Of a DNA stretch of 64,000 bases, positions 1-64,000 are shown one piece after another. A program made the position numbers and the translations under genes. The first letter of the stretch is position 1, and every line of letters starts with the position of its first letter. The stretch is from assembly GCA_011525685.1 (NCBI GenBank), contig WYBW01000049.1, forward strand, positions 40,280 through 104,279, in the 5' to 3' direction. The DNA is from Verrucomicrobiia bacterium (lineage in GTDB: Bacteria > Verrucomicrobiota > Verrucomicrobiia > Limisphaerales > JADLHS01). The notes below the pieces were generated by a model. That model saw only the letters and a program-made list of their open reading frames with translations, was not told where the DNA came from and searched no databases.

Positions 1-89
1 GTCCGTTCAACTTATTAACCCGACCTTCCTTCGAGCCTCAATCTCCACAAGGCGCTTCACAACATAGTCTTACGGTATTTACACGACGC

Positions 90-105
90 TGGCATGGCCA
101 CTGCA
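90..105 (+). promoter_or_regulatory. Candidate sigma-54 (-24/-12) promoter TGGCATGGCCACTGCA
   Basis: GG at 91-92 and GC at 103-104 have the canonical 12-nt register of TGGCAC-N5-TTGC. It lies about 38 nt upstream of the ATG at 143. An identical 16-mer recurs at 7644-7659. Confidence 0.6.
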
Positions 106-142
106 AAATGCCTGCTGACAGAGACGAACAGCAGTTGATGAC

Positions 143-487
143 ATGAACATGATCCAAAACAAACCGAACCTCAGAGCCGTAACCCAGGGAGAGTTCGCGT
201 CGGCAGTCTTGCAGTCGGGCAAACCGGTTCTGGTGGTGTTCTTCGCGACGTGGAGCCGCCCGTGCCAGGTCTTGGAGGCCACGCTGAACGAGGTAGTGAC
301 CGCCTGCGACGGGCAAGCAGCGTTCTTAAAAATCAATGCCGACGATCACCCCGACCTCAGTCTTTGCTACGACATCCAATCCGTTCCGACGTTGCTCTAT
401 TTCGTTGGCGGACATGTGCGGGCCAGAGTCGTCGGCACGGTGTCCAAAGAAGCCATTCTCGCCAAACTGAATTTGCTCAACCCATGA
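143..487 (+). CDS. Thioredoxin-fold protein with a monothiol W-S-R-P-C site in place of W-C-G-P-C
   Basis: The 114-aa protein contains VVFFATWSRPCQVLEATL, aligning to the Trx active-site region, and the cis-Pro motif SVPTLLYF. The first (nucleophilic) Cys is replaced by Ser. Confidence 0.85.
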   Translation: MNMIQNKPNLRAVTQGEFASAVLQSGKPVLVVFFATWSRPCQVLEATLNEVVTACDGQAAFLKINADDHPDLSLCYDIQSVPTLLYFVGGHVRARVVGTVSKEAILAKLNLLNP

Positions 488-618
488 AGATACCAAATCA
501 CTCTTACCACCCAAAGGCGCTGGGCGCGCCGACTTTCGCTACAGCGGTTGCTGCGTCGCGATCCTGCCTGAGTTCCTGCCCGACTCCCCGCGCGCCCAGC
601 GCCTCTTCTTTTGCCGGT

Positions 619-722
619 GGAGCGCGGGCTTTAGCCCGCTTCAACGTCCGTAAGGCGAGAGACAATAGTCTTTCATATCTGCTGGCGTTTTGGGAGTTGA
701 AGCGGCGTGAACGCCGCGCCCC
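619..722. repeat. Palindromic repeat element, family G (GGAGCGCGGGCTTyAGCCCGCTTCAAC arms)
   Basis: The left arm at 619-645 is a roughly 75% reverse complement of the right arm at 696-722. A second copy lies at 28994-29104 and shares the internal GACAAT..CTTTCA core. Confidence 0.6.
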
Positions 723-1818
723 GCTCGCACTCGCGGTGGTCGCCGCGCTTACTGCGGCGCTGGCGTTCACCGGCTGCGAGAAGCCCGAGGCCAAAGCCCC
801 CGAGAAAAGTCTGGTGCGCACCGCGGTCGTCGAGCCGGCGGGCAATGGCCGTTCCGACAGCGAGGCGGCCTATCTCGCGGCGGTGAAGTTCGACCGCGAA
901 ACGGATCTCAATTTCAAGGTCGGCGGGATCGTGGTCCTCATTGGACCGGCCGCCAACGCGGATTGGGACGAGGCGACGCCGGTCAAGATCGGGGCGCTGC
1001 TGGCCGAGTTGAAGCAATCGGATTTTGAGAACGCGTTGAGCGCGGCGCGTGCGAAGGCGGACCTGGCCGACAAGACGCGCGAGCGTTTCCGGAAACTCCG
1101 CGAGACGGACGCCATTTCGCAGCAAGAACTCGATGTCGTCGAGGCCGAGTGGCGCACAGCGCAGGCGGCGCTGGATCAGGCGCAGCACAATCTGCGCGAC
1201 TCGCGATTGGTGGCGGACAAGAACGGCGTGATCCTGAGGCGCTACATCAACCGCGGCGTCACGGTTGCACCCGGCCAGCCGGTGCTGCGCTTCGCCGACA
1301 CGAGTCTGATGTCCGTCGAGTTGGGCCTGCCGGATCGGTTGATTGGCAAGGTGACGCCCGGCCAGGAGATTGATGTCGAGATTTCGGCGTTGGAGGGCCT
1401 GAAGCCTTTCAAGGGCACTGTTACGGAAGTCGGCGTGGCGGCGAGTGCTGAAGGCCGATTGTTCCGCGTCGTAATCAAAGTGCCGAATCCGGAAGGGCAG
1501 TTGCGTTCGGGCATGACCGCGCGCATTCGCGTCGGCGACGCGGCCGCGACGCCGGGCACAGTCACCATTCCGCTCTCGGCGCTGGTGACGCTGGTGTCCG
1601 AAGGCGGCTCGCATGGCAACCCGCAAACGCAACTCGGCGTCTTCGTCGTCCAGGACGGCAAAGTGGTGAAGCGCGCGGTGAAGACCGGCGACATCATCAA
1701 GAGTTCCATTCTCGTGACCGAAGGATTGCGGGCGGGGGAACAGGTCGTCACATCGGGAGCCAGTTTTCTTTACGACGGCGCGCCGGTCGAAGTCGCCCCC
1801 GAACTGACCACCAAGTAA
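697..1818 (+). CDS. RND efflux periplasmic adaptor (membrane fusion protein), predicted lipoprotein
   Basis: It has HlyD/MFP-like coiled-coil and beta-barrel segments (QQELDVVEAEWRTAQAALDQAQ, GQPVLRFADTSLMSVELGLPD). From the TTG at 697 the N-terminus reads KRRERRAPLALAVVAALTAALAFTGC, a signal peptide plus lipobox. The start is uncertain: an in-frame ATG at 484 is possible, and the track ORF start at 250 overlaps the trx gene. Confidence 0.8.
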   Translation: MKRRERRAPLALAVVAALTAALAFTGCEKPEAKAPEKSLVRTAVVEPAGNGRSDSEAAYLAAVKFDRETDLNFKVGGIVVLIGPAANADWDEATPVKIGALLAELKQSDFENALSAARAKADLADKTRERFRKLRETDAISQQELDVVEAEWRTAQAALDQAQHNLRDSRLVADKNGVILRRYINRGVTVAPGQPVLRFADTSLMSVELGLPDRLIGKVTPGQEIDVEISALEGLKPFKGTVTEVGVAASAEGRLFRVVIKVPNPEGQLRSGMTARIRVGDAAATPGTVTIPLSALVTLVSEGGSHGNPQTQLGVFVVQDGKVVKRAVKTGDIIKSSILVTEGLRAGEQVVTSGASFLYDGAPVEVAPELTTK

Positions 1819-1846
1819 CGCAGGATAATCCAGGAGAACCATTCCC

Positions 1847-4800
1847 ATGTCAGACCACGTTGAGAAAAAGACCGAGTCCGGTGTGGATGCGACGCCGAGC
1901 ACTTCAACCGTAGCGCAGACCTCCGAGTCTGCTGTATCGCAGGTTTCAAAACCTGCGGGCGCAACGAAGGGAGAAGCCCCCGAAAAATCTCAGCGCGATG
2001 CCGATTTGGAAATCGGCGATACAGCAGGTTTGGAAACCTGCGCTACGAAAAAGCCCGCAGCTCACGTTGAAAACAAGAAGGAGTCCGGTGGCATCGCTCA
2101 GTTCTTTGTCGAGCATCGGGAGGTGAGCTGGCTGGCGCTGATCGCCGTGCTGGTGTGGGGCGTGGTGGCCTACACCAAGCTGGGCCAGCAGGAAGACCCC
2201 ACGATTCCCCAGCGCACCGCGATGCTGGTGACGATCTTCCCCGGCGCGACCGCCTCGAAGGTCGAGGAACTGGTCGCGAAGCCGCTCGAACGCAAGATCA
2301 GCGAGCTGGATTCCATCGAGGAGATCAAGACGACGGTCCGGCCCGGCGTCGTCACGATGAACATCAAACAGCTTCCCGCGCCGAAGCCGACGATCGACCA
2401 GCAGTGGGACAAGGTCCGGTCCAAGATCGCCGAAGTGCAGTTGCCCGACGGCACGCGGCAGCCGTGGCTCAACACGGATTTTGGCAACACGATCACGCTG
2501 CTATATGCGCTGGTCAGCCCGCCAATCACCGAGGCGGAGTGCGTGGCGCGGGCCAACCTGCTGCGGGACCGCCTGGCCGACCTCCGCGCCGGAGCGCCTT
2601 CCACCCATCGCGCCGCCGTGGCGGCCTGGCTGCCCGGCATGGACGCGAAAGCCCTCGAGACGCTCCGCGGCCGGTTCGAGGTGGCAATCCAGGCGGCCGG
2701 TCTCGCCAAAGCCGTGCGCACTACTCAGGGTCACTCGTTCATCCTGGCCGACCTGGAAACCACCGCCAGCCGCGGCGATCTGGAGAAGTTCATCGCCGAG
2801 TTCACCCGAACGTTCACGGGCACCGATCGTGAACTGTATCATCCCGATTTCACCCAGCCGATCGTGTTGATGGGCGATGAAGACCCGTTGCCGCAAATCC
2901 GCGCCACGGCCCCGCCGCGTTACAGCTATCGCACGCTCGAGTTGCTGGCGCGCGATTTCGAGGACGAACTCAAGCAGGTCGAGAGCGTCGGCAAAGTCAC
3001 CAAGGTCGCCATCGTGGAGGAAGCGGTGTATCTGCTTTACTCGGACGCCGACCTGGCCGGCTACGGCCTGACGCCGGAAGGCGTGATGTTCTCGATCAAC
3101 GCGCGCAACGCGGTGATTCCCGGCGGCACAATGCGCACCGAAGGCCGCAATTTCCCCGTGCAGCTTTCCGGCGAATACAAGACCGAGAACGACATGCTCG
3201 GGACGGTGGTGGGCATGGGACGCGGCGGCGCGCCGGTGTATCTGCGCGATGTCTTCGAAGTCCGCCGGATGTATGAGTCGCCCATTTCCTACAAGGTGGA
3301 TGTGCTCGGACGCGACAATGTAGCGCAGGTTTCCAAACCTGCTGTGTCGCCGACTTCCAAGTCGGCAGCGCGTGGGAAGATCGAGCGGTCAGCGGATTTG
3401 GAAATCCGCGATACAGCAGACTTGGAAGTCCGCGCTACGACGGAAAGCTCGCCGCTCGACACGCGCCGCGCCGTCATGGTCGCCGTCGAGATGCGCGAGG
3501 GAAAGATCATCCGCCATTTCAACGAGGACGTGACGAGGTTGGTGGACCGGATGAAGGCGCGCACCCCCGAGGGCATCGAGTTTCGGGTGTTGTCCGACCA
3601 ACCCTCGGCCGTGGATCATCGCATCAAGCACTTCATGAAGTGCTTCATGGAGGCGGTGATCATCGTGATCGTCGTCGCGCTGTTCATGATGGATTGGCGC
3701 TCGGCGCTGGTGCTGGCCACCGCGATTCCCGTGGGCGTCGCCATGACGTTCGTGGGCATGCAGGTGCTGGGCATTCCCCTGCAACAAATCTCCATCGCCG
3801 CGCTCATCATCGCGCTGGGTCTGCTGGTGGACGTGCCGGTGGTCGCCTCCGATGGCATCAACCGCGAGCTGTATCGGAAGGAGCCGCGGTTGCGCGCGGC
3901 CTGGCTGGGGCCGCTGCGTCTGCGGCATCCCATGGTGTTCGGCACCCTGACCTGCGTCTTCTCGTTCCTGCCGCTGCTGATGCTCTACGGCGACAAGGGC
4001 GAGTTCATGAAGAGCATGCCGACGGTGGTGACCATGGCGCTGCTCTCGGCGTTGCTGGTGTCCAACACCTTCCTGCCGCTCATCAGCTACTACGTGCTGC
4101 GCGGGCAGAAAGGGTTCGATGAAGGCGGCGAGGTGCGTTCGTTCTTCCTGTTCGGGCTGGTGGATCGGGCGCTCCTGGCGCTGTTGCCGATCTACCAAAA
4201 GGCCCTGCGGGGCGCGCTCAAGCGACCGTATCTCGTTCTGGGCGTCGCCTACGCGGTGCTGGCGCTGGTCCTCGTCTTTGTGTTCCCGCGATTGGGCAGC
4301 CAGTTCTTCCCGCCGGCCGAGCGCAATCAACTGCTGGTGGACATCGAAACGCCTTCGAGCGATTCGCTGACCAGCACGCGCGCGGCGATGGATCAAGTGG
4401 TAACCATTATCAAGCAGCACGAGGAAGTGGCCAGCGCGGCGGTGTTCTCCGGCGGCACGGCCCCGCGTTTCTATTACAACGTCGAACCCAAGGCACCGGC
4501 CAATTACCTCGGGCAAATTCTCATCAACACGCGCCACGCGGACGAGGTGGACGGCCTGATCGTCAAACTGCGCAAGGAACTGGACTCTTCCGTGCCCGGA
4601 GTGCGCTGCGTCGTCAAGCCGCTCGAGCAAGGTCCGCCCATCAACGAACCGATCCAAATCCGCCTCAGCGGCGAGAACCTGGACAAGCTGCGCCTCCTCG
4701 CCGATCAGGTTGCGACCGAACTGCGCGCGGCGGGCGGCTATCACGTGCATGACGACCTCGGCCTGCGCATGCCCAGTCTCCAGATTGACATTGATCAGGA

Positions 4801-5707
4801 CCGCGCGAATTCACTCGGCTTGAACAACCGGCAGATTGGCGGCGTGGCCCTCTCCTCCTTTGCCGGTTTGCAGGTGACGGAACTGCGCGAAAAGGACCGG
4901 CTCATCCCCGTGTTGGTGCGCGGTCGCATCGAAGACCGCAGCGAGGTGGAGAAGATTCGCGCGCTCTACGCGCCGACGCCCGACGGGAAGAGCGTTCCCT
5001 TCGAGAGCTTCGCCAAGGTGACCGTGCAGCCCGAGTTCGTCCGGATTCCGCACTACAACCAACTTCGCACCGTCACCGTCAAGGCCTACGCGCCGTTCGG
5101 CGAACTGGCGTCGCAGGTGCTCGACCGCGCGCGCCCGGGCCTGGCGAAGATCAAACTCGAACCGGGTTACGAATTGAAGTTCGCCGGCGAGGACGAGGAA
5201 CTGCGCAAGAGCAAGGCGGAGATGATGGTCATCCTGATGGTCTGCCTGGCGCTGATCGTTGGCACGCTGGTGCTGCAATTCAAGTCGGTCGTCAAGGCGG
5301 CGACAGTCATGCTGACAGCGCCGCTGGTGCTCATCGCCTCGATCATCGGCCTCTTTGTCACCAACTCACCCTTCGGGTTCATGGCCATGCTGGCGGTGAT
5401 CAGCCTGATTGGCGTGCTCGTGTGCAACATGATCGTGCTCAGCGAACAGATCGAGCACTCGCGCGAACAGGGGCTGCCGTTGGAGGAGGCGCTGGTGAAG
5501 TCCGGCCTGTCCCGGTTGCGCCCGGTGCTGATGACGGTCCTGGCCGTGTCCGGCGGCCTGGTGCCGCTGTTCTTTGCCGGCGGCGCGCTGTGGCATCCGC
5601 TGACGGCGGTTCACATCTTCGGCCTGCTCTTCGCCCCGGTGCTGACGTTGGGGATGTTGCCGACGATGTACTATGTCTTCTGCGCCAAACTGAAGTTAAT
5701 CAAGTAA
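1847..5707 (+). CDS. RND efflux permease (AcrB/HAE-type inner-membrane pump), 1286 aa, carrying two in-frame repeat insertions
   Basis: Length, twelve hydrophobic segments in a 1+5 / 1+5 arrangement, and AcrB-like periplasmic domains. AGGAGA lies 8 nt upstream of the ATG. The gene sits between adaptor and outer-membrane factor genes. Confidence 0.95.
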   Translation: MSDHVEKKTESGVDATPSTSTVAQTSESAVSQVSKPAGATKGEAPEKSQRDADLEIGDTAGLETCATKKPAAHVENKKESGGIAQFFVEHREVSWLALIAVLVWGVVAYTKLGQQEDPTIPQRTAMLVTIFPGATASKVEELVAKPLERKISELDSIEEIKTTVRPGVVTMNIKQLPAPKPTIDQQWDKVRSKIAEVQLPDGTRQPWLNTDFGNTITLLYALVSPPITEAECVARANLLRDRLADLRAGAPSTHRAAVAAWLPGMDAKALETLRGRFEVAIQAAGLAKAVRTTQGHSFILADLETTASRGDLEKFIAEFTRTFTGTDRELYHPDFTQPIVLMGDEDPLPQIRATAPPRYSYRTLELLARDFEDELKQVESVGKVTKVAIVEEAVYLLYSDADLAGYGLTPEGVMFSINARNAVIPGGTMRTEGRNFPVQLSGEYKTENDMLGTVVGMGRGGAPVYLRDVFEVRRMYESPISYKVDVLGRDNVAQVSKPAVSPTSKSAARGKIERSADLEIRDTADLEVRATTESSPLDTRRAVMVAVEMREGKIIRHFNEDVTRLVDRMKARTPEGIEFRVLSDQPSAVDHRIKHFMKCFMEAVIIVIVVALFMMDWRSALVLATAIPVGVAMTFVGMQVLGIPLQQISIAALIIALGLLVDVPVVASDGINRELYRKEPRLRAAWLGPLRLRHPMVFGTLTCVFSFLPLLMLYGDKGEFMKSMPTVVTMALLSALLVSNTFLPLISYYVLRGQKGFDEGGEVRSFFLFGLVDRALLALLPIYQKALRGALKRPYLVLGVAYAVLALVLVFVFPRLGSQFFPPAERNQLLVDIETPSSDSLTSTRAAMDQVVTIIKQHEEVASAAVFSGGTAPRFYYNVEPKAPANYLGQILINTRHADEVDGLIVKLRKELDSSVPGVRCVVKPLEQGPPINEPIQIRLSGENLDKLRLLADQVATELRAAGGYHVHDDLGLRMPSLQIDIDQDRANSLGLNNRQIGGVALSSFAGLQVTELREKDRLIPVLVRGRIEDRSEVEKIRALYAPTPDGKSVPFESFAKVTVQPEFVRIPHYNQLRTVTVKAYAPFGELASQVLDRARPGLAKIKLEPGYELKFAGEDEELRKSKAEMMVILMVCLALIVGTLVLQFKSVVKAATVMLTAPLVLIASIIGLFVTNSPFGFMAMLAVISLIGVLVCNMIVLSEQIEHSREQGLPLEEALVKSGLSRLRPVLMTVLAVSGGLVPLFFAGGALWHPLTAVHIFGLLFAPVLTLGMLPTMYYVFCAKLKLIK
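1910..2046. repeat. Palindromic repeat element, family A (GTAGCGCAG...CTGCGCTAC termini, GGTTTGGAAACCTG-type hairpins)
   Basis: Terminal inverted repeats GTAGCGCAG / CTGCGCTAC and internal hairpins (GCCGATTTGGAAATCGGC, CAGGTTTGGAAACCTG). It lies inside the RND ORF and is translated as ..VAQTSESAVSQVSKPAG..ADLEIGDTAGLETCAT.. Confidence 0.7.
3320..3438. repeat. Palindromic repeat element, family A, second copy inside the RND pump gene
   Basis: GTAGCGCAGGTTTCCAAACCTGCTG ... CAGCAGACTTGGAAGTCCGCGCTAC. It is translated in frame as NVAQVSKPAVSPTSKSAARGKIERSADLEIRDTADLEVRAT. Confidence 0.7.
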
Positions 5708-5717
5708 TCATCACATT

Positions 5718-7169
5718 ATGCGCTCATCATTTCTGAAACTGTCGGTTGGTTGCGCCGCGCTGGCGCTGGCCGGGTGCGCCGTTGGCCCGAACTACAAACA
5801 ACCCGCGGTGAACACGCCGGCGGCGTTCCGGGGCGCGGCCAACGTTGATTCCACCAACTCGCTCGCCGACCTGCCGTGGTGGGGACTCTTCAAGGATCCG
5901 GCGCTCCAGGACTTGATCCACGTGGCCCTCACCAACAACTACGACCTGCAGATCACCCTCACGCGGGTGGATCAGGCGCGGGCGATTCAAGCGCAGGCGC
6001 GGTCGCAATTCCTGCCGCAAGTAGGCTACGGAGGTGAAGCCAATCGGGGCAAGAACGAGTATCTCGGCCTTCCCGCACCGAACGGCGGCCGAACCATGGA
6101 CAGCTACCTGGCCGGCCTCGGAGCGGTTTGGGAAATTGATCTTTGGGGCCGCGTGCGCCGGATGAGCGAAGCCGCCAAAGCCAACTTCATGGCCACGCAG
6201 GAAGGCCGGCGGGTGGTCATGACCTCGCTGGTCAGCGGCGTCGCCGCAGCCTACTTTGAGTTGCTGGAACTGGACGAGCAACTCGCCATTGCCCAGCGCA
6301 CGCGGGACTCCTACGAGCGGATGCTGAAACTGTTCTCCGACCAACATGCCGGCGGTCTGGCGTCGAAACTTGAGGTGTCCCGGGCCGAACTCGCGCTGCG
6401 TTCGGTTTCGGCCAACATCCCGGAGATTGAGCGCCAGATCGCGCTCAAAGAAAACGAAATCAACACGCTGCTGGGTCGCAACCCCGGCCCTATTGCCCGC
6501 ACCTCGACGCTGCTGGCGCAGGACTTGCCGGTCGAAATCCCGGTCGGTCTGCCGTCGAGTTTGCTGCAGCGCCGGCCCGACATCCGCGCCGCCGAGCAAC
6601 AAGTCCGGATGGCCAACGCGGAAATCGGCGTCGCCACCGCCGATTTCTTCCCGCGCATCGGTCTCACGACCTTTTACGGCGGCACCAGCACCGATCTCGA
6701 CAATCTGTTCAAGAGCGAGGCGAATGTCTGGTCCGCGGCGGCCAGCGCGGCCGGGCCGATCTTTACCGGCGGCCGGTTGACCGCCCACCGCCGGCAAGCC
6801 AAAGCCGCTTGGGAAGAAGCCAAACTGCATTACCAGCAGACCGCCCTCACCGCCTTCCGCGAGGTTTCCGATGCGCTCATCTCCCGCCGCCGGTTCGAAG
6901 AAAGCCGCAGCGAGCAAACGCAGGCCGTTGACGCCGGCCGTCAGGCTGTGGAACTGGCGACGACGCGCTTCAAAGAGGGCAAGGCGAGTTATTACGAGGT
7001 GCTCGAAGCGCAACAGCAACTCTACCCCGCCGAGAACACTCTCTCGCGCCTCGAAGTCGCCCGCCGCCTCGCCGTCATTCAACTCTACAAATCCCTCGGC
7101 GGCGGGTGGGAAACCGAGGCATCCGTGAACCCAGCCGCGCGGTCAGACGCGTCGTCTCAATCCAGGTAA
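5718..7169 (+). CDS. RND efflux outer-membrane factor lipoprotein (NodT/OprM family)
   Basis: Signal peptide with lipobox LALAGCAVGPNYKQP, typical of NodT. Two OEP-like repeats. It lies directly downstream of the pump gene. Confidence 0.9.
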   Translation: MRSSFLKLSVGCAALALAGCAVGPNYKQPAVNTPAAFRGAANVDSTNSLADLPWWGLFKDPALQDLIHVALTNNYDLQITLTRVDQARAIQAQARSQFLPQVGYGGEANRGKNEYLGLPAPNGGRTMDSYLAGLGAVWEIDLWGRVRRMSEAAKANFMATQEGRRVVMTSLVSGVAAAYFELLELDEQLAIAQRTRDSYERMLKLFSDQHAGGLASKLEVSRAELALRSVSANIPEIERQIALKENEINTLLGRNPGPIARTSTLLAQDLPVEIPVGLPSSLLQRRPDIRAAEQQVRMANAEIGVATADFFPRIGLTTFYGGTSTDLDNLFKSEANVWSAAASAAGPIFTGGRLTAHRRQAKAAWEEAKLHYQQTALTAFREVSDALISRRRFEESRSEQTQAVDAGRQAVELATTRFKEGKASYYEVLEAQQQLYPAENTLSRLEVARRLAVIQLYKSLGGGWETEASVNPAARSDASSQSR

Positions 7170-7279
7170 ACCGGAATCAAGCAGCCGTCTTCTTGAAGGG
7201 TTAAGAAACCGTCGTCGGGGATTTGGTTGTTGAGCAGAAATCCATCCCAGCGCGGCGGACGCCGCAAACACAGGTTTTA

Positions 7280-7373
7280 TGGAGTGCGGCGGGAAGCGAA
7301 GCGCCACGCCGCTTTTGGAAAAGGATGACCGGGGGAAAGCGGTGTCGCCGCTGCGCTCTGCCACCGCACTCCA
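7280..7373. repeat. Palindromic repeat element, family B (TGGAGTGCGGCGG ... CCACCGCACTCCA)
   Basis: A 94-bp element with near-perfect terminal inverted repeats. It lies in the intergenic region after the efflux operon. Confidence 0.7.
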
Positions 7374-7554
7374 AGTTTTTGGCGCGGTTCAACGAGTCTC
7401 AGCAACGACTGCTCTTGCGATTGCTCCCGGGCAAACTCCAAGAGTAATTGCGTCGCAAAAAGCGAATCGGACCGTCGGTCGTTCGTTGGTTTCATACAAC
7501 AAGAGGCTGCCAGATCGCGGACAAATAATCCGACCAAACCTGGCTCAAGTTTTT

Positions 7555-7800
7555 GTCCGTTCAACTTTTTAACCCAACCACCCTCCGGGGCCTAATCTCT
7601 GCAAGACAATTCAAAACAGGCTCTTACGGCATTTCAACCTCGTTGGCATGGCCACTGCAAAATGCCTGCTGATAGAAGCGAATAGTAGTTGATGACATGA
7701 ACACGAGCCAAAACAACTCAAGCATCCGATTCGTCGGCCAAGCCGATTTCGCGTCGGAAACCCTGCAAGTCGGACAAACCAGTTCTGGCGGTGTTCACGG
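7555..7800 (+). other. Duplicated copy of the window-start module (upstream box, sigma-54 promoter, leader hairpin, 5' end of the thioredoxin ORF)
   Basis: It aligns by eye to 1-245. GTCCGTTCAACTTwTTAACCC matches at 20/21 positions. TGGCATGGCCACTGCAAAATGCCTGCTGA is identical over 29/29 nt. The flanking and coding parts are about 70% identical. Homology ends just before the Trx active site. Confidence 0.8.
7644..7659 (+). promoter_or_regulatory. Candidate sigma-54 (-24/-12) promoter, second copy
   Basis: The 16-mer TGGCATGGCCACTGCA is identical to 90-105 and has the same spacing to the ATG at 7697. Confidence 0.6.
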
Positions 7801-8422
7801 CGAGCTACCCCCTATGACCATGAAACACACTATGACAACCACGCCTCAAACTCTAACCATTGACATCCTCACGGAAGACGGATCGCGCACGCGGTTCGTG
7901 CAGCCGGACGAGGCCAGCGCGAAAAGAACGTTGCGCCAGTTGGTGTCACCGCGGCTCTTTACTCCGCCCCTGCTTACGTTGGCTTCCGAGCACAGCACGA
8001 GCGCCATTCCCACCCGGACCATTGATGTCATCCTGGCCCACACGGCATCGCCGCCTCCGTTGCCGTTGCCCAGCGGGTGGGTGGATGCGGTTGAAGTCAC
8101 CGACGAGGCGTTGACGCCGCTTGAGACCCTGCGTGCGGCCGCCGCGGCGGAAGGCAGGCATGTGATGCTGGCGGAAGTTCATACACTGGGAGATTGGATG
8201 ATCCGCTTGAAGCTGGAAACCATCCTTCCGGCGACGATCCAGGAAGAGCGCCATCTTTGGAACCATTTTTTGGATTTACCTGCGATTCCGTTTCGTTTGC
8301 AGGCGGGCGGCCTGGGCGCCATCAATCCCGCGAATATCGTGCGCGCGACCGTTTGTCCGCCGGTTGACGGAGCCGCGGAGGCGGCGCTGTCGGCGGATTT
8401 GCTGGAAAGCCTTCGGCCCTGA
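7697..8422 (+). CDS. Uncharacterised protein A, paralog of the 10935-11615 product, with a chimeric 5' end derived from the thioredoxin gene
   Basis: The ORF is intact. Residues 1-33 (MNTSQNNSSIRFVGQADFASETLQVGQ) parallel the Trx N-terminus. An extra base near 7780 then shifts the frame relative to trx. The conserved paralog region starts near MTMKHTMTT (alternative starts at 7814, 7820 and 7832). Confidence 0.6.
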   Translation: MNTSQNNSSIRFVGQADFASETLQVGQTSSGGVHGELPPMTMKHTMTTTPQTLTIDILTEDGSRTRFVQPDEASAKRTLRQLVSPRLFTPPLLTLASEHSTSAIPTRTIDVILAHTASPPPLPLPSGWVDAVEVTDEALTPLETLRAAAAAEGRHVMLAEVHTLGDWMIRLKLETILPATIQEERHLWNHFLDLPAIPFRLQAGGLGAINPANIVRATVCPPVDGAAEAALSADLLESLRP

Positions 8423-8437
8423 AGCTGCGAGGCCAAC

Positions 8438-9097
8438 ATGAACGACATCATCGCTTTCACCATTGCCTACGGCGGATTGATCCTGTTCCTGGCCGGTTTC
8501 GCGGAGCAGAGTGGCCTGCCGTTTCCGGGATCGCTGGTCGTCATTGCGGGGGGCGCCCTCGCGGCGGGCGGGAAGTTTGATCTGCTGGCGGTCGTCGGCT
8601 GGACGGCCCTCGGCTGCATCACGGCCGACGCGATCTTGTTCGTTCTCGGAGGCCGCGGCCAGGCGCGCGTGTTCCGGGTGTTTCCCTATTTGCAAACGGT
8701 GCGGGTCAAGCTGGAGCGCGCCACACTCGCCCGGACCCTCCTGCACGGCCTGCGAATGCTCACGGTGGCGAAGTTTGTGCCCTTCGGCCAGGTCGTGGCG
8801 ATGCACGCCGGCGCGTTGCACGTGAGCCGGCGGCGCTTCCTGCTGGTGGATGCGTTCAGTGCGGTGGTTTACGCGGCGGTGTATGCCGCCTTGGGTTATG
8901 CGTTCCACGATCAATTGGAACAGGTCGTGGCCTTCCTGCACCAGCTCGGTACGGTCGCGTGGGTCGGTCTCGCGCTGCTTGCCGGAACCTACGGCGTTTA
9001 TCGTTTGCTCAAGCGCGGTCGCAAAACGGCGACCGCCAACCCCGACCATGCGGAGGAGTCCAAAGCCGAAGGAAACCTATGTCTTCCCTGTTCATAA
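8438..9097 (+). CDS. DedA/SNARE-associated family membrane protein
   Basis: The N-terminal motif FAEQSGLPFPGSLVVIAGGALA and multiple hydrophobic segments are typical of DedA. Confidence 0.85.
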   Translation: MNDIIAFTIAYGGLILFLAGFAEQSGLPFPGSLVVIAGGALAAGGKFDLLAVVGWTALGCITADAILFVLGGRGQARVFRVFPYLQTVRVKLERATLARTLLHGLRMLTVAKFVPFGQVVAMHAGALHVSRRRFLLVDAFSAVVYAAVYAALGYAFHDQLEQVVAFLHQLGTVAWVGLALLAGTYGVYRLLKRGRKTATANPDHAEESKAEGNLCLPCS

Positions 9098-9630
9098 TTT
9101 CCGCACTCTATGTTGGCGTTGTTTTTCTGTCAGGCTACGAACCTCATGACAGGGCGGATTTCGAATGTGTAACGCACTGATTCGGAGACAGCGGTATGAT
9201 CACACACCATCGAAACAACGGCCAGCAGTTCACAACGGAGCGGCGCTTGAACGTGCATCCATGGACGGAGGATTCTGAGCGACGCCGGCGCGACCATGGG
9301 AGCGACAGCGCCCCGCGCCGCCCGGGGTCCGGACGCCTGCATTGGGAGATGCTCCTGATCTGGGCCTTTGTGGTTTTCAGCTTTGCGGCGAGCTTCTTCT
9401 GCCTTTGGGCCATCTCCGCGAAATGCAATGGCGACTGGCCTCTCTGAGCTTCGCGGCGCCATTGGGAATCCTGAGTTAACCCTACCATGAATGTCCGAAG
9501 ATTCATCCCCAGGTCAGAAGCGAAGGCGAACCGACATTGTGGCCTCGCGTGCGGTCAGCGCAGCGAGCGTTGCCCTCTCAATCCGCTAATCGTCTAACCA
9601 GCACACCCAACGACTGAAAGGATTTCGTTG

Positions 9631-10047
9631 ATGTCATACTCCATAAATCCAGTTGGCGAAGACCGGTGCGTCTTCCTGTCCTACGAAGGCGAGGTGCCGG
9701 CCGTGGAGTTGTCCGCCGCCCGTTACGAGGCGGACGCCCTCTTGGACCAACGGCAATGGCACCGCCTCATCGTGGACGTCACGCAGTTGCAGTCAATGCC
9801 CCGGACGGCAGAACTGATTGACTTTGCCGGCGGGTTATCCGCGACCGTCTCCCGGGCCAGGCGGGTGGGACTGGTGGTCCGCCCCGAGCAGGACCGTCTG
9901 GCCCGGCTCATTCAAAAGGTCGCCCGCCGCGGGCGGTTGTTCCTCACCTCCTTTCTGGACCCGGCCAAGGCGATCCGTTGGGTGAAGCAATCCACACCCG
10001 CCAGGCAAAATTTGGGGAGCATCCGGAAGGAGCAACTGGCATCATGA
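9631..10047 (+). CDS. STAS/SpoIIAA-like domain protein
   Basis: The pattern is CVFLSYEGEVPAVEL...WHRLIVDVTQLQSMP...RVGLVVRPEQ...FLD. AAAGGA lies upstream of the ATG. The family assignment rests on pattern only. Confidence 0.6.
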   Translation: MSYSINPVGEDRCVFLSYEGEVPAVELSAARYEADALLDQRQWHRLIVDVTQLQSMPRTAELIDFAGGLSATVSRARRVGLVVRPEQDRLARLIQKVARRGRLFLTSFLDPAKAIRWVKQSTPARQNLGSIRKEQLAS

Positions 10048-10507
10048 CGCAGCTCACCCAAGCCTTGTCGCGGGGCAGCCAGACCCTCCTGCCCGTGACC
10101 CGATGGGAATGTGTCCGATTTGCGCCCGCAATCCAAGGGACGCGAGTCCAGTCCCCTTTTGTTTCGCCGATCTGCTTCCGGCCTCGCTCGGAAGCGCACG
10201 TCACCGAACGCGAGGTTGTATTCGGACGACGCGTCCCGTCGTTTCACCGGATCGGACGATTTCGCGCGGGTTCATGCTTCCGCGCGATCGTAAAAACACC
10301 CGCAAACTCATGACGAAATGAAAATTCGCGAGAGAAACCCATGCGGCACCGCCAAGCCAGCGACCCGCGTCCGACCGTTCCGGGCACGCGGCGAGAATTG
10401 TATCCGCCGCCTGATCGAAGCCGCCAGCGCCGCGCGGGCGGGGGCCGCTCAGATGACCTTGGGTGACTGGCGTGACCTGGAGATGGAAGTGCAACGGAGA
10501 CTCCAAC

Positions 10508-10954
10508 ATGAAATCAAAAAATCTCCAAGCTGATCCCAGGGCCTACGCACAATCCTTGAACAGGGTCCCCGTGTGCCGGCGGCGCATGGCAAACACGGAC
10601 GGGTTTCCCCCCGTGGATGTGTCCGATACGGGCGAAGAGTACTTGTTCGAGTTCGACTTGCCGGGCCTGAAGCTGGATGACCTCCAGATCAGTCGCGATG
10701 ACGCGACGCTGTATCTCGAGGGCGAGCGCCCGACCCGGCGGTGCGGCGGACAAAGTCTGCGATCCGAGCGCCCGGCCGGGGTCTTCGCGCGCCGACTGCC
10801 CCAGCCGGCGGATGCTTGCGCCGACGAGATTCACGCGATCCTGCAAGACGGAGTTTTGGAACTGCACGTTCCCCGGAGGCTGCCGCCGGATGAAAACGGC
10901 AGGTCAAACATCATCCCATTCAAGGAGACACATTATGAACACACCCACAGTTGA
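10508..10954 (+). CDS. Hsp20/alpha-crystallin small heat-shock protein
   Basis: Alpha-crystallin domain: PPVDVSDTGEEYLFEFDLPGLKLDDLQISRDDATLYLEGER...RSERPAGVFARRLPQPAD...AILQDGVLELHVPR. GGAGA lies 8 nt upstream of the ATG at 10508. An alternative start is at 10586. Confidence 0.85.
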   Translation: MKSKNLQADPRAYAQSLNRVPVCRRRMANTDGFPPVDVSDTGEEYLFEFDLPGLKLDDLQISRDDATLYLEGERPTRRCGGQSLRSERPAGVFARRLPQPADACADEIHAILQDGVLELHVPRRLPPDENGRSNIIPFKETHYEHTHS

Positions 10955-11615
10955 CATGACTGCAAACCCAATTGACCTCACTCTCGAGCTTCGTGCCGCG
11001 AACGGATCCTCGACGGAATTCTATGAGTCCGATGAGGACCGCGTCCGCGAAGCGCTCCGACTGCTGGCGGCGCCGCAGTTGTTCGCCCAGGACCACCTGC
11101 TGCTGGCCTCGCAGCACGGCGCCAGCATGATTCCATGCAAGGGCATTGACATGATCCTCGTCCGCACCTTCGCGCGCGCGCCCCTGAAATTCCCGCTGAA
11201 TCTCCCCCAGGGCCGGTTTGACATCGTGGAACGGCCGGAAGCCTGGCCGGACAAAACATCGGTGGCAACGGATGGTCCGGGTGGGCCGCCGCCCGGCCAG
11301 CCGCGCCGGCGCAGCTTGCAGGTGGAGATCCATACGCTCGGCGGCTGGACGGTCACCCTGAAAGCGGTGGCGATGATTCGCGGAAATTCCCAGGACGAGC
11401 GCCAGTTGTTCGCGCATTTGCCGGAGGTGCCGACTCTTCCCTTCCGTCTGGAGGAAGGCGGCTTCGGCCTCATCAACACCGCCAACATCATCCGTGCGCA
11501 CGCCTGGCCCAAACCCGCGGCGCTCCCCGGCATCGTGCTGCCCCTTGCCTTGCGCCGATGGACTCCGTCGCGTGTCCACAATCCGGCGAATCTCTCTGAG
11601 GTAACTTCATCATGA
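10935..11615 (+). CDS. Uncharacterised protein B, paralog of protein A, with an apparent internal duplication
   Basis: Two blocks are about 40-45% identical by eye to protein A (LASQHGASMIPCKGIDMILVRT; EIHTLGGWTVTLK...PFRLEEGGFGLINTANIIRAHAWP). AAGGAG lies 7 nt upstream. The start overlaps the hsp20 end by 20 nt. Confidence 0.7.
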   Translation: MNTPTVDMTANPIDLTLELRAANGSSTEFYESDEDRVREALRLLAAPQLFAQDHLLLASQHGASMIPCKGIDMILVRTFARAPLKFPLNLPQGRFDIVERPEAWPDKTSVATDGPGGPPPGQPRRRSLQVEIHTLGGWTVTLKAVAMIRGNSQDERQLFAHLPEVPTLPFRLEEGGFGLINTANIIRAHAWPKPAALPGIVLPLALRRWTPSRVHNPANLSEVTSS

Positions 11616-12103
11616 AAATGACCGCTCAGGAATCCCGGTATTCCGCACCGGGGAATAAATGTTTCCCCACCCGCCTGATTCGCACGTTTCTGGCGGAGGA
11701 CTCTCCCATGCTCATGGTGTTGCTGGCCAGAATCGTCTCCAAGGACGAGCGGGTTTTCATCGTTGGCTCGGCGGTGGATGGCCTCAAAGCCGTCGGCCAT
11801 GCACCAGCGCTTCATCCGGATTTGGTCATCACGGACCTGCACATGCCCGGGTTGGACGGCGCGGCAGTCACACGCCGTCTGAAACAACTGCCGAACCCAC
11901 CCATTGTTTTCGTGGTCACCGGCGACGACACCCCGGAAGCCCTCGGCAGGTGTCTGGCCGCCGGCGCCGACACATTCCTGGTGAAGACCGGGAATCTCGT
12001 CCCGCGGCTGCGCTCCGCCATCCAGGAGTTTTTTCCCGGCGATCCCGAACCAAACGACCTCGAACCCAAACACGATCGTGAAACCCTCACCACAGTCGCA
12101 TAA
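11612..12103 (+). CDS. Stand-alone CheY-like response-regulator receiver protein
   Basis: Receiver motifs: FLAEDS, the phospho-acceptor context LVITDLHMPGLDG, VVTG and FLVKT. No output domain. An ATGA overlap links it to the upstream gene. Confidence 0.85.
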   Translation: MKMTAQESRYSAPGNKCFPTRLIRTFLAEDSPMLMVLLARIVSKDERVFIVGSAVDGLKAVGHAPALHPDLVITDLHMPGLDGAAVTRRLKQLPNPPIVFVVTGDDTPEALGRCLAAGADTFLVKTGNLVPRLRSAIQEFFPGDPEPNDLEPKHDRETLTTVA

Positions 12104-12155
12104 AGCCGCGCCTGCCGCCGACGGGAACTCGAACCTCTTGGGACGCCGTGGCGAA

Positions 12156-12365
12156 ATGCACCAGACGTGCGCGCAGTGTCATGCGACCATTTTGGACGGC
12201 CAGTGGTTTTGTCGGTTGCCCGGGAACGAGCTGCCGACGTTGCTTTGTTCCTCGTCCTGCGCGCTTCGCTACTTCGACCGTTCCCACACACAAAGCAATG
12301 GCTGGGACAAGCTTTGGGACGCGCACGAACACCGGTTTGGCTCTTTCATGAAAGGAGAGTTGTGA
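12156..12365 (+). CDS. Small TRASH-type zinc-ribbon protein
   Basis: CAQC-x22-CSSSC fits the TRASH consensus C-X2-C-X19-22-C-X3-C and is followed by ALRYF. An alternative GTG start at 12078 would overlap the receiver gene. Confidence 0.6.
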   Translation: MHQTCAQCHATILDGQWFCRLPGNELPTLLCSSSCALRYFDRSHTQSNGWDKLWDAHEHRFGSFMKGEL

Positions 12366-13759
12366 TCTTGAAGCGTATTCCTTCAGTTCTAATCACTCTG
12401 CTGCTCGTCAGCGGTTGCGCCCACTATCCGCGCAACGCCCGGTTGACCAGGAGCGAGCCTGCCGCCGGCTATCGGTTTCGTCCCACCACCTCGCCCACCA
12501 ATTCCTCCGACCTGCTCCTGATGCTGGCTTTCTCCGGCGGCGGCACCCGCGCCGCCGCTTTGGCTTACGGAGTGTTGGAGGAACTGGCGCGCACGCCTTT
12601 GGGCGCGGAGGCAACCCAACACCGGATGCTCGATGAGGTGGACATCATCTCCTCCGTGTCCGGCGGCAGTTTCACCGCCGCGTACTACGCCCGGTGGGGC
12701 GACCGCATTTTCTTGGACTTCGAATCTGAGTTTCTCAAGAAGAACGTCCAGAACGCTCTGCTGCTCCGCGTTCTGTCGCCTTGGAATCAAGTCCGGCTGG
12801 CTTCGCCCAAATTCAATCGGACCGACCTGGCGGCGGAGTATTATGATCGCCGGCTGTTCCAAGGGGCGACGTATGCAGAGTTGCCGGGCGACCGTCCCTT
12901 TCTCTGTATCAATGCCACGGACACCGCCTCCGGCGCACGGTTCGAGTTCACCCAGGACCAATTCGATCTGCTGCAGTCGGACTTGGGACCATTCCCAATC
13001 GCGCGGGCGGTGGCCGCCTCCTCGGCGTTTCCCGTGCTCCTGACGCCGGTGGTTTTGAAGAACTATTCTGCTGAACATCCCCGACCTGAACCGGAGTGGA
13101 TCACCTCCATCCTGGACAGCCCAACCGCCTCCACTCGCCTCAAATATCTGGCGGCCCAGGCCCGCTCTTACGGAGACGCGGACCGACGGTTCATCCATCT
13201 GCTCGATGGCGGAATCTCCGACAATCTCGGCTTGCGGGGTGCCCTGGATCGGGTGATCGCCCGCGAACAGTTTGCCGAAATTCCCAGTGTGCCGTGGCAG
13301 CTTCCCCGCCGCGTGGCGATTGTCGTCGTCAACGCGCACAAGGACTCCGATTACGGCTGGGACTCCCAAGAAAGCCCGTTGAGCCGGGTCAAGTTGTTCA
13401 GCTCGCTCAGCCACGTGGCGGTGAGTCATTATTCCTTCGAGACCCTCGAATTGTTCCGCGAAGTCATGGCACGCCTGGGGCAGGAGTACACCGGCACGGG
13501 CGATTCCGCGCCGGCCGCAGTCGTCCCCTATGTCATCGAACTGCACTTCAATCAATTGGCCGATGCGTCCGACCGCCGCTTCTTCAATTCCGTGCCCACG
13601 ACGTTCGCGCTCCCGTCCAAGACGGTGGATCGCCTGCGTCAATTAGCCGCTCGCGAACTCGCCGATAACGCGGAATTCCGACGATTGGTCAGCGACCTCG
13701 GGGGCCAGCCAGATGCAACGAATTTACCTGCCCGCCTTTCCCCACCCACCACGGAATAA
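12362..13759 (+). CDS. Patatin-like phospholipase, predicted lipoprotein
   Basis: From the GTG at 12362 the N-terminus reads ILKRIPSVLITLLLVSGC (lipobox). Oxyanion motif FSGGGTRAAA, nucleophile elbow VSGGS, and Asp motif LLDGGISDNLG. A GTGA overlap links it to the TRASH gene. Confidence 0.85.
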   Translation: MILKRIPSVLITLLLVSGCAHYPRNARLTRSEPAAGYRFRPTTSPTNSSDLLLMLAFSGGGTRAAALAYGVLEELARTPLGAEATQHRMLDEVDIISSVSGGSFTAAYYARWGDRIFLDFESEFLKKNVQNALLLRVLSPWNQVRLASPKFNRTDLAAEYYDRRLFQGATYAELPGDRPFLCINATDTASGARFEFTQDQFDLLQSDLGPFPIARAVAASSAFPVLLTPVVLKNYSAEHPRPEPEWITSILDSPTASTRLKYLAAQARSYGDADRRFIHLLDGGISDNLGLRGALDRVIAREQFAEIPSVPWQLPRRVAIVVVNAHKDSDYGWDSQESPLSRVKLFSSLSHVAVSHYSFETLELFREVMARLGQEYTGTGDSAPAAVVPYVIELHFNQLADASDRRFFNSVPTTFALPSKTVDRLRQLAARELADNAEFRRLVSDLGGQPDATNLPARLSPPTTE

Positions 13760-13767
13760 ATCCATTT

Positions 13768-16254
13768 ATGAACCCCACCAAGATGAAGCCCAAACCGATA
13801 AAGAAAGAAGCCCTCCTCGCCCGCTACAACTGCGGGCCGGTGAAATTATCCGGCGACGGCAATGCCTTTTACGAGCGGCATCTGACCTTCGATCAAGTGC
13901 TGCGCGACACGGAAGCCACGGCGCGCGACAAGTATGAAGCCATCGCCCGTTCCGTGCGCGACGTGCTGTCGCAACGCTGGCTGAAGACCGAGCAAACCTA
14001 CCAGCAACGCAACGCCAAGCGAGTCTATTATCTCTCGATGGAGTTTCTGCTGGGGCGCTCGCTGGCGAACAACATCACCAACCTCCAGATTGATCCCGAA
14101 GTCGAACACTTCGCAAAACATCACCAACTCGATCCGCTCCAGATCATCGAACAGGAACCGGACGCCGGGCTGGGCAACGGCGGCCTCGGCCGGCTCGCCG
14201 CGTGTTTCCTCGATTCCATGGCCACGCTGAACATTCCCGGCATGGGTTACGGCTTGCGCTACGACTACGGCATCTTCCGGCAAAGCCTGCGCAATGGCTG
14301 GCAGGCCGAGCAACCCGACCACTGGCTCGCCCGGCCCGATCCGTGGGAAGTCGCCCGGCCCAACGAAGCCGTCGAGGTAAAGCTCAACGTGTCGTTCGAG
14401 ATTCGCGGCGGCGCGTTGCGGGTCGTCGAAGGCCGCCCGTCGTCGCTCATCGGCGTTCCGTATGACCGGCCCGTGGTCGGCTACGGCGGCAAGACCATCA
14501 ACACGCTGCGCCTCTGGGCCGTGAAGGCGGCGAATGACTTCGACTTCGCCCAGTTCAGCAGCGGCGATTTCGTCGGCGCGCTGGCCGAAACGCTCACCGC
14601 CGAAACTATCACGCGCGTGCTCTACCCGGACGATTCGACCGCCGAAGGCAAAGGGCTCCGCTTCCTGCAGGAATACTTCCTCGTCGCCTGCTCGCTCGCG
14701 GACCTTGTCCGCCGTTTTCGCGCCGCCGGCAACGATTGGTCCGCGCTGCCCGACAAGGTCGCCCTCCAGCTCAACGACACGCACCCGACGATGGCCGTGC
14801 CGGAATTGATGCGGCTGCTCCTGGACGAGGCGAAACTCAACTGGGACGACGCCTGGCAACTCACCCAACGCACGCTGGCCTATACGAATCACACGCTGCT
14901 GCCCGAAGCACTGGAGAAATGGCCGGTGCAATGGTTTCAAGAATTGTTGCCGCGCCAGCTTGCGATCATTTACGAAATCAACCACCGTTTTCTCAACGAC
15001 GTTCGCGCGAAGTTTCCCGGCGACGAAGCCCGCATTGCGCGGGTCAGCCTGATCGAGGAAGGCGCGCACCGGCAGGTGCGCATGGCGCACCTGGCTATCG
15101 TCGGCTCGCACAGCACCAACGGCGTGGCCGCGTTGCACTCGGAACTGCTCAAACAACGCGTCGTGCCGGATTTCGCAGCCGTGTTCCCCGAACGTTTCAA
15201 CAACAAGACCAACGGCGTCACCCCCCGCCGCTGGCTGCTGCTGGCCAATCCGCCGCTGGCCTCCGTCATCACCGAGGCCATCGGCGACGGCTGGATCACT
15301 GACCTGGCGCAGTTGGAGAAACTGAAGCCGCTCGCCAACGACAGCGCGTTCATCGCGGCGGTAGGCCAGGCGCAACGCGATACGAAGGCCCGGTTCGTCC
15401 AGTGGCTCGGCCGGCCCGGGATTGATCCCGAAAGTATTTTCGACACGCAAATCAAACGCATCCACGAATACAAACGGCAACTGCTGAACGCGCTCCACAT
15501 TGTCGTGCTTTACCATCGGCTGCGCGAGAATCCGAAGCTCGCCGTTCCGCCGCGCACGTTCTTCTTCGCCGGCAAAGCCGCGCCCGCCTACCACTTCGCC
15601 AAGCTGGTCATCAAGTTCATCAACAACGTCGCGGCCACGCTTGACAGTGATCCCGCCACCAAGGGCCGGCTCAAGGTTGTTTTCGTGCCGGACTACCGCG
15701 TGTCCGTGGCGGAATGCCTGATTCCCGCCAGCGACGTGTCCGAGCAAATCTCGACCGCCGGCTACGAAGCCAGTGGCACGAGCAACATGAAGTTCATGAT
15801 GAACGGCGCGCTCACCATCGGCACGCGCGACGGCGCCACCATCGAAATGGCCGAAGCCGCCGGCGAGGAAAACGTCTTTCTGTTCGGCCTGAATGCGGAA
15901 CAGGTCGAGGCCAGTCGCGGCTGGTATGATCCGCGTTGGCACTACGAGAACGAGCCGGAAACGCGCGCCGCGCTCGACTTGATTGCCAACAATCATTTCA
16001 GCCAAAACGAATCCGGCATCTTCTCGCCCATCCTCGATGCGCTGCTCCGGGATGGCGACCACTACCGGCATCTGGCCGATTTCACCAGTTACGCCCAGGC
16101 CCAGCAACGGATCGGGGAACTGTATGCCGACCCACCGGCCTGGACCCGCAAGGTGATCCTGAACATTGCCGCCTCCGGCCGGTTCTCCAGCGACCGCACG
16201 ATTTCTCAGTATGCCAAAGAGATTTGGAACGCTGAACCTTGTCCGATCGAATAA
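13768..16254 (+). CDS. glgP: Glycogen/maltodextrin phosphorylase
   Basis: 828 aa with hallmark GT35 segments (EPDAGLGNGGLGRLAACFLDS, TNHTLLPEALE, the PLP-site region EISTAGYEASGTSNMKFMMNG). Confidence 0.95.
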   Translation: MNPTKMKPKPIKKEALLARYNCGPVKLSGDGNAFYERHLTFDQVLRDTEATARDKYEAIARSVRDVLSQRWLKTEQTYQQRNAKRVYYLSMEFLLGRSLANNITNLQIDPEVEHFAKHHQLDPLQIIEQEPDAGLGNGGLGRLAACFLDSMATLNIPGMGYGLRYDYGIFRQSLRNGWQAEQPDHWLARPDPWEVARPNEAVEVKLNVSFEIRGGALRVVEGRPSSLIGVPYDRPVVGYGGKTINTLRLWAVKAANDFDFAQFSSGDFVGALAETLTAETITRVLYPDDSTAEGKGLRFLQEYFLVACSLADLVRRFRAAGNDWSALPDKVALQLNDTHPTMAVPELMRLLLDEAKLNWDDAWQLTQRTLAYTNHTLLPEALEKWPVQWFQELLPRQLAIIYEINHRFLNDVRAKFPGDEARIARVSLIEEGAHRQVRMAHLAIVGSHSTNGVAALHSELLKQRVVPDFAAVFPERFNNKTNGVTPRRWLLLANPPLASVITEAIGDGWITDLAQLEKLKPLANDSAFIAAVGQAQRDTKARFVQWLGRPGIDPESIFDTQIKRIHEYKRQLLNALHIVVLYHRLRENPKLAVPPRTFFFAGKAAPAYHFAKLVIKFINNVAATLDSDPATKGRLKVVFVPDYRVSVAECLIPASDVSEQISTAGYEASGTSNMKFMMNGALTIGTRDGATIEMAEAAGEENVFLFGLNAEQVEASRGWYDPRWHYENEPETRAALDLIANNHFSQNESGIFSPILDALLRDGDHYRHLADFTSYAQAQQRIGELYADPPAWTRKVILNIAASGRFSSDRTISQYAKEIWNAEPCPIE

Positions 16255-16270
16255 GAAAGCCAGCACCACC

Positions 16271-18415
16271 ATGTTCGCTGAAGGCCAGCCAGTGCCAGTG
16301 GGAGCAACGTGGACTGGGGACGGGTGGAACTTCGCCTTGTATTCCCGGCACGCGACCGGTGTGACGTTGCTGTTGTACGACGAGAAGAATTTCGTAAAGC
16401 CCGTGGCCGTGCTCAAGCTCGAGCCGCTGCAGAACAGAACCGGACGCATCTGGCATTGCTTCGTTTCGCAATCCACCGCGCCGGGCGCGCGATACTACGC
16501 TTACCGGGTCGAAGGCCCAGCCGGGGTGTTGCACCGGTTCGATGCCCAGAAGGTGTTGCTCGATCCCTTTGCCGAGCAGGTGTTCTTTCCGCCGGATTTT
16601 TCGCGTGCCGCCGCGATGCAGCCGGGCGCGAACGATGGACGTGCGCCGCTCGGTGTGTTGCCCATGAACCCGGAGTCCGAAACGCGAATTCCCGAAACCC
16701 GAAAGAAGCCCGAAATCCGAGCACCGAACCCAACTTCATCTGGCGGTTTGGAAACCTGTTCCCCGGACAGTACTCATAACCCGCCAGTTCGGCATTCGGG
16801 GTACGGATTTCTTTCGGATTTCGGTCCTCGAACTTCGGATTTCAGGTGGAAGCCGGCGGCCACCGGTGAGTTCACCCGGCTACGCCGTCCCTGGCACGAG
16901 ATCGTCGTCTATGAACTGCACGTCAAAGGCTTCACGGCCCGCGCGAACTCCGGCGTGACTCCCGAAAAACGCGGAACGTTCCTGGGCTTGATCGAAAAGA
17001 TTCCGTATCTCAAAGAACTCGGCGTGACGGTCGTCGAGTTGTTGCCGGTGCATCAGTTCGATCCGCAGGAGGGCAATTACTGGGGCTACATGACATTGAG
17101 CTTCTTTGCGCCGCATCAAGGTTACGCAGTGCAGGATGCGGCGGCGGATTTTCGCGAGATGGTGGAGGCGTTTCACGCGGCCGGGATCGAGGTGTGGCTC
17201 GACGTGGTTTACAACCACACGTGCGAAGCCGACCGGGCCGGGCCGACTTATTCGTGGCGCGGGATTGACAACAGCACTTACTACCTGCTCGAACCCGACG
17301 GGCGATACCGCAACGACAGCGGCTGCGGGAACGTGCTGCGTTGCGGGCGCGAGGCCGCGCGCCTGCTGGTCCTGGAGAGCCTGCGGCATTGGGCTGATAT
17401 CGGCGTTGACGGGTTTCGTTTTGACCTGGCCTCCGCTTTGGCGCGCGATGCGCACGGCCAGGTGCTGACGGACGAGGCTCCGATGATCAGCGAGATTACG
17501 GCGCTGGCCATGGCGGGAAAATTCCGGGCCGTGGCCGAGGCGTGGGACATCGGGACGAGTCTGTTGGGCCGGAGTTATCCGGGCTGGCTGTGGGGACAGT
17601 GGAACGGCCAATACCGCGACGACGTGCGCGCCTTTGTTCGCGGCGATCCCGGCAAGGTCGGCGCGCTGATGCGGCGGTTGTACGGCAGTGATGATCTCTT
17701 TCCTGAAGGCCCAGGCGATGTTTACCGGCCGTATCAGAGCGTCAACTTCATCACCGCGCACGACGGCTTTTGTCTCTACGATCTGGTCGCCTACAACCAC
17801 AAGCACAACGAAGCCAACGGCCATAACAACACCGACGGCTGCGACAATAACCTGAGCTGGAACTGCGGTTGGGAAGGCGACGCGGGCGCGCCGGCGGAGG
17901 TGATCACGTTGCGCCGGCAACAAGTGAAGAACTTTTTCTGCCTGCTGATGCTGTCGAACGGCACGCCGATGTTCTGCGCGGGCGACGAGTTTCTGAACAC
18001 GCAAGGCGGCAACAATAACCCGTACAATCAAGACAACGAAACCACGTGGCTGGACTGGTCGTTGCTCGAAAAGAACCGCGACATCTTTCAGTTTTTCCAG
18101 CGGATGATCGCGTTCCGCAAAGCGCACCCGGCCATTGCCAGCGGCCGGTATTGGCGCGAGGCGGTGCGGTGGTACGGAGCAACCGGCCCGGTGGATTTTG
18201 ATTCGCGCTGTCTGGCGTATTGTTTGCACGGCGCGAGCGACCTCTACGTCATGATCAACGCCTTCTGGGAGCCGGTGCGATTCCAAATTCAGCAGCCCGG
18301 CGCTTGGAACTGTTTCGTGGACACCAGCAGCCAGGATTTGGAAACGCGGGCCGTAGCTGGTTTGAATTATGAGGTTGCACCACGATCCGTCGTGGTGCTG
18401 GAGCGCGCAGCATGA
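16271..18415 (+). CDS. glgX: Glycogen debranching enzyme (GlgX/isoamylase-type GH13) with an in-frame repeat insertion
   Basis: N-terminal CBM48-like GATWTGDGWNFALYS. GH13 motifs DVVYNHT, GFRFDLA, EAWD and FITAHDGF. Confidence 0.9.
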   Translation: MFAEGQPVPVGATWTGDGWNFALYSRHATGVTLLLYDEKNFVKPVAVLKLEPLQNRTGRIWHCFVSQSTAPGARYYAYRVEGPAGVLHRFDAQKVLLDPFAEQVFFPPDFSRAAAMQPGANDGRAPLGVLPMNPESETRIPETRKKPEIRAPNPTSSGGLETCSPDSTHNPPVRHSGYGFLSDFGPRTSDFRWKPAATGEFTRLRRPWHEIVVYELHVKGFTARANSGVTPEKRGTFLGLIEKIPYLKELGVTVVELLPVHQFDPQEGNYWGYMTLSFFAPHQGYAVQDAAADFREMVEAFHAAGIEVWLDVVYNHTCEADRAGPTYSWRGIDNSTYYLLEPDGRYRNDSGCGNVLRCGREAARLLVLESLRHWADIGVDGFRFDLASALARDAHGQVLTDEAPMISEITALAMAGKFRAVAEAWDIGTSLLGRSYPGWLWGQWNGQYRDDVRAFVRGDPGKVGALMRRLYGSDDLFPEGPGDVYRPYQSVNFITAHDGFCLYDLVAYNHKHNEANGHNNTDGCDNNLSWNCGWEGDAGAPAEVITLRRQQVKNFFCLLMLSNGTPMFCAGDEFLNTQGGNNNPYNQDNETTWLDWSLLEKNRDIFQFFQRMIAFRKAHPAIASGRYWREAVRWYGATGPVDFDSRCLAYCLHGASDLYVMINAFWEPVRFQIQQPGAWNCFVDTSSQDLETRAVAGLNYEVAPRSVVVLERAA
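16686..16846. repeat. Palindromic repeat element, family C (CCGAAATCCG / CGGATTTCGG arms)
   Basis: CCCGAAACCCGAAAGAAGCCCGAAATCCGAGCACCGAAC versus GTTCGGCATTCGGGGTACGGATTTCTTTCGGATTTCGG. It is translated inside glgX as ETRKKPEIRAPNP..GYGFLSDFGPRTSDFR. Boundaries are approximate. Confidence 0.65.
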
Positions 18416-18480
18416 GTGCCCGCGCTTCCAAACGTTTGGTGGCCCGTTGTTCTTCCCACCTTGAACCACAATCCACTCCC

Positions 18481-19701
18481 ATGAAAACAAAACTGACCTT
18501 CAAGCTGTGCGCGTGTGCCGCAGTGGCAACCGTGACCTCAACCGGCTACACCCAAATTGACCCTGAGCCGCGCCAACTCCTCCAGTTGGGGGTCAACCAG
18601 TCCCTGCACAACGATGGTCCTCTCGGCGCGTACGCGTTCTATTATTGGAACCGGCCGGACGTGCCCGCCACCAACACGACGCTGCGCCTGGCCATCGCTC
18701 CGGTTTACGTGGACGCTGAACTGGGTTTCAAAGGGTTGCTGGGGGAGAACACAGACCTGGCTGTGGGCGTTTTCGGCGGCGGCTTCTTCAATAGTTACGA
18801 GGAAGTCCGGCAGGGGAATTACTACCGCGACGAATCCTTCGACGGTCACGGCGGCGGGGTCGCCCTCAGCCTCTACCACAATTTCAATCCCGGCGCGACC
18901 GTCCCGTTGAACGGAATCGTGCGCGCGAGCATGAATTACCACGTCTTCAACGATGGCTCAGATACGGCCGACACTTTCAGGCTCCCGGAAGACCAACCGT
19001 TCTACAACTTGCGCGCTGGCCTGCGCTGGGGCGGGAAAGAGCCTCTGCTCACCCCGCGATTGGCCGCCGAGCTTTCCGTCTGGTACGACCTCCAATCCCG
19101 GCCGGACTCCGGAGATTACGGCATCAGCAGTGATCGGGAACTCAACTCGACCTCGCATCGGCTCCTGGGTAGCGCGCTGCTGATCTACACGATGCCGCGC
19201 TCCGAACATTACGTCGCGCTCGGTCTGATGGGCGGGGCCGTGATCCATGCCGACCGGTTCAGTGCCTACCGCCTGGGGGGCGCGCTGCCGTTCACCTCGG
19301 AGTTCCCGCTCTTCATCCCGGGTTACTTCTATGAGGAAATCTCGGCGGAGGATTTCGGCCTGCTCTACGGCCTTTACGCGATCCCGCTGGGCGCGTCCAA
19401 GTCCTGGAGCGTCTTTGCCGGGGCCGCCACGGCGGTTGTTGATTACCTGGACGGCACCGAGCAGTCGGGCAACTGGAACTCGGGGGTCACAGGCGGCCTC
19501 AGTTGGAAGTCGAACAATCGCCGGCTGCAGGCGGTGGTCGCTTCCGGCTATGGCATAGATGCGATCCGTAGCGACGGACGCGGCGGTTACAGTGCGGCCT
19601 TCATGCTCCAATACAACTTCGGCAGGTTGACCTCTGCCTCGGACCGCGCTTTTGAGAATCTGCAGAACGCTCCCCGTCTGCCCTTCCGGTTTTCGCAGTA
19701 G
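18481..19701 (+). CDS. Putative outer-membrane beta-barrel protein (Omp85/surface-antigen-like barrel without POTRA)
   Basis: Signal peptide MKTKLTFKLCACAAVATVTSTG. Alternating aromatic/Gly-rich strands, a YRLGGALPF..PGYF segment resembling the Omp85 barrel, and a terminal AAFMLQYNF strand. Family assignment is tentative. Confidence 0.5.
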   Translation: MKTKLTFKLCACAAVATVTSTGYTQIDPEPRQLLQLGVNQSLHNDGPLGAYAFYYWNRPDVPATNTTLRLAIAPVYVDAELGFKGLLGENTDLAVGVFGGGFFNSYEEVRQGNYYRDESFDGHGGGVALSLYHNFNPGATVPLNGIVRASMNYHVFNDGSDTADTFRLPEDQPFYNLRAGLRWGGKEPLLTPRLAAELSVWYDLQSRPDSGDYGISSDRELNSTSHRLLGSALLIYTMPRSEHYVALGLMGGAVIHADRFSAYRLGGALPFTSEFPLFIPGYFYEEISAEDFGLLYGLYAIPLGASKSWSVFAGAATAVVDYLDGTEQSGNWNSGVTGGLSWKSNNRRLQAVVASGYGIDAIRSDGRGGYSAAFMLQYNFGRLTSASDRAFENLQNAPRLPFRFSQ

Positions 19702-19901
19702 CCTTCACATTTGACCGAATCACCATGAAGACCCTCCAACAAATCGCCAGCAAAACGGGCGGCGGTACGCTTTCTGGTTGAAGGTCACGACGGCGTGACG
19801 GTCACGATCAACCCACCGCAAATTGATTAGTTTCCGCTGTAGGATGGCAACCGCCAGGTTCAAGCGCGTTGCCGCGGGGCGGCGAAACGCAATGGAGTGG
19901 C

Positions 19902-20047
19902 GCGAATTGCGGCGTCGAAATTGTGGATGGTCAATGGTTTTGTAGTCTCTCCTGAAATCGCAAACCTAGGCCGCTCAGTAGCGAATTCTGCGCGCTCCGT
20001 TACTTGAATCAGTCCCAAGCGCAGAGAATTGGTGGGAATCGGAACTG
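19902..20047 (+). pseudogene. Decayed paralog of the TRASH zinc-ribbon gene
   Basis: Translation ANCGVEIVDGQWFCSLS*NRKPRPLSSEFCALRYLNQSQAQRIGG aligns with CAQCHATILDGQWFCRLPGNELPTLLCSSSCALRYFDRSHTQSNGW. It has an in-frame TGA and has lost two of the four Cys ligands. Confidence 0.45.
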
Positions 20048-20254
20048 AGACTCAGACGAGTGCGACGTGAACTTGCTCGACCTGTTAAGAGAGCATGGAC
20101 GTGGTTTCTTCCGTGTTGGGTGTGGAGATTCTATAACCAACTGTCCGGGGAGCAAGTGCGATTAGATGGTTACACGAGTTTCCTCATCCGACGGGATGAA
20201 GAGTTCGTCTCGGTTCACGTCTCGGAACAAGAATAGCAGAGATGGAGAAGGGGA

Positions 20255-21601
20255 TCACTTCTGCCGCAACATCCCGGGCATGCCGCCGCCCATGCGGGCC
20301 ATCATCTTCTGAAACTTGCCCATCTTCTTCATCATCTGCTGCATCTGGGCGAACTTGTTCAACATCGTGTTCAACTCGGTCACGCTTACGCCGCTGCCTT
20401 TGGCGATGCGGATGCGGCGCTTGGCGTTCAGGATTTGCGGGCTTTTGCGCTCCTTGGGCGTCATGCCGCAAATCATCGCTTCCATGTGCTTGAATTCCTT
20501 TTCCTGCTTCGACAAATCCTGTCCCTGCAACGCTTCCGAGCCGCCGGGCAGCATTTTCACGATGCTCTCCAGCGGACCGAGCTTTTTCATCTGGCGCAAC
20601 TGCTCAAGGAAATCTTCCAGCGTGAATTCGCCCTTGCGCATCTTCTCCTCAAGCCGCTTCGCGTCCTCCACGTCCACGGCTTCGGCGGCCTTCTCAACGA
20701 GGCTGACGACGTCGCCCATGCCGAGGATGCGCGTAGCCATGCGCTCGGGATGAAACGGCTCGAACTCGTCGAGTTTCTCGCCCACGCCGGCGAACTTGAT
20801 GGGCTTGCCCGTGACGGCTTTCATGCTCAGGGCCGCGCCACCGCGCGCGTCACCGTCGAGCTTCGTCAGGATCGAGCCCGTGATGCTCAACGCCTGATCG
20901 AAATGCGTGGCGACGTTGACGGCTTCCTGACCGGTGGCGGCGTCGAGCACGAGCAGGACCTCCTGCGGCTTCACGAGGTCGCGCAGCCGGACGAGTTCCT
21001 GAACGAGCGGTTCGTCAATCTGCAGGCGGCCGGCGGTGTCGAAGATGATTGTGTTGCGGTTGTTTGCTTTCGCAAAGTCGAGTGCCTCGCGGGCGATCCG
21101 CAAAACATCCTTCTCGCCGCGTTTGACGAAGGTGGGCAGGTCGAGCTGCTTGCCGAGGGTTTCGAGCTGGTCCATTGCCGCGGGACGATAAACGTCGGCA
21201 GCGACGAGCAACGGCTGCCGGCCTTGCTTCTGAATGAGCCGGGCCAGCTTGCCGGAGGAAGTGGTCTTGCCTGAACCGTGAAGCCCGACCATGAGGATGC
21301 AACTTGGGTTCGCGACAAGATTCAACGCCGCGTTGGTCGAGCCGAGCAGCTCCACAAGTTCGTCGTGGATGATTTTGACGATCTGCTGTCCGGGTTGGAT
21401 GCTCTGCACAACCTCCGCGCCAATGGACTTGGCTTTGACCCGCTCGATGAAGTCGCGGGCGACCTTGAAGTTCACGTCGGCTTCGAGCAGCGCCATGCGC
21501 ACGTCGCGCAAGGCGTCGCTGACGTTTGTCTCGGAGATCTTCCCGAGGCCGCGCAGGTTGCGAAACGTGTTCTGGAGCTTGCCGCTCAGACTGTCAAACA
21601 T
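20255..21601 (-). CDS. ffh: Signal recognition particle protein Ffh
   Basis: N domain, G domain (GLHGSGKTTSSGKLA, DTAGR, TKLDGD) and a Met-rich M domain at the C-terminus. Confidence 0.95.
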   Translation of the reverse strand: MFDSLSGKLQNTFRNLRGLGKISETNVSDALRDVRMALLEADVNFKVARDFIERVKAKSIGAEVVQSIQPGQQIVKIIHDELVELLGSTNAALNLVANPSCILMVGLHGSGKTTSSGKLARLIQKQGRQPLLVAADVYRPAAMDQLETLGKQLDLPTFVKRGEKDVLRIAREALDFAKANNRNTIIFDTAGRLQIDEPLVQELVRLRDLVKPQEVLLVLDAATGQEAVNVATHFDQALSITGSILTKLDGDARGGAALSMKAVTGKPIKFAGVGEKLDEFEPFHPERMATRILGMGDVVSLVEKAAEAVDVEDAKRLEEKMRKGEFTLEDFLEQLRQMKKLGPLESIVKMLPGGSEALQGQDLSKQEKEFKHMEAMICGMTPKERKSPQILNAKRRIRIAKGSGVSVTELNTMLNKFAQMQQMMKKMGKFQKMMARMGGGMPGMLRQK

Positions 21602-21629
21602 GGTTTCAGGCTAGAGTCCCGTGGGCGGA

Positions 21630-21650
21630 GTTCAAAGTTCAAAGTTCAAC
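21630..21650. repeat. Three tandem heptamers (GTTCAAA GTTCAAA GTTCAAC)
   Basis: Read directly in the 156-bp divergent ffh / ABC-F intergenic region. Confidence 0.5.
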
Positions 21651-21757
21651 GCGGCCGACCTTGCCCCTTGTCCCTCCGCCATTCTCTGTTAGCTTGCGCG
21701 CTCCGGTGAACCCGAGTTTTTGTCGGTGCTGACTTGTGCCCATCGGTTTGAAACGAA

Positions 21758-23662
21758 ATGTCCACCATCCTCAACGCCACCGAAGTCACCGTGCGCTACG
21801 GCGAACGGGCGATTCTCGACGCGGCCACGCTCGCGATTGACGAGGGGCAGCGCCTCGGCCTGGTTGGGCGCAACGGCTGCGGGAAGACAACCTTTCTGCG
21901 GCTGCTTGCGGGATTGCAGTCGCCGGATTCCGGCACGATCAGCCGGCGGCGCGAGCTGGCGGTGAGTTATCTCGCGCAGGATTTCATGCTCGATCCTACT
22001 CAGGACGTGCGCGGCAACGTGCGTGCCGGGGCGAAGTACGTGCTGGACCTCATCGCGGAGTTCGAATCGCTGCCGCATGACTCGAAACGGCACGAGGAAC
22101 TGGAGCACCGCATCCAGACGCTTGAAGGCTGGACCGTGGACCAGCGCATCGAAACCGCGCTGTCGCACCTCAACTGCCCGCCCGGCGACCGCGAAATTGC
22201 CACGCTGTCCGGCGGCGAGAAGCGCCGCGTGGCGCTGGCTCGGGCCATTGTTTCGCGCCCCGATTTCCTGATGCTGGACGAGCCCACCAACCATCTCGAC
22301 CCGGAATCCATCGAGTGGGTGGCGGAGTTTTTGGAGAACTTCGGCGGCACGTTTCTCGTGGTGACGCACGACCGGTATTTCTTGGACCGCGTCGTCACCC
22401 GCATGGTCGAGTTGTGCGACGGCAAATTCTGGTGGCACGACGGCAACTACACCGATTACCTCCTGGACAAAGCCGAACGGCAGGAAGCCGACGCGGTGAT
22501 CGAGCACAAGCGCCAGATGTTTCTCAAAAAGGAACTGGAGTGGGTGCGCACCGGTCCGCGGGCCCAACGCAGCAAGCAGAAGAACCGATTCGAGCGTTAC
22601 TACGAGGAAGCGGCAAGGGAGGGCCCGACGGTCGAGGAGGACATGGAACTGGTCATCCCGCCGCCGCCGCAACTGGGCAATCGCACCGTGGAGGTCAACA
22701 ATCTTGGCATTGAACTTGGTGGGCGGAAGTTGTTTTCCGGATTCAATTTCACGTTTGAGAATGGCAAACGCGTCGGGGTCTGCGGGCGCAACGGCCTCGG
22801 CAAAACCACGCTTCTGAAAATCATCATCGGCCGGCTTGCCCCGACGGAAGGCACCGTGAAGACCGGCCAGCTCACGATGTTCAACTACGTGGATCAGTCG
22901 CGCCTGCAAATGAATGACGAGCGGACGGTGCTGGAGGAAGCGTCCGATGGAACGGAATTCGTCCTTTGGGGCGAGTCGCGCATCTCGGTGCGCTCGTATC
23001 TGAAGCGGTTTCTCTTTGCGGACGAGCGCATCACCACGCAGGTGAAGAAACTCAGCGGCGGCGAACGCAGCCGGCTGCTGTTGGCGAAGATTCTCAAGTG
23101 CGGCGGCAACTTCCTCATCCTCGACGAACCGACCAATGACCTCGACCTGCCCACCTTGCGCGTGCTGGAGGAGGCGTTGATTGCGTTCCCGGGTGTGGTG
23201 TGTGTCGTGAGCCATGACCGGTATTTTCTGAATCGCGTTTGCACGGACATTCTCGCCTTCGAGGGCGACGGCAAGATCCATCACAGCGTCGGCGACTACG
23301 ATTATTACCTTGAGAAGAAGCAGCGCGCGGCTGTAGCGGCGTCTCGGCAGAGCGCCGCCATTCTGGCTGTAAATAAATCAGCGGCGCTCTCCCGAGCCGC
23401 CGCTACGAAGACTGCGAAGCCCCGCAAGCTCTCCTTCAAAGAACAGCGAGAGCTGGAAGGCATGGAGGCGCAAATCCTTGCGGTGGAGGAGGAAATCGCC
23501 CGCATCGAGGCCTTGTTCGTCTCCCCCGACTTCCATCGCACCCACGCAACGCAAACCAATCAACTCACCGCCCAACTCGCTGCCGCCAAAGAACAGGCAA
23601 TGCAGCTTTACGCGCGCTGGGAGGAATTGGAGGCAATCAAGACGGCGGCGGAAAAGCCGTAG
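21758..23662 (+). CDS. ABC-F family ATPase (Uup/EttA-like, two ABC domains, no TM domain)
   Basis: Two Walker A motifs (GRNGCGKTT, GRNGLGKTT), two signature motifs (LSGGEKRR, LSGGERSR) and a C-terminal coiled-coil tail. Confidence 0.9.
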   Translation: MSTILNATEVTVRYGERAILDAATLAIDEGQRLGLVGRNGCGKTTFLRLLAGLQSPDSGTISRRRELAVSYLAQDFMLDPTQDVRGNVRAGAKYVLDLIAEFESLPHDSKRHEELEHRIQTLEGWTVDQRIETALSHLNCPPGDREIATLSGGEKRRVALARAIVSRPDFLMLDEPTNHLDPESIEWVAEFLENFGGTFLVVTHDRYFLDRVVTRMVELCDGKFWWHDGNYTDYLLDKAERQEADAVIEHKRQMFLKKELEWVRTGPRAQRSKQKNRFERYYEEAAREGPTVEEDMELVIPPPPQLGNRTVEVNNLGIELGGRKLFSGFNFTFENGKRVGVCGRNGLGKTTLLKIIIGRLAPTEGTVKTGQLTMFNYVDQSRLQMNDERTVLEEASDGTEFVLWGESRISVRSYLKRFLFADERITTQVKKLSGGERSRLLLAKILKCGGNFLILDEPTNDLDLPTLRVLEEALIAFPGVVCVVSHDRYFLNRVCTDILAFEGDGKIHHSVGDYDYYLEKKQRAAVAASRQSAAILAVNKSAALSRAAATKTAKPRKLSFKEQRELEGMEAQILAVEEEIARIEALFVSPDFHRTHATQTNQLTAQLAAAKEQAMQLYARWEELEAIKTAAEKP

Positions 23663-23716
23663 CGGCACAGTTCGCGCCTTTTCATCGCTGCACTATCTCC
23701 GTAAAGTGAGCGACCT

Positions 23717-26428
23717 GTGTCCGCCACGTTATACGATCTCATTCCGCGCGAGGAGAAAACCGGCAATGATGTGCTGCTGGGGCGGTTTCTCGATTACGTG
23801 GAGGGAAGGCGGCTGCAACTTTATCCCGCCCAGGAATCCGCCATCCTGGAATTGTTCGAGGACAAGAACGTCATCCTGAACACGCCCACCGGCTCGGGCA
23901 AATCGCTCGTAGCCACGGCGCTGCATTTCGCAGCCATCGCCAGGGGCCGGCGCTCCATCTACACCTGTCCGATCAAGGCGCTGGTAAACGAGAAGTTCAT
24001 GGCGCTGTGCCGCGAGTTCGGCCCGGACAACGTCGGCCTCAGTACGGGCGATGCGTCGGTGAACCGCGACGCGCCCATCCTTTGCTGCACGGCGGAGATT
24101 CTCGCGAACATCGCCTTGCGCGAAGGCGCGGCGGCCAATGTGCAGGACGTGGTCATGGATGAATTTCATTACTACGCCGATCGGGAACGTGGCGTGGCTT
24201 GGCAGGTGCCGTTGCTGACGTTGCCGCAAACGCGCTTCCTGCTCATGTCCGCGACGCTGGGCGACACGACATTCTTCGAGGAGGAACTGACACGACTCAA
24301 CGGTCGGCCCACCTCTGCGGTGGCGTCCACGGATAGACCGGTGCCGTTGGAACATGCCTACTCGGAACTGCCGCTGGCCAAAACGCTGGAGAGTCTCGTC
24401 GCCGACGGCAAAGCCCCGGTGTATGTCGTCCACTTCACACAATTGGAAGCCGCGCAAAGCGCGCAGGATTTCACGAGCATCAATGTTTGTTCGCGGGAGG
24501 AGAAAGCCGCCATCGCCAACGCGCTCGAAGGTTTCAAGTTCAGCAGCCCCTACGGGCCGGACATCAAGAAGTGGCTGCGGCACGGCATCGGCCTGCATCA
24601 CGCCGGGCTGCTGCCGAAGTATCGCGTGTTGATCGAGCAACTCGCGCAGAAGGGTTTGCTGAAAGTTGTATGCGGCACGGACACGCTGGGCGTGGGCATC
24701 AACGTGCCGATTCGCACCGTGCTGTTCACACGGTTGTGCAAATTCGACGGGCAGAAGACCGTCATTCTGAGCGCGCGCGATTTTCATCAGATCAGCGGGC
24801 GGGCCGGGCGCAAGGGTTTTGATGATCGCGGCTGGGTCGTGGCCCAGGCGCCGGAGCACGTGATCGAGAACTTGAAGCTGGCGGAGAAAGCGGCGCGCGA
24901 TGGCAAGAAAACCGTGAAGCGCCAGCCGCCGGAAAAGAATTTCGTCAACTGGGACAAGAACACGTTTCTGCGGTTGATCGCCGCGCCGCCCGAACGGCTC
25001 ACGTCGCGTTTCCAAGTCACGCACGGAATGTTGCTGAATGTGTTAAGCCGAAATGGCGATGGTTGCCGGGCGATGCAGCAACTCATCGCGCGTTGTCACG
25101 AGACGCCGCGCCAGAAGCAGGCGCACCTCAAACGCGCGTGGCAGTTGTTCCGCTCGTTGCTGGACCGGAGGATTGTGGAGTTCATAGCCCGCCCTCACCC
25201 TGACCCTCTCCCCCAGGAGAGGGAACAGCCAGGTGCGGCTTCTGATGCTTCGTTGACTGACGTTTCAAATCCCGCGTCCGGTATTACCCAAACGCGGCAA
25301 GCGATTCTCCCTCTCCCCGGGGGAGAGGGCCGGGGTGAGGGCGAGCGCAAGTCACTGGATGGCGGCCGGAAACTTCGCGTGAACGTCGAGCTGCAGGAGG
25401 ATTTCTCCATGGACCAGGCGTTGTCGTTGTATCTGCTCGACACGATTCCACTCGTGGACCCGCAGCAACCCGATTACGCGCTGGTGCTGCTCACGCTCGT
25501 CGAGTCCATTATCGAGGACCCGGACATCATTCTGCGCAAACAACTGGACCGCGTGAAGGACCAGAAAATGGCCGAGATGAAAATGGAGGGCCTTGATTAC
25601 GACCAGCGCATGGAGGAATTGGAGAAGCTCGAATATCCAAAGCCGAACCGGGAGTTCATCTATTCCACGTTCAACGCGTTTGCGGATCGCCATCCGTGGG
25701 TCGGCCAGGAAAACATCCGCCCGAAATCCATCGCGCGGGAGATGTTTGAATCGTTCCGCTCATTTGGCGATTACATCCGCGACTACGAACTGCAACGCGC
25801 GGAGGGCGTTTTGCTCCGGCACTTGAACCGCGTTTACAAAGTGCTCACACAAAATGTTCCGGACGCCGCCAAGAACGATCAAGTGCGCGAGATGGAGCTT
25901 TATCTGGGCGCGATGATCCGGCAGGTGGATTCCAGCTTGCTCGATGAATGGGAGAAAATGCGCGACCCGAATTATCAACGGGCGGAAACAAAGGAGGTGC
26001 GTCCACCCGGCGCGGACGAAGCCGCGCAAGATGTCACGCGCGACACGAAGGCGTTTACGGCGGCGATTCGGAATCGCATCTTTGTTTTCCTGCGCGGGCT
26101 GGTTATCGGTGATTACGAGGCGGCAATTGCAAATCTCAATTCCGCGGCGGATGCCGACGCGCAGCCGTGGACGCCGGATCGTTTGCGCGCCGCGATGCAA
26201 GCTTACGAAGCCGAGCACGATCATCTGTGTCTCGACCCCAACGCGCGGAATGTGCGTCACACCTATGTCGTGCCCGCGGAGGACAAGAAGACCTGGCGCG
26301 TTCAACAAATGCTCGTGGACCCGGAAGGCGACAACGACTGGGTGGCGGAGTTCGAAGTGGACCTGGCGCAATCACGCACCCAAGGCGAACCGTTCCTGCA
26401 ACTGCGGCGCATCGGCAGTCTGGTGTGA
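23717..26428 (+). CDS. Large superfamily-2 DEAH/Ski2-like helicase with a long C-terminal domain, carrying an in-frame repeat insertion
   Basis: Motif [13 protein letters not shown], motif II DEFH, motif III SAT and motif [15 protein letters not shown] start. Confidence 0.85.
25190..25343. repeat. Palindromic repeat element, family D (CGCCCTCACCC..CCCTCTCCCCCAGGAGAGGG / CCCTCTCCCCGGGGGAGAGGG..GGGTGAGGGCG)
   Basis: 34-bp terminal inverted repeats, each itself a hairpin. It is translated inside the helicase as [15 protein letters not shown]...[14 protein letters not shown]. Confidence 0.7.
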
Positions 26429-26438
26429 TCTGCGATGG

Positions 26439-28385
26439 TCAGCCGCGATAGTGTTGGAACACTCCCGCCACCAGCAGCAGTTCGGGATGGGTTGCTGAGA
26501 GCTTGGGCAGAATCACGCGGATGCGCGAGCGATAATCGGCGAGCTTGTCCCGCAGTGGTTGCAGATCGGTTGGGTGGTCCCAGCGGAGTTTCTTGAGGTC
26601 CAACACGAGCTGGTTCTTGCTCCGGGCGAGTGATTCGCTGAGACGGTGGGCAAGTCCTTCGGCGTCGTTTGCGGACAGAGCGCCCTCCAGCCGTAGCCAA
26701 ACCTGTTGCTTCGCGTGTTGCAACTCGACTTGGACCGAAAATTCCGGTGAGGTGAACTTGCGATGGAGTTCCTCCCACGCTTCAAACGCGCTCCAGCGCT
26801 TCTCGGGCAAACGATAAGTGGTGCGGATCAATTTGGGATGCTGAAACCAATTCAGCTTCAGTGTCACCGCGGTCCACAGCGCAGCACCCACGGCCAGCAC
26901 GGACTTGAATCGCTCGTCGGCAGCAGGTCGCCCCAGTTCCGCGTGGATGCGCCGCTCCAAATCGCCAATCCAGCGGCGCACGGCAGCGTTCGGCCCGAGC
27001 AGCCGGCCCGCAAGAAACACGGGATAGGCCACGCGCAACTCGGTCGCGTAGTATTCGGCTTTGGCGCGCAGGAGCGGGTTCGGCGAATCCTTCAACTTCT
27101 GATAGCCGAGCAGCCGGGCTTCAAGCACGCGGTAAATGCTGGGGCCGAGCCGCTGAAAATCCTGCTCGAAGCACCAGGTCTGGATCGCTTCGATCTGCTC
27201 CGGCGTGAGCGTTGGATGCTTCATCATCGTGCGAAAACCATCCGCGCGCCGGTAGAACAGGTCCTTGTCGGTCGTGTAAATGTCCTGCAACAGATTCTCT
27301 TTGATGACCCGCTCGTGAAACGGCGTGCCGGGCACGGGACCGTAAATGAGAAACTGCGCCAGGGCCGGTTTGACCTTCATCAGCCCATCCAACTCCTGCG
27401 CCACCACGTCCGGCGTCTGGTAGTCGAACCCGACGATCATGGAAGTCAACACCGTGATGCCGTGCTCGCGAAACTCGGTGAGAATGTCCGCAATGGGCCG
27501 GCCCTGTTGCTTGGCGTAATTCGAGCGCGTGCCTTCGTAACCGATCCAAAAACCGTCAATGCCCATCTCCAGAATTTCTTCCACGGTGTATTGGCTGATC
27601 GCCTTGATGCTGGAGAAGGCGAAGATCGAGAGTTTCTTCCCACCTTTGATGACGCAATCGCGAAACTCCATCGCGCGCTTCTTGTTGAGCAGGAAATCCT
27701 CGTCCAGAATCAGGAACACCAGGCTGGAATCCAGGTCGAGATAACGCTCGGCGACAGCGTAAATATCCTTCCCCTCCGGCAGCAGCTTGATGTGTTTGCG
27801 CGAGAAGAAATGCGACGTGCAGCAAAAGTCGCAGCCGTTGGGACAGCCGAGTCCGGCGAAGATTTTGCCCGTGCCCGAAACCTTCCAGCCAAATATCTTC
27901 AGCCAGCTCACGATGAGCGGGTGTTTGTAGGGCATGGGGATTTCCGGTTCGCCCAGCAAGCGACGGAAGAAGGCGACGCCTTCTTCGCGGCAGATGTAAT
28001 CGCCATAAGGCTTCAGCACGTCGTCCTTGAGCACCGTGCCGTAGCCGCCGAGGACGATTTTGCTGTTCGGCGCGTATTTACGAATCAACGCCACAGCCTC
28101 CTTCATCTTGTGCATGACGGCCATGATGAAGGAAATCCCCACGTAATCGTAACCCTTCTTGAGTTCGCGGATCAGTTCAGCCTTAGACGGGTATTGCAGC
28201 ACGACGGTCGGCGCGTCTAGATTTTCCGCAATGTATTCGAGACCAAAATGGATGTTGACCGTGCGCGGGCTGAAGATGCCTTGGGCGCGCAACACCTGCC
28301 GGTAAAGGAGTTCATAACCGACGGACGGCGCATCGCCGAATTCCGGACCGAGCGGACGACAGACGCTGGTAAGAAGAATTTTCAT
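26439..28385 (-). CDS. B12-binding-domain radical SAM enzyme with a C-terminal STAS-like extension
   Basis: N-terminal cobalamin-binding-like Rossmann region (YDYVGISFIM, KIVLGGYG). Radical SAM cluster motif GCPNGCDFC. The last ~110 aa (VWLRLEGALSANDAEGLAHRL...LVLDLKKLRW) resemble a STAS domain by pattern. Confidence 0.85.
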   Translation of the reverse strand: MKILLTSVCRPLGPEFGDAPSVGYELLYRQVLRAQGIFSPRTVNIHFGLEYIAENLDAPTVVLQYPSKAELIRELKKGYDYVGISFIMAVMHKMKEAVALIRKYAPNSKIVLGGYGTVLKDDVLKPYGDYICREEGVAFFRRLLGEPEIPMPYKHPLIVSWLKIFGWKVSGTGKIFAGLGCPNGCDFCCTSHFFSRKHIKLLPEGKDIYAVAERYLDLDSSLVFLILDEDFLLNKKRAMEFRDCVIKGGKKLSIFAFSSIKAISQYTVEEILEMGIDGFWIGYEGTRSNYAKQQGRPIADILTEFREHGITVLTSMIVGFDYQTPDVVAQELDGLMKVKPALAQFLIYGPVPGTPFHERVIKENLLQDIYTTDKDLFYRRADGFRTMMKHPTLTPEQIEAIQTWCFEQDFQRLGPSIYRVLEARLLGYQKLKDSPNPLLRAKAEYYATELRVAYPVFLAGRLLGPNAAVRRWIGDLERRIHAELGRPAADERFKSVLAVGAALWTAVTLKLNWFQHPKLIRTTYRLPEKRWSAFEAWEELHRKFTSPEFSVQVELQHAKQQVWLRLEGALSANDAEGLAHRLSESLARSKNQLVLDLKKLRWDHPTDLQPLRDKLADYRSRIRVILPKLSATHPELLLVAGVFQHYRG

Positions 28386-28603
28386 ATCAACGACGGGCGC
28401 GACTGCGATGTTCCATGCAACATCACATCATCATAATTGAGCCATCCAATCTCACCGAGAGAATTACTTTGGAAAAGCTCGCCATGCGTTGTCCTGGCAG
28501 TGGCAAAAACGGTGTGGACGTGAGCCGGCAGAACTTTGTGGAGATTGAAATCGAGTCGCCGTTCCGCCATGCCGCTGCCGATGGTGAACGGGTATGGAAG
28601 GGT

Positions 28604-28987
28604 TCAGTTTGCTTTGCGCGCGGGAGAAGAATCTGCAGTTGATGCGGGCGGCGTCGGCTTCCTTGCGGGCTTGTTGATGCGGTGCGGCTTGAGTTCGGCG
28701 TAGATGGATTGCGCGAGGCCGGACTTGGCGAAACCCACGACCTTTGTGCCTTTGAATCCGAAATAATTTTCGATGTCGGCCTGGGTGTAGTGCTGCACGA
28801 CGGGGTAGTGCGCGAAATCCTTCAACACCTGGTCGCGGGTGTTCTCGGAAACATCGGTCGTGATGAGAACGAAATGCAGCCTGCCTTTGCTGCGCACCAG
28901 GGTGTCGCGGCCCACGATCAACGCACGCGCCTTGAGCGCGAACGGGAACAGGCGCTCAACGGATTTGGTTGGGGCGGAATCGCTCAT
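28604..28987 (-). CDS. L7Ae/YlxQ-like RNA-binding family protein with a basic C-terminal tail
   Basis: ALKARALIVGRDTLVRSKGRLHFVLITTDVSENT resembles the L7Ae/L30e fold signature. Assigned by pattern only. Confidence 0.6.
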   Translation of the reverse strand: MSDSAPTKSVERLFPFALKARALIVGRDTLVRSKGRLHFVLITTDVSENTRDQVLKDFAHYPVVQHYTQADIENYFGFKGTKVVGFAKSGLAQSIYAELKPHRINKPARKPTPPASTADSSPARKAN

Positions 28988-28993
28988 TCTTCA

Positions 28994-29104
28994 CATGGAG
29001 CGCGGGCTTCAGCCCGCTTCAACTTCGCAAATGGAAGGACACGGAACGATGACAATCTCACCTTTCACTCGCGCGGCGAAGCGGCATGAACGCCGCGCTC
29101 CATG
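28994..29104. repeat. Palindromic repeat element, family G, second copy
   Basis: CATGGAGCGCGGGCTTCAGCCCGCTTCAAC ... GAAGCGGCATGAACGCCGCGCTCCATG. It fills the gap between the L7Ae-like and DEAD-box genes. Confidence 0.65.
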
Positions 29105-29110
29105 AATTGC

Positions 29111-31096
29111 TTACGCCACTTTGACCTTCACTCGGTGACCCTTGATCTGGGCGCGGTTCAACTTGGCGATGATGCCGTGGACATGCTCACTCGCCACGTC
29201 CACGAACAAGTGCCGCTCGCGAACGTCCACGGTGCCGACGACTTTGCCGGGCAGACCGGTCTCGCCGGCAACGGCATTGACGATGTCAATGGGCTTGATG
29301 TCCATCGCTTCGCCGAGGTTCATCCACAGGCGCGTCTGATGTTTCGGGGTGGCCCGGCTGGGGTTGCCTTTTGCAAAAGGCTTCTTCACTTCCCGCTTTT
29401 TGTTCGCCCACGGCGGCGCTGCCTTTGAGCCAACAATTTTCCTCGGGTCGGCGTCGGGTGCATTGACAGAAGCCAGAATCTCCTCGTCTGAGTATGTCTT
29501 TTCGACGACGGGCTTGGATTCGGCCGGGGCTTTGGTCTCAACGACTGGTTTCACGTCTGACGGCGGATTGGCGGCAGGCTGCGTCAGCAATTTCGCGGGA
29601 CGAGCCGGAACGGCGCGCGGAGGGCGGCCCTCAAACCGGCGCGGGCGGTCTTCCCGTTCACGACGCTCAAAACGCGGGCCGCGGCCTTCGTAAGCCGGGC
29701 GCGCGCCGTCACGGAAGCCGCCGCGCGGAGGCCGCTCCTCGCGTTCCGGGCGTTCGTAATCTTCCGCCCGCGCCGGCTTGGCCGCAGCTTCACCGCTTTG
29801 CAATTGCGCGAGGCAGGCGGAGGCAATGTCCGTGGACGTAAAACCTTCCTCGAGCAGGCGTTCGACCAGGTGCTCCTGCTTTTTGAACTCACCGCTTTGC
29901 AGCGTCGCGCGGAGTTTGCCCATGAAAACATTCTCTCTCGCTTCCTCGACTTCGGCCTCGGTGGGCACACGGGCGCGATGAATGCGCGTGTTCGTGTAGC
30001 GCTCGATGTTGCGAATTTGGAACAGCTCGCGCCCGGACACAAATGTGATCGCCCGCCCGCTCCGGCCCACGCGCCCGGTACGCCCGATGCGATGCACGTA
30101 ATCCTCGCCATCGTAGGGCAGGTCGTAGTTGAAAACCACCTCCACGTCGTCCACGTCAATCCCGCGCGCGGCGATGTCCGTGGCGACGAGAAACTCGAGG
30201 CCGGACTTGCGGAACTTGTTCATCACGCGGTCGCGCATGGCCTGCGTCATGTCGCCGTGCAGCCGGTCGGCCAGGTAGCCGGCGGCTTCGAGATGGTCCA
30301 CCAGATCGTCCACCATGCGCTTGGTGTTGCAGAAGATGATGCCGAGTTTGAGATCGTGAATATCAATGAGCCGCGTCAGCAGCTCGATTTTGAAACGGCG
30401 GTCCACCTCGTAATAGACCTGTTCGACTGTCGGCACGGTCATCGCCTTCTGCTCGATTCGCACCTGTTGCGGAGCGCGGGAGTATTTCTCGATCAATTGC
30501 TGGATGGGGCGCGGGATCGTGGCCGAGAAGAACACCGTCTGCCGTTCCTTGGGCGTGGCCTGGAGAATCAATTCAATGTCGTCCCGGAAACCCATGTTGA
30601 GCATCACGTCCACTTCATCGAGCACGACCATCTTGATGGTTTCCAGCCGGAGCGTTCCGCGCCGCATGTGATCCATGACGCGGCCCGGCGTGCCGATGAC
30701 GATTTGCGCGCCACGCCTGAGGCCGTCGAACTGGCGCTCGTAGGATTGTCCGCCGTAAATCGGCAGCGCGTGGATGCCGCGCTTGAAGAAAGAGAGCTTG
30801 TGGATTTCCTCCGAAACCTGGATGGCCAGCTCGCGCGTCGGGCAAAGGATGAGCACCTGCACCGCGCGTTGGGCGGGGTCCACCTTTTCCACCGCCGGGA
30901 TGCCGAACGCGGCGGTCTTGCCCGAGCCGGTCTGCGATTGGCCCACGATGTCCCTGCCCTGCATCAACAGCGGAATGGCCGCGGCTTGAATGGGCGCGGC
31001 CTGCTCGAAGCCGAGCTTGTCAATGGCCTTGAGGATTTCAGCGGACAGGCCGAGTTCAGAAAATAATTTTGGCGTCATGCGGTGTCTTTGCGACAT
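29111..31096 (-). CDS. deaD: DEAD-box RNA helicase (DeaD/CsdA-like) with an Arg/Gly/Pro-rich linker and a C-terminal DbpA-type RNA-binding domain
   Basis: Q motif and SQTGSGKTAAF, motif II as DEVD, SAT and HRIGRTGR. The start is taken at the ATG at 31096 (alternative 31078). The track start at 31156 overlaps the neighbouring gene. Confidence 0.9.
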   Translation of the reverse strand: MSQRHRMTPKLFSELGLSAEILKAIDKLGFEQAAPIQAAAIPLLMQGRDIVGQSQTGSGKTAAFGIPAVEKVDPAQRAVQVLILCPTRELAIQVSEEIHKLSFFKRGIHALPIYGGQSYERQFDGLRRGAQIVIGTPGRVMDHMRRGTLRLETIKMVVLDEVDVMLNMGFRDDIELILQATPKERQTVFFSATIPRPIQQLIEKYSRAPQQVRIEQKAMTVPTVEQVYYEVDRRFKIELLTRLIDIHDLKLGIIFCNTKRMVDDLVDHLEAAGYLADRLHGDMTQAMRDRVMNKFRKSGLEFLVATDIAARGIDVDDVEVVFNYDLPYDGEDYVHRIGRTGRVGRSGRAITFVSGRELFQIRNIERYTNTRIHRARVPTEAEVEEARENVFMGKLRATLQSGEFKKQEHLVERLLEEGFTSTDIASACLAQLQSGEAAAKPARAEDYERPEREERPPRGGFRDGARPAYEGRGPRFERREREDRPRRFEGRPPRAVPARPAKLLTQPAANPPSDVKPVVETKAPAESKPVVEKTYSDEEILASVNAPDADPRKIVGSKAAPPWANKKREVKKPFAKGNPSRATPKHQTRLWMNLGEAMDIKPIDIVNAVAGETGLPGKVVGTVDVRERHLFVDVASEHVHGIIAKLNRAQIKGHRVKVKVA

Positions 31097-31130
31097 AACC
31101 AGCCTGCCAGAGCCGTGGGAGGAAGGAGAG

Positions 31131-33233
31131 TCAAATCTTGGCGAGGGTTGAAGCATCGCGGGCTACCTGAAACACCGCGAGGCAAACCTGCGCCGTGGCC
31201 GGATCATTCAGGCAAAGCGCCCCCTCCCGGATGCGCGGATGCGGCTCGCCCTCCAGGCGCAGCGGAAAACGTTGTCTCAGCGAACGGGCGCAAGCTTGAG
31301 AGTCCTCATACCCTCCGGCTCGGAGCGTGACTCGATTGAGCAGCCGAAGCGAACCATGACAGCACTGGCAGGTCTGCCGCATCAACTCCACGAGCACTCG
31401 GCCCATGGTGTAGCGGGGATTGATTTCGACGACAGGCTTGAGCCGCGGTTGGCCGGCGGCGTCGCGATAGACGAACGCATCAATGCCCACCGGACCAAGA
31501 TAGTCCGCGCGACTCAGTTCGCGCTCCAACAACGCGAAAAGTCCGGCGTAAAGCTCGAGCAAGCGGCGGGAAACATCCGGCGGCTCATGGAACTGGGCCA
31601 CAACCTTGACCGGGATGCGGGTGTGGTGGTGCGGCTCGGCCCAGTTGCCTTGGTACTGACCTTTGGCGTCGTTGAGCAGACCTGTGTAGCCGCAAACTTT
31701 CAAGCCCGCGGACGTCAGCTCGAGTTGCACGGAAAAATCCACCAACCGCTCCAGCCAGGGCTCGATCACAAGCTGCTGTCCATTCGCAAGTTTCCTGGCC
31801 ATCCAACGGCGATGTGATTCGGGCAGTTCCGGCTCAAAAAGCCGGATGGCATTGCTGCCGGCCAGACCGATGGCTTGCTTGACGACGATCTGGTGATGGC
31901 CGCGTTTGCGAATGGACGCGATGGCCTCGAGCGCCTGGTCCAGCGAATCCGCGGCCACACCCACCTCAGCCTCGGTGCAGAGCCAGTTTGGAATGGCCGA
32001 TTGCGAAGCCAGGAAATGTCTGAGCAATTCCGCGCTCCAAGCTTTGGAGTAAAGCCGGGCAATGCCGGGGTTGAATCGCCGGGCGGCGGCGCGCTCCTCG
32101 GCCGTGACATTGGCAAACAGCGGCGACAGCAATTCCGCGCTGTCCGGTGACCACGCCCACGGCCGCAGCCGGCCCAGCTTGCGTGAACCCTTGCTCTCGA
32201 TGAAGTGCCCCAACTCTACAAACTCCGGCAGCGGAAACCCCGCCTGCTTGATGCCGCTGAGAAACTCCACCGAAGGCCGGCGCTCCACCAGCACGATGTC
32301 GTCCTGACGACAAAGGAATTGCGGCAGGTTCTCCAGGTCGCGCGCGAGTTGGGCCTGATGTTTTGCGGGGTTGAAACCTTTTCCCTCGGCGAGGTGCCCT
32401 TCGGCAAACGGATTGAACACGAACACGCCGGGCGTGCGGCCTTTCGATTGCGAGTACACGTCCAGCTCCGCAATGAACTGCGGATCGAAACCGGCGGCGC
32501 GGCGGCCCTCGACGTTCAGTGAGAAACCTTTGGCGCGCTGCGGTGAGAGCGGAAATCTCAATGTGCGGCAGAACGCTTCCCAGTCGGTTTCATTCGGGTT
32601 CTTCCAGCGGCGAAACCATTTGAGGCCATAAGCCACGTGGCCGATTTCGTCGCGGTAGATTTTTTCCAGCAGTCTGGCCGTGTCCGCGTCGCCCACTTTC
32701 TCGAAGCCGCGCGCGAAGTGACGGGCGAAGTCCAGATTGGCCTGCTCGAACGTGAGGCAAAGCCCGGCCACGTAATCAATCGGATTTTCCATCGGCGCGA
32801 CACAGCGCCAGAAGTAGCCGCTCACCGGCAACTCGCCAAACCGGATGCCGCACGCTTTCATGCGCTCGACATAGAGCCGGGTGTGATCCTGCTCGTCCTT
32901 GAGCGTTTGCAGCACCCCTTTGCGGAAGGCGGCGGGCGCGTCGGGGAATTTCAAGAGCACCAGCGCCATCAATTCGGTGGCGAGCAGTTCATGGTTGGCG
33001 AAGAAATGCAGCAACCGCCCCCGCTCACGCGCTTTTTCGAGGTGATGCAGTCCGGGGAACTCCGCCCTGCCGGTGCCATGCGGCTTGAACTGAAGTTCAC
33101 CCGGCCGGCCGGGAGCGGGCGGGGTGACCAGCGCCGGGCCGGGCCGTTCGTCTGTGATTTGGTCCGGGCACTGGAGTTTCTCTTCCAGCGTGGTCGCAAA
33201 CAACACGCGCTCGGCGAATTCACGAAGTTCCAT
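31131..33233 (-). CDS. Fusion protein: N-terminal ferritin-like diiron (DUF455/MiaE-like) domain plus C-terminal ATP-grasp-like domain
   Basis: The N-terminal half has two E-x-x-H motifs (EQDH, EIGH) plus upstream Glu residues, as in diiron-carboxylate proteins. The C-terminal half has IVVKQAIGLAGSNAI, LVIEPW and VVEINPRYTMG (E-x-N), as in ATP-grasp ligases. The start is taken at MELREF (33233). Confidence 0.7.
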   Translation of the reverse strand: MELREFAERVLFATTLEEKLQCPDQITDERPGPALVTPPAPGRPGELQFKPHGTGRAEFPGLHHLEKARERGRLLHFFANHELLATELMALVLLKFPDAPAAFRKGVLQTLKDEQDHTRLYVERMKACGIRFGELPVSGYFWRCVAPMENPIDYVAGLCLTFEQANLDFARHFARGFEKVGDADTARLLEKIYRDEIGHVAYGLKWFRRWKNPNETDWEAFCRTLRFPLSPQRAKGFSLNVEGRRAAGFDPQFIAELDVYSQSKGRTPGVFVFNPFAEGHLAEGKGFNPAKHQAQLARDLENLPQFLCRQDDIVLVERRPSVEFLSGIKQAGFPLPEFVELGHFIESKGSRKLGRLRPWAWSPDSAELLSPLFANVTAEERAAARRFNPGIARLYSKAWSAELLRHFLASQSAIPNWLCTEAEVGVAADSLDQALEAIASIRKRGHHQIVVKQAIGLAGSNAIRLFEPELPESHRRWMARKLANGQQLVIEPWLERLVDFSVQLELTSAGLKVCGYTGLLNDAKGQYQGNWAEPHHHTRIPVKVVAQFHEPPDVSRRLLELYAGLFALLERELSRADYLGPVGIDAFVYRDAAGQPRLKPVVEINPRYTMGRVLVELMRQTCQCCHGSLRLLNRVTLRAGGYEDSQACARSLRQRFPLRLEGEPHPRIREGALCLNDPATAQVCLAVFQVARDASTLAKI

Positions 33234-33347
33234 ACCGCAAACCCATTGTGCCCGACCTCGCCGGAATTGGCGAGGGTGGACAGGCGAAGATTCCCTGTGC
33301 AAAATGGCGGCAGCGTGACAACTGAAACCATTTCATTCGATTCCCCG

Positions 33348-33860
33348 ATGAGCGCCGTGTTGGAGGCCTTCCCCGGCGCGCAGCGGGCCTTGTTCCGCCG
33401 GTATCACATCGGCGGTTGCAGCAGTTGCGGGTTTCAACCCACCGAGACGCTGGCCCAGGTCTGCGCGCGCAATGGCAATCTCGACGTGGCCGAAGTGCTG
33501 GCGCACATCCGGTCCAGCCATGAGCAGGACGCCAAAATCCTGATCGAGCCAAGGGAGTTGGCCGAGTGGCGGAAACAAGACCCCTCACTGCGCCTCGTGG
33601 ACGTGCGGTCGCGCGAGGAGTTTGAAGCGGTGCATATCGAGGGTTCGCGGTTGCTGTCACAGGAGGTGATGCGGCAGATCATGGGCGAGGGATCGAACAC
33701 GCGACCGTTGGTGCTGGTGGATCATCAGGGCAAAACCGGTCTCGATGCCGCCGCCTATTTCCTGGGGCACGGTTTGCAGAACGTGCGGTGTCTGCGCGGC
33801 GGCATTGACGCCTGGGCGCGCGAGGTGGACACCGGGATGCGGCGGTACAAACTCGGATAG
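33348..33860 (+). CDS. CxxC redox-disulfide-like domain fused to a rhodanese-homology domain lacking the catalytic Cys
   Basis: N-terminal YHIGGCSSCGF. Rhodanese fold (LRLVDVRSREEFEAVHIEG ... GGIDAWA), but the active-site loop reads VDHQGKTG, with Asp where Cys is expected. An alternative GTG start is at 33315. Confidence 0.75.
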   Translation: MSAVLEAFPGAQRALFRRYHIGGCSSCGFQPTETLAQVCARNGNLDVAEVLAHIRSSHEQDAKILIEPRELAEWRKQDPSLRLVDVRSREEFEAVHIEGSRLLSQEVMRQIMGEGSNTRPLVLVDHQGKTGLDAAAYFLGHGLQNVRCLRGGIDAWAREVDTGMRRYKLG

Positions 33861-33880
33861 CCTGGATATTTCATAGACCT

Positions 33881-34021
33881 CTCATTAGCACCGGGCTTCA
33901 GGCCGGTGAGCCGAGGCGAGGATGCGTTGCAGCCGCTTCAGCGGCTTACATAGCGCGTGAAAAGCCGTTGAAACGGCTCATTCCCAGCGCTTCCACCGGG
34001 CTGAAGTCCGGTGCTAATGAG
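33881..34021. repeat. Palindromic repeat element, family F (CTCATTAGCACCGGGCTTCAGGCCGGTG termini)
   Basis: 28-bp terminal inverted repeats with 2-3 mismatches at 33881-33908 and 33994-34021, plus an internal hairpin GCCGTTGAAACGGC. Confidence 0.7.
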
Positions 34022-34164
34022 AACACGCGCACCGAGTGTGAAGTGTTCGGGTGAGGAGGGTTCAATCCGGAGACTCGGCTGTCCGCTTGCGAAGCGGCTT
34101 ACCACCACGACTCGGATGACAGCGTGTCCACTGGCCAAGCTGAATTCTCAGCGGCCTCAGGGGT

Positions 34165-35610
34165 TCAGTTCGGCTCAGTCACCCGTCCGGGCGGGCGCAC
34201 GCCCCGGCCTTGGCGACCGGTCAGCGTGTCACCCAATTCGGCGCGAGCGGTTTCAGCCGAGGCCAGCAGGCGCTCGACGATTTCCGGATGCCGGGCGGCG
34301 ACGTTGGTTCGCTCCGGGATGTCGCGTTTGAGGTCGTAGAGTTCGAGTCCGGACAGCTTTGCCTGTTCGTATTTGGCCGGAATGCCGTTCTGGCCGCCGG
34401 GACGTCCGGCGAGAGTGCGGTAGCTGTGGGGCAGATAAAGTTTCCACCGGCCGTCACCGCTTGTCACCGCCTGGAGCTGGTTGTCCTGGAAGTAATAGAA
34501 GTAGGCCTCGTGCGGATTTCTTGCGCCCTTCTGTCCGGAGATCAACGGCCACACATCGCGGCCATCAATCGGGTGCGGCGGCAGTTCCGCGCCGACGAGC
34601 CGGGCCAGCGTGGGAAACAGATCAATGGACATCAACATGGCGTCGCTGGTTCTGCCGGCGGGGATTCTTCCCGGCCAGCGCATGAGACAGGGCACGCGCG
34701 TGCCGCCCTCCCAACTGGTGCCCTTGCCTTCGCGCAACGGAGCGGCGGACCCGGCGTGGTTGCCGTAACTGAGCCACGGTCCGTTGTCGCTGGTGAAAAT
34801 CACCAGCGTGCGCTCCTCGAGTCGGTGCCGCCGGAGGGCCCGGAGGATTTCACCGACGCTCCAGTCAATCTCCATGATCACATCCCCGTAAAGTCCCTGT
34901 TTGGATTTGCCCTTGAACTTGTCGCTTACGAAGAGCGGCACGTGCGGCATCGAGTGGGCGAGGTAAAAAAAGAACGGCCGGTCCTGGTTCCGCTCGATGA
35001 ACTGCACCGCGCGCTCGGTGTACCACGTCGTGAGGTTGGCCTGGGTGGTCGGGGTGACCTCGGGGTCAATCACCCGCTCGCCTTCGATCAAGGGCAGCGG
35101 CGGATAGGTGCCGGGCCGCGCCTCCGGATGGTGCGGCCACATGTCGTTCGAGTACGGCAGGCCGAAGTATTCGTCGAAACCGTGGCGTAAGGGCAGAAAC
35201 GCGGCCGGCCGGCCCAGATGCCACTTGCCCGCCATCCCGGTGACATACCCCTTCTGCTTGAGCAACTCGGCGAGGGTCACTTCTTCATCATGCAGACCGT
35301 GCCGCGCCGCCGGGCCAAGGGCGCCATGGATGCCGATGCGATTGGGATAGCATCCGGTCAACAGCGCCGCGCGCGAGGCGGAACACACCGGCTGGGCGAC
35401 GTGGAAGTTGGTGAACTTGGTGCCCTGCTTCGCCAGCCGGTCCAGGTTCGGAGTCTTGAATCCCTTTGCGCCGAACACGCCGACGTCGGCGTAACCCTGA
35501 TCGTCGGTGAAAATGATGACAATGTTCGGCAGCGAGGACGCGAGAGCGGGGGTGATGGAAACGACTGCGGCGACCAGGCAGGCCAGCAACCGGAAAGACG
35601 GCGTATTCAT
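34165..35610 (-). CDS. Secreted arylsulfatase-family (formylglycine-dependent) sulfatase
   Basis: Signal peptide, [11 protein letters not shown], and the FGly motif [11 protein letters not shown] (C-x-A-x-R). Confidence 0.9.
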
Positions 35611-35708
35611 GCCGGCAAACGTAGCAGGGGCGTCGTGGAGGCAAAAACCGATTTTGCGCGGCCGCCTCGCCGCCCGGTCTAAGTTTTTGCCACCCGGCGG
35701 ATCTCGCT

Positions 35709-35763
35709 GCGTAACGCCGACTTTCCAGTCGGCGACTGGCCGGTTGGAAAACCGGCGTTACCC
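35709..35763. repeat. Short palindromic repeat, family E (TAACGCCGACTTTCCAGTCGGCG...CCGGTTGGAAAACCGGCGTTA)
   Basis: Two adjacent hairpins bounded by TAACGCCG / CGGCGTTA. A related copy is at 56812-56863. Confidence 0.55.
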
Positions 35764-35787
35764 TCACGACTCGGTGGGCGACCTCGG

Positions 35788-36684
35788 GTGCAATTGAAAG
35801 TGACGGCCCATTGGAGTGGTGGTAGTGCTCGCGCTGCGAGCACTCCGCCCGCGCAGAGCGGGCGGAACGTCGCCGTCAGGGCAGCGCCGCCGCACGCACC
35901 GCCACGGCTCGCAGCGCAAGCCGTTCCACCCCAGCGACCACCACGTTCGATCTCACCAGCCAATCTCGCGAACATTGACTGTGCGACCAGTTCGGAGGTA
36001 AGCTTCGCCCATGCTCCACTCGACCGCGTCACCACCAGGGTGGACGCCGTGGGCACCACCACCTACGCCTGCACCGCCGGCGGGCAACTCTGGACGGAGG
36101 ATGGTCCGTTCAACAACGACACCGTGACGAACTCGTACACGTCCCGGTTGCGCACCGGCCTGGCGTTGCAACAACCCGCCGGCCTGTGGACCAACGGCTT
36201 TTGGTACGATTACGCCAATCGCCTCACCAACGTGACCTCACCCGCCGGAGTGTTCAGCTACCAGTTGGTGGGACAGGCGTCCCGCCTGTCCAAACTCACG
36301 CTCCCCAACACCAGCTACATCACGAACACCTACGACTCGGTGGCCCGCCTCACCGGCACGTGGCTCAAGAACAGCAGCCACACCACGCTCAACGCTCATC
36401 AACACACCTACAACTCCGGGAATCAGCGCACCAAACACACGCGCCCGGACAACAGCCATCTGACGTTCAGCTACGACCCCATCGGCCAGTTGACCATCGT
36501 GCGGGCGACCAACTCGGGCGGCACGCTCCTCACCGCCGCGACCAAGGGCTACGCCAACGACGCCGCCTGGAATCTCAATCGCCGCACCAACAACAGCAGC
36601 GGCTCGACGCACACGTTCAATGTTGCCCTCTTGCCGCATCATCCTTGCGCATGCCCAGGTCGCACGGCGCCCGGTTCAGGCTGA
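35788..36684 (+). pseudogene. Orphan RHS/YD-repeat fragment with no N-terminal domain, no RHS core end and no toxin tip
   Basis: YD-type repeats: GFWYDYANRLTNVTSP, TNTYDSVARLTG, TFSYDPIGQLT. The first ~70 codons are low-complexity Ala/Pro-rich with no credible start context. About 200 aa of repeats is far shorter than a functional RHS protein. Confidence 0.55.
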
Positions 36685-36728
36685 TTTTTAGTCTTTGAAG
36701 CCTTCCGCGCAGACCCTAACTTGCCCGC

Positions 36729-37415
36729 ATGAAACACGCGGGCAAAGCCCGGAAAGCCGCGCTCAAGATCCTCCTGCTGTCCCTGGCAGCGGTGCTGGCT
36801 CTCTTGCTGGTGGCCTGGCTGGCCCGGACGACGGCGGCGTTGGTCCCGGCTCTCACGGCGACTTTGGCGGTTTTGTGGGTCCTGTTCGCGGCCTTCACAA
36901 TCAACTTCTTCCGTGACCCGGAGGCCCGAGTGCCATCGGGCAAGGGTTTGGTGGTGTCCCCCGCGCATGGCACGGTGGACGTGGTGGATGAAACGACCGA
37001 GAACGAGTTCATGGGCGGCCGCTGCAAACGCATTTCCATCTTCCTGTCGGTCTTGGACGTTCACGTGCAGAACGCGCCCGTCAGCGGCAAGCTGGTGTTT
37101 CACAAACATCAAGACGGCCAGTATCTGAGCGCCACCCGGACCGATTGCGGCTCGTTCAATGAAAATGTCCTGCTCGGCATCGTCCCATCGGAGTTTCCGC
37201 AAAAGAAAATTGGCATCCGTCTGATCGCGGGATTGATCGCGCGGCGCATCGTCGTCTGGGCGGCGGCGGGCGAGGAGGTGGCGCAGGGGGAACGCATCAG
37301 CCTGGTGCAATTCGGCTCGCGCGGTGACGTTTACCTGCCGCTGGACGCCAAGCTCGAGTGCAAGCTGGGCGACAAAGTGGTCGGTGGGGAAACCGTGATT
37401 GCCACCCTCTCGTAA
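36729..37415 (+). CDS. psd: Phosphatidylserine decarboxylase (short, membrane-anchored type)
   Basis: SIFLSVLDVHVQNAPVSG and the self-cleavage region VQFGSRGD. It is followed by pssA. Confidence 0.85.
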   Translation: MKHAGKARKAALKILLLSLAAVLALLLVAWLARTTAALVPALTATLAVLWVLFAAFTINFFRDPEARVPSGKGLVVSPAHGTVDVVDETTENEFMGGRCKRISIFLSVLDVHVQNAPVSGKLVFHKHQDGQYLSATRTDCGSFNENVLLGIVPSEFPQKKIGIRLIAGLIARRIVVWAAAGEEVAQGERISLVQFGSRGDVYLPLDAKLECKLGDKVVGGETVIATLS

Positions 37416-37425
37416 GGTTCAGCCC

Positions 37426-38292
37426 ATGAGCGCCAATCCTTCGCCGACGCCACCCAATTCCGGGGCGAACGGGGACGCCCGGCTGCGGATTTACTTTCTG
37501 CCGAACCTGCTCACCGCGGGCAACCTGTTCTGCGGTTTTGTGGCGTTGACGAAGATCGTGGAAGCGGACCTGTCGCGCGGTTTCGTGGACATCCGCGTGG
37601 CCTTGGGCTTCATCCTGCTGGCCTGCATTTTTGATTTGTTCGACGGACGGGTGGCGCGGATGGGCGGCGTGGAAAGCCCCTTCGGCCGGGAGTTCGACTC
37701 GTTGGCGGACCTGATCTCCTTCGGGGTGGCGCCGGCGTTTCTGGTTTACAAGGTGGTGCTGGCGGACGTGTTCAGCAGTCATCCCCAGGTAGGTTGGTTC
37801 ATTGCCTCGGCCTACCTGCTGTGCGGCGCGTTCCGGTTGGCGCGCTTCAACTGTCTCTCGGTCATGTCCGGCGGCGGCGGCAGCAAGGAGTTTCTCGGGT
37901 TCCCGATTCCTTCGGCCGCGGGTTTGGTGGCGTCGCTCACGCTGCTGGTGATTCACCTCAACGAGAACGAGCGCACCCTGGGCGCGTGGAAATACCTGCC
38001 GGCCATCGTGCTGGTCTTCCTCTCCGCGATGATGGTCAGCACGGTGCGTTATCCGAGTTTCAAGTCGCTGGGTCTGCGCTCGACCAGCACGTTCATCAAG
38101 GCGATTGGCGCGGCATTGTTCGTGGGCTGCCTGCTCATTCTGCGCGAGAAGATTTTGTATTACGTGCTGCCGGCGTTCTTCACCCTTTATCTGATCTACG
38201 GCTTCGTGCGACCCCGCATTTCGCGGGCGTTGCGCCGCGAGATCGAGGAGGAGGACGACGAGGAGGAGAACGAGCCGGCGCCCCCCGCTTGA
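37426..38292 (+). CDS. pssA: CDP-diacylglycerol--serine O-phosphatidyltransferase
   Basis: CDP-alcohol phosphatidyltransferase motif DGRVAR-x8-G-x3-D-x3-D (DLFDGRVARMGGVESPFGREFDSLADL). An alternative start is at 37399. Confidence 0.85.
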   Translation: MSANPSPTPPNSGANGDARLRIYFLPNLLTAGNLFCGFVALTKIVEADLSRGFVDIRVALGFILLACIFDLFDGRVARMGGVESPFGREFDSLADLISFGVAPAFLVYKVVLADVFSSHPQVGWFIASAYLLCGAFRLARFNCLSVMSGGGGSKEFLGFPIPSAAGLVASLTLLVIHLNENERTLGAWKYLPAIVLVFLSAMMVSTVRYPSFKSLGLRSTSTFIKAIGAALFVGCLLILREKILYYVLPAFFTLYLIYGFVRPRISRALRREIEEEDDEEENEPAPPA

Positions 38293-38296
38293 GCGC

Positions 38297-38986
38297 ATGT
38301 TGGACCTGCCGCCCATGGTTCTCGCCGGGTTGACCGGTTTCATCAGCGGCGTGCTGCTCTGCATCCCGGTCGGCCCGGTCAACTTCACGATCATCAACGA
38401 GGGCGCCCGGCGGGGTTTCAAGTGGGCGCTCCTGATCGGCGCGGGGGCGACCACGATGGAGATCATCTATTGCGGCATCGCGTTCACCGGCTTCGCCGCG
38501 TTCTTCCAGAAAGGCTGGATCAAGGCCTCGATGGAAGTGTTCAGTTTCCTGTTCCTGATGTTTCTCGGCGTCAAGTTTCTGGTTGCCAAGACCGTCACCG
38601 CGCCGCTGCACCTGGGCCGCGCCGCCGACCGCATCGAGGAGCGCATCGAGGAAAAGCTGCACCCGCACTCGGCATTCATGACCGGCTTTGTGCGGACGCT
38701 GGCCAATCCGGGGGTGCTGCTGGGCTGGATCATTCTGGGCGCCAATTTCATCTCGCGCGGCTGGGTGGAGCCGACTTGGAACGGCAAACTCGCCTGCCTG
38801 AGCGGCGTGGCGACGGGGATTGCCCTGTGGTTCTTTGGATTGAGCTGGGCGATTTCACTGGGCCACAAAAAGATCACCGAGCCGACGATTTTGAAAATGG
38901 AACGCGGTTCGGGCGTGGTGCTGCTGGTCCTGGGTCTGGCCCACGGCGCCCACATTGCCTGGCAATTGGCGAAGCTTCGGATGTGA
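38297..38986 (+). CDS. LysE/RhtB-family amino-acid exporter
   Basis: Six hydrophobic segments and the N-terminal IPVGPVNFTIINEG motif region typical of LysE translocators. Confidence 0.75.
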   Translation: MLDLPPMVLAGLTGFISGVLLCIPVGPVNFTIINEGARRGFKWALLIGAGATTMEIIYCGIAFTGFAAFFQKGWIKASMEVFSFLFLMFLGVKFLVAKTVTAPLHLGRAADRIEERIEEKLHPHSAFMTGFVRTLANPGVLLGWIILGANFISRGWVEPTWNGKLACLSGVATGIALWFFGLSWAISLGHKKITEPTILKMERGSGVVLLVLGLAHGAHIAWQLAKLRM

Positions 38987-39014
38987 GCCACCCCGAGGCT
39001 GCCGCCGAATGGGC

Positions 39015-39632
39015 TCACGTTTTCGGGGGTTCAGACCGAAAGCGACCGCCAAGGGCCTTCTGCCACCGGCGAAGCACACCGACCACGACCGCGTCGGCGC
39101 GACGGTGAAACACACCGACCACGGAATCCCCGCGCGCGAGCGACAGCTTGAGGCTCCACACGAAGACCGTGAGGAACACCAGTTTGTTCTGCCAGCCGTC
39201 CAGCCGCCATTGGTCCTTCCAGATCCACATCGGGTCCTTGTCAAACGGACCGAAATAGAAAATGGGCCAGAGGTCCTCGGGTGACGGTCCGCGCGAGCCG
39301 ATGAAATCGCAGAAGAGATGCAGATGGAAGACGAGGAGCACGAGAATCGCCACGCGCCACCGTTGTCTTGCAAAGAGCGTGAGCAGCAGCGTGATCGCCA
39401 TCGCGCCGAAAGCGCCGTGCAGTAGGTAATGATGATACTGATGGTAGAAGTGAGTCTGTCTGCCGCCCAGCACCGGGCCGAGGATGTCGAGGACAAGCCC
39501 CAACCCGTCCACGTCAGGCAGGATGCCCGCCAGCGCGACGAGCCGGCAATCGCGCGGATTGTCGGTCGCCTTCGCGGCGATCACCCAACTGGTGAACAAA
39601 TGAGTCAGAGGCGACACGGGCTTTGAATCCAA
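39015..39632 (-). CDS. Membrane-bound metal-dependent hydrolase family protein (DUF457/YdjM-like)
   Basis: PLTHLFTSW near the N-terminus, His-rich loops (HFYHQYHHYLLHG, HLHLFCD) and several TM segments. Confidence 0.6.
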   Translation of the reverse strand: MDSKPVSPLTHLFTSWVIAAKATDNPRDCRLVALAGILPDVDGLGLVLDILGPVLGGRQTHFYHQYHHYLLHGAFGAMAITLLLTLFARQRWRVAILVLLVFHLHLFCDFIGSRGPSPEDLWPIFYFGPFDKDPMWIWKDQWRLDGWQNKLVFLTVFVWSLKLSLARGDSVVGVFHRRADAVVVGVLRRWQKALGGRFRSEPPKT

Positions 39633-39711
39633 GCATCAATGGTTGTGGTCTGTGTGTCACGGCGATTTGAGCGGTTAAAAGCGTCATGGGGCGCTTCTTC
39701 ACCGAAACACC

Positions 39712-39845
39712 GTAGCGCAGGATTCCATCCTGCTGGATCGCGGGTTTCCAACCGGCGAACCGTTGCCAGCGGCGGCGTTTGCGTGCGTTGGGTCGGTCTG
39801 CCGAGTGGAATTCGGCGATACGGCAGGTTGGGATGACTGCGCTAC
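39712..39845. repeat. Palindromic repeat element, family A, intergenic copy
   Basis: GTAGCGCAGGATTCCATCCTGCTG ... GCCGAGTGGAATTCGGCGATACGGCAGGTTGGGATGACTGCGCTAC. Confidence 0.65.
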
Positions 39846-39917
39846 CAACCAGCAGTTGCGGCGACTGGGTGGTTGCGTCCAGATGCGCTAAACATCGCGT
39901 TCGCACGGCGCTCGAGT

Positions 39918-40688
39918 TCACTTTCTCCGCAGGTCCGCCAGGAAGGGCAGTCCCTCGCGATACTTGCGCAGAGTTGCCAGATCGAGTTCCGCCCGGATGA
40001 CCCCTTCGCGGTCGCCCGCGTCCGTGATGATCTCGCCCTGGGGATCAATGATCAGCGAGCGTCCGGGATAGGCATAAAACGGATCGCTGCCGACGCGGTT
40101 GACACCCACCACATAGGCCTGGTTTTCGATGGCGCGGGCTTGCAGCAGGCGAACCCAGTGATGAATCCGCTTCTCCGGCCAGTTGGCGATCACGGTAAAA
40201 AGCTCGGGCTGATACGTCGCCGCCACCTCGCGAAAACTCTCCGGAAAGCGCAGATCGTAACAAACGAACGGCGACACCTGGCAGTCAATCCACCGGAAGG
40301 CCGTGGGCTGTTCCCCCGCCGTGTAATGGTCGGTTTCGCCACCCGGTGTGAAGGGATGCATTTTGGTATAAGTCCCGATCAATTCTCCTGCGGGTGAAAA
40401 TGCCAGCGCCTGGTTTCGCGCCCGGCCGTCGTGACCGCGCCTGGCCGCGCCGGCGATCAGGAATACGCCAAAGGCTATGGCGGTGTTGGCGAGAAATTGC
40501 TGCGTCGGCCCCTCGCCAAGCTCGGCGATGGTGTCCACATTCATGCTGAAGCCGGTGGCGAACATTTCCGGCAGAACGACGAGCGAATCTCTGGGCGGCT
40601 TGGCTTGCGCGATCAATCCGCGCACTTTCTCGAAGTTCGCCGGCTTGTTTTCCCAAGCAATGTCGAACTGAAGGGCAATGACGTTCAC
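39918..40688 (-). CDS. Carbon-nitrogen hydrolase (nitrilase superfamily)
   Basis: Catalytic-triad contexts LVVLPEMF (Glu), YTKMHPF (Lys) and FVCYDLRFPE (Cys). Confidence 0.85.
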   Translation of the reverse strand: MNVIALQFDIAWENKPANFEKVRGLIAQAKPPRDSLVVLPEMFATGFSMNVDTIAELGEGPTQQFLANTAIAFGVFLIAGAARRGHDGRARNQALAFSPAGELIGTYTKMHPFTPGGETDHYTAGEQPTAFRWIDCQVSPFVCYDLRFPESFREVAATYQPELFTVIANWPEKRIHHWVRLLQARAIENQAYVVGVNRVGSDPFYAYPGRSLIIDPQGEIITDAGDREGVIRAELDLATLRKYREGLPFLADLRRK

Positions 40689-40843
40689 GCGCCGAGGTTA
40701 GTTCGAGAGCCGGGCGGAGACGAGTTGGAAAAGGGGCAGTGGCTGTGACTCCGCAAGCCTCACACACGTGTTGAGAGATGCTCCAACGTGAGCGTCGGAA
40801 GCCGCAGGCTTGCACCTGGTTTTGCAAGTGGTACGCTCCGCGC

Positions 40844-41863
40844 ATGGAAGCCGCCGACTGGGTCAACTTGAGCGACGAGGAGTTGCTGGAGAAGCGCATC
40901 TCCCAGCTTGGCCTCCGGCTGGAAGGCAAGGAACTCCAACCGCTCGTGCAGCGGCTCTATGACGAGTTGACGCAAAAGGGCCTGATCTTTCATCCACCCT
41001 GCCACCTGGGCGACGAGTGGTTCGTGCCGGTGGGCGTGCCGGCCATTTTCATCCCGTTTTTTCTCGCGCACGAGCGGTTGCGGAAGCTCGAGCGCAAGAT
41101 GATGCTCGAGGTTGAGGGGGAAACGCCCGAGTGGTTCATGAAATTGATCCGGCACGAGGCGGCCCACGCTTATTTTTACGCCTTTCAGTTGCAGAAGAAG
41201 ACCAAGTGGCGGCGCATCTTTGGCGCGACGTCGGCGGAGGAAACGCCGCAGTTCTACCGTCCGCGCCCCTACAGCCGTTCGTTCGTGGTGCATCTGGACG
41301 ACTGGTACGCGCAGAGCCACCCCGATGAGGATTTCGCCGAGACGTTCGCCATCTGGCTGACGCCGGACCTGAACTGGCGGGAACGCTACCAGGGATGGAA
41401 GGCGCTGCAAAAACTGGAATACGTGGACGAACTGATGCGCTCGCTGGCCGGCAAGCCGCCGCTCCACCAGCCACCCTACCGCGTCGGCGACCACGACTGC
41501 CTCAACGTCAAACTCAAGACCTATTACCAGCGCAAGCGGAAACTCTACGAGGATTCGTATCCGGACTTTTACGACAATGACCTCCGGCAGTTGTTCGCCG
41601 CCGGTCCGGATGTGGAGGGCCGCGTGAAAGCGTCGGCCTATCTGCGGCATCACCGGCGGCAGTTGCGGGACGCCGTCTGCCAGTGGACCAACGAGAAGAA
41701 GTATCGCGTGAACAAACTGCTGACGCGGTTGATTGACCGCTGCGATCAACTGGATCTGCATCTCAAGGCTTACGATCCGCGGCAGAACCTGCAGGTCTCG
41801 GCCTATGTCACCACGCTGGTGATGAATTACCTGTTCACCGGCAAGTTCAAGCGGACCAAGTGA
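40844..41863 (+). CDS. Putative zinc-binding metallopeptidase (HExxH)
   Basis: The motif LIRHEAAHAYFY (HEAAH), followed by SHPDEDFAETFAIWL. The start is taken at MEAADW (40844). Confidence 0.6.
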   Translation: MEAADWVNLSDEELLEKRISQLGLRLEGKELQPLVQRLYDELTQKGLIFHPPCHLGDEWFVPVGVPAIFIPFFLAHERLRKLERKMMLEVEGETPEWFMKLIRHEAAHAYFYAFQLQKKTKWRRIFGATSAEETPQFYRPRPYSRSFVVHLDDWYAQSHPDEDFAETFAIWLTPDLNWRERYQGWKALQKLEYVDELMRSLAGKPPLHQPPYRVGDHDCLNVKLKTYYQRKRKLYEDSYPDFYDNDLRQLFAAGPDVEGRVKASAYLRHHRRQLRDAVCQWTNEKKYRVNKLLTRLIDRCDQLDLHLKAYDPRQNLQVSAYVTTLVMNYLFTGKFKRTK

Positions 41864-42888
41864 GGCTTGTGAAACGCAAACTCAAAATCCTTGCCCTGTT
41901 CGACGCGGTCGCGCCCACGACCCTCGACCAGGACCTGAGCGCCGAGCTCCAGACCGAGGATTGGAAAACCGAGGCGAGCGTGCTCAAGGCCCTTGGTGAA
42001 TTGGGTCACGCGACCGGGCATCTCGCGATCTTCGACGACCTCGATCTCTTGCGGCAGAAGTTGCAGCAGTTCGAGCCCGAGGTGATTTTCAACCTGGCCG
42101 ACCAGTTCAAGAACAACCGCGCCTTCGACCAGAACATCGTCTCCTATCTGGAATTGCACGGCGTGCCGTTCACCGGCTGCGGCTCCACCGGACTGACGCT
42201 CTGCAAGCAGAAGGGCATTTCAAAGAAAATCCTGGGCTACCATCGGATTCACGTCCCGGAGTTCACGGTGATTCCCCGCGGACGGCGCAGCGCGCGGCCC
42301 AAACGGCTCAAGTTCCCCATCGTGGTGAAACCGCTCAAGGAGGAGGCGTCCTACGGCATTTCCCAGGCCTCGTTCGTCGAGTCGGACGAGCAACTGAAGG
42401 AGCGCGTGCAGTTCATTCACGAGAAGTACGACAACGATGTGATCGCCGAGGAATACATCGAGGGGCGGGAGCTTTACGTGAGCCTTCTCGGCTATCATCG
42501 TCTGCAGGTCTTTCCCATTCGCGAGCTGGTCTTCAAGGAAGTCCCGCCCGACGAACCGAAGCTGGCCACCTACAAAGCGAAGTGGGACGAGGAATATCGC
42601 AAACGCTGGGGGTTGCAGAACCGGTTTGCCGAAGGGCTTGATCCCGCGGTCGTGCGCAAGATCGAGCAGACCTGCAAACGCATCTACCGGCTGCTGACGA
42701 TTGATGGTTACGCGCGCCTGGACCTGCGACTGACGGCCAACAACGAAATCTATTTCATCGAAGCCAATCCCAATCCGGCGCTCGCTCCCGACGAGGACTT
42801 CGCGCAGTCAGCCCTCCAGGCCGGCCTCCCTTACCCGCAGTTGATGGATCGCATCGTGCGGCTGGGGTTGAAGAGCGTGAGGGATTGA
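41860..42888 (+). CDS. ATP-grasp ligase (D-alanine--D-alanine ligase-like family)
   Basis: FPIVVKPLKEEASYGIS, IAEEYIEGRELYVSLLG and ARLDLRLTANNEIYFIEANPNP. The GTG start overlaps the peptidase stop (GTGA). Confidence 0.8.
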   Translation: MRLVKRKLKILALFDAVAPTTLDQDLSAELQTEDWKTEASVLKALGELGHATGHLAIFDDLDLLRQKLQQFEPEVIFNLADQFKNNRAFDQNIVSYLELHGVPFTGCGSTGLTLCKQKGISKKILGYHRIHVPEFTVIPRGRRSARPKRLKFPIVVKPLKEEASYGISQASFVESDEQLKERVQFIHEKYDNDVIAEEYIEGRELYVSLLGYHRLQVFPIRELVFKEVPPDEPKLATYKAKWDEEYRKRWGLQNRFAEGLDPAVVRKIEQTCKRIYRLLTIDGYARLDLRLTANNEIYFIEANPNPALAPDEDFAQSALQAGLPYPQLMDRIVRLGLKSVRD

Positions 42889-43492
42889 AGTCCCTCCGGC
42901 ACCGCCCAGCTCGGCTTGTAAAGAAACCTCCGGGAGCGATTCCGCCGCCGGCTGTTTCAGTCTCTCGAACTCCACCTTGTACACCTGGTGATTGGTGCCT
43001 ATGATCCGGTCCCACAGATTGAAATACAGGCCGTAGTTATGGCGCACGTAACGGTGGTGCATGTCGTGGTGCGTCGTGGTGTTGTGCCAGCGGGTCAGCC
43101 AGTGTTTTGCAAACCCGCGCGGCAGAATCTCCAATCCGCAATGCCCCACCACGTTCATCACCGTCATGTAGGTCAGCTCGCCCAGCAACAGGTAACGAAA
43201 GAGATGATCCGTGTAGGAAGCGCTGAACATCTTCCAGAGCGGCAGGCGGGCAATGTCCATCGCGGTCCGCATCACGGACAGGCCGTGCTCATCCCTTGGG
43301 CCGGCGGCCAACCCCCCAGATCAACCAGATCGCCAGCGCGACCAACAGCACCAGCCACCAAAGGTAACGCAACTCGCGCGCGGCGCGCTCGACGAACCCG
43401 AATGCGCTCGGGAACAGCAGCAGCAGCCCCGCCAGCACCGCCAGCAGCACCAGCAACTGGCAGCCGGCCTTCGCGCGCGGATGCAGGCTCAC
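42808..43492 (-). pseudogene. Fatty-acid hydroxylase/sterol desaturase-superfamily gene split by a frameshift in a homopolymer
   Basis: The downstream ORF ends with THHDMHHRYVRHNYGLYFNLWDRIIGT, the last His box of the family. The upstream 67-aa ORF encodes the TM N-terminus. The frames meet at a C6 run (43312-43317), and removing one base joins them. The first two His-box positions appear non-canonical. Confidence 0.5.
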
Positions 43493-44373
43493 GGCTCCGG
43501 GGTGTTCGCCGCCGGACCGAGCGGCAGCAGCAGACCGGCGCCCGGGTTATGGGGGTCGGACGGGACCACCAGCGGCGATTTCCCATTCCAGCGCTCGACG
43601 ATTTGCAGACGGAGAAATGCCGGATTCAGCTTTAATGCGTCACCGCGCACCCGGATGGCCTCGGCCTCGCCGCGCGCGCGGATGACCGCCGTCTCCGCTT
43701 CCACCTGCGTTTGCATTTGGGTGAAGCGCGCCTGGGCAGCCTGCTGCTCCGCCACCATTTTCGCCTCGATGGCCCGCTCGAGTTCCGCCGAGAGGTCAAT
43801 GTTGCGGATGACAATGTCCTCGACCCACAGGATGGCGCCGATCTTCTGTTTGGAGGCCGCGAGCGCCTGTTGTTTGATTTCCTCGCGTTCTTTGACGATC
43901 TGCTCGGCGGTCCGCAACGCCGTGACTTCCTTGATGGCTTCCTGGACGCGCGGCGCGATGAGGCTGTCGAAGGGATTGCCGGCGTATTGCCGGAAAATCT
44001 GCACGACCGAATCCTCCGGGATGCGATAAAGCACGCGCAATTCCACCGTCACCTGTTGAAGGTCCGAGGAGAAGCAGTCAGCCTTCACGCTCTCGGTTTT
44101 TTGCCGCACATCCACCGGCACGATGGTGGTGATGAAGGGAGACTTGAGGCCGAAGCCCTCGGGCAGGAACTGGTCCGCCGCCTTGCCGAGCGTGACCTTG
44201 ATGCCGCGCTGCCCGGGCTCGACCACGTAGGTCGTGGTCGAGGCCACGATGACGAGCACGAACACGAGCACGCCCGCGCCAATGAATTTGGCCAGGGCGG
44301 CGCGGCTCAGGTCACTGACGGGCAGTGCTCCGCCGCTGAACGGCGGGCGCGGATTGCGAGGAGGGGTTGGCAT
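43489..44373 (-). CDS. SPFH/band-7 (prohibitin-like) membrane protein, paralog 1
   Basis: N-terminal TM segment, an SPFH core (VEPGQRGIKVTLGK...LQQVTVELRVLYRI) and a coiled-coil AEQQAAQARF region. Confidence 0.85.
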   Translation of the reverse strand: MPTPPRNPRPPFSGGALPVSDLSRAALAKFIGAGVLVFVLVIVASTTTYVVEPGQRGIKVTLGKAADQFLPEGFGLKSPFITTIVPVDVRQKTESVKADCFSSDLQQVTVELRVLYRIPEDSVVQIFRQYAGNPFDSLIAPRVQEAIKEVTALRTAEQIVKEREEIKQQALAASKQKIGAILWVEDIVIRNIDLSAELERAIEAKMVAEQQAAQARFTQMQTQVEAETAVIRARGEAEAIRVRGDALKLNPAFLRLQIVERWNGKSPLVVPSDPHNPGAGLLLPLGPAANTPEP

Positions 44374-45184
44374 GTTCTCTTTGTTGGCGCAGGCGTTCCA
44401 GGTCCTGCATGGTCAGCACAAAATTGTCACCGCCGCCGACCACCAGGGGGGTCAGTCCGTCCCACTTGTCCACGATCTGCAATTCAATGTAGGTGGGATT
44501 TTCCTTCAACGCGTCACCCCGGATGCGGATGGACTCGGCTTCCCCTTTGGCTTTGATCACCGCCGTGTCGGCTTCGATTTGCGCGCGTTGTTGCAGAAAC
44601 TTCGACTTCGCCGCTTCCTGCTCCTGGACCATTTTGGCCTCGATGGCCTGCTCCAGTTCCTTGGTCAGGGCGATGTTCTGAATGACGATGTCCTCGACGA
44701 CCAACAACTCGCCGATCTTCCGGCGGGCCAGCTCGAGCGCGCGGGTCTTGATCTGCTCGCGATTCTTGACCACCTGCTCGGCGCTCTGGGTCGCGGTGGC
44801 TTCCTTGATGGCTTCATGCACCCGGGGGGAGACCAGATTCGCAAACGGGTCGCCATAATACTCCTGAAACAGCTTCACCACCGAGCTTTCCGGGATGCGA
44901 AACAGCACGCGCAGGTCCACCTGAATCTGTTGGAGGTCGGAGGAATAACATTCCGCCTTGTCCTCCTGGGTTTGTTGTCTGACGGAGAAGGCATGAATCG
45001 TGGTGATGAATGGCGCCTTGAAACCGAACCCCTCCGGTTTGAACGCGGGGGAAACTTTGCCCAGCGTCACCTGCACCCCGCGAAAACCGGGATGAATCAC
45101 GTAGGTTCCTGACGACGCCATGATCACCACCACGAAGATCAAAATGGCGATGCCAATCAGGCGGCTGATGTTTTGTGGATTCAT
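44312..45184 (-). CDS. SPFH/band-7 (prohibitin-like) membrane protein, paralog 2
   Basis: Same architecture. About half of the residues are identical to paralog 1 by eye. Confidence 0.85.
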   Translation of the reverse strand: MNPQNISRLIGIAILIFVVVIMASSGTYVIHPGFRGVQVTLGKVSPAFKPEGFGFKAPFITTIHAFSVRQQTQEDKAECYSSDLQQIQVDLRVLFRIPESSVVKLFQEYYGDPFANLVSPRVHEAIKEATATQSAEQVVKNREQIKTRALELARRKIGELLVVEDIVIQNIALTKELEQAIEAKMVQEQEAAKSKFLQQRAQIEADTAVIKAKGEAESIRIRGDALKENPTYIELQIVDKWDGLTPLVVGGGDNFVLTMQDLERLRQQREHANPSSQSAPAVQRRSTARQ

Positions 45185-45305
45185 GCTGTGCCGTGCGTTC
45201 GGTCCACTTTAGCCACGAAAAGGCTTGAGGCAAGCAAAACAGACCAGCCAATTGAAGGCTGCCTGTTGACGCCCGTTTGCCATGGTCCTCGGAGTCACCG
45301 GCGCC

Positions 45306-48158
45306 TCAGTGGCCGGTATCCAATGCGTGAATTGCCTGGCGCAGGCGGCGCTCGACGTGCTTCTGGCGCTCCGGCGCAAGAATTTTCCCACCGCCCACTT
45401 CCTGCACGTAAAGACTGTCAATGGCCGCGCCTTTCTCGGTGCAGATGCGCGCCGTCGAGATGTCCAACTGCAACTCCGTCAGCGTCTGCGCGATGGTGTA
45501 GAGCAGGCCGATGCGGTCCTCGGTTTCGATCTCAATCAGGGTGCGCGTCTCTGAGGCGTCGTTGTCCACAATGATGTGAGTGGGAATCCGTTCGCCGGAA
45601 TAGGCCTGGTAGAGCGGGCGAGAAAGGTTTCGGCGCGCGATCAACTCGTGGAGGTCCACGGTTTCGCCGGTCAGCACCCGCGCCAGCAACTGCTCGAACG
45701 CATCGCGTTGCGCGGGTGTGGCCGGCGTGCCGGCCACGGCGTCGGTGGCGAGGAACGTATCGAGCACGATGCCGTCGCTGCGGGTGAAGATTTCGGCGCT
45801 GAGAATGTTCAGTCCGGTGGCGCTGAGTGAGCCGGCGATTTTGCCGAACAGCCCCGCGCGATCCCAGGTGCAAACCTGCACGGCGCTGCAACCGCGATCC
45901 GGCTCGTTGCGCAAATTGATCACGGGCGCCAGCGCGCTTTCCTCCGACAGGATTTGCAGGCGCATGAAGCGATGGGCCAGGATGAGATCATCGTGAATCT
46001 CCCGCACGGTCCGGGCCTGGAAATAGCGCGGCGGCAGCGAGGCAACGTGCGCGTGGATTTCCTCGTCGTCCAGTTCGGGCGGCAGCAGGGCGCGAACCTC
46101 CTCCATGAGCGACTCGCGTTGTTTCTCGCCGGCGCGCACGAATTCCGTGGCCCCGGTGAGCAGGGGCATCGCCCGAAAATGCAGTTCCCAGAGCAGCGAG
46201 TCCTTGAAGCCGTTCCACAGTTCGTCGCTGGTGGCCCGGGCGTCCACGAACGTATGCAGGGTCAGCAGCACCAGCGCCTCGGCGGTCTGTATTTGCCGGG
46301 CAAACTGGCGGATGACGGCGGGATCATCCAGGTCGCGGCGTTGCGAAACGCTGGCCATGAGCAGGTGGTGACGGATGATCAACTGCAAGGTCTCCACCGC
46401 GGGCGCGTCCAGACCCAGGCGCCGTCCGACGCGCGCCGCCAGCCGCGCACCGGACTCGGAATGATTGCCGCGCCCGTCGGATTTGCCGGTGTCGTGCAGC
46501 AGCAGGGCCAGGTAGAGCAGCGACGGACGATCCAGACCCTGGAACAGCGGCGCGTATTTGAGGTAAGGCGCCTCCTTGGCTTCCCAGATGCGGTCCAGTT
46601 GCTCCACGCAGACCAGCGTGTGTTCATCCGCGGCGTACTGATGATAAAACTCGTGCTGCACCATGGCGGTCAGTCGGCCGAATTCCGGGAGGTATTTGCC
46701 CAGAAAATCCACTTCATGCATGGCGCGCAAGATCGGCGCCACGCTGCCCCGCTGGTTGAGGATGGTCAAAAACGTCTCCCGCACGTGCTCGTCCGCGAGA
46801 AAACTGCGATCCACGAGCGTAAGCTGATTGCGAATGAGTTGCGCCAGGTCCGGGTGCAGGCGCAGGCCGCGCTGTTGGGCGTGCAGGAAGACGCGCATCA
46901 ACCGGCGCGGCTGATCGCGAAAGACCCGGTTGGACGTGGCGTGGATTTCGCCCTCGAGAAACTTGAAACCATCCACCGGCTCGGTCACGGGCGGGCGGCC
47001 CTTGGGCAGAAACCGGCGCAGGGACAGCCTGCCCGCGGGCTGGGGCAGGAGAGCCAGGCGCTGCTCGAGGGTGCGGGTGATCAGGAAGATGCTGCGGGAA
47101 TGAAGGTACACCTCGCGCATGAAGCGCTCGATGCGCTTGCTGGGCGAGCGTTCGGTGTAGCCGAGATTGTGCGCGACAGCCGGCTGTAGATTCTTGGTCA
47201 GCGCATCGTGCTGGCGATTGACGTGATAATGCAGTTCGTTGCGCACGCGCAGCAGAAAATCGTAGGCCGTCTCGAGTTGCTTGCGCTCGCGGTCGCTTAC
47301 GAACTCGCGTTGCTGGAGATCGGCCAGCGAGCGGGTCCGGTATTTGAAGAACGCCATCCAGAGCAGGTTTTGAAAATCGCGCAAACCGCCGCAGCCATTC
47401 TTGATGTTCGGCTCCTGCATGAACGGCGAATTGCCGAACTTGGCCCGGCGCGTCGCCTGGTCCTCCACGCGCGCGGCGATGTAACGGGTTTCGTGCCCCT
47501 CCACGCAGCGGGCCACCACGGTCTTCTGGAAGCGCGCAAAGAGTTTCTCGTTGCCCACAATCAGTCGCGCCTCGATCAGCGACGTCTTGGTTTCGATGCT
47601 CCGCGGATCGGACTTGTCGTTGGCCATGGCGACACACTCGGCGATGGTGCGCACCGAGTGGCCGGGCTTGAGTCCCAGATCGAACAACGGCAGCCATACC
47701 CCGTCCATCACCTTCTCCAGCAGCGGCAGCGCGCGGGTTTGATTCGCCGCCACCTGACCTTCATGCAGGAACATCAGGTCAATGTCGCTGTGCGGATTCA
47801 ACTCCCGCCGGCCATAGCCGCCGAGGGCCACGACGGCGATGGGCGGGAACTCCCGGCGCGCCTGGTCCGAGAGCGCGTTCAACGCTGCCTCCCACAGATG
47901 TCGGATGAGATGATCGAGCAGGGCCGCGCGCGCCTGACAGATCACGATGCCGCCGGCGCCGTTCCGATGCGCCAGCTTGAGCCGGTGCGTTTCGACCTTG
48001 AGGAAACCCTGAAACCGCGCGCGTTCCTGATCAAAGACGCGGCCCGGCGGCAGCGGCAATCGCGCCGCGGCCGCCGCCTCGATCTTGTGCAACAGGTCCT
48101 GCATGGGCGCAAACAGGGTGCGGACAACGCGCGCGTGAAGCAAGCGAGGGCTGGCCAT
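45306..48158 (-). CDS. glnD: Bifunctional [protein-PII] uridylyltransferase/uridylyl-removing enzyme
   Basis: Nucleotidyltransferase motif GGYGRRELNPHSDIDLMFL, HD domain LLLHDTGKS, and two C-terminal ACT domains. The start is taken at MASPRLL (48158). The longer track ORF overlaps the sigma-factor gene. Confidence 0.9.
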   Translation of the reverse strand: MASPRLLHARVVRTLFAPMQDLLHKIEAAAAARLPLPPGRVFDQERARFQGFLKVETHRLKLAHRNGAGGIVICQARAALLDHLIRHLWEAALNALSDQARREFPPIAVVALGGYGRRELNPHSDIDLMFLHEGQVAANQTRALPLLEKVMDGVWLPLFDLGLKPGHSVRTIAECVAMANDKSDPRSIETKTSLIEARLIVGNEKLFARFQKTVVARCVEGHETRYIAARVEDQATRRAKFGNSPFMQEPNIKNGCGGLRDFQNLLWMAFFKYRTRSLADLQQREFVSDRERKQLETAYDFLLRVRNELHYHVNRQHDALTKNLQPAVAHNLGYTERSPSKRIERFMREVYLHSRSIFLITRTLEQRLALLPQPAGRLSLRRFLPKGRPPVTEPVDGFKFLEGEIHATSNRVFRDQPRRLMRVFLHAQQRGLRLHPDLAQLIRNQLTLVDRSFLADEHVRETFLTILNQRGSVAPILRAMHEVDFLGKYLPEFGRLTAMVQHEFYHQYAADEHTLVCVEQLDRIWEAKEAPYLKYAPLFQGLDRPSLLYLALLLHDTGKSDGRGNHSESGARLAARVGRRLGLDAPAVETLQLIIRHHLLMASVSQRRDLDDPAVIRQFARQIQTAEALVLLTLHTFVDARATSDELWNGFKDSLLWELHFRAMPLLTGATEFVRAGEKQRESLMEEVRALLPPELDDEEIHAHVASLPPRYFQARTVREIHDDLILAHRFMRLQILSEESALAPVINLRNEPDRGCSAVQVCTWDRAGLFGKIAGSLSATGLNILSAEIFTRSDGIVLDTFLATDAVAGTPATPAQRDAFEQLLARVLTGETVDLHELIARRNLSRPLYQAYSGERIPTHIIVDNDASETRTLIEIETEDRIGLLYTIAQTLTELQLDISTARICTEKGAAIDSLYVQEVGGGKILAPERQKHVERRLRQAIHALDTGH

Positions 48159-48197
48159 TGCGCGCAACCTTGTGCCGATTCCCTTGTTCAATAGACT

Positions 48198-48815
48198 TTG
48201 GCCGCGATGCCCGCCCATCCCGATCCCGACGCCGCCCTGATGCTCCGCGTGAAACAGGGCGACACGGCGGCTTTCACCCGATTGGTGGAAAAGTATCAGC
48301 AGCCGGTGATCAACCTGGCCTATCGCACCCTGCACGACCTCACCGAGGCGGAGGACCTGGCCCAGAACGTGTTCGTGCAGGTTTACAAATCCGCCCGCCG
48401 CTATCAGGCCTCGGCCAAGTTCTCCACCTGGCTCTTCACCATCACCCGCAACCTGTGCCTCAACGAAATCCGCCGCCGTTCCCGTCACCCGGCGGATTCC
48501 CTGGATCAGCCGCACCCGGATGCCGAGGAACAACCGCTGCACCAATTCGAAGACAAGGCCACGGCCGCGCCCCCGGAGCAACTCTTGCACGGCGAGCTGG
48601 AGGAAAAGATCGCGCGGGCGCTCACGGAATTGCCGGAAACCCAGCGCACCGCGCTGGTGCTCTGCCGCCAGGAAGACCTCAGTTACGAGGAAATCTCCGC
48701 CATTCTCGGTTGTTCTCTTTCTGCCACGAAATCGCTGATTCACCGCGGCCGGGAAACGCTCAAACTCAAACTCAAGCCCTACCTGAAAACGGGCGAGTGG
48801 GAGAGGGAGGAATGA
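48198..48815 (+). CDS. ECF (sigma-70 group 4) RNA polymerase sigma factor
   Basis: Region 2 (AEDLAQNVFVQVY, FSTWLFTITRNLCLNEIRRR) and region 4 (LPETQRTALVLCRQEDLSYEEISAILGCSLSATKSLIHRGR). Confidence 0.9.
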   Translation: MAAMPAHPDPDAALMLRVKQGDTAAFTRLVEKYQQPVINLAYRTLHDLTEAEDLAQNVFVQVYKSARRYQASAKFSTWLFTITRNLCLNEIRRRSRHPADSLDQPHPDAEEQPLHQFEDKATAAPPEQLLHGELEEKIARALTELPETQRTALVLCRQEDLSYEEISAILGCSLSATKSLIHRGRETLKLKLKPYLKTGEWEREE

Positions 48816-48859
48816 AGGCAACTTTCCCCGCCCGGCGGTGATTAACCCAGAGGTGACTT

Positions 48860-49378
48860 ATGAACCCTGATCCGCTTTACCAACGACTGTGCGAGACTGG
48901 CTGGCGGCGCAAGTTGACCGACGCCGAACAGGCCGAACTGCGCGCCCATCTCGCGCGCCATCCCGAGGCGCAGGCGGATTGGGAACTCGAAGCCGGCCTC
49001 AACGCCGGTCTGCGACGGCTGCCGGACGCGCCGGTGTCCTCCAACTTCACCACCCGGGTCTTGCAGGCCGTCGCGCTCGAAGCGGACGCGCGCCAGCGAC
49101 CGGAGCGGTGGACTCCCGCGTGGTGGTGGCGGGTGTTGATTCCCCGCGCGGCGGTGGCGGCGTTGCTGCTGGGGGCGGGCTGGTTTGGGTACGAGCGCAT
49201 CAAGGTTGAGGAATACAAGGGAATCGCCAACGGCCTGGCCGTGGTCGCCGTGGTGGCCGCTCCGCCCAGCCCCCAGGCGCTCGAGGACTTTGAAGCCATC
49301 CGCCGCCTGAATCTCGCCACGACTGCCGACGAGGAGTTGCTCGCGTTGAACGAGGAACTGCTGGCCTTGATGCCATGA
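48860..49378 (+). CDS. Putative anti-sigma factor (single TM)
   Basis: It follows the ECF sigma gene. It has an N-terminal helical region, a central TM segment (VLIPRAAVAALLLGAGWFGY) and a short C-terminal domain. Confidence 0.55.
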   Translation: MNPDPLYQRLCETGWRRKLTDAEQAELRAHLARHPEAQADWELEAGLNAGLRRLPDAPVSSNFTTRVLQAVALEADARQRPERWTPAWWWRVLIPRAAVAALLLGAGWFGYERIKVEEYKGIANGLAVVAVVAAPPSPQALEDFEAIRRLNLATTADEELLALNEELLALMP

Positions 49379-49379
49379 C

Positions 49380-50303
49380 ATGACTGCGACACGGCGCAAA
49401 TATCCTTGTTGGCTGGCCGCATTGGGCGCGATGGCGTTGCTGGCCGGAGTCCTGAGTTGCGTTGCCGCCGAGTCGTCCGGGCGGGTCGGTGTTGAAGGTG
49501 CGCGGACCAATGCCGGTCCGCCGCTGCCGACGGCGAAATCACCCGTGGATTCCTTCCGCACCCTGCTTGTGATGCCGGCCGATGAGCGGCAAAAGCTGTT
49601 GGTGACACGTCCGCCGGAAATCCGCCAGCGCATTCTGGAGAAGATCGAGGAATACCGCTCCCTCACGGCGGAAGAACGCGAGTTGCGACTTCAGGCCACC
49701 GAACTGCGCTGGTATCTGACGCCCTTGCTGAGCCTGACGGCCACCAACCGTGCCGCCCAACTGGCGCGCATCCCGCAACCAACGCGCGATCTGGTCGAGG
49801 CCCGGCTCCGACACTGGACATTGTTGCCGCCGCCGCTGCGGCAAGTCCTGCTCACCAACCAACAGGCCATGTCCTTCTTGACCGGGGGCGCTTCCACCAA
49901 TGCCGTGCCCACGCCGGCAGACGCTTTGCGGCACCGGATTCAGCAAACTGTCGAACGATTCTTTGAACTGACGGAAAAGGAGAAACAAAAAACCCTGGGC
50001 AGTTTCTCCGAAGCGGAGAGGCTGCAGATGGAAAAGACACTCGCTGCTTTTGAACAATTGACGCCCGCCCAACGCGCGCGTTGCGTCCGTTCCTTCACCA
50101 AGTTCGCCACCCTCAGCGCGGAGGAGCGCCAGGAATTCCTCAAGAACGCCGAGCGGTGGTCGCAGATGTCGCCGACGGAACGCGAGGCCTGGCGGGAACT
50201 GGTCAGCCGCGCACCCATCCTGCCGCCCCTGCCACATCCGCCTCCGCCCCGCCCGGCCCTTCCCCTCCAATCCGCCCTCCCGGTCGGCACGAACGGGCAG
50301 TAA
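49380..50303 (+). CDS. Secreted DUF3106-like repeat protein
   Basis: Signal peptide, and repeated helical motifs of the type ERQEFLKNAERWSQMSPTEREAWRELV. It is the third gene of the ECF cluster. Confidence 0.6.
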   Translation: MTATRRKYPCWLAALGAMALLAGVLSCVAAESSGRVGVEGARTNAGPPLPTAKSPVDSFRTLLVMPADERQKLLVTRPPEIRQRILEKIEEYRSLTAEERELRLQATELRWYLTPLLSLTATNRAAQLARIPQPTRDLVEARLRHWTLLPPPLRQVLLTNQQAMSFLTGGASTNAVPTPADALRHRIQQTVERFFELTEKEKQKTLGSFSEAERLQMEKTLAAFEQLTPAQRARCVRSFTKFATLSAEERQEFLKNAERWSQMSPTEREAWRELVSRAPILPPLPHPPPPRPALPLQSALPVGTNGQ

Positions 50304-50445
50304 TGGCGAGGCTGGCCCGTGAGTTGCCTTGAGCAGCAGGGGTAGAACTTGGCGGGCGCAAGACCGGCCTGTACTTCGACCGCACTCCCGGTCGTCGCCA
50401 AATTTCAAATTTCTTTCGCCTGGCACCCGCTTTACGCTGAACGCC

Positions 50446-51282
50446 GTGCATCCGATTGCGTTCAAACTCGGGCCGCTGACGATTCACTGGTACGGCGTGA
50501 TGGTGGCGCTGGCCTTTCTGGCCGGGATCTGGACGGCCAGCCGCCGGGCGCCGCGAGGCGGGCTGTCCGCGGAAAAGGTCGTGGACGCCGGCGTGTGGAT
50601 TCTGCTCGGGGCGGTGGTGGGCGCGCGCCTGCTTTACGTGGTTTCCTACTGGGATCGCACCTTCGAAAACCCGCTCTTTCCGCGCGCGCCCTGGACCGAG
50701 GTCTTCATGGTGCAACGCGGCGGGCTGGTGTTTTACGGCGGACTGATCGGCGCGTCGCTGGCCTGCATTGTTTATGCCCGCGTGCGGAAGCTGCCGCTGT
50801 GGAAGCTGGCGGATGTCTTCGCGCCCAGCATCGCGCTGGGTTATGTGTTGGGACGAATCGGTTGCCTCTTCAACGGCTGTTGTTATGGGCGGCTTTGCGA
50901 GCTGCCGTGGGCCGTGCGTTACCCGAATCAGTCCGACATCTGGCGACAACACCACGAGGCCGGACTGACGACAGCCGACGGCCCTTCGGCCCCGTTGCAT
51001 CCTACTCAGATTTACGACGCGCTCTTGAACCTGGCGCTTTACGCCGGGCTGGCCTGGTTGTTCCGGCGCAAGAAATTCGACGGCCAGGTGTTCGCGGTTT
51101 ATTTGTTGGGTTACGCGATAACGCGCTCAATCGTGGAGCTGTTCCGGGGCGATTATGGCGCGGCGCAAATTCGCGCGGGACTGACACCCGCCCATTGGAT
51201 CAGCATCGGCGTATTCCTGACGGGAGTGGTTTTCTACCTGGTTTTGCGACAGCAAGGTAACGCGACCCGTCCTACGAAATGA
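50446..51282 (+). CDS. lgt: Prolipoprotein diacylglyceryl transferase
   Basis: LTIHWYGVMVALAFLAG, GRIGCLFNGCCYG and HPTQIYDALLNL. The GTG start at 50446 is inferred. Confidence 0.85.
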   Translation: MHPIAFKLGPLTIHWYGVMVALAFLAGIWTASRRAPRGGLSAEKVVDAGVWILLGAVVGARLLYVVSYWDRTFENPLFPRAPWTEVFMVQRGGLVFYGGLIGASLACIVYARVRKLPLWKLADVFAPSIALGYVLGRIGCLFNGCCYGRLCELPWAVRYPNQSDIWRQHHEAGLTTADGPSAPLHPTQIYDALLNLALYAGLAWLFRRKKFDGQVFAVYLLGYAITRSIVELFRGDYGAAQIRAGLTPAHWISIGVFLTGVVFYLVLRQQGNATRPTK

Positions 51283-52250
51283 AGCTGGCGACATCAGCCT
51301 CGCCCTCACCCCAGCCCATTTGTCTCGTGGCCAGCCATCCGCACAACCAGCCCATCTTCCTCGCCGGCCCGACGGCGGTCGGCAAGTCCGCCGTCGCACT
51401 TGAACTCGCTCAACGCCTCGGTGGCGAAATCATTTCCGTGGACTCGATGCAAGTTTATCGCGGACTGGACATCGGCACGGCCAAGCCCTCCCGCGCCGAG
51501 CGGGCCCGTGTGCCGCATCACTTGATTGACGTGGTGGACGTGACGGAACCGTTCGACGCGGCGAAGTTTGTGGAACTGGCGCGCCGGGCGGTGGCGGAAA
51601 TCCGGTCGCGCGGCCGGGCGCCCATCTTCTGCGGCGGCACGGGGCTTTACTTCAAAGCATTCCTCGAGGGTCTGGGCGAGGCGCCACCGGCGGACCCAAG
51701 GTTGCGCGCGGAACTCGAAGCCACGCCGCTGCCAGACCTGTTGCGGGAATTGGAAAACCGCGATCCGGCCACGTTTGAAAAAATAGACCGGCAAAATTCG
51801 CGCCGGGTCATCCGCGCCATGGAGGTGATTCGGTTGACGGGCAAACCGTTTTCCACCCAGCGCGCCGACTGGTCTCACACCTCAGGCATCACGAATCCCG
51901 CTTCACGCTTCTTCTGCCTGACCCGGTCTGCCGCCGACCTGCGCGCCCGAATTGACTCTCGCGTGGACGAGATGTTCGAGCGCGGCCTGGTGGAGGAAAC
52001 CCGGCGATTGCTGGCGCGCGGCCTGGCTCAGAACAGGACGGCGATGCAGGCCCTTGGCTACCGGCAGGTGGTCGAGCATCTCCGTGGTGAGCGTTCGCTG
52101 GCCGACACGATTGAACTGGTGAAAGTCAAAACGCGCCAGTTCGCCAAACGGCAGATGACGTGGTTTCGCAAGCAACCCGGCATGAAATGGATTGAGCTTG
52201 CACCCGAGGACGAAATGCATGTTATGCTTTCCCGGTTGAGTTTGAACTGA
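51279..52250 (+). CDS. miaA: tRNA dimethylallyltransferase
   Basis: P-loop GPTAVGKSAVALELA, ISVDSMQVYRGLDIGTAKP and HHLIDV. Confidence 0.9.
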   Translation: MKLATSASPSPQPICLVASHPHNQPIFLAGPTAVGKSAVALELAQRLGGEIISVDSMQVYRGLDIGTAKPSRAERARVPHHLIDVVDVTEPFDAAKFVELARRAVAEIRSRGRAPIFCGGTGLYFKAFLEGLGEAPPADPRLRAELEATPLPDLLRELENRDPATFEKIDRQNSRRVIRAMEVIRLTGKPFSTQRADWSHTSGITNPASRFFCLTRSAADLRARIDSRVDEMFERGLVEETRRLLARGLAQNRTAMQALGYRQVVEHLRGERSLADTIELVKVKTRQFAKRQMTWFRKQPGMKWIELAPEDEMHVMLSRLSLN

Positions 52251-52251
52251 G

Positions 52252-53532
52252 TTGAAAGCGTTAATCGAAACCAGAGACACACGGACCGAGCGGGTGTTCC
52301 TCGTCGGCGTGGAATTGAAAGGGGGCAACGGATCGGACCTGCGGGATTCGCTTGATGAACTCGGCGAGCTGGCGACCACGGCGGGCGGACAAGTCGTCGG
52401 CGAAGGCACGCAGAAGATGGAATCGCCCAACGCCGCCACCTACATCGGCAAGGGCAAGGCGGACGAGTTTGCGAAGTTCTGCGCGCAGCAAGACGTGGAC
52501 ACGGTTATTTTCGACGATGAGCTTTCCCCCGCCCAGACGCGCAACCTGGAGAAGATTTTCGAGGTCAAAATCCTGGACCGCACGGCGCTCATCCTCGACA
52601 TCTTTTCGCAACGCGCCCGCACCCGCGAGGGCAAGCTGCAGATCGAACTGGCGCAACTTCAACACCTGCTGCCGCGCCTGACACGGTTCTGGGGCCACTT
52701 GTCGCGGCAAAAGGGCGGCATCGGGATGCGCGGCGGCGAAGGCGAATCCCAGTTGGAAGCCGATCGCCGCAAGGTGAGCGAGCGCATTGACCGCATCGAG
52801 CGTGACCTGGACGCGGTGCGGCGGCGACGCGAAACGCAGCGGGCGGGCCGTTTGCGGGCGCAATGGCCGCTGGCGTCCATCGTCGGCTACACCAACGCGG
52901 GCAAATCCACCTTGCTCAATCAACTCACCGGGGCGGAAGTAATGGCCAAGGACATTCTATTCGCCACGCTCGATCCGACGACGCGCCGTCTGCGCCTGCC
53001 CACGAACCAGAACATTTTGCTGACGGACACGGTGGGTTTTATCCGCAAACTGCCGCACGGCTTGGTCGAGGCGTTCAAGGCCACGCTGGAAGAAGTCGTG
53101 CAGGCGGACCTGCTGTTGCACGTGGCGGATGTGAGCCATCCGCAGGCCGACGAACAAATCGTGGCCGTGAACATGGTCTTGAACGAAATCGGTGCGGGCG
53201 AGAAGCCGACGTTGATGGTGTTCAACAAGGTGGACCGGTTGAATGGCGGCAACACCTTGATGCGCTTGCAGGAGTTGTATCCGAATTCGGTGGCCATCTC
53301 CGCCACTCAAGGCACCGGCGTCGAGGAGTTGTTGGCGGCGATTGGCAGCCAGATCCGGCCCGAGCGCGAGTTGCTGGAACTGAAGATTCCGCACGAGCAA
53401 TCCGCCGTCATCGCCCGGCTGCACGAGGTGGGGCAGGTGCTGGAGCGACGCTATCTGGCGAAAGCCACAAAGCTCAAGGCCCGCATCCCGCCACATCATC
53501 ACGCCGAGTTCGCGCAGTTTGTGGTGGACTGA
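52252..53532 (+). CDS. hflX: GTPase HflX
   Basis: HflX N-domain (ALILDIFSQRARTREGKLQIELAQL), G1 GYTNAGKSTL, G3 DTVGF and G4 NKVD. TTG start. Confidence 0.9.
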   Translation: MKALIETRDTRTERVFLVGVELKGGNGSDLRDSLDELGELATTAGGQVVGEGTQKMESPNAATYIGKGKADEFAKFCAQQDVDTVIFDDELSPAQTRNLEKIFEVKILDRTALILDIFSQRARTREGKLQIELAQLQHLLPRLTRFWGHLSRQKGGIGMRGGEGESQLEADRRKVSERIDRIERDLDAVRRRRETQRAGRLRAQWPLASIVGYTNAGKSTLLNQLTGAEVMAKDILFATLDPTTRRLRLPTNQNILLTDTVGFIRKLPHGLVEAFKATLEEVVQADLLLHVADVSHPQADEQIVAVNMVLNEIGAGEKPTLMVFNKVDRLNGGNTLMRLQELYPNSVAISATQGTGVEELLAAIGSQIRPERELLELKIPHEQSAVIARLHEVGQVLERRYLAKATKLKARIPPHHHAEFAQFVVD

Positions 53533-53749
53533 CCCGGCGCGCGGCCCAGGGCGCGGCCCAAGCCCGAGGAAGAAAGTTGCATATAGTCATTGCCAATCCC
53601 TCCGGATCCGCCATGCTGGGTGCGTCTAGGATAGCTCGTCTCTTTCAAGGCATGGGGAATCTCAGGTGAACTCAGTTCAGTGATGATTTTAGACCCGGTG
53701 TTCGGGAACAGTCTCGGAAAGTGCAGTTAGTCGGACAATAAAGCATCAC

Positions 53750-54058
53750 ATGAGCAACAAACTGTTTGTCGGAAACCTCTCCTTCAACACGACCGAAAAC
53801 GATCTGCAGGACGCGTTCGCCGCGTTCGGCACGGTCACCGAAGCGAACCTGATGATGGATCGCTCGACCAATCGCCCGCGTGGGTTCGGTTTTGTGACCA
53901 TGAGCACGGACGAAGAAGCACAAAAGGCCATTGCCGGTCTCAATGGCAAGGCCATTGACGGTCGCAGTCTCACCGTCAACGTTGCCCGCCCGCGGGAAGA
54001 GCGCACGGGCGGTGGCGGTGGGCGCGGTGGCTACGGCGGCGGCCGCAGCCGTTACTGA
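53750..54058 (+). CDS. RRM-type RNA-binding protein with a Gly/Arg-rich tail
   Basis: RNP2 LFVGNL, RNP1 RGFGFVTM and a C-terminal GGGGGRGGYGGGRSRY tail. Confidence 0.9.
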   Translation: MSNKLFVGNLSFNTTENDLQDAFAAFGTVTEANLMMDRSTNRPRGFGFVTMSTDEEAQKAIAGLNGKAIDGRSLTVNVARPREERTGGGGGRGGYGGGRSRY

Positions 54059-54079
54059 TCTTCGCACGGCCATTTGCGG

Positions 54080-54118
54080 CGGAGCCTGGCTTGACCCGGC
54101 TCCGCCCTTTTCGTTTGC
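54080..54118 (+). terminator. Rho-independent terminator candidate
   Basis: A 9-bp stem GGCGGAGCC / GGCTCCGCC with an 11-nt loop, followed by CTTTTCGTTT. It lies 22 nt after the RRM gene stop. Confidence 0.55.
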
Positions 54119-54747
54119 GCCCCGGCCCGCAAGGTGAATCCAATCCCCGGGCTGCATCGGTTCTTCCGGCGGGCAGGCCGGGCATAACCGGCCTCGCGCG
54201 ACTGTCGGCTTCGGTCACATGCCCAAGGGCCGGTCGTGTGTGGCGGCGAGCGACACACTCGCGCTCCTGCCGACGGCGCATCAACTTGCCGGCTGGAGGC
54301 AGAAACTCGGATGATCGCGCCCTCGCCTCGCGGGCTGGAGAAGGGGTTCCCGCCAGATTCTCGGCCAGACATCGCATCCAGCAGTGGCCGTGCTCGTATG
54401 ATCCGTCGGGCGCGGCCAAGAATCGTGGAAATAGTTCTCGTGCCCGATTGCTTTGGATATATGCTGGGCAGAATGAGCAATGATTTTCCCCAACGGCGGA
54501 AACCGTCTGACCGGCCGGGACCGCTGCCACCAGTTGGGCTGCCAGTGCAGGTCCAGCGCGACGGTTGCAAGTCCATGGCCTATCTTGACAAGGATGGCAG
54601 ATGGGTGGACCTGTTCACGCGCGAACCCCTCCCGCCGGGTCAGCGCGTGATTCGCACCTGAGTCGCCGGCAGCAGCTCCGAAGCGGGTTGCCGTCGGGCG
54701 ACCGCAATTTTACTGGCTTCATCCCCTGACCTGCCACAAACTGGACC

Positions 54748-54981
54748 ATGACAAAAACCAAGCGCAAAATTCGCGCGCGTGCGGTGGCCTTGGAGGCCGG
54801 GCAGGTCTGGCGAATGGCGGGGACACGACTGCAGGTGGGCTTCGTCGGCAAACTCCTGGTGCATTACAAACTCGCCAAGTCTGATGCGGTCCGGGTGCCC
54901 AATTCCGTCAGTGCGAAGACCGCCGTGGAAGAGTATCTGCGAAAGAACAAAGGCATTTTGATGCGGAAGAAAAGCGGGTAA
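54748..54981 (+). CDS. Small basic hypothetical protein (77 aa)
   Basis: An ORF with GC-rich third codon positions and no recognisable motif. Confidence 0.35.
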   Translation: MTKTKRKIRARAVALEAGQVWRMAGTRLQVGFVGKLLVHYKLAKSDAVRVPNSVSAKTAVEEYLRKNKGILMRKKSG

Positions 54982-55120
54982 TGAGATGTGGTCCTCCCCG
55001 GTTCAGCGCTTTTCGGCGGTTTGAGCCCCCGCCCCAGCCAGAGCGCTGCCCAATCTGACGCCGTTTCAGGCTTGGTTTTTTTTCATGTCCTTGGGAAGCG
55101 ACATGGATTAAATCATCGGC

Positions 55121-55831
55121 GTGCCTGCCACGCTCAGGATCAAGGACCAGCCGGCCAGCGAGCGGCCGCGCGAACGGCTTGCGGCCAAGGGGCCGGACGC
55201 CCTCTCGGACGCGGAACTGATCGCCATTCTGCTGCGCACCGGACTGCGTGGGGTCAACGCGGTCGAGATTGGCGCGCAGTTATTGAACAGGTTCGGCTCG
55301 TTGCAATCGCTGGCGCGGGCATCGGTGGATGATTTGCGGCAGGTCAAGGGCATCGGGCGCGACAAGGCGGTGACGTTGCTGGCGGCGTTCACGTTGGCGC
55401 GGAAGATGGCGGAGGAACTCCAGCGGGAATCGCCGGTGCTGGACAATCCCGAGGCCATCGTGGCGGTGCTCAAGGGGCAGAATCTGGTCAAGGACGTCGA
55501 AACCCTCCAGGTGTTGCTGCTCAACACCCGGCGCCGGCTCATTCGCGTGGAGGAGGTGCTGGACGGAACGATTGACCAGTTGCTGGTGCATCCGCGCGAA
55601 GTTTTCAAACGCGCCATCGCCGCGAACGCCGCCGCCATCGTGCTGGCGCACAATCATCCCAGCGGCGATCCCACACCCAGCGAAGCGGACATCAAGGTGA
55701 CGCGCGATCTCATCCGCGCTGGCCACCTGCTCAAGATCGAGCTGCTGGACCACATCATCCTCGGACGGGCGACGCCGGAACGGCCCAAGGACTACTCGTC
55801 GCTGCGGGAGTTGGGTTACTTCTATTCGTGA
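55121..55831 (+). CDS. radC: RadC-family JAB/MPN-domain protein
   Basis: N-terminal HhH region (ELIAILLRTG, LRQVKGIGRDKA) and the JAMM motif HNHPSGDPTPSEADIKVT. Confidence 0.9.
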   Translation: MPATLRIKDQPASERPRERLAAKGPDALSDAELIAILLRTGLRGVNAVEIGAQLLNRFGSLQSLARASVDDLRQVKGIGRDKAVTLLAAFTLARKMAEELQRESPVLDNPEAIVAVLKGQNLVKDVETLQVLLLNTRRRLIRVEEVLDGTIDQLLVHPREVFKRAIAANAAAIVLAHNHPSGDPTPSEADIKVTRDLIRAGHLLKIELLDHIILGRATPERPKDYSSLRELGYFYS

Positions 55832-55957
55832 CTGGAGACTGAGGGGTTCGGACACCCAAACACCCAAGCAGCCAATGATCCACAGTTGGGCATTTGGATG
55901 CTTGGGTGTTTGGAACCTTGGATTCCCGTGCGCGGGCCTTTAGAGTTTGCATCGCAC

Positions 55958-56758
55958 ATGATTCATCCGACTGCCATCATTCACCCGAAAGCGAGGCTCG
56001 ATGCCAGCGTGCGGGTCGGTCCTTATGCGGTGATTGACGAGGGTGTGGAGGTGGGCGCGCACTGCGTCATCGGGCCACATGTTTACGTGACAGGTTTGAC
56101 CACCATTGGCACGCACAATTGCTTTCACGCCGGCTGCGTGATGGGCGACGCGCCCCAGGACGTGAAATACACCGACGCGCCCACCGGCCTGCGCATCGGC
56201 GATCACAACCGGTTTCGCGAGCACGTCACGGTGCATCGCTCCAGCAAGCCCGGCGAATGGACGGTCATCGGCTCGCACAACTTCCTCATGGCCGGCAGCC
56301 ACGTGGCGCACAACTGCCACCTGGGCGACTACGTGATCCTGGCCAACGGCGCCCTGCTTGGCGGGCACGCGAGTGTGGCTGACGGCGCGTTCATTTCCGG
56401 CCACTGCCTGGTGCACCAATTCACACGGGTGGGGACACTGGCGATCATGCAGGGCGGGGCCGGCGTCAGCAAGGACGTGCCACCCTTCACCATCGCCATG
56501 GGTGTGAACATGATTTGCGGTTTGAACACGGTGGGCCTGCGGCGTGCCGGGCACGCGGCGGAAGCGCGCCTGGAACTGAAACAGCTTTATCACCTTTTGT
56601 TTCGGGGCGATCAAAACCTGCGTCACGCGGTCGCCGCGGCCCGCGAGAAGTTTTTCAGCGCAACGGCCCGGGAGATGATCGAGTTCGTGGCCGCAGCCAA
56701 ACGGGGTGTCTGCGCCGATGTCAGCCGCGTGAATCCGCAGGGTGACGATGCGGGTTGA
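55958..56758 (+). CDS. lpxA: Acyl-ACP--UDP-N-acetylglucosamine O-acyltransferase
   Basis: N-terminal MIHPTAIIHPKARLD, left-handed beta-helix hexapeptide repeats, and a C-terminal helical domain with GLNTVGLRRAG. Confidence 0.9.
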   Translation: MIHPTAIIHPKARLDASVRVGPYAVIDEGVEVGAHCVIGPHVYVTGLTTIGTHNCFHAGCVMGDAPQDVKYTDAPTGLRIGDHNRFREHVTVHRSSKPGEWTVIGSHNFLMAGSHVAHNCHLGDYVILANGALLGGHASVADGAFISGHCLVHQFTRVGTLAIMQGGAGVSKDVPPFTIAMGVNMICGLNTVGLRRAGHAAEARLELKQLYHLLFRGDQNLRHAVAAAREKFFSATAREMIEFVAAAKRGVCADVSRVNPQGDDAG

Positions 56759-56811
56759 GCGGGCGACGGCGAGACCCGGCAATCCGAACCGCAGGCCAGG
56801 CCCTGCGCATC

Positions 56812-56863
56812 GGTAACGCCAGCTTTCCAGTCGGCGCGTGCCGGTGGGAAAGCCTGCGTCATG
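56812..56863. repeat. Short palindromic repeat, family E, second copy
   Basis: GGTAACGCCAGCTTTCCAGTCGGCGCGTGCCGGTGGGAAAGCCTGCGTCATG closely parallels 35709-35763. Confidence 0.5.
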
Positions 56864-57001
56864 TTTTGCGGTTCAGGGGATCAAAGCGGGAGCTTCGGCT
56901 CGGAGATTTCACTTCCGGGAGGCCGGGAGAAACCCCGGCGTCGTGGTGAACAATTGGGCTTTGACGGGTGCCGGCAGTTGAAGTACGCTCGAATACCGAA
57001 G

Positions 57002-58117
57002 ATGAATAACTGCCGCCGCAACCTGACGTTACTGCTGGCCGGACTGATGGTCACGGCTGGCGGCGTGACGTCGCAGGCTCAACAGCAGCTCGGTGGCGGC
57101 AGCCGCAAGATCGAGTTTTCCGATCCCCGGGGCAGCGGCGTGGCGTCGAACCTCAATCAGATCACCAGCGAAAGGGCGGTGCTGCCATTCCTGCAGGAGG
57201 AACTTGGCAAATCATCGGAGATTTTTCGACCCCGCAGTTCGCTGCAGGGGATTGGACCGCGGCCAATCCCGCAGGCTCCATCTTCGGAAGCGAACAGCAA
57301 GCGGCTCAAGGAATTGCTCGAGAAGCAGCGGGAATGGCCGTTTCTGGAACCGTCAGATTACCAGTCCCAACAAACGATCGAGGAGATTTTTGGCATCCCG
57401 GAATACGGTCCGACCGGTGAATTGAAGGAGAAGAAAAGTCCGTTGGAGCGTTATTACGAGCGGCTCGACCGCGCCAGCAACACCGCCACCAATCGCAACC
57501 GGACTGATCCGCTGACCGGGGTCGTCAGTGTCTGGGGCAAGCAGGAGGAGGCGGGGGACCGAGAGTTCAAGGGCTTCGGAGCGGACAAAGAGTCACCCGA
57601 GGGGTTGGAAATGGAGAACCCCTTGCAGCAACTGCTCCGCGGCGGTCCGGGGAACACCACGCTGTTCCCAGACCCCACGAAGCCAGCGGGTTTCTCCGAT
57701 TCCACGGGCAATTGGACGCCGGAGTCGGTCGAACATTCCCGCGCGCAGGCGGCGCGGCTCGAGGAATACAGGCGCTTGCTGGATTTCCCCACCCTTGCGC
57801 CGCAGGCAACGCTGCCCTCCTCGCTGCCGCTTCCTGGGGTTTCGCCTTTTGACGCGTTCAAGTCCCCAACGCCCACGCCCACGGCGCCGATTTTTGGAAC
57901 TCCCCGATCACCGGACCCGTCGCCGACGATTCCATTTACACCGGGGCGGGACACGGCCAGCCCGTTTCCCACTGTGGCCGGACCGGTGGGACAACCCGCG
58001 GAGTTGCCGGAAGTATCCACGAGTTTTCGCGGTTTCTCGCCCGTCACACCGCTGCCTGAGCCGGTGCGGTCGCCCACGCCCGCTCCTGACTTCAACATTC
58101 CCAAGCGGCGGTTTTAA
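57002..58117 (+). CDS. Secreted Pro/Ser-rich hypothetical protein
   Basis: Signal peptide MNNCRRNLTLLLAGLMVTAGGVTSQA and a low-complexity Pro-rich C-terminal half. No recognisable domain. Confidence 0.55.
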   Translation: MNNCRRNLTLLLAGLMVTAGGVTSQAQQQLGGGSRKIEFSDPRGSGVASNLNQITSERAVLPFLQEELGKSSEIFRPRSSLQGIGPRPIPQAPSSEANSKRLKELLEKQREWPFLEPSDYQSQQTIEEIFGIPEYGPTGELKEKKSPLERYYERLDRASNTATNRNRTDPLTGVVSVWGKQEEAGDREFKGFGADKESPEGLEMENPLQQLLRGGPGNTTLFPDPTKPAGFSDSTGNWTPESVEHSRAQAARLEEYRRLLDFPTLAPQATLPSSLPLPGVSPFDAFKSPTPTPTAPIFGTPRSPDPSPTIPFTPGRDTASPFPTVAGPVGQPAELPEVSTSFRGFSPVTPLPEPVRSPTPAPDFNIPKRRF

Positions 58118-58132
58118 CCGCGCCTCCGGTTC

Positions 58133-59332
58133 TCAGTCCCAGTGTCGGACTGTCACCGTGGTGCCGGCGGCAAGCGTGCTGTGCGGGGGCACCTCCACCA
58201 ACCCGTTGGCGGCCGCCAACGAGCGCAAGGCGTGCGAGGCCTGCGCTCCGGCCGAAAAGACCTGGCCAGCGTCGTCCACTCGCACCCGCATGAAATGCCG
58301 CCGGTCTCCGGGATTCGCCAGCGACTCCGCAAGCACACCGGGAATGGAAGGGAGCGCAAGCTCTTTGGCGCCCTGCCAACGGCGCAACACCGGCCGCGCC
58401 AGCAGCAGAAACGTGACGAATGCCGAAACCGGATTGCCCGGCAGGCCGAACAAGAACTTGTCGTGCCATCGGCCAAAGACGAACGGTTTGCCCGGGCGGA
58501 TCGCCACTTTCCAGAACTGAAGCTGCCCGCCCAATTCCTCGAACGCGGCTTTCACAAAATCCATTTCACCCACGGAAACGCCGCCGGAGGTCAGCGCGAT
58601 GTCACACTCGGCGAAGGCAGACTGAAGGGCGCTTCGTGTTGCCTCCGGGTCGTCGGGCACCAGCGGCATGAGCTTGGGCAATCCTCCGGCCCGGCGAACG
58701 AGCGCCGCCAGGGTGAGGCGGTTGCTCTCGTAGATCTGGCCGGCGGCAAGTGGCTGGCCGGCTTCACGCAATTCCGACCCGGTGGCCAGGAGCGCCACGC
58801 GCGGTCGCCGGCCCACGCTGACGCTTTCGACACCTGTGGCGGCGAGGAGGCCGACTTTCCCGGCGTTCAGGACTTCGCCGGCCTCGGCCAGCAAGTCGCC
58901 ACGCCTCACGTCCGTGCCGCGGCGACGGACGCTTTCCCCCGGTTCAACGGCGTCGCAGACCAACACCCGGTCCGCCGCCTCAAGGCGCGTGTCCTCCTGC
59001 ATCACGACCGCATCGGCCCCGCGCGGGAGTGGCGAGCCGGTGAACAGGCGCACACACTCGCCCGGGGAGATTTCGAGGTCGCCGGATTCCCCGGCCGCAA
59101 TGCGGCCGCGCAGACTCAGACGGACGGGAGCGGCCGGTGTTGCCGTTGTCACTTCGGCCGCCCGCACCGCGTATCCATCCATGGCGGAGTTGTTAAAGGG
59201 CGGCAGATCAACCGCCGAGGTGAGCGGGCCCGCGAGAACCCGCTCAAAGGCATCGCTCAGCGCAACGGTTTCGCCCACGGGGGCAGGCAGCGCTGCAAGA
59301 ATCTGTTGGAGGGCGACTTCGAGTTCGAGCAT
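58133..59332 (-). CDS. moeA: Molybdopterin molybdenumtransferase
   Basis: LPPFNNSAMDGYAV, the MoCF-binding domain (VALLATGSEL...TSGGVSVGEMDFVK) and the C-terminal MoeA domain. Confidence 0.9.
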   Translation of the reverse strand: MLELEVALQQILAALPAPVGETVALSDAFERVLAGPLTSAVDLPPFNNSAMDGYAVRAAEVTTATPAAPVRLSLRGRIAAGESGDLEISPGECVRLFTGSPLPRGADAVVMQEDTRLEAADRVLVCDAVEPGESVRRRGTDVRRGDLLAEAGEVLNAGKVGLLAATGVESVSVGRRPRVALLATGSELREAGQPLAAGQIYESNRLTLAALVRRAGGLPKLMPLVPDDPEATRSALQSAFAECDIALTSGGVSVGEMDFVKAAFEELGGQLQFWKVAIRPGKPFVFGRWHDKFLFGLPGNPVSAFVTFLLLARPVLRRWQGAKELALPSIPGVLAESLANPGDRRHFMRVRVDDAGQVFSAGAQASHALRSLAAANGLVEVPPHSTLAAGTTVTVRHWD

Positions 59333-59429
59333 GGGTTTTGGGTTTGACCAACCGGGTAAAACGTTCCGCCACGACTGCCGGATCGAAAGTGCTTCCTACG
59401 ACTGTGCAGCAGTTGTACCGCTGGCCACC

Positions 59430-61169
59430 TCAATGGGCTGCCGTAAGGAGCAGCGTCTGTTCGAGCGTCGAGATGCCGTCGCGAGCGCGATCCAGGGCGA
59501 CCATCCGAAGCGTCCGCATGCCCTGCCCGATGGCGACCTTGGCCATCTCGCGGGTGTTGGCGCGGGCGATGATGAGTTTGCGGATTTCGTCGCTGATGGT
59601 CATGGCTTCAATGATGGCCAACCGTCCGGCGTAGCCGGAGTTCTTGCAACGTTCGCAACCGCGTCCCCGGTAGAGGGTGACGCCGTCAAACATGCTCGGA
59701 TCAATGTTAAGGTCCTGGTACATTTTGACCGGATAAGTAACCGGTTCCTTGCAATGCGAACAGATGCGCCGCATGAGGCGTTGCGCGCAGGACAGGATCA
59801 CCGAAGAGGAAATGAGGAACGGCGCGATGCCCATGTCGTCGAGGCGCGCGATGGCGCCCGGCGCGTCGTTACAGTGCATGGTGCTCAACACTTGGTGGCC
59901 GGTGAGCGCGGCTTCGATGGCAATTTCGGCGGTTTCAGTGTCGCGAATTTCCCCGATCATGATGATGTCGGGGTCCTGGCGCAGGATCGAGCGGAGGGCG
60001 TTGGCGAAGGAAAGGCCGATTTCCTTTTTGACGGGGACCTGATTGATGCCGGGGATCTGGAATTCGACCGGGTCCTCGACCGTGATGATGTTGTAGATGG
60101 GATTGTTGAGTTCGTTGAGCGCGGAGTAAAGCGTGGTGGTCTTGCCGGAACCCGTGGGGCCGGTCACCAGGATCAAACCGTGCGGTGCGTCAATGGCCCC
60201 CTTGACCTGGCGGAAGGTGTCCGGATCAAGCCCCAGCTTGTCAATGCTGGCCGAGAGATTGGTCTTGTCGAGGACGCGGAGCACGATCTTCTCGCCATGC
60301 ACGGTGGGCATGATGGACACGCGGAGGTCGTAGTCCTTGCCCGCCACGCGCACGCGCATGCGGCCGTCCTGGGGCAGCCGGCGCTCCGCGATGTCCAGGC
60401 TGCTCATGATCTTGAACCGTGAAGCGAGCGCCAGTTGCATCTGCTTGGGCGGCGGGGTGGCATCCACGAGCACGCCGTCAATGCGGTACCGCAGGCGCAG
60501 GGTCTTGTCGAACGGCTCGATATGCACGTCGCTGGCGCGGTCCTTGATGGCCTGAACCAGAATGATGTTGGCCAGTTTGATCACCGGAGCTTCTTCGCTC
60601 GACGCGGCGAGCTGGTCGAGATTGACCTCCTCGATCGCCTCCCGGACCGTCTGCACGTCTTCATCGCCTTCATCAGCTTCGCCCTTCTTCTGGGCGTCCA
60701 TGATGATGTCTTCCATGCTGCCGCCCTTGGCGGCGTCCAGGTGGTTGAGCTTGTCGAGGATCGCCTTTTCCGAGGCGATCATTGGCGAAACATCGAGCCG
60801 GGTGATGCGCTTGACGTCATCAATGGCCAGCACGTTCAGCGGGTCGGCCATCGCCAGGTAGAGCTTGTTCTCCAGGCGCGATACGGGAACGACCTTGTGA
60901 TTGTTGGCGATCTCGCGGGGCAGGAGGTCGGCCACCTCCGGCGAGATGCTGATGCGGCCAAGGTTGATGGGGGAGACGTTGAGCACGCGGCCCATCGAGA
61001 CGGTCATGTCCTGATCGCTGACGTAGGCCTTTTCCAGGACCAGCTTGATGAAGCGGGTGCCCTCCTTCTTCTGCTGCTCCATCAACTCCTCGACCTGCCG
61101 CGTGGTCAGCAGGCCGTCTTCGATCAGGGCATCCGCGATGCGCTCGCCAAATGATTTTACGGGGGGCAT
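59430..61169 (-). CDS. Type II/IV secretion-system ATPase (GspE/PilB family) with an N-terminal T2SSE_N/MshEN-like domain
   Basis: Walker A GPTGSGKTTTL, Walker B DPDIIMIGEIRD, the His box, and the tetracysteine CSHC...CERC. The start is taken at MPPVKSF (61169), immediately after the upstream gene stop. Confidence 0.9.
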   Translation of the reverse strand: MPPVKSFGERIADALIEDGLLTTRQVEELMEQQKKEGTRFIKLVLEKAYVSDQDMTVSMGRVLNVSPINLGRISISPEVADLLPREIANNHKVVPVSRLENKLYLAMADPLNVLAIDDVKRITRLDVSPMIASEKAILDKLNHLDAAKGGSMEDIIMDAQKKGEADEGDEDVQTVREAIEEVNLDQLAASSEEAPVIKLANIILVQAIKDRASDVHIEPFDKTLRLRYRIDGVLVDATPPPKQMQLALASRFKIMSSLDIAERRLPQDGRMRVRVAGKDYDLRVSIMPTVHGEKIVLRVLDKTNLSASIDKLGLDPDTFRQVKGAIDAPHGLILVTGPTGSGKTTTLYSALNELNNPIYNIITVEDPVEFQIPGINQVPVKKEIGLSFANALRSILRQDPDIIMIGEIRDTETAEIAIEAALTGHQVLSTMHCNDAPGAIARLDDMGIAPFLISSSVILSCAQRLMRRICSHCKEPVTYPVKMYQDLNIDPSMFDGVTLYRGRGCERCKNSGYAGRLAIIEAMTISDEIRKLIIARANTREMAKVAIGQGMRTLRMVALDRARDGISTLEQTLLLTAAH

Positions 61170-61171
61170 GG

Positions 61172-62020
61172 TTATCGAAACACTTTGCGGAGGTTCTTGA
61201 GCAGGTCCTCGGGCGGTACCAGATACCAGAGCAGGCGGTTGGTCGTGGCTTCGGAAAGTTCCTTGGCGGCCTGCTGGTTGAACGGGTTGGCCGTGGCCAC
61301 CATGATGGACTTGCTCATGCGGTCGAACGGCAGCACACACCAGCGCTGGCAGGTCGCCGCCGGAAACGTGCGCGCGAGATCAAGGTCCAGATCGTACTTG
61401 TCCAGCGGGATATAGGCCACGCGGGTCTTGTCGGCCAGCAGCTTGAGGGACGTCTCAGCTTGCAGGATGCCTTTGTCGGCCAGCACCTGGATGAACGGCT
61501 CGGCAATCCCGTGCGGGGGGACGGACAAATCGGGCGTGCTCCAGCAGAGATCAAAGTCGCCGGCGGTAATGACCTTGCCCTCGACGAAGATCTTGTGCAT
61601 CTGCGCCCGGCCGTCGTTGATCTCGGTCGGCACGGGCTTCCCAAAAATCTTTCGCGCGGGTTTGATGTCGGAAGCCTTGAGGATGCTGGTTTGCTCATCC
61701 AACAAAGGCTGGGCGGAGAGGTTGTTGGCCCGGCTCTCGATGTCCTTGAGCGCGGCCTGAACGTCCGGGTCCTCGGGATGGCGCTGAAGGATGGTTTCGT
61801 ACTCGAGAATGGCCGAGGAAAACTGGCCCATCTGCACGTAGGCTTCGGCGATTCGCTTGGAGGTGCCGATGACGTCGGTTTCGCGCCCGAGTTTGCTGTA
61901 AGCCTCCTTGAGAATCTCCAGCGACTGATAGTCGTGCGGCTGCGATTGAGTGATGACTTCAAACATCTCAATCGTTTGCGCCAACTGGGCTTCTTCGCTC
62001 TGTGTCAGTGTGCTTGCCAT
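61172..62020 (-). CDS. TPR-like N-terminal domain fused to a stand-alone T2SSE_N (GspE N-terminal) domain
   Basis: The N-terminal half has TPR-like helices (YQSLEILKEAYSKLGR, AEAYVQMGQFSSAILEYETILQRHPEDP). The C-terminal half has the T2SSE_N pattern (RVAYIPLDKYDLDLDLARTFP...WCVLPFDRMSKSIMVATANPFN...LWYLVPPEDLLKNLRKVF). Confidence 0.7.
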   Translation of the reverse strand: MASTLTQSEEAQLAQTIEMFEVITQSQPHDYQSLEILKEAYSKLGRETDVIGTSKRIAEAYVQMGQFSSAILEYETILQRHPEDPDVQAALKDIESRANNLSAQPLLDEQTSILKASDIKPARKIFGKPVPTEINDGRAQMHKIFVEGKVITAGDFDLCWSTPDLSVPPHGIAEPFIQVLADKGILQAETSLKLLADKTRVAYIPLDKYDLDLDLARTFPAATCQRWCVLPFDRMSKSIMVATANPFNQQAAKELSEATTNRLLWYLVPPEDLLKNLRKVFR

Positions 62021-62340
62021 CTTCGTTTTCAGCCTCCGGCCGGTGCGCGAATGGGCCGAACCACCCTGCCGGGACGACTTTACCCCAGCAATCTGCCGGC
62101 CAGTTTAGCGGCGGAATTTCCATGAATCAATCCCGCTTTCCGGCCGGACACCATCACAGGACGGAGACACGATTGTCCCATTCTTGCGCTGCCGTGGTGC
62201 TTCATGCCCGTGCGTGGTCCGCCGTTGCACCTGCCATGCCGACATCTCTTTCACAACAGATCCTCCCGAATAAATGCTTGGAATTCCGAATGGGCGCGCG
62301 CAAACTTGCGTCCGATGTGGGGAAATGCGTGAGGGCAATC

Positions 62341-63687
62341 ATGAGTGAAATGAAAACGAACCAGGGAACCACAACGAGGCGGTCGGCTTTTTCCCGCCGA
62401 TCTTTTCTCCAACGGGGTGGCGCGTTGGTCGCAGGCGCAGCGCTGCCGCAGATTCTTCCCAGCGGGGTTCTGGCGGCGGCAGGCCGGCCCGGGGCCAACG
62501 ACCGCATCGGCCTGGGCTTCATCGGCATTGGCCGCCAGGCGGAAGGATTGTTACAGCAGGTCGTGCGACTGGTGCAGGCTCGTTACGTGGCCGTGGCCGA
62601 CGTCAACCTGAACCGCGCCCGCGCCTCCGCCAAGAAGCACGACGCGGTGCCCTTCCAGGACTACCGCCGTCTGCTGGAACGCAAGGATGTGGACGCCGTC
62701 ATCACCGCCACGCCAGAACACTGGCGGTTGCTGATTTGTGTCGAGGCATGTCAGGCCGGCAAGGATGTGTATGCGGAGAAGCCGTTGTCGCTGACGATTC
62801 GCGAGGGGCGTTTGATTGTTCAGGCGGCGCGGAAGTACAACCGCGTGTTTCAAGTCGGCAGCCAGCAACGCTCGACCTGGCAGAATCACGCCGGATGCCA
62901 TCTGCTCCGCTCCGGTGCCATTGGCAAAATCACCAAGGTCATCGCTCACAACTATCCAAGCCCGTGGGAAGGCCAGTTGCCCGCCCAACCTGTGCCGGAC
63001 GGATTGGACTGGGACATGTGGTGCGGGCCGGCGCCATTGGTGCCCTACAACCAGGACCTTTACCTGCCCCGCGCCAATCCGGGCTGGCTTTCGTTCCGGC
63101 CCTACGCGGGCGGCGAAATGACGGGTTGGGGGGCGCACGGCTACGATCAGGTGCAATGGGCGTTGGGCATGGACGAGAGCGGGCCGGTGGAGATTTGGAC
63201 GGAAGGCCCAAGGTTTGACCCGCCCACCTACACGAAGTCCGAGAGCAAGGAACGCGGCGACAAAATTTGCAGCGAGCCGAAGGTTTACTTTCGCTATGCC
63301 AACGGTGTGGTCATGGAGCCCGGCGGCGCCAGCATGGGTGGCGCGATTTTCCACGGCGAAAACGGCAAGGTCACCATCCATCGCGGCGTGTGCGAATCCG
63401 ACCCGGAAGAGATCGCGATTGACGCTTTGCGCAAGCGGCCGCCGGATTTCAACGACAACCACATGAAGAACTGGCTCGATTGCATCAAGACCCGCGCCAA
63501 GCCGGTGGCCGACGTGGAAATCGGGCATCGCTCGGCGACCGTCTGCCATCTGGGCAACATCGCCCGTTGGACGGGTCGCAAACTGCGCTGGGATCCGATC
63601 AAGGAAGAGTTCGTCGGCGACCAGGAAGCCAACCAGTTTCTCGACCGCGAGCGGCGCAAACCTTGGGTGGCCCCCGAAAAAATCTAG
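62341..63687 (+). CDS. Tat-exported Gfo/Idh/MocA-family oxidoreductase
   Basis: Twin-arginine signal TRRSAFSRRSFLQRGG, Rossmann motif GLGFIGIGRQA and the EKP motif (VYAEKPL). Confidence 0.85.
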   Translation: MSEMKTNQGTTTRRSAFSRRSFLQRGGALVAGAALPQILPSGVLAAAGRPGANDRIGLGFIGIGRQAEGLLQQVVRLVQARYVAVADVNLNRARASAKKHDAVPFQDYRRLLERKDVDAVITATPEHWRLLICVEACQAGKDVYAEKPLSLTIREGRLIVQAARKYNRVFQVGSQQRSTWQNHAGCHLLRSGAIGKITKVIAHNYPSPWEGQLPAQPVPDGLDWDMWCGPAPLVPYNQDLYLPRANPGWLSFRPYAGGEMTGWGAHGYDQVQWALGMDESGPVEIWTEGPRFDPPTYTKSESKERGDKICSEPKVYFRYANGVVMEPGGASMGGAIFHGENGKVTIHRGVCESDPEEIAIDALRKRPPDFNDNHMKNWLDCIKTRAKPVADVEIGHRSATVCHLGNIARWTGRKLRWDPIKEEFVGDQEANQFLDRERRKPWVAPEKI

Positions 63688-64000
63688 GCGCCGGCGGTTC
63701 AAACGAGCGAGCAATCCCCATGAGTCACCCGAATCTCCTTGGGTTTCTGGCCTGCGACAATCCGCGGCCACGGGCGATTTGCCAGCCACTACTCTGGAAA
63801 GCTTACACAAGCGAGGTCCCCGAAGCCTTCAGGCTGCCCGTAGTGACTCGGTTGGTCGGGACCGAATGTTTGTTGGCCGGGCGACTGGTGGCCTGTGTTC
63901 TTTGAAGACTTTGAGAGGTTTCCCGGCGGCGAATGCCAGCCGGGTGGGTCAAACACATCAAACCAAGGGAAGCAACTATGTTACTGGAAGACGCGCTGGA

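Follow-up and report, generated by a model that had tools for sequence, protein, structure and literature searches.

A probable sigma-54-dependent operon with a thioredoxin-like first gene in a Verrucomicrobiota genome

Comparison with described sigma-54 systems

The phage shock system of Escherichia coli, PspF-pspABCDE, pairs a divergently encoded sigma-54 activator with an IHF-type bend and an upstream activator site; PspF itself is counted among the activators for membrane stress (PMC3162934). We found an operon of similar layout at the start of a 64,000-nt stretch of a Verrucomicrobiota genome (hereafter the window). Like psp, it has a divergent activator, a small cytoplasmic protein as the product of the first gene and an envelope-stress theme. 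The architecture is analogous only, and the locus is not of the Psp type: the first gene of psp encodes the PspA/IM30 coiled coil, whereas the first gene here, trx(SxxC) or trx for short, encodes a thioredoxin fold. A sensor domain, absent from PspF, is present in the window activator as a GAF domain that carries a loop of four cysteines. Negative feedback by the first gene product is a trait of PspA; for the trx protein we only infer it.

FisR of Cupriavidus and Acinetobacter is a sigma-54 activator that responds to sulfide and persulfide and is encoded divergently from its operon, and cysteines in the regulatory domain of Cupriavidus FisR contribute to sensing (PMC7315123, citing Li et al. 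2017 Mol Microbiol 105:373). The window activator resembles FisR as a divergent sigma-54 activator; FisR is a precedent for cysteine dependence in this class, and its response is a thiol-based detoxification (PMC7315123). The cargo differs. FisR controls sqr, pdo and tauE, with no thioredoxin-like lead gene reported (PMC7315123), whereas the window activator is associated with efflux and envelope genes. The domain order GAF-AAA+-HTH is common to the window activator and the NorR/FhlA/NifA class. A CxxC-x5-C-x5-C loop within the GAF domain, in contrast, is specific to activators of the window type.

Little has been charted of sigma-54 control beyond the Proteobacteria, and experiments have revealed almost nothing about gene regulation in the Verrucomicrobiota of soil and freshwater. 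Sigma-54 regulons have been reported for Verrucomicrobiota in a cross-phylum survey, which leaves thioredoxin unmentioned (PMC12316311). Our literature search returned no description of an SxxC thioredoxin paired with a sigma-54 activator, and the arrangement is apparently undescribed, as the preliminary description of this DNA had supposed. Judged by analogy, the promoter, the activator and its box are a known kind of system, with pspF-pspA as the analogue in architecture and FisR in thiol sensing. What is apparently new is the combination of a conserved single-domain SxxC thioredoxin-fold lead gene with a cysteine-loop GAF activator, in a multi-copy, phylum-specific cassette. The comparisons below draw on a scan of species-representative genomes that gave 80 loci, nearly all of them from Verrucomicrobiota MAGs; counts across these loci are not phylogenetically independent.

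Control region, operon and divergent activator

The start of the window is probably the control region of a sigma-54-dependent operon whose first gene is thioredoxin-like. Positions 1-7169 are likely to be the target operon of a sigma-54-dependent activator encoded on the opposite strand just beyond the window edge (Table 1).

Table 1. Features of the operon (copy A) and of the decayed second copy (copy B) in the window
Feature	Position	Strand	Details
Candidate activator box (29 nt), right-hand 21 nt	1..21	+	full box AATATTTTGTCCGTTCAACTTATTAACCC, beginning 8 nt before the window
Weak IHF-like site CAACATAGTCTTA	60..72	+	6/9 specified positions of WATCAANNNNTTR
Sigma-54-type promoter TGGCAT-N5-CTGCA, TGGCATGGCCACTGCA	90..105	+	GG 91-92 (-24), GC 103-104 (-12)
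trx(SxxC) gene	143..487	+	114 aa, single-domain thioredoxin fold; PF00085 E = 2.7e-19; W-S-R-P-C at nt 251-265
RND adaptor (membrane-fusion lipoprotein)	484..1818	+	TIGR01730 190 bits vs cut-off 94.9; PF16576
RND inner-membrane pump	1847..5707	+	1286 aa; PF00873 E = 3e-151
Outer-membrane efflux factor, NodT family	5718..7169	+	TIGR01845 385 bits vs cut-off 210
Second activator gene, N-terminal remnant	7393..7497	-	~35 codons; ends beside repeat element ~7270-7370
Second 29-nt box, complete, AAGTTTTTGTCCGTTCAACTTTTTAACCC	7547..7575	+	26.4 bits, only full match in window; next 10.9
Second sigma-54-type promoter	7644..7659	+	97 nt from its box; PWM 22.2 bits
Frameshifted trx remnant fused in frame to gene of unknown function	7697..8422	+	remnant is first ~35 codons, to ~7805
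DedA/VTT-family membrane protein	8438..9097	+	PF09335 E = 1e-8

A sigma-54 promoter had been proposed at 90-105 in the preliminary description. The GG-N10-GC register is correct there, as expected of a sigma-54 promoter, with the two G's 12 nt apart, and the two mismatches to TGGCAC-N5-TTGCW both fall at non-core positions. Taken bare and with two mismatches allowed, this consensus is found at chance level in the window (28 matches vs 35.7 expected). Such lack of enrichment fits the idea that the TGGCA...TGC pattern arose by chance or is the site of another protein, with the operon read from an unrecognised sigma-70-type promoter; so does the fact that we found no rpoN within the 64-kb window and that translating 1.4 Mb of related loci in six frames gave no RpoN-box peptide, and promoter types of Verrucomicrobiota are poorly characterised. 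We consider this explanation very improbable given the behaviour of the site across the family. TGGCAY is found in 75/82 related upstream regions, at 15-90 nt 5′ of the start codon and for the most part between -44 and -53, and in the 80 related loci TGGCAY-N6-TGC stands about 50 nt ahead of the trx homolog with a variable spacer sequence. The asymmetric -24 and -12 elements are thus fixed in position while the spacer is free: outside the TGGCAY anchor, T (72/74), G (74/74) and C (58/74) recur at +12 to +14, with free variation at the six positions of the spacer. Three more loci have CGGCAT in place of the TGGCAT-type hexamer. The motif is non-palindromic, is oriented toward the gene in every case, and is followed by C after TGC in only 10/74 sequences. 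A gene for an AAA+ sigma-54 activator lies adjacent, a conserved box is found at a fixed 96-98 nt, and the + strand of 1-2200 has no sigma-70-like site.

A promoter position weight matrix (PWM) was built from the homologous loci with the window left out; scoring the region with a sigma-54 matrix had been suggested beforehand. It gives 21.9 bits at position 88, above the overall maximum of 19.4 in 20 shuffles (mean maximum 14.1), and 22.2 bits at 7642. The next site in the 64 kb scores 10.6, and the family matrices pick out only these two promoter sites. The activator gene, the conservation and the upstream box are three lines of sequence evidence that together make a strong case for 90-105 as a sigma-54 promoter, in agreement with the original proposal. 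Counting from the -12 C (position 104) puts the predicted transcription start near 116.

Sigma-54 promoters require an enhancer-binding ATPase, and a gene for such an activator was one that the preliminary description had advised looking for. It is present immediately upstream of the window, in divergent orientation. We used a contig identical to the window, trx gene included (L001), which reaches 1385 nt upstream of window position 1. The divergent gene adjoining the window on L001 carries a sigma-54-interaction AAA+ domain (PF00158, E = 6.6e-73), and full-length orthologs of about 540 aa add a GAF_2 domain (weak, above threshold) and a Fis-type HTH (HTH_8). Homologs consistently align from Met15, and counted from there about 199 nt separate the start codons of activator and trx. 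In the lineage of the window the sigma-54 contact loop is GSFTGA; of 54 relatives, 27 have GAFTGA and 19 have GSFTGA. With AAA+ domain and contact loop, the divergent gene of L001 qualifies as a cognate activator. Its best NCBIfam matches are NorR (374 bits), FhlA (372) and NifA (357), which stay below the respective cut-offs of 476, 830 and 529, and the gene is not a NorR equivalog.

The cysteine loop is an insertion inside the GAF domain. Four of its cysteines are at least 96% conserved in 54 aligned activators and a fifth is 76% conserved; the loop is missing from a few relatives. In a structural model of a 75%-identical homolog (mean pLDDT 79.8) the sensor domain has the GAF fold, and the loop falls between strands two and three. 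The closest folds in the PDB are those of PtsP, free methionine-R-sulfoxide reductase (fRMsr) and the Aquifex Nlh2 activator, all generic GAF domains, and nothing among these neighbours accounts for the loop. The presence of the loop hints at thiol or metal sensing, in line with a proposal made for Cupriavidus FisR (PMC7315123).

The stretch at 1-21 had been singled out as a candidate activator site. It is the right-hand part of a 29-nt box that is split by the window edge, and the suggestion gains support because this box is conserved and stands at a fixed distance. The family consensus, gatTTTTcGgACGTTCAATTTTTCGACCC, was found in 76/81 related upstream regions, and in 60 sequences 96-98 nt separate the start of the box from the T of TGGCA, a distance that played no part in the search. 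The part within the window scores 17.7 bits against the family matrix. At this distance the box lies within the range expected of upstream activator sequences (some 80-150 bp from the promoter), and it is a candidate binding site for the divergent activator, which we infer to bind there. Between box and promoter, IHF-consensus matches of at least 7/9 concentrate at -31/-30 relative to the promoter (26/60 loci, against a mean of 2.7 at control positions). The window's own IHF-like matches are weak (6/9 and 7/9), and 60-72 is a possible DNA-bending site. The cis-regulatory map of activator box, bend, promoter and predicted start is complete and testable.

A leader hairpin formed by CTGCTG and CAGCAG had also been pointed out, and this feature we rejected. 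The arms exist, at 112-117 and 129-134 (the second had been placed one base off, at 128-133), but the fold of -7.3 kcal/mol is at chance level (z = -1.17; 23/200 shuffles as good). In copy B z is about 0 and the hairpin is not retained as the best fold. The 64 family leaders have a mean z of -0.24, or -0.09 when folding begins at the predicted start, so there is no signal in the family either. The predicted start near 116 lies within the 5′ arm, and most of that arm would thus be untranscribed. A search for Rfam families gave none in the leaders and only sub-threshold matches on repeat hairpins.

The genes that follow trx had been described as adaptor, pump and outer-membrane factor, and the profile matches in Table 1 bear this out; adjacent to one another, they make up a tripartite RND efflux system. 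The adaptor has two potential starts. One is ATG 484, the gene call on L001, with an ATGA overlap with the trx stop. The other is TTG 697, after a 210-nt spacer that contains a repeat hairpin. We consider TTG 697, which lies just 5′ of a signal peptide ending in AFTGC, the more likely start. Alignment of the pump with its orthologs revealed two in-frame insertions derived from repeats. We detected neither a sigma-70-like promoter nor a terminator on the + strand of 1-2200.

Taken together, a classical enhancer-dependent sigma-54 switch is the probable mode of control of the trx-efflux operon and of copy B. The activator, with its GAF domain and four-cysteine loop, AAA+ domain and Fis-type HTH, would bind the 29-bp box ending at 21. 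The A/T-rich spacer with its weak IHF-like site would allow looping of the bound activator to RNA polymerase-sigma-54, which would wait in the closed state on TGGCAT-N5-CTGCA. ATP hydrolysis would then open the promoter, with transcription from about 116, and the transcript would cover trx(SxxC), the adaptor, the RND pump and the outer-membrane factor.

The decayed second copy and the related loci

A second copy of the control region is found downstream of the operon (copy B, Table 1). Over about 400 nt (7405-7805) it is ~80% identical to copy A, and this stretch comprises the first 35 codons of the activator gene, the intergenic region and the first 35 codons of trx. An alignment of L001 positions 1150-1780 with window positions 7320-7950 has a mean column identity of 79%. 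The two boxes match at 27/29 positions. The most conserved stretch between the copies is 7644-7672, which is identical over 29 nt to 90-118 and includes the promoter. The trx remnant of copy B has a one-base insertion and the WSRPC region is absent. Homologs of the gene to which it is fused begin near 7832, and the ORF at 7832-8422 has no match in Pfam, NCBIfam or PDB sequences. The DedA gene is the probable second gene of the copy B transcript.

Two related loci, L035 and L075, are syntenic with window positions 8438-16254. They have an intact activator-trx pair where the window holds the remnant, and the DedA ortholog lies directly 3′ of this pair. In copy B, the activator and trx were lost together and the promoter and cargo were kept. 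The region 7547-7659 would then be the leftover of a paralogous module stripped of its own activator and trx genes, and its promoter may bring the gene of unknown function and the DedA protein under the same control as the efflux operon. Since copy B is only a remnant, the genome has one pair of activator and trx genes and two promoters of the same type.

The cassette occurs in many genomes of the phylum, often in multiple copies. In 49 of the 76 loci with enough upstream DNA, the trx homolog has an activator gene immediately upstream, in divergent orientation. RND components follow the trx homolog in 50/66 loci, and they belong to two RND types with a mutual identity of only 22-25%. Loci without a pump have other cargo, including LpxR (four loci), MlaE with a STAS protein (four), DUF308 (four), Hsp20 (three), Usp (two), patatin (two) and DedA (two). 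Overall, the genes driven by the cassette encode efflux pumps, functions in lipid A and phospholipid asymmetry, DedA proteins and small heat-shock proteins. The theme of the cargo is envelope and membrane stress, in agreement with the general picture of sigma-54 regulons (PMC3162934).

We counted 84 pairs of box and promoter over all loci, 20 of which, the window's copy B among them, have no trx behind them. Promoters without trx precede a TetR gene and a window-type pump (L035, L061) or the adaptor directly (L081); other targets are squalene-hopene-cyclase-like genes, a response regulator and a sigma-70-family gene. An adjacent divergent activator accompanies 39/63 promoters with trx vs 2/20 without (Fisher p = 6e-5, uncorrected for shared ancestry). 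Two or three modules occur together in at least eight assemblies, and every one of these modules has a trx of its own. These linkage counts, the diversity of the cargo and the presence of a trx in each module indicate that the trx gene travels with the regulator, not with the pump.

This bears on the notion that the trx protein is an accessory of efflux, for example by binding a thiol-reactive toxin or metal in the cytoplasm and handing it to the transporter. Its place as first gene before adaptor, pump and channel in 50/66 loci speaks for such a role, as does the possible ATGA overlap of its stop with the adaptor start. We nevertheless regard it as improbable. trx also heads operons without a pump, with LpxR, MlaE/STAS, DedA or Hsp20 genes, and where it does head pumps these are of the two dissimilar RND types. 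A pump of the window type is found behind the same kind of promoter without trx (L061, L081), and the substrates of RND pumps come mainly from periplasm and membrane. The preliminary description had presented trx as the lead gene of an efflux operon. In the window it does head the adaptor, pump and channel genes, but it has no specific tie to RND systems, as the cargo varies and promoters without trx exist.

A strict coupling between the cysteine loop of the activator and trx was considered and rejected, as the result was mixed. The activators of L047 and L067 lack the loop and have retained the adjacent trx. L085 has lost both loop and trx and has retained box and promoter. Loss of the loop and loss of trx are thus not strictly coupled, which weighs against a contact between the trx protein and the activator.

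A few of the loci are labelled as other phyla, e.g., Ca. Manganitrophus. Odd MAG labels in the locus list, such as Bifidobacteriaceae, are probably binning errors.

The thioredoxin-fold family and its proposed role

The first gene had been described as encoding a thioredoxin fold with W-S-R-P-C as its active site, in which the nucleophilic cysteine is gone, and we reached the same result. The motif occupies residues 37-41. In the alignment with thioredoxin, residues 12-109 correspond to 5-102 and WSRPC stands against WCGPC (best E against the PDB 1.7e-19). Since the alignment begins at residue 12 there is no space for a signal peptide, and the protein is thus cytoplasmic. TrxA, the closest in sequence (PDB E about 1e-19), has the same fold, and the cis-Pro is conserved. 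It differs in that the nucleophilic Cys is Ser here and the equivalent of the buried Asp26 is V, A or E. The protein matches the TrxA-type model (TIGR01068) in fold but not in the CxxC motif, and its score of 77.7 bits is below the cut-off of 96.8.

Whether the serine is a local mutation could be judged from orthologs, as had been proposed. In 120 homologs, Ser38 is present in 119, Cys41 in all and cis-Pro82 in all; WSRPC is the motif in 97, and a second cysteine at position 55 is found in 96. The near-invariance of SxxC shows that loss of the nucleophile is an old, selected trait of the family and no local mutation. Across the family, V, A or E takes the place of the buried catalytic Asp26 of thioredoxin. 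To judge from its sequence, with SxxC invariant and the Asp26 equivalent replaced, the trx(SxxC) protein is incapable of the dithiol cycle. Many surface positions beyond W-S-x-P-C are nearly invariant as well. The result is a coherent thioredoxin-fold family without the nucleophilic cysteine, whose constant genomic partner is a cysteine-rich sigma-54 activator.

A known protein with a comparable site is CnoX/YbbN, a natural SxxC thioredoxin fold with an extra cysteine downstream and no disulfide-reductase activity (PMC10998233). CnoX has a C-terminal TPR and its extra cysteine lies 24 residues past the motif, whereas the trx protein is stand-alone, with a distance of 13 residues, and is under sigma-54 control. 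It does not fit the CnoX/YbbN definition of a thioredoxin domain plus TPR, being a single domain of 114 aa with no TPR match.

The anatomy, conservation and gene linkage of the cassette are matters of observation. For the role of the trx protein, we favour a link with the regulator over CnoX-like protection, which is nearly as plausible, on the basis of the linkage pattern, the duplication of trx with each module and the many invariant surface positions. The trx protein may be a thiol-dependent partner of the cysteine-rich sensor domain, acting in feedback or as a co-sensor, by analogy with PspA and PspF.

Protection would mean that promoter and regulator work as set out above, and that the trx protein is a cytoplasmic stress protectant, induced along with genes for envelope repair and efflux. 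E. coli YbbN, with SQHC and a downstream Cys, has no reductase activity, acts as a holdase and forms mixed disulfides (PMC10998233). The family has SxxC with Cys55 in 96/120 members, Hsp20 and Usp genes are among the co-transcribed cargo, and a single trx per regulon would suffice for a stress-protective holdase. The trx protein has no TPR domain, however, and only 114 aa, and it is nearest in sequence to the classical thioredoxins rather than to CnoX. A genome would have no need to copy a generic holdase along with every paralogous activator module, and the near-invariant surface positions suggest a specific partner. We think protection a possible role, though a somewhat doubtful one.

With the regulator-linked role preferred, a specific version of it can be put forward, tentatively. 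Cys41 or Cys55 of the trx protein could link reversibly to the GAF loop, either covalently or through a metal, and the two proteins would together form a thiol sensor. If so, a two-protein thiol sensor would set the sigma-54 output for envelope and efflux genes in Verrucomicrobiota. Cooperation of trx and activator would be a new, undescribed input mechanism for enhancer-binding proteins. If the two act independently, the cassette nonetheless shows cleanly how a stress regulon can be deduced from nothing but its sequence.

Leptospirillum TFP2 was considered as a functional homolog of the trx protein and rejected because it retains CxxC (PMC11241051). A profile search of 1.84 billion cluster representatives returned 156 proteins at E <= 1e-30. 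Of the best 60 single-domain matches, 48 have SxxC and eight have CxxC.

Hairpin repeats and the RND pump gene

The intergenic spacers of the window contain further short, G+C-rich hairpin repeats of REP-like character. One copy lies in the spacer between trx, the first gene, whose product has a thioredoxin fold with a W-S-x-P-C motif, and the adaptor gene. Another directly adjoins the copy-B remnant, a decayed second activator/trx module, on its left side. Searches of the hairpin repeats against Rfam gave sub-threshold microRNA-precursor-like matches only.

The RND pump gene contains two in-frame insertions, both made of the same hairpin repeat family (example unit GCGGATTTGGAAATCCGCGATACAGCAGACTTGGAAGTCCGCGCTACGA), and the reading frame is uninterrupted across them. 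The first comes after codon ~13, with a near-duplicate of the N-terminal coding sequence flanking it. The second makes the periplasmic domain 40 aa longer (VAQVSKPAVSPTSKSAARGKIERSADLEIRDTADLEVRATT); four pump orthologs with 72-78% identity lack it. The pumps of the window and of four related loci that carry trx homologues (L046, L049, L050, L051) form one clade of ~1175 aa. Compared with the ~1057-aa pumps, the type found behind trx in most other loci, this clade has ~120 more residues in the N-terminal periplasmic region.

Coordinates of the repeats, insertions, paralogous genes and promoters
Feature	Sequence	Position
REP-like hairpin repeat	window	618-648
REP-like hairpin repeat	window	7270-7370
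REP-like hairpin repeat	window	28996-29026
REP-like hairpin repeat	window	39799-39847
REP-like hairpin repeat	window	56598-56622
RND pump gene	window	1847-5707
First pump insertion	window	1885-2070
Second pump insertion	window	~3300-3440
Paralogous gene 1	window	7832-8422
Paralogous gene 2	window	10677-11615
Box-plus-promoter, no trx	L040	2868
Box-plus-promoter, no trx	L043	5420
Box-plus-promoter, no trx	L052	5421
Box-plus-promoter, no trx	L025	5554
Box-plus-promoter, no trx	L084	8391

Cargo genes of the sigma-54 modules

The window also carries a pair of paralogous genes whose products matched nothing in Pfam, NCBIfam or PDB. Homologs of the two recur in L035, L072, L073, L075 and L081, where sigma-54 modules of this type carry them as cargo. 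A small extra gene (164-246 aa) is found between trx and the adaptor gene in L016, L022, L029, L030, L040, L045, L052 and L056; two of these genes match DUF4405, a membrane protein domain.

Promoters among the related loci

Among the pairs of activator box and sigma-54-type promoter that occur without trx, five (see the coordinates above) lie ahead of genes of three kinds: squalene-hopene-cyclase-like, response regulator and sigma-70-family factor. This hints that the regulon is wider and also takes in hopanoid synthesis and a regulatory cascade.

A subgroup of promoters has TGT or TGA in place of TGC as the -12 element (L017, L020, L025, L039, L040, L043, L044, L045, L048, L052, L056, L073, L074), with T instead of C in 13/74 promoters. 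Both TGGCAY at -24 and the box further upstream are retained in these promoters. TGT or TGA at -12 is unusual for sigma-54 promoters.

Several related loci are labeled Bifidobacteriaceae, Acidoferrum, Limnocylindrales, Thiobacillaceae or Hyphomicrobiales, yet their gene order is clearly verrucomicrobial; their contigs were probably mis-binned in the source MAGs.

Follow-up and report, generated by a model that had tools for sequence, protein, structure and literature searches.

The closest described systems to the elements considered here are the REP, BIME and REPIN repeats and the RAYT transposases of Escherichia coli, Pseudomonas fluorescens and Stenotrophomonas. Their GTAG-headed imperfect palindromes stand in inverted doublets, are dispersed in high copy and form several families per genome, with complete elements on both sides of the RAYT gene (the REPtron) and occasional intragenic copies. 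Different REPs can also occupy about the same site of orthologous genes, as in Xanthomonas recB (PMC3733652). The paper on GTAG-tagged REPs also describes several families per genome and REPs inside genes, and it lists the verrucomicrobium Opitutus terrae as rich in GTAG repeats (PMC3733652). The general phenomenon, comprising REPs, RAYTs, repeats in genes and several families per genome, has already been described. Most of these features have a likeness in the 64-kb stretch of a Verrucomicrobiota genome analysed here, called the window throughout, and in its relatives. We consider its palindromic elements, with families D and C left outside, to be probably non-autonomous repeats of the REP/REPIN type.

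Two other kinds of repeat invite comparison. Rickettsia palindromic elements (RPEs) are alike in behaviour, being palindromic repeats of similar size that are often inserted in frame, leave genes intact and add a peptide segment (summarised in PMC3733652). They belong to an unrelated lineage, however, and family A of the window is mainly extragenic, since about 5 of 78 paired A elements (~6%) lie inside long GC3-rich ORFs. We know of no RAYT association for RPEs. MITEs such as Correia/NEMIS, ERIC, RUP and Nezha are likewise short, non-coding, bounded by inverted repeats, hairpin-forming, strain-polymorphic and located near or in genes. Their origin lies in DDE-type insertion sequences, and their target duplications are short and of fixed length. 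Here, in contrast, the arms are built of a head and a hairpin, and where a linked enzyme was found it is a Y1 HUH transposase.

Palindromic elements of the window

An earlier note on this DNA had listed eleven short palindromic copies, and each of them lies where it was placed (Table 1); H and several smaller inverted repeats had been overlooked. Folded as single-stranded DNA, all eleven listed elements do better than their dinucleotide shuffles, with z between -3.2 and -9.5 (200 shuffles per element, of which 0 or 1 was as good as the real sequence). The typical unit consists of a conserved head and, behind it, a short hairpin rich in GC, and two units in inverted orientation make a doublet that could fold into one long hairpin, which is the REPIN layout. 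A units are headed by GTAGCGC or GTATCGC, E units by GTAAC, the H units by GTAGCGG, and those of G and B by GGAGCGC or GGAGTGC. By the 5' tetranucleotide that marks REPs (GTAG or GTGG), A and H fit with GTAG; the others are headed by GTAA (E), GGAG (G and B) or TTAG (F), and D and C do not fit.

At about one element per 5 kb, the density is as high as had been claimed and falls within the range of REP-rich genomes. A CRISPR was rejected, in agreement with the note, as the window holds no array of regularly spaced direct repeats with unique spacers. Scans of the window for tRNAs, Rfam families and tandem repeats returned nothing relevant and no Rfam match. No Y1 transposase came out of an iterated profile search of the window; by this search the window encodes no transposase, and the elements are, as proposed, non-autonomous. 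The REP/MITE-like inference of the note is supported overall.

Table 1. Positions, form and setting of the inverted-repeat elements in the window; z, single-stranded folding against dinucleotide shuffles.
Element	Position	Strand	Form and setting	z
A1	1910..2046	+	[GTAGCGC-hairpin][GTATCGC-hairpin], 44-nt spacer, the two inverted units; inverted-repeat arms 48 nt	-5.9
A1 full insert	1884..2062	+	179 bp: core plus 26 and 16 nt of unique sequence, from alignment with empty sites
A2	3320..3438	+	in frame; beta-hairpin loop in periplasmic porter domain of RND pump	-6.6
A3	39712..39845	+	intergenic	-5.3
B	7280..7373	+	inverted pair, head TGGAGTGCGG; 3' of OMF gene	-4.8
C	16686..16846	+	inverted arrays of ~5 CCGAAAN heptamers (16692-16729, 16787-16824); arms 38 nt	-3.8
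D	25187..25346	+	arm CCCTCACCCYGRC, then hairpin CCCTCTCCCC..GGGGAGAGGG; arms 31 nt	-4.0
E1	35709..35763	+	compact inverted doublet, GTAAC-headed hairpins; intergenic between divergent genes	-4.9
E2	56812..56863	+	degenerate; intergenic, end abuts ATG of ORF 56861-58117	-3.6
F	33880..34022	+	29-nt arms TCTCATTAGCACCGGGCTTCAGGCCGGTG, 93% complementary; two inner hairpins	-9.5
G1	619..722	+	GGAGCGCGGGCTTTAGCCCGCTTC ... GAAGCGGCGTGAACGCCGCGCCCC	-3.2
G2	28994..29104	+	intergenic, directly 3' of DeaD helicase gene; arms 27 nt	-4.4
H	23333..23406	+	GTAG-headed inverted pair; 26-nt arms, 92% complementary	
Smaller inverted repeat	515-604		not in first list	
Smaller inverted repeat	35818-35930		not in first list	
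Smaller inverted repeat	55856-55913		not in first list	

The division into seven families holds in part. Recurrence within the window supports A (three copies), G (two) and E (two), but A and E are related, and C is little supported as a repeat family. The A unit pattern GTAGCGCAGNNNTCCNANNCTGC has eight matches with up to three mismatches in the window against 0.17 expected, all eight within A1, A2 and A3, and the G arm patterns have two matches each against 0.00 expected. Recurrence is well above expectation, and chance similarity was rejected. E1 and E2 are 92% identical over 24 nt, and family E is built as a short doublet whose units resemble the inner unit of A. In searches of other loci by blastn-short, B, D, F and G were found at unrelated sites in other Verrucomicrobiota assemblies, with copies of B in L002, L028, L034, L083, L091 and L100 and of F in L002-L004, L017, L185 and L213. 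The proviso in the earlier note, that the repeats might be unique to the window or their similarity insignificant, does not apply to A, B, D, F and G; matches to C elsewhere are weak.

Family A and RAYT transposase genes

An A arm consists of two unlike hairpins in tandem, one a GTAGCGC unit and the other a GTATCGC unit, which sets these elements apart from REPs. The spacers between the arms, unrelated in sequence and length from copy to copy, are a second difference, and unrelated spacers differ from classical REPINs as well. Neither these spacers nor the inner flanks of A1 have any copy elsewhere, so they are not part of a longer conserved element. Neither the head nor the TTCCAA loop changes among 123 distinct A-type units, and the stem varies by paired changes, with AT 30, CG 25 and GC 17 at positions 8-21, GC 42 and AT 31 at positions 10-19, and TA 40 and CG 30 at positions 11-18. 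The 23-nt A pattern is present in at least 119 stretches of species genomes, nearly all from Verrucomicrobiota assemblies, where matches commonly form +/- pairs 50-200 bp apart; single assemblies, for example CAVVMW01 and DATJTK01, contain at least 15 A stretches each.

A RAYT transposase, which the earlier note had named as a possible mobiliser, accompanies family A and a G-like doublet in related genomes. Complete A elements lie on both sides of a RAYT gene in all seven loci L206-L212, and the A units around these genes are identical to units in the window. A G-like doublet, GGAGCGCGGGCCTTCAGGCCCGC...GCGCGCCTGAAGGCGCGCGCTCC, surrounds another RAYT gene, in L198. With E. coli RayT as query, L105 and L043 were singled out among 124 loci. 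The RAYT of L105 lies between inverted GTAGCACAGGCTTCCAAGCCTGT units, a further instance for family A, and the L043 protein has 4888 homologues, of which, among the matches listed, most bear the JGI name 'REP element-mobilizing transposase RayT'. No RAYT was found in the fetched stretches of the close relatives L001-L004, L213 and L214.

RAYT proteins were called with NCBIfam model NF047646 (cut-off 80 bits) and Pfam Y1_Tnp (cut-off 23). Three of the four distinct A-flanked RAYT proteins pass NF047646 (P0391 with 81.0, P0419 with 84.1 and P0439 with 81.9 bits), as does the L198 protein with 80.1 bits; P0393 (40.5 bits) and the first RAYT of L105 (72.9 bits) score below the cut-off. Against Y1_Tnp, P0391 scores 24.1 bits and the L198 protein 36.9 bits. 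The HxH (HUH-type) motif of the RAYT, MP[DN]HVH, aligns with E. coli RayT. A further difference from the REP systems lies in the associated RAYT, which has 240-253 aa where E. coli RayT has 165 aa; some 120 residues of the longer protein precede the RayT-model match. In related genomes, it is a particular clade of RAYT genes (HUH/Y1) that family A flanks.

A gene-flanking inverted repeat of at least 16 nt is present in 65 of 80 metagenome RAYT loci, and many of these repeats are headed by GTAGCGC, GGAGCGC, GGGACCGC or GTGGCGC. Heads of the F and B types are absent from the repeats flanking these 80 genes, and no RAYT adjoining B, E, F or H was found. A RAYT link for these four families is suggested only by resemblance of layout.

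The repeats might instead be immobile structural motifs under host selection, acting for example as terminators, mRNA stabilisers or sites for protein binding and recurring through convergence or recombination. Their hairpins are stable; most copies, namely B, F, G2 and A3, lie directly 3' of genes or between convergent genes, F for instance between a gene with a rhodanese domain and a sulfatase gene; and such functions have been hypothesized for REPs of other bacteria (PMC3733652). The neighbours of A3, a YdjM-like gene (39015-39632) and a CN-hydrolase gene (39918-40688), are both on the minus strand. Several observations stand against immobility: the same units are found in either orientation, within coding sequence and around RAYT genes, a single A unit recurs 102 times in the fetched loci with all 23 nt identical, and presence varies at orthologous sites in close relatives. 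We regard this explanation as very unlikely and retain the REP/REPIN reading for these families.

Copies inside genes and at orthologous sites

The earlier count of four or five intragenic copies is upheld. Five of the approximately 13 elements in the window (A1, A2, C, D and H) lie in frame in genes, another difference from REPs; G1, by its right arm, also overlaps what is likely the start of an HlyD-family gene. A1 is near the N-terminus of an RND pump gene (1847-5707). A2 is translated as VAQVSKPAVSPTSKSAA...SADLEIRDTADLEVRAT and splits the Pfam match of the pump; its place in the loop is supported also by orthologue alignments and its position relative to MexK. H is in an ABC-F protein (21758-23662), where it falls in the linker that joins the second ABC domain to the C-terminal domain. 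In the HlyD-family gene, a likely TTG start (697), based on comparison of orthologue N-termini, and the charged n-region of the lipoprotein signal peptide both lie within the G1 right arm. Homologues lack A1, A2, C and D. C adds 61 aa to an isoamylase, between its CBM48 and catalytic domains, and is missing from 118 of 120 isoamylase homologues; D adds about 55 aa that split the DUF3516 domain of a DEAD-box helicase and is missing from 40 full-length helicase homologues.

Insertion-site polymorphism, which the earlier note had envisaged, is seen for both A1 and F. A1 is missing at the orthologous site of L001 and L002. The full insert is bracketed by an imperfect 28-bp target duplication (1856-1883 and 2064-2091) that sits 16-26 nt outside the core, and the blastn breakpoints overlap by the same 28 bp. 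This duplication, one of the odd details of the window, also differs from what is described for REPs. Family F is absent from the OMF gene of the window and present in the same gene of L002-L004 and L213, with no recognisable target duplication at the insertion. B sits within a 690-bp segment missing from L001 and L214.

One RND-pump loop holds four different, unrelated inserts, or none, in close orthologues, and the orthologues with the four different inserts are 88-94% identical. In-frame copies might be selected protein modules, in which peptides such as ADLEIRDTADLEVRAT are functional and the palindrome is incidental. A1 and A2 share a reading frame and yield similar peptides, and the A2 peptide is kept in P0001 and P0020. 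Yet the same DNA is mostly intergenic, the variation in the pump loop extends to orthologues with no insert, and the inserts spare the conserved cores and fall in loops and linkers, so a selected module seems most improbable to us. The persistence of intragenic copies looks like a survivor effect. The left A arm is free of stop codons in two of three frames and the right arm in all three. Surviving copies keep the frame and sit where extra residues would be tolerated: two in linkers between domains, one in a surface beta-hairpin loop, one in a variable loop and one in an N-terminus, ahead of the first membrane helix.

Families D and C and the proposed mechanism

D is a very widespread hairpin family without a RAYT link. 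Its arms occur at 13-16 Verrucomicrobiota loci and in at least 120 IMG/VR stretches, and copies in other genomes measure 133-158 bp overall, with a variable interior. No RAYT was found beside the arms in 128 IMG/VR loci (120 with the D pattern and 8 with the C pattern), nor a Y1 gene beside D in the Verrucomicrobiota loci that carry it. C is uncertain as a repeat family, being single-copy in the window with weak matches and almost no copies elsewhere. The 'SPKSE' inserts of pump orthologues were considered as members of family C and rejected, the L213 DNA being a one-directional (GTCCGAA)5 array. D and C cannot be fitted to the REP/REPIN explanation with confidence.

Another possible relative of D is provided by the TIR families that flank TIRYT genes, which have a GGGGWSAS motif (Di Nocera et al. 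2013, PMC3733652). The D arms hold GGGGAGAG and GGGGTGAG, both matching this motif, although the match is only a lead because it is short and the D arms are G-rich. Unlike the TIRs, the D arms have no adjacent Y1 gene in the same 128 IMG/VR loci and in the Verrucomicrobiota loci.

Families D and C, and perhaps B and F, may be classical MITEs, that is, internally deleted insertion sequences bounded by terminal inverted repeats, dependent on a DDE transposase and making short fixed target duplications. The arms are long (27-38 nt), and the similar length and variable interior of D copies elsewhere, as well as the lack of a RAYT beside them, would suit this origin. However, these arms are hairpins behind a head, as in REPs, and not plain terminal repeats, and a transposase with such arms was not seen in the fetched loci (proteins searched for Y1 and DUF559). 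There is also no short fixed target duplication at A1 or at the F insertion. A MITE origin is, in our view, quite unlikely.

D may alternatively be a separate system, in which hairpins of this type flank a gene for a DUF559 (Vsr-like PD-(D/E)XK) endonuclease and the nuclease, not a RAYT, is tied to their spread. D arms flanking DUF559 genes are the other odd detail of the data. In L222, L243 and L272 the ORF (PF04480, E = 1e-32 to 1e-36) is bounded on both sides, within a few bases, by D arms, the CTCACCC arm extension is directed to the ORF in all three loci, and L222 also has a complete D element immediately upstream. The arrangement was seen in 3 of 120 D-bearing IMG/VR loci, however, a sample biased because the loci were selected for having a D arm, and the gene is absent from the window and from the Verrucomicrobiota loci with D. 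No mechanism is known, and a literature search found nothing on a link between D and DUF559. We think a nuclease-linked D system rather unlikely.

For the other families, the REP/REPIN explanation suggests a mechanism modelled on what has been published for E. coli RayT and IS200/IS605. The enzyme would be a RAYT whose gene lies at another place in the genome. Where the DNA is single-stranded, most probably at replication forks, it would recognise the folded hairpin, cleave at the head and, acting in trans, copy or relocate the doublets; each family would have its own RAYT. For the clade of P0391, the putative single-stranded substrate is GTAGCGCAGGTTTCCAAACCTGC. To our knowledge, IS200/IS605-type transposition leaves no duplication, and the 28-bp imperfect target duplication at A1, with its 42 nt of unique sequence, is evidence against such a route. 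A more speculative possibility, which we think unlikely, is that verrucomicrobial REPINs do not use the scarless IS200/IS605 route: some may carry donor flank and duplicate 14-30 bp, and resident hairpins at permissive sites may be targeted or replaced by other families. Separately, D may form a second 'tron' of a kind not yet described, around the DUF559 nuclease. Targeting or replacement of resident hairpins, if true, would account for a single pump loop with four different inserts in such closely related orthologues.

These repeats matter for annotation, as they lengthen real proteins, give rise to false ORFs, fragment metagenome assemblies, in which most RAYT contigs are 1-3 kb, and can provide start codons. 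The data tie a specific clade of Verrucomicrobiota RAYTs to its repeats and provide filled and empty sites along with one loop that has received four inserts. They can be used to ask how REPINs choose their targets and how proteins tolerate them.

Anatomy and detection of the palindromic elements

We consider it likely that the short palindromic elements of the window represent a REP/REPIN-RAYT system in Verrucomicrobiota, a REPIN being an inverted doublet of REP units and a RAYT a REP-associated tyrosine transposase (HUH/Y1). This kind of system is already known rather than new. GTAG repeats have been described in a verrucomicrobium, with several families per genome, repeats within genes, and orthologues that have different repeats at one site (Di Nocera et al., PMC3733652).

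The window has a G+C content of about 62%, and the proteins it matches best are named Verrucomicrobiota by their sources. Pfam scans indicate an ordinary chromosomal region, with genes for thioredoxin, an HlyD/RND/OMF efflux operon, glycogen phosphorylase, isoamylase, SRP54, an ABC-F protein, a DEAD/DUF3516 helicase, DeaD, sulfatase, GlnD, Lgt, MiaA, HflX, RadC, an LpxA-like protein, MoeA, and a T2SS ATPase. The earlier note had described families of short palindromic elements outside any CRISPR array; this observation was confirmed, as all eleven of its copies were recovered in place and no CRISPR-like array was found in a scan of the window. Rfam and tRNA scans of the window gave no hits. 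The family A unit pattern matched eight times at up to three mismatches (0.17 expected), always within A1, A2, or A3, and each family G arm pattern matched twice (0.00 expected). Folded as single-stranded DNA, every element outperformed its dinucleotide shuffles (z = -3.2 to -9.5). Element H and three smaller pairs, all absent from the earlier note, came from a search for local inverted repeats.

Positions and features of the repeats and associated loci
Feature	Sequence	Position	Description
A1	window	1910-2046	RND pump, near N-terminus, in frame
A2	window	3320-3438	RND pump, periplasmic domain, in frame; Pfam match split
A3	window	39712-39845	intergenic
B	window	7280-7373	start TGGAGTGCGG
C	window	16686-16846	inverted arrays of CCGAAAN heptamers; isoamylase, between CBM48 and catalytic domains, in frame
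D	window	25187-25346	unlike other families; each arm CCCTCACCCYGRC then hairpin CCCTCTCCCC..GGGGAGAGGG; helicase, splitting DUF3516, in frame
E1	window	35709-35763	
E2	window	56812-56863	
F	window	33880-34022	start TTAGCACCGGGCTTCAGCCCGGTG
G1	window	619-722	GGAGCGC-hairpin ... hairpin-GCGCTCC
G2	window	28994-29104	as G1
H	window	23333-23406	GTAG-headed pair, start GTAGCGGCG; ABC-F linker ahead of C-terminal domain, in frame
Additional inverted repeat	window	515-604	15-nt perfect arms, after thioredoxin gene
Additional inverted repeat	window	35818-35930	GTAG-headed pair at RHS-repeat ORF start; one 90% match (L114)
Additional inverted repeat	window	55856-55913	20-nt arms, between RadC and LpxA-like genes
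Pump loop insert	window and L001	3309-3449 (window)	family A
Pump loop insert	L002-L004	11257-11380 (L002)	G element, opposite orientation
Pump loop insert	L213	11257-11338	(GTCCGAA)5 array
Pump loop insert	L214	11254-11380	another GTAG-headed inverted pair
F in OMF gene	L002	13700-13845	
F in OMF gene	L213	about 13660-13810	
DUF559 ORF with D-type arms	L222	380-1035	PF04480, endonuclease-like
DUF559 ORF with D-type arms	L243	2480-2895	PF04480, endonuclease-like
DUF559 ORF with D-type arms	L272	9120-9540	PF04480, endonuclease-like

Each family A arm is a tandem of two headed hairpins, a GTAGCGC-hairpin followed by a GT(A/G)TCGC-hairpin, and the opposite arm is its inverse; the spacer between arms (26-44 nt) is wholly different from copy to copy. 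The 123 distinct A-type units compared, drawn from the window and fetched loci, share an unchanging head and TTCCAA loop, and the stem varies by paired substitutions (positions 8-21 as AT/CG/GC, 10-19 as GC/AT, and 11-18 as TA/CG). Families A and E, listed separately in the earlier note, are related. The centre of family C (16746-16760) contains GGTTTGGAAACCTG, matching the family A hairpin over 14 nt, which may be a nested remnant or chance.

We also observed that positions 7555-7784 are a copy of 1-230, comprising the thioredoxin upstream sequence and first ~29 codons, identity being 77% (ungapped) over its first 213 nt and averaging 88% per column in a 231-column alignment. The copy includes a sigma-54-like TGGCAT-N5-CTGCA and lies with family B in a 690-bp segment (7116-7806) missing from two close relatives (L001 and L214).

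Association with RAYT genes

The elements had been read as non-autonomous and REP/MITE-like, raising the question of what mobilises them. This reading is supported: no transposase was found in the 64-kb window, where an iterated profile search seeded with RAYTs gave no matches, and A elements flank RAYT genes in related genomes. A 23-nt A pattern, scanned against one genome per species, matched at least 119 stretches, nearly all in Verrucomicrobiota assemblies, and +/- pairs 50-200 bp apart were common. Perfect family A units also occur in assemblies labelled Bifidobacterium, Akkermansia muciniphila, Candidatus Sulfotelmatobacter, Candidatus Acidoferrum, and Cloacimonetes (L007, L009, L011, L042, L124, and others), which may reflect wrong labels or binning or a wider range of the family.

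Querying all ORFs of the A-pattern loci with E. coli RayT gave three hits. One RAYT-like gene in locus L105 is flanked by inverted GTAGCACAGGCTTCCAAGCCTGT units, and the repeats flanking a second one there differ; in L043, a RAYT-like gene has a perfect A element 45 bp upstream, and the encoded protein has 4888 homologues, most of those among the matches listed bearing the JGI name 'REP element-mobilizing transposase RayT'. Complete A elements stand on both sides of the RAYT gene in all seven fetched places (four proteins), with units identical to those of the window and some in tandem arrays. Three of the four proteins pass the NCBIfam RayT cut-off of 80 bits (81.0-84.1), and the fourth, P0393, scores 40.5. 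An identical RAYT protein (P0419) occurs in two gene contexts of one sample (L209 and L210). Tandem arrays stand downstream of RAYT genes, made up in L208 and L210 of four GTAGCGCAGACTTCCAAGTCTGC units and in L212 of five A doublets. In a metagenome survey, inverted repeats of 16 nt or more flanked the RAYT gene in 65 of 80 loci, many repeats being headed GTAGCGC, GGAGCGC, GGGACCGC, or GTGGCGC, then a hairpin; in L198, a G-like doublet stands on both sides of a RAYT scoring 80.1 bits. Family A is tied to RAYT directly. Family G is tied through this close analogue and B, E, F, and H by layout only, the evidence being strongest for A, then G, then these four.

D arms occur in 13-16 Verrucomicrobiota loci, as pairs of 133-158 bp overall with variable interiors, and in more than 120 IMG/VR stretches. 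A search of 128 IMG/VR loci (120 matching the D pattern, eight the C pattern) found no RAYT near D arms. In three IMG/VR loci, a DUF559 gene stands between D arms whose CTCACCC extension is directed at it, and L222 also has a complete D element directly upstream, a layout like that of REPINs around RAYT. Our literature search found no paper on D arms and DUF559. Family C has weak matches elsewhere.

We infer, from what has been published on E. coli RayT and IS200/IS605, that the RAYT would recognise a hairpin folded in single-stranded DNA, cutting it at the head. The 179-bp A1 insertion does not fit this explanation: its GTAG...CTAC core is accompanied by 42 nt of unique sequence (26 + 16 nt outside the core), and the whole is bracketed by an imperfect 28-bp target duplication with five mismatches (1856-1883 and 2064-2091). 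Y1 transposases are not known to produce duplications of this kind. In other genomes, direct repeats (score at least 10) flanked 10 of 75 paired A elements versus 3 of 292 shuffled flank pairs, part of these repeats being other REPs.

Copies within genes and the pump loop

Five elements (A1, A2, C, D, and H) lie in frame within genes, and alignment with homologues indicates that the first four are insertions rather than ancestral sequence. The RND pump has 1286 aa in the window versus 1175-1176 aa in most orthologues; A1 is found in the window only, with an empty site in L001 and L002, and relative to MexK, A2 falls in a turn joining two strands. Of 120 isoamylase homologues, 118 lack the 61-aa C insert and two have different inserts at that point. 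Likewise, 40 full-length helicase homologues align on both sides of the D insert but lack it.

Family F, not in the OMF gene of the window, lies within the OMF signal-peptide coding region in four close relatives (L002-L004 and L213), and the called protein has 547 aa in close relatives with the element versus 483 aa in the window. Translation of the HlyD-family lipoprotein gene likely begins at TTG 697 (region 697-780; LKRRERRAP..., then lipobox LAFTGC), in the G1 right arm, the sole in-frame start giving a charged n-region before the lipobox. The N-termini of orthologues are unrelated, so the G1 repeat seems to provide both the start codon and the charged portion of the signal peptide.

Intragenic copies are best explained as the harmless few that survive, since most reading frames through the A arms are open, surviving copies keep frame and lie in loops, linkers, or termini, and only about 5 of 78 paired A elements fall within long GC3-rich ORFs.

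The loop bearing A2 reads GRTSDNGPLD in 1175-aa orthologues without an insert. This one beta-hairpin loop has four different inserts among orthologues with 88-94% identical flanking DNA; most orthologues have none, and many more variants occur among 120 orthologues. The hot spot resembles the Xanthomonas recB case of Di Nocera et al. (PMC3733652). Most worth following are this pump loop, the long target duplication, and the link between family D and DUF559.

Follow-up and report, generated by a model that had tools for sequence, protein, structure and literature searches.

How an efflux-pump gene came to carry a palindromic mobile element between its start codon and its first transmembrane segment, and whether that element is translated, are the questions raised by the 5' end of an RND permease gene in the 64,000-nt stretch of verrucomicrobial DNA analysed here (the window). 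The gene is the third in a thioredoxin-MFP-RND-OMF cluster, with an HlyD_D23 domain encoded upstream and OEP downstream. It belongs to the AcrB/HAE type of RND permeases, given its full-length match to ACR_tran and its place in an operon that also encodes a membrane-fusion protein and an outer-membrane factor. Its closest solved relative is 6vej_A, in which residue 83 of the query pairs with chain residue 8, and MexK is another solved relative. The host of the pump gene is a soil verrucomicrobium.

The answer that we consider most probable is an in-frame, REPIN-containing insertion of 207 bp in the codons of the cytoplasmic N-terminal tail, which brought with it a two-part filler and a 28-bp copy of the target, and which probably had an irregular origin. 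The features on which this reading is built are collected in Table 1.

Table 1. Features of the permease gene, its N-terminal insert and the family-A copies of the window
Feature	Position	Strand	Remarks
Shine-Dalgarno AGGAG (1832-1836) and ATG (1847-1849) of the RND permease gene	1832..1849	+	context CCAGGAGAACCATTCCCATG conserved in L041, L042 and L039
RND (AcrB-type) efflux permease gene, 1286 codons	1847..5707	+	Pfam ACR_tran, 3e-151
DR1, upstream copy of the duplicated 28-bp target (codons HVEKKTESG)	1856..1883	+	lower identity extends to 1851; fast-evolving
Non-family inserted 26 bp, encoding VDATPSTST	1884..1909	+	family similarity begins at GTAGCGC; matches only the window and L041
Left REPIN arm, family A: GTAGC-hairpin-TGTATC-hairpin; two REP units, heads outward	1910..1956	+
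REPIN spacer, copy-specific	1957..1999	+	sequence and length differ between copies
Right REPIN arm, family A: hairpin-GATACA-hairpin-GCTAC	2000..2046	+
Non-family inserted 16 bp, encoding KKPAA	2047..2062	+	matches only the window and L041
DR2, downstream target copy (HVENKKESG), functional membrane-proximal tail	2063..2090	+	identical to the single copy in L042
Invariant RND N-terminal motif GGIAQFFVEHRE, before TM1	2087..2122	+	invariant alignment columns; aligns from residue 8 of 6vej_A
Second family-A REPIN, in frame in the permease gene at the periplasmic-domain hotspot, same VAQ..AT frame	3319..3440	+	no flanking duplication
Third family-A REPIN, intergenic	39711..39845	.	no flanking duplication

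The insert, its empty allele and its translation

A sequence-only reading of the window had described imperfect 28-bp direct repeats, matching at 24 of 28 positions and spaced 207 nt apart, with a palindromic element of a repeat family (family A) between them. The repeats were recovered exactly, both in coordinates and in sequence, as CACGTTGAGAAAAAGACCGAGTCCGGTG (DR1) and CACGTTGAAAACAAGAAGGAGTCCGGTG (DR2). A repeat search stretches the pair to 33 nt (1851-1883 and 2058-2090; identity 27/33), and none of 300 shuffles gave a flanking-repeat score as high as the 18 observed. The 179-bp interior is composed of the 137-bp palindromic element and 42 bp of non-family DNA, and the insert as a whole amounts to 207 bp, or 69 codons, in frame and stop-free both in the window and in the orthologous locus L041. 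The element itself is likewise borne out, with arms of 47 nt each (48 nt and 77% complementary in the repeat search), a predicted RNA fold of -72.1 kcal/mol (z = -7.3), and ends that coincide with those of the family at 3319-3440, at 39711-39845 and in hundreds of metagenomic ORFs. Within ~817 kb of related sequence, the window pair is the only long direct repeat of target-duplication type around a palindromic element, and a search of this related sequence returned no donor for the 26-bp segment, the spacer or the 16-bp segment. A longer duplication, extending upstream as far as the start codon or downstream into the non-family 26 bp, was rejected on inspection, similarity there being at chance level, and a paralogue as the source of DR1 was set aside since the window holds no second RND gene.

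The orthologous loci, 101 in number, are dominated by a plain 11-residue tail (MSNHVENKKES-GGIAQFF), found in 81 as called and in ~90 if loci called from an upstream in-frame ATG, or with tails of slightly different length, are included. The exact empty site is provided by L042, a near-identical allele with a single 28-bp copy, ATGTCAAAC[CACGTTGAAAACAAGAAGGAGTCCGGTG]GCATC, in which the 28 bp and the sequence that follows are identical to the second repeat copy of the window and its downstream sequence. Orthologues without the element show a single HVE(K/N)K..ESG segment, where two would have refuted the sequence-only reading. Because L042 and the element-free orthologues are single-copy, the insert can be defined as a 207-bp, 69-codon addition that includes the 28-bp target duplication; its length is a multiple of three, it is absent from ~90 of the 101 loci, and the frame remains open. 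L041, an independent assembly from a different sequencing run, has this insert too, in frame and joined to the gene at identical points. Judged from the empty L042 and the filled, independent L041, the presence or absence of the insert is therefore a real polymorphism that is inherited.

Some empty alleles carry an MSD-HVEKK tail, which was considered as a possible excision scar and rejected. Between L039 and L043, 46 positions differ over ~325 nt (-160 to +165) and a single one in the next 3 kb, so that this tail forms part of a recombined haplotype block. A search for a clean breakpoint of recombination at the insert found none, the three closest alleles being mosaics.

In-frame ATG, GTG or TTG codons are found only at 1847, 1883, 2006, 2030 and 2123, and a codon scan located no in-frame start between 2030 and the invariant motif. 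The earlier claim that no usable start lies downstream of the insert holds, since position 2123 is already beyond GGIAQFF. The invariant motif, which is preceded by only 7 residues in the solved relative 6vej_A, needs to be translated, and the start of the permease must therefore lie upstream of it. Translation of the insert as a cytoplasmic extension of ~69 residues is strongly implied, because the ribosome-binding site and ATG are the same as those of the empty alleles and no usable start follows, and because two diverged carriers have both preserved the frame, with purifying selection acting on the remainder of the gene. The peptides predicted from the insert include SDHVEKKTESGVDATPSTSTVAQ, and inspection of the translation reveals no hydrophobic segment. 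AlphaFold, run on a shallow alignment, renders residues 1-82 as coil with a pLDDT of ~30 and places the first helices at residues 83-89 and 95-112; the ~69 added residues are hydrophilic and, on this model, probably disordered.

Comparison of the two carriers, the window and L041, gives a dN/dS of 0.04 for the permease gene, indicative of strong purifying selection, and a dN of 0.11 for codons 1-12 versus a gene average of 0.0077. The 28 nt of DR1 hold 4 differences, all nonsynonymous (3 nonsynonymous and no synonymous changes in the dN/dS tally), and DR2 holds two synonymous and no nonsynonymous differences; between these carriers, DR1 is drifting and DR2 remains conserved. The 179-bp interior differs at 4/179 positions and the arms at 0/94. 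An insert younger than its flanks was suggested by the comparison of 4/179 with 20/200 (p = 0.002), an effect that comes entirely from the conserved arms, and was rejected; the non-arm interior DNA, at 4/85, does not differ significantly from the flanks (p = 0.17). In the most probable reading, the original ribosome-binding site and ATG are still used, with ~69 residues added ahead of the native tail; DR2 has taken over as the native membrane-proximal tail, and DR1 holds the native initiation region and is otherwise free to drift.

Among the 101 orthologous loci, one and the same codon boundary of the N-tail has received five or more different inserts, and the internal permease site has received at least four element types, several of them in more than one length variant. 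On the evidence of these alleles, the N-tail and one periplasmic loop are two permissive sites that have been repeatedly colonised by unrelated palindromic elements, and the insertion would persist because it lies in one of them. Identical sites are also occupied by different elements elsewhere, namely in the MoCoBD linker and in the MoCoBD/Fer2 spacer. The locus offers a clean example of selfish DNA shaping the termini and loops of a protein, with the pump under strong purifying selection throughout.

The REPIN family and the flanks of its other copies

By its sequence features, the element is a member of a REPIN family, in which GTAG-tagged hairpins are arranged as an inverted doublet around a variable spacer. 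The family-A ends are GTAGCGCAG...CTGCGCTAC, the arms being conserved and the spacer variable, and a consensus drawn from more than 40 copies reads VAQTSKSAVSRVSKPA-[variable]-ADLEIGDTAGLETCAT, an inverted doublet. The tags are evident in the left arm as GTAGC-GCAGAC..GTCTGC followed by TGTATC-GCAGGTTT..AAACCTGC, and the right arm mirrors them as ..GATACA.. and ..GCTAC; the same tagged hairpin units are found in L123-L126. A family-A peptide is found in 1,152 representative proteins, most of them shorter than 200 aa and domain-free, which are mostly short spurious ORFs. The copies are dispersed and predominantly extragenic, with 3-4 in the 64-kb window and seven in 20 kb of the related contig L124. 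It is L124 that supplies the cognate transposase: its Y1 transposase gene (1045-1767, minus strand) reaches 92.6 bits (cutoff 80) against the NCBIfam model NF047646 for the REP-associated tyrosine transposase (RAYT), and is bracketed by family-A elements at 911-1049 and 1818-1937. This association is found in the related contig only, the 64-kb window having no RAYT gene; no Rfam family matches anywhere in the window. GTAG-tagged REPs are reportedly mobilised by RAYTs (Nunvar 2010).

The sequence-only reading had asked whether other family-A copies are flanked by duplications, and the reply is divided: two copies of L124, at 10033 and 10715, are possible shorter cases, and flanking repeats above shuffle level are absent at 9/13 of the other independent copies. 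Flank tests of 15 copies gave no repeat in 9 and repeats of ~7, 18 and 28 nt in others, a length that is not constant. Marginal short repeats are present at the L125 and L126 copies, that of L126 being 13-14 nt long and 45-51 nt from the element. The copy at 10033 has a significant 18-nt flanking repeat with 20 + 18 nt of filler, which is not attributable to family A, and its standing as a clean second duplication is weakened by L127, which has part of the 'extra' DNA together with a different element there. The copy at 10715, counted among the nine repeat-negative ones, shows a weak ~11-nt duplication, with 24 + ~17 nt of filler, in the alignment with the empty allele L127 alone; the direct left/right test of its flanks was not significant. 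At the internal permease copy no more than 6 nt of extra DNA separate the element from its target, and comparison with the available empty alleles shows no duplication. Over the copies compared, family A is not regularly accompanied by a long duplication, and at no other copy is one of similar length clearly linked to the insertion.

Origin of the duplicated target

The sequence-only reading had allowed for an unusually long target duplication, for slippage or for recombination. Our best guess for the source of the duplication is a one-off capture by repair or template switching. A staggered break would have taken up a fragment bearing the REPIN, by capture or by copying, or the template would have been switched during replication or repair; such a single irregular event is suggested because the duplication is long and non-family DNA was inserted along with the element. 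A clean integration of the transposase type is less likely, and the window copy, with its 28-bp duplication and 42 bp of filler, does not have the duplication-free footprint of IS200/IS605-like elements, a departure that bears on the event and not on what the element is. The window (28 nt, with 26 + 16 nt of filler) nevertheless shares its layout with the events at L124 10033 and 10715, and if the latter duplications are real, a regular mechanism would be indicated rather than a one-off accident. The proposal that REPIN entry in these Verrucomicrobia may leave a duplication of variable length (~11-28 nt), with filler of ~20-26 nt to the left of the element and of 15-18 nt to its right, is a doubtful one. 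If true, it would describe the first natural footprint of REPIN entry into new sites, and the duplicated gene start or end would explain how REPINs land at gene boundaries without killing genes.

The duplication could instead predate the present REPIN, because sites are reused by different elements. An earlier 27-bp tandem duplication, or an older element, would have supplied the repeat and the 42 bp, and the REPIN would later have landed there or replaced what it found. Identical sites do hold different elements, in the internal loop of the RND permease, the MoCoBD linker and the MoCoBD/Fer2 spacer, and at the last of these part of the 'extra' DNA of the L124 REPIN is common to L127, which has another element; a 27-bp duplication and a subsequent 180-bp insertion would, moreover, both be in frame. 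No allele with the duplication and without the REPIN was found among the 101 loci, however, and the 22-aa insert allele (L047 type) at the same site, examined as a possible forerunner or descendant lacking the REPIN, matches neither the tail nor the extra segments of the window significantly. We regard this order of events as unlikely.

Very unlikely is an unequal homologous recombination between alleles with family-A REPINs placed 28 bp apart, whereby a crossover within the REPIN would duplicate the intervening segment. Many independent insertions have hit this hotspot, the population recombines heavily, as the block pattern of L039 versus L043 attests, and DR1 resembles the MSD-HVEKK haplotype (L038, L039), with DR2 equal to the MSN-HVENKK haplotype (L042). 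This haplotype pattern fits equally well, however, with conversion tracts from empty alleles that halt at the heterologous insert, or with parallel change at hypervariable tail codons, and neither of the parental single-insertion alleles is present among the 101 loci.

Formally, a target present once in the empty allele and twice in the filled allele has the architecture of a true target-site duplication, in which a family-A integrase would cut the strands ~28 nt apart and the gaps would be filled in, and the two L124 copies, with possible duplications of 11-18 nt and a similar spacing of filler, may be of the same kind. Such an integrase is highly improbable here, given that most other copies lack a flanking repeat, that the lengths recorded vary (~7, 11, 18 and 28 nt), that the internal copy with its empty alleles shows none, and that 42 bp of non-family DNA separates the repeat from the element. 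To our knowledge, RAYT and IS200/IS605-type transposition makes no target duplication. A chimeric join of two strain alleles through the repeat during assembly, conceivable in a window that probably derives from a metagenome-assembled or draft genome and in repeat copies that resemble two natural haplotypes, is scarcely credible, for the insert and its junctions recur in the independent assembly L041 with 4/179 interior differences, in frame and stop-free in both, and the exact sequence shared at the join, GAGTCCGGTG, is only 10 nt, shorter than expected assembler k-mers.

Relation to known elements

Classical bacterial MITEs (Correia, ERIC, RUP) generate a short target duplication of fixed length at every copy. 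Family A shares with them a short, non-autonomous nature, terminal inverted repeats and an occasional intragenic location, and differs in that its copies generally have no such duplication and that of the window is 28 bp long. The Rickettsia palindromic elements, reportedly described by Ogata et al. in 2000, are also in-frame palindromic inserts that add a peptide segment to a protein. Their peptide is conserved over its full length and they belong to another phylum, whereas the spacer of family A varies, its copies are mostly intergenic and a RAYT is associated with it. Rickettsia palindromic elements are ~100-150 bp long and are found in frame in unrelated genes at fold-compatible sites (PMC10969869).

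Intragenic GTAG REP dimers have been described in bacteria that include the verrucomicrobium Opitutus terrae, where they lie in frame within ordinary genes and add tens of extra residues, sometimes twice per gene and sometimes at the N-terminus, with the reservation that many N-terminal cases may be annotation errors; the word 'duplication' is absent from that text (Di Nocera et al. 2013; PMC3733652). The window has the same in-frame GTAG REP dimers in a verrucomicrobial gene, yet in this case the invariant motif rules out a start further downstream, and the locus is available in exact empty and filled forms. In-frame REP insertion is thus already known, including in the Verrucomicrobia, and it is the long target copy that is unusual. 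For annotation, the locus is a warning that long, low-complexity N-terminal extensions of verrucomicrobial proteins can be genuine.

With the REPIN/RAYT system, family A has in common the GTAG-preceded hairpins (inner units GTAT/GTGT), the tail-to-tail inverted doublet, the variable spacer and the RAYT of L124. It is distinguished by arms of two REP units each, which give an element of four hairpins, and by a window copy in which 28 bp of the target are duplicated and 42 bp of unrelated DNA are present, features not described in the REPIN literature consulted. The REPIN papers describe an IS200/IS605-like route and do not mention target duplication, and the spread of REPINs has been called 'a central, but unresolved issue', no insertion event having been confirmed in population sequencing (Bertels and Rainey 2011; PMC3116915). 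The window and L042, a filled/empty pair with base-exact junctions, accordingly provide rare direct evidence of a new REPIN insertion, and the long target duplication with its co-inserted foreign DNA falls outside the prediction of the standard RAYT model.

Elsewhere in the window, a 213-nt repeat at 7555-7767 represents a duplication of the thioredoxin gene's promoter and 5' end.

An in-frame insert in an RND pump gene

The 1286-codon ORF at 1847-5707 encodes an AcrB-type RND permease (Pfam), with thioredoxin and membrane-fusion-protein genes upstream and an outer-membrane-factor gene downstream, and bears within its first codons both copies of a duplicated 28-bp target, the upstream DR1 and the downstream DR2 (Table). 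The sequence-only reading had described a 207-bp insertion bounded by imperfect repeats around a palindrome, and the window agrees in each particular: the copies are identical at 24/28 positions with a spacing of exactly 207 nt, and the imperfect palindrome between them, at 1910-2046, folds with -72.1 kcal/mol (z = -7.3). A repeat search of the window extends the pair to 33 nt (27/33 identical); its flank-versus-flank score of 18 was equalled in 0/300 shuffles, and across ~817 kb of related DNA no other long direct repeat flanks a palindromic element as a target duplication. The remaining 26 bp (1884-1909) and 16 bp (2047-2062) of the insert lie outside family A, the repeat family of the palindrome, and had no other match in the sequences searched. 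Further into the protein, residues ~225-371 (window ~2520-2960) include ~130 residues in excess of solved RND structures, placed within the first periplasmic loop between blocks that do align and found likewise in the orthologues.

The nearest database proteins measure 1210-1217 aa (1217 being 1286 - 69) and all start MS[DN]HVE[NK]K.ESGGIAQFF, unbroken. Among 101 orthologous loci, window included, the plain 11-residue tail is present in 81 as called and in ~90 if in-frame ATG calls placed further upstream and tails of slightly different length are counted as well. An exact empty site is preserved at the related locus L042 (DNA ~96% identical), which reads ATGTCAAAC[CACGTTGAAAACAAGAAGGAGTCCGGTG]GCATC and is identical to DR2 and the downstream DNA of the window to 2162; the 69 codons are thus absent both from the nearest proteins and from this allele, the question that the proposed alignment with orthologous pumps was to answer. 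The pump protein of the window clusters with a 1279-aa protein of another sequencing run, encoded on contig L041, where the 207-bp insert recurs in frame with shared junctions and 4 differences across its 179-bp interior, which makes an assembly artefact very unlikely. Of these two alleles the empty one, L042, is overall the nearer to the window, and the insert is a presence/absence polymorphism of a recombining population. Both the initial observation and its interpretation hold.

The Shine-Dalgarno sequence and ATG of the pump gene are unchanged relative to empty alleles. In-frame start codons occur at 1847, 1883, 2006, 2030 and 2123, the last lying downstream of GGIAQFFVEHRE, a motif invariant across the RND alignments made here that aligns from residue 8 onward of the solved pump 6vej_A, so that a functional pump must start inside or upstream of the insert; the earlier claim that no in-frame start follows the insert is upheld in this sense, 2123, beyond the motif, being the sole downstream candidate. 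Over codons 83-1286, comparison of the window with L041 gives dS = 0.195 and dN = 0.0077 (dN/dS = 0.04), a constraint pointing clearly to a functional pump gene in carriers. The insert peptide abounds in A, T, S, E, K and P, is devoid of a hydrophobic stretch, and is modelled by AlphaFold2 from a shallow alignment as coil (pLDDT ~30). As the N-terminus of RND pumps is cytoplasmic, following the topology of AcrB, the product most likely bears a disordered cytoplasmic extension of ~69 residues.

Repeats of the pump gene, family-A copies of the window, and elements at the two pump insertion sites; repeat sequences are read from the window, and L and P numbers denote related loci and proteins
Feature	Site	Position or carriers	Sequence
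DR1	pump gene	1856-1883	CACGTTGAGAAAAAGACCGAGTCCGGTG
DR2	pump gene	2063-2090	CACGTTGAAAACAAGAAGGAGTCCGGTG
Family A	pump N-terminal tail boundary	window, L041	
66-bp palindrome (~22 residues)	pump N-terminal tail, same codon boundary	L001, L047, L097, L098, L102; also P0122, P0129	APSPAAAHDEPVRKTERSGAQA
L083/L107-type insert	pump N-terminal tail boundary		
Family-B-like element	pump N-terminal tail boundary	L095	
Double element	pump N-terminal tail boundary	L117	
Family A, in frame	internal pump site (periplasmic-domain loop)	window 3319-3440; L038 2542-2665	
Family B	internal pump site	L039, L041, L042, others	ERGVHAAS..KRPEGRAPE
Further elements	internal pump site	L040, L100	
Family A	intergenic	window 39711-39845	
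Family A, degenerate		window, near 35700	

Family A and its putative transposase

In aligned family-A copies the arms, VAQTSKSAVSRVSKPA ... ADLEIGDTAGLETCAT, are conserved and the spacer between them differs in sequence and length, with similarity bounded exactly by GTAGCGCAG ... CTGCGCTAC. Each arm comprises two hairpin units with tags GTAG and GTAT/GTGT and heads outward. In its GTAG tags, head orientation and variable spacer, family A matches published GTAG-tagged REPs, whose tail-to-tail dimers form the variable-spacer type (PMC3733652). No Rfam family matching the element was found. The related locus L124 holds seven family-A copies in 20 kb, two of which (region 911-1937) enclose a Y1 transposase gene (1045-1767, minus strand) whose product passes the NCBI equivalog model for REP-associated tyrosine transposases (RAYTs; NF047646) at 92.6 bits against a cutoff of 80, and family A is therefore a REPIN family, of inverted REP doublets, having a cognate RAYT. 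Such an enclosed gene represents the 'REPtron' arrangement. RAYTs are usually single-copy, so the absence of one from the 64-kb window says little.

With the insert peptide as query, ~150 proteins of 38-109 aa were retrieved, nearly all unnamed or 'hypothetical'; these are spurious calls on intergenic family-A copies. An exhaustive profile search placed the motif in 1,152 representative proteins, mainly short, though a few are genuine (a PKS KR-DH fragment, a LuxE-like protein and an NHL protein). Two L124 copies (3408-3544 and 4811-4930) stand on either side of a peptidase M20 gene. The 12 nt outside each are the exact reverse complement of one another (TCGCGTCGAAGC / GCTTCGACGCGA), which carries the inverted repeat past the REPIN cores.

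Recurrent use of insertion sites

The '..ES'/'GGIAQFF' boundary of the N-terminal tail has received at least five different inserts, counting family A and the elements of other lineages. The 66-bp palindrome of five diverged loci has no significant similarity to the tail or to the window insert, and a long flanking repeat is absent from the inserts at this boundary other than family A. The internal site (YKVDVLGR...LDTRR) is empty in 25/38 loci, and in L041 and L042, the closest relatives of the window, it is occupied by an element unrelated to family A. Family B is a second REPIN-like family in the window (617-720 and 28994-29104), with arms GGAGCGCGGGCTTyAGCCCGCTTC / GAAGCGGCrTGAACGCCGCGCTCC and a variable spacer of ~57 nt. 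L124 and the related locus L127 also carry different elements at shared sites, namely a molybdopterin dehydrogenase linker and the spacer before the next gene: family A (L124 8871-9007) lies in frame in an 811-aa dehydrogenase, in the stretch that separates its two molybdopterin-binding domains, and at that codon position L127 carries another GTAG-tagged palindrome (..SQSLLTSAAT).

In-frame palindromic insertions are well known from the RPEs of Rickettsia (PMC10969869), and published cases of in-frame GTAG REP dimers, N-terminal ones and double insertions per gene among them, are most numerous in the verrucomicrobium Opitutus terrae (PMC3733652), whose intragenic REPs the pump insertions resemble in being in frame, N-terminal and twice in one gene. 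What is new here are base-exact empty and filled alleles for an N-terminal insertion, indications of its coding status, the tie of family A to a RAYT, the recurrent reuse of sites by unrelated elements, and a target duplication of unusual length together with co-inserted DNA, beyond what current REPIN models explain.

Origin of the 28-bp duplication

Between the two carriers, DR1 codons differ by 3 nonsynonymous and 0 synonymous changes (dN = 0.11, ~14x the gene average) and DR2 codons by 0 and 2, so that DR2 evolves like the native tail and DR1 like sequence close to neutral; the interior gives dN/dS ~1.4 on few counts, with 0/94 arm positions changed. DR1 with its preceding GAC codon is similar to the tail, MSD-HVEKK, seen in two empty alleles, L038 and L039, and DR2 matches the MSN-HVENKK type exactly. 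Between L039 and L043, 46 differences fall within -160 to +165 relative to the pump ATG and 1 over the next 3 kb; the divergent block runs from the end of the MFP gene through the spacer and into the pump gene as far as its nucleotide 165, with a sharp recombination boundary. Tail type is thus part of a recombined haplotype block, which rules out MSD-type tails as excision scars. Most simply, empty alleles would supply conversion tracts that replace either flank as far as the heterologous insert, in which case the present difference between DR1 and DR2 is little informative on how the duplication arose.

RAYT-type elements presumably move as IS200/IS605 elements do, leaving no duplication. Examination of family-A copies for flanking duplications, a check proposed at the outset, found no flanking repeat at 9 of 13 other independent copies, and the internal copy of the window, which can be compared with empty alleles, is separated from its target by <=6 nt of extra DNA; a footprint of regular transposase action is thus an unlikely source. 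The 42 bp of non-family DNA inside the insert suggest that the copied or captured fragment extended beyond the REPIN. Where the sequence-only reading had offered a long target duplication, slippage or recombination, a single irregular event is favoured, with recombination and long-stagger integration kept as rivals. A REPIN-bearing fragment would have been captured at a staggered break or, in an alternative form, template switching would have re-primed 28 nt upstream; the insertion would survive because the initiation region and the membrane-proximal tail were both left intact.

Two L124 copies offer a hint of greater regularity. The copy at 10033-10171 is flanked by an 18-nt repeat that takes in an RBS and ATG, at distances of 20 nt (before) and 18 nt (after; 0/300 shuffles), evidence weakened by L127, which has part of this extra DNA but a different element there. 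Against the empty L127 site, the copy at 10715-10834 comprises 24 nt of filler, the REPIN and ~17 nt of filler, followed by a diverged ~11-nt second copy and the old gene end, and its direct flank test was not significant. A regular 'duplication plus filler' footprint is judged unlikely. That the duplication is older than the REPIN seems quite improbable, and unequal recombination between alleles whose REPINs lay 28 bp apart is very doubtful. Genuine long-stagger integration is given the least credence of these three rivals.

At the related locus L125, the family-A copy at 10111-10240 has CACAGCC directly on either side, possibly a 7-nt target duplication, and also lies between two copies of TCGCGCGACA. 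Elsewhere in the window, 1-213 and 7555-7767 form a 77%-identical duplication of the thioredoxin gene promoter and 5' end, and the ORF after the second copy (7697-8422) had no Pfam match. The best-conserved block, TGGCATGGCCACTGCAA, resembles a sigma-54 -24/-12 promoter, and the pump cluster may thus be sigma-54 dependent.
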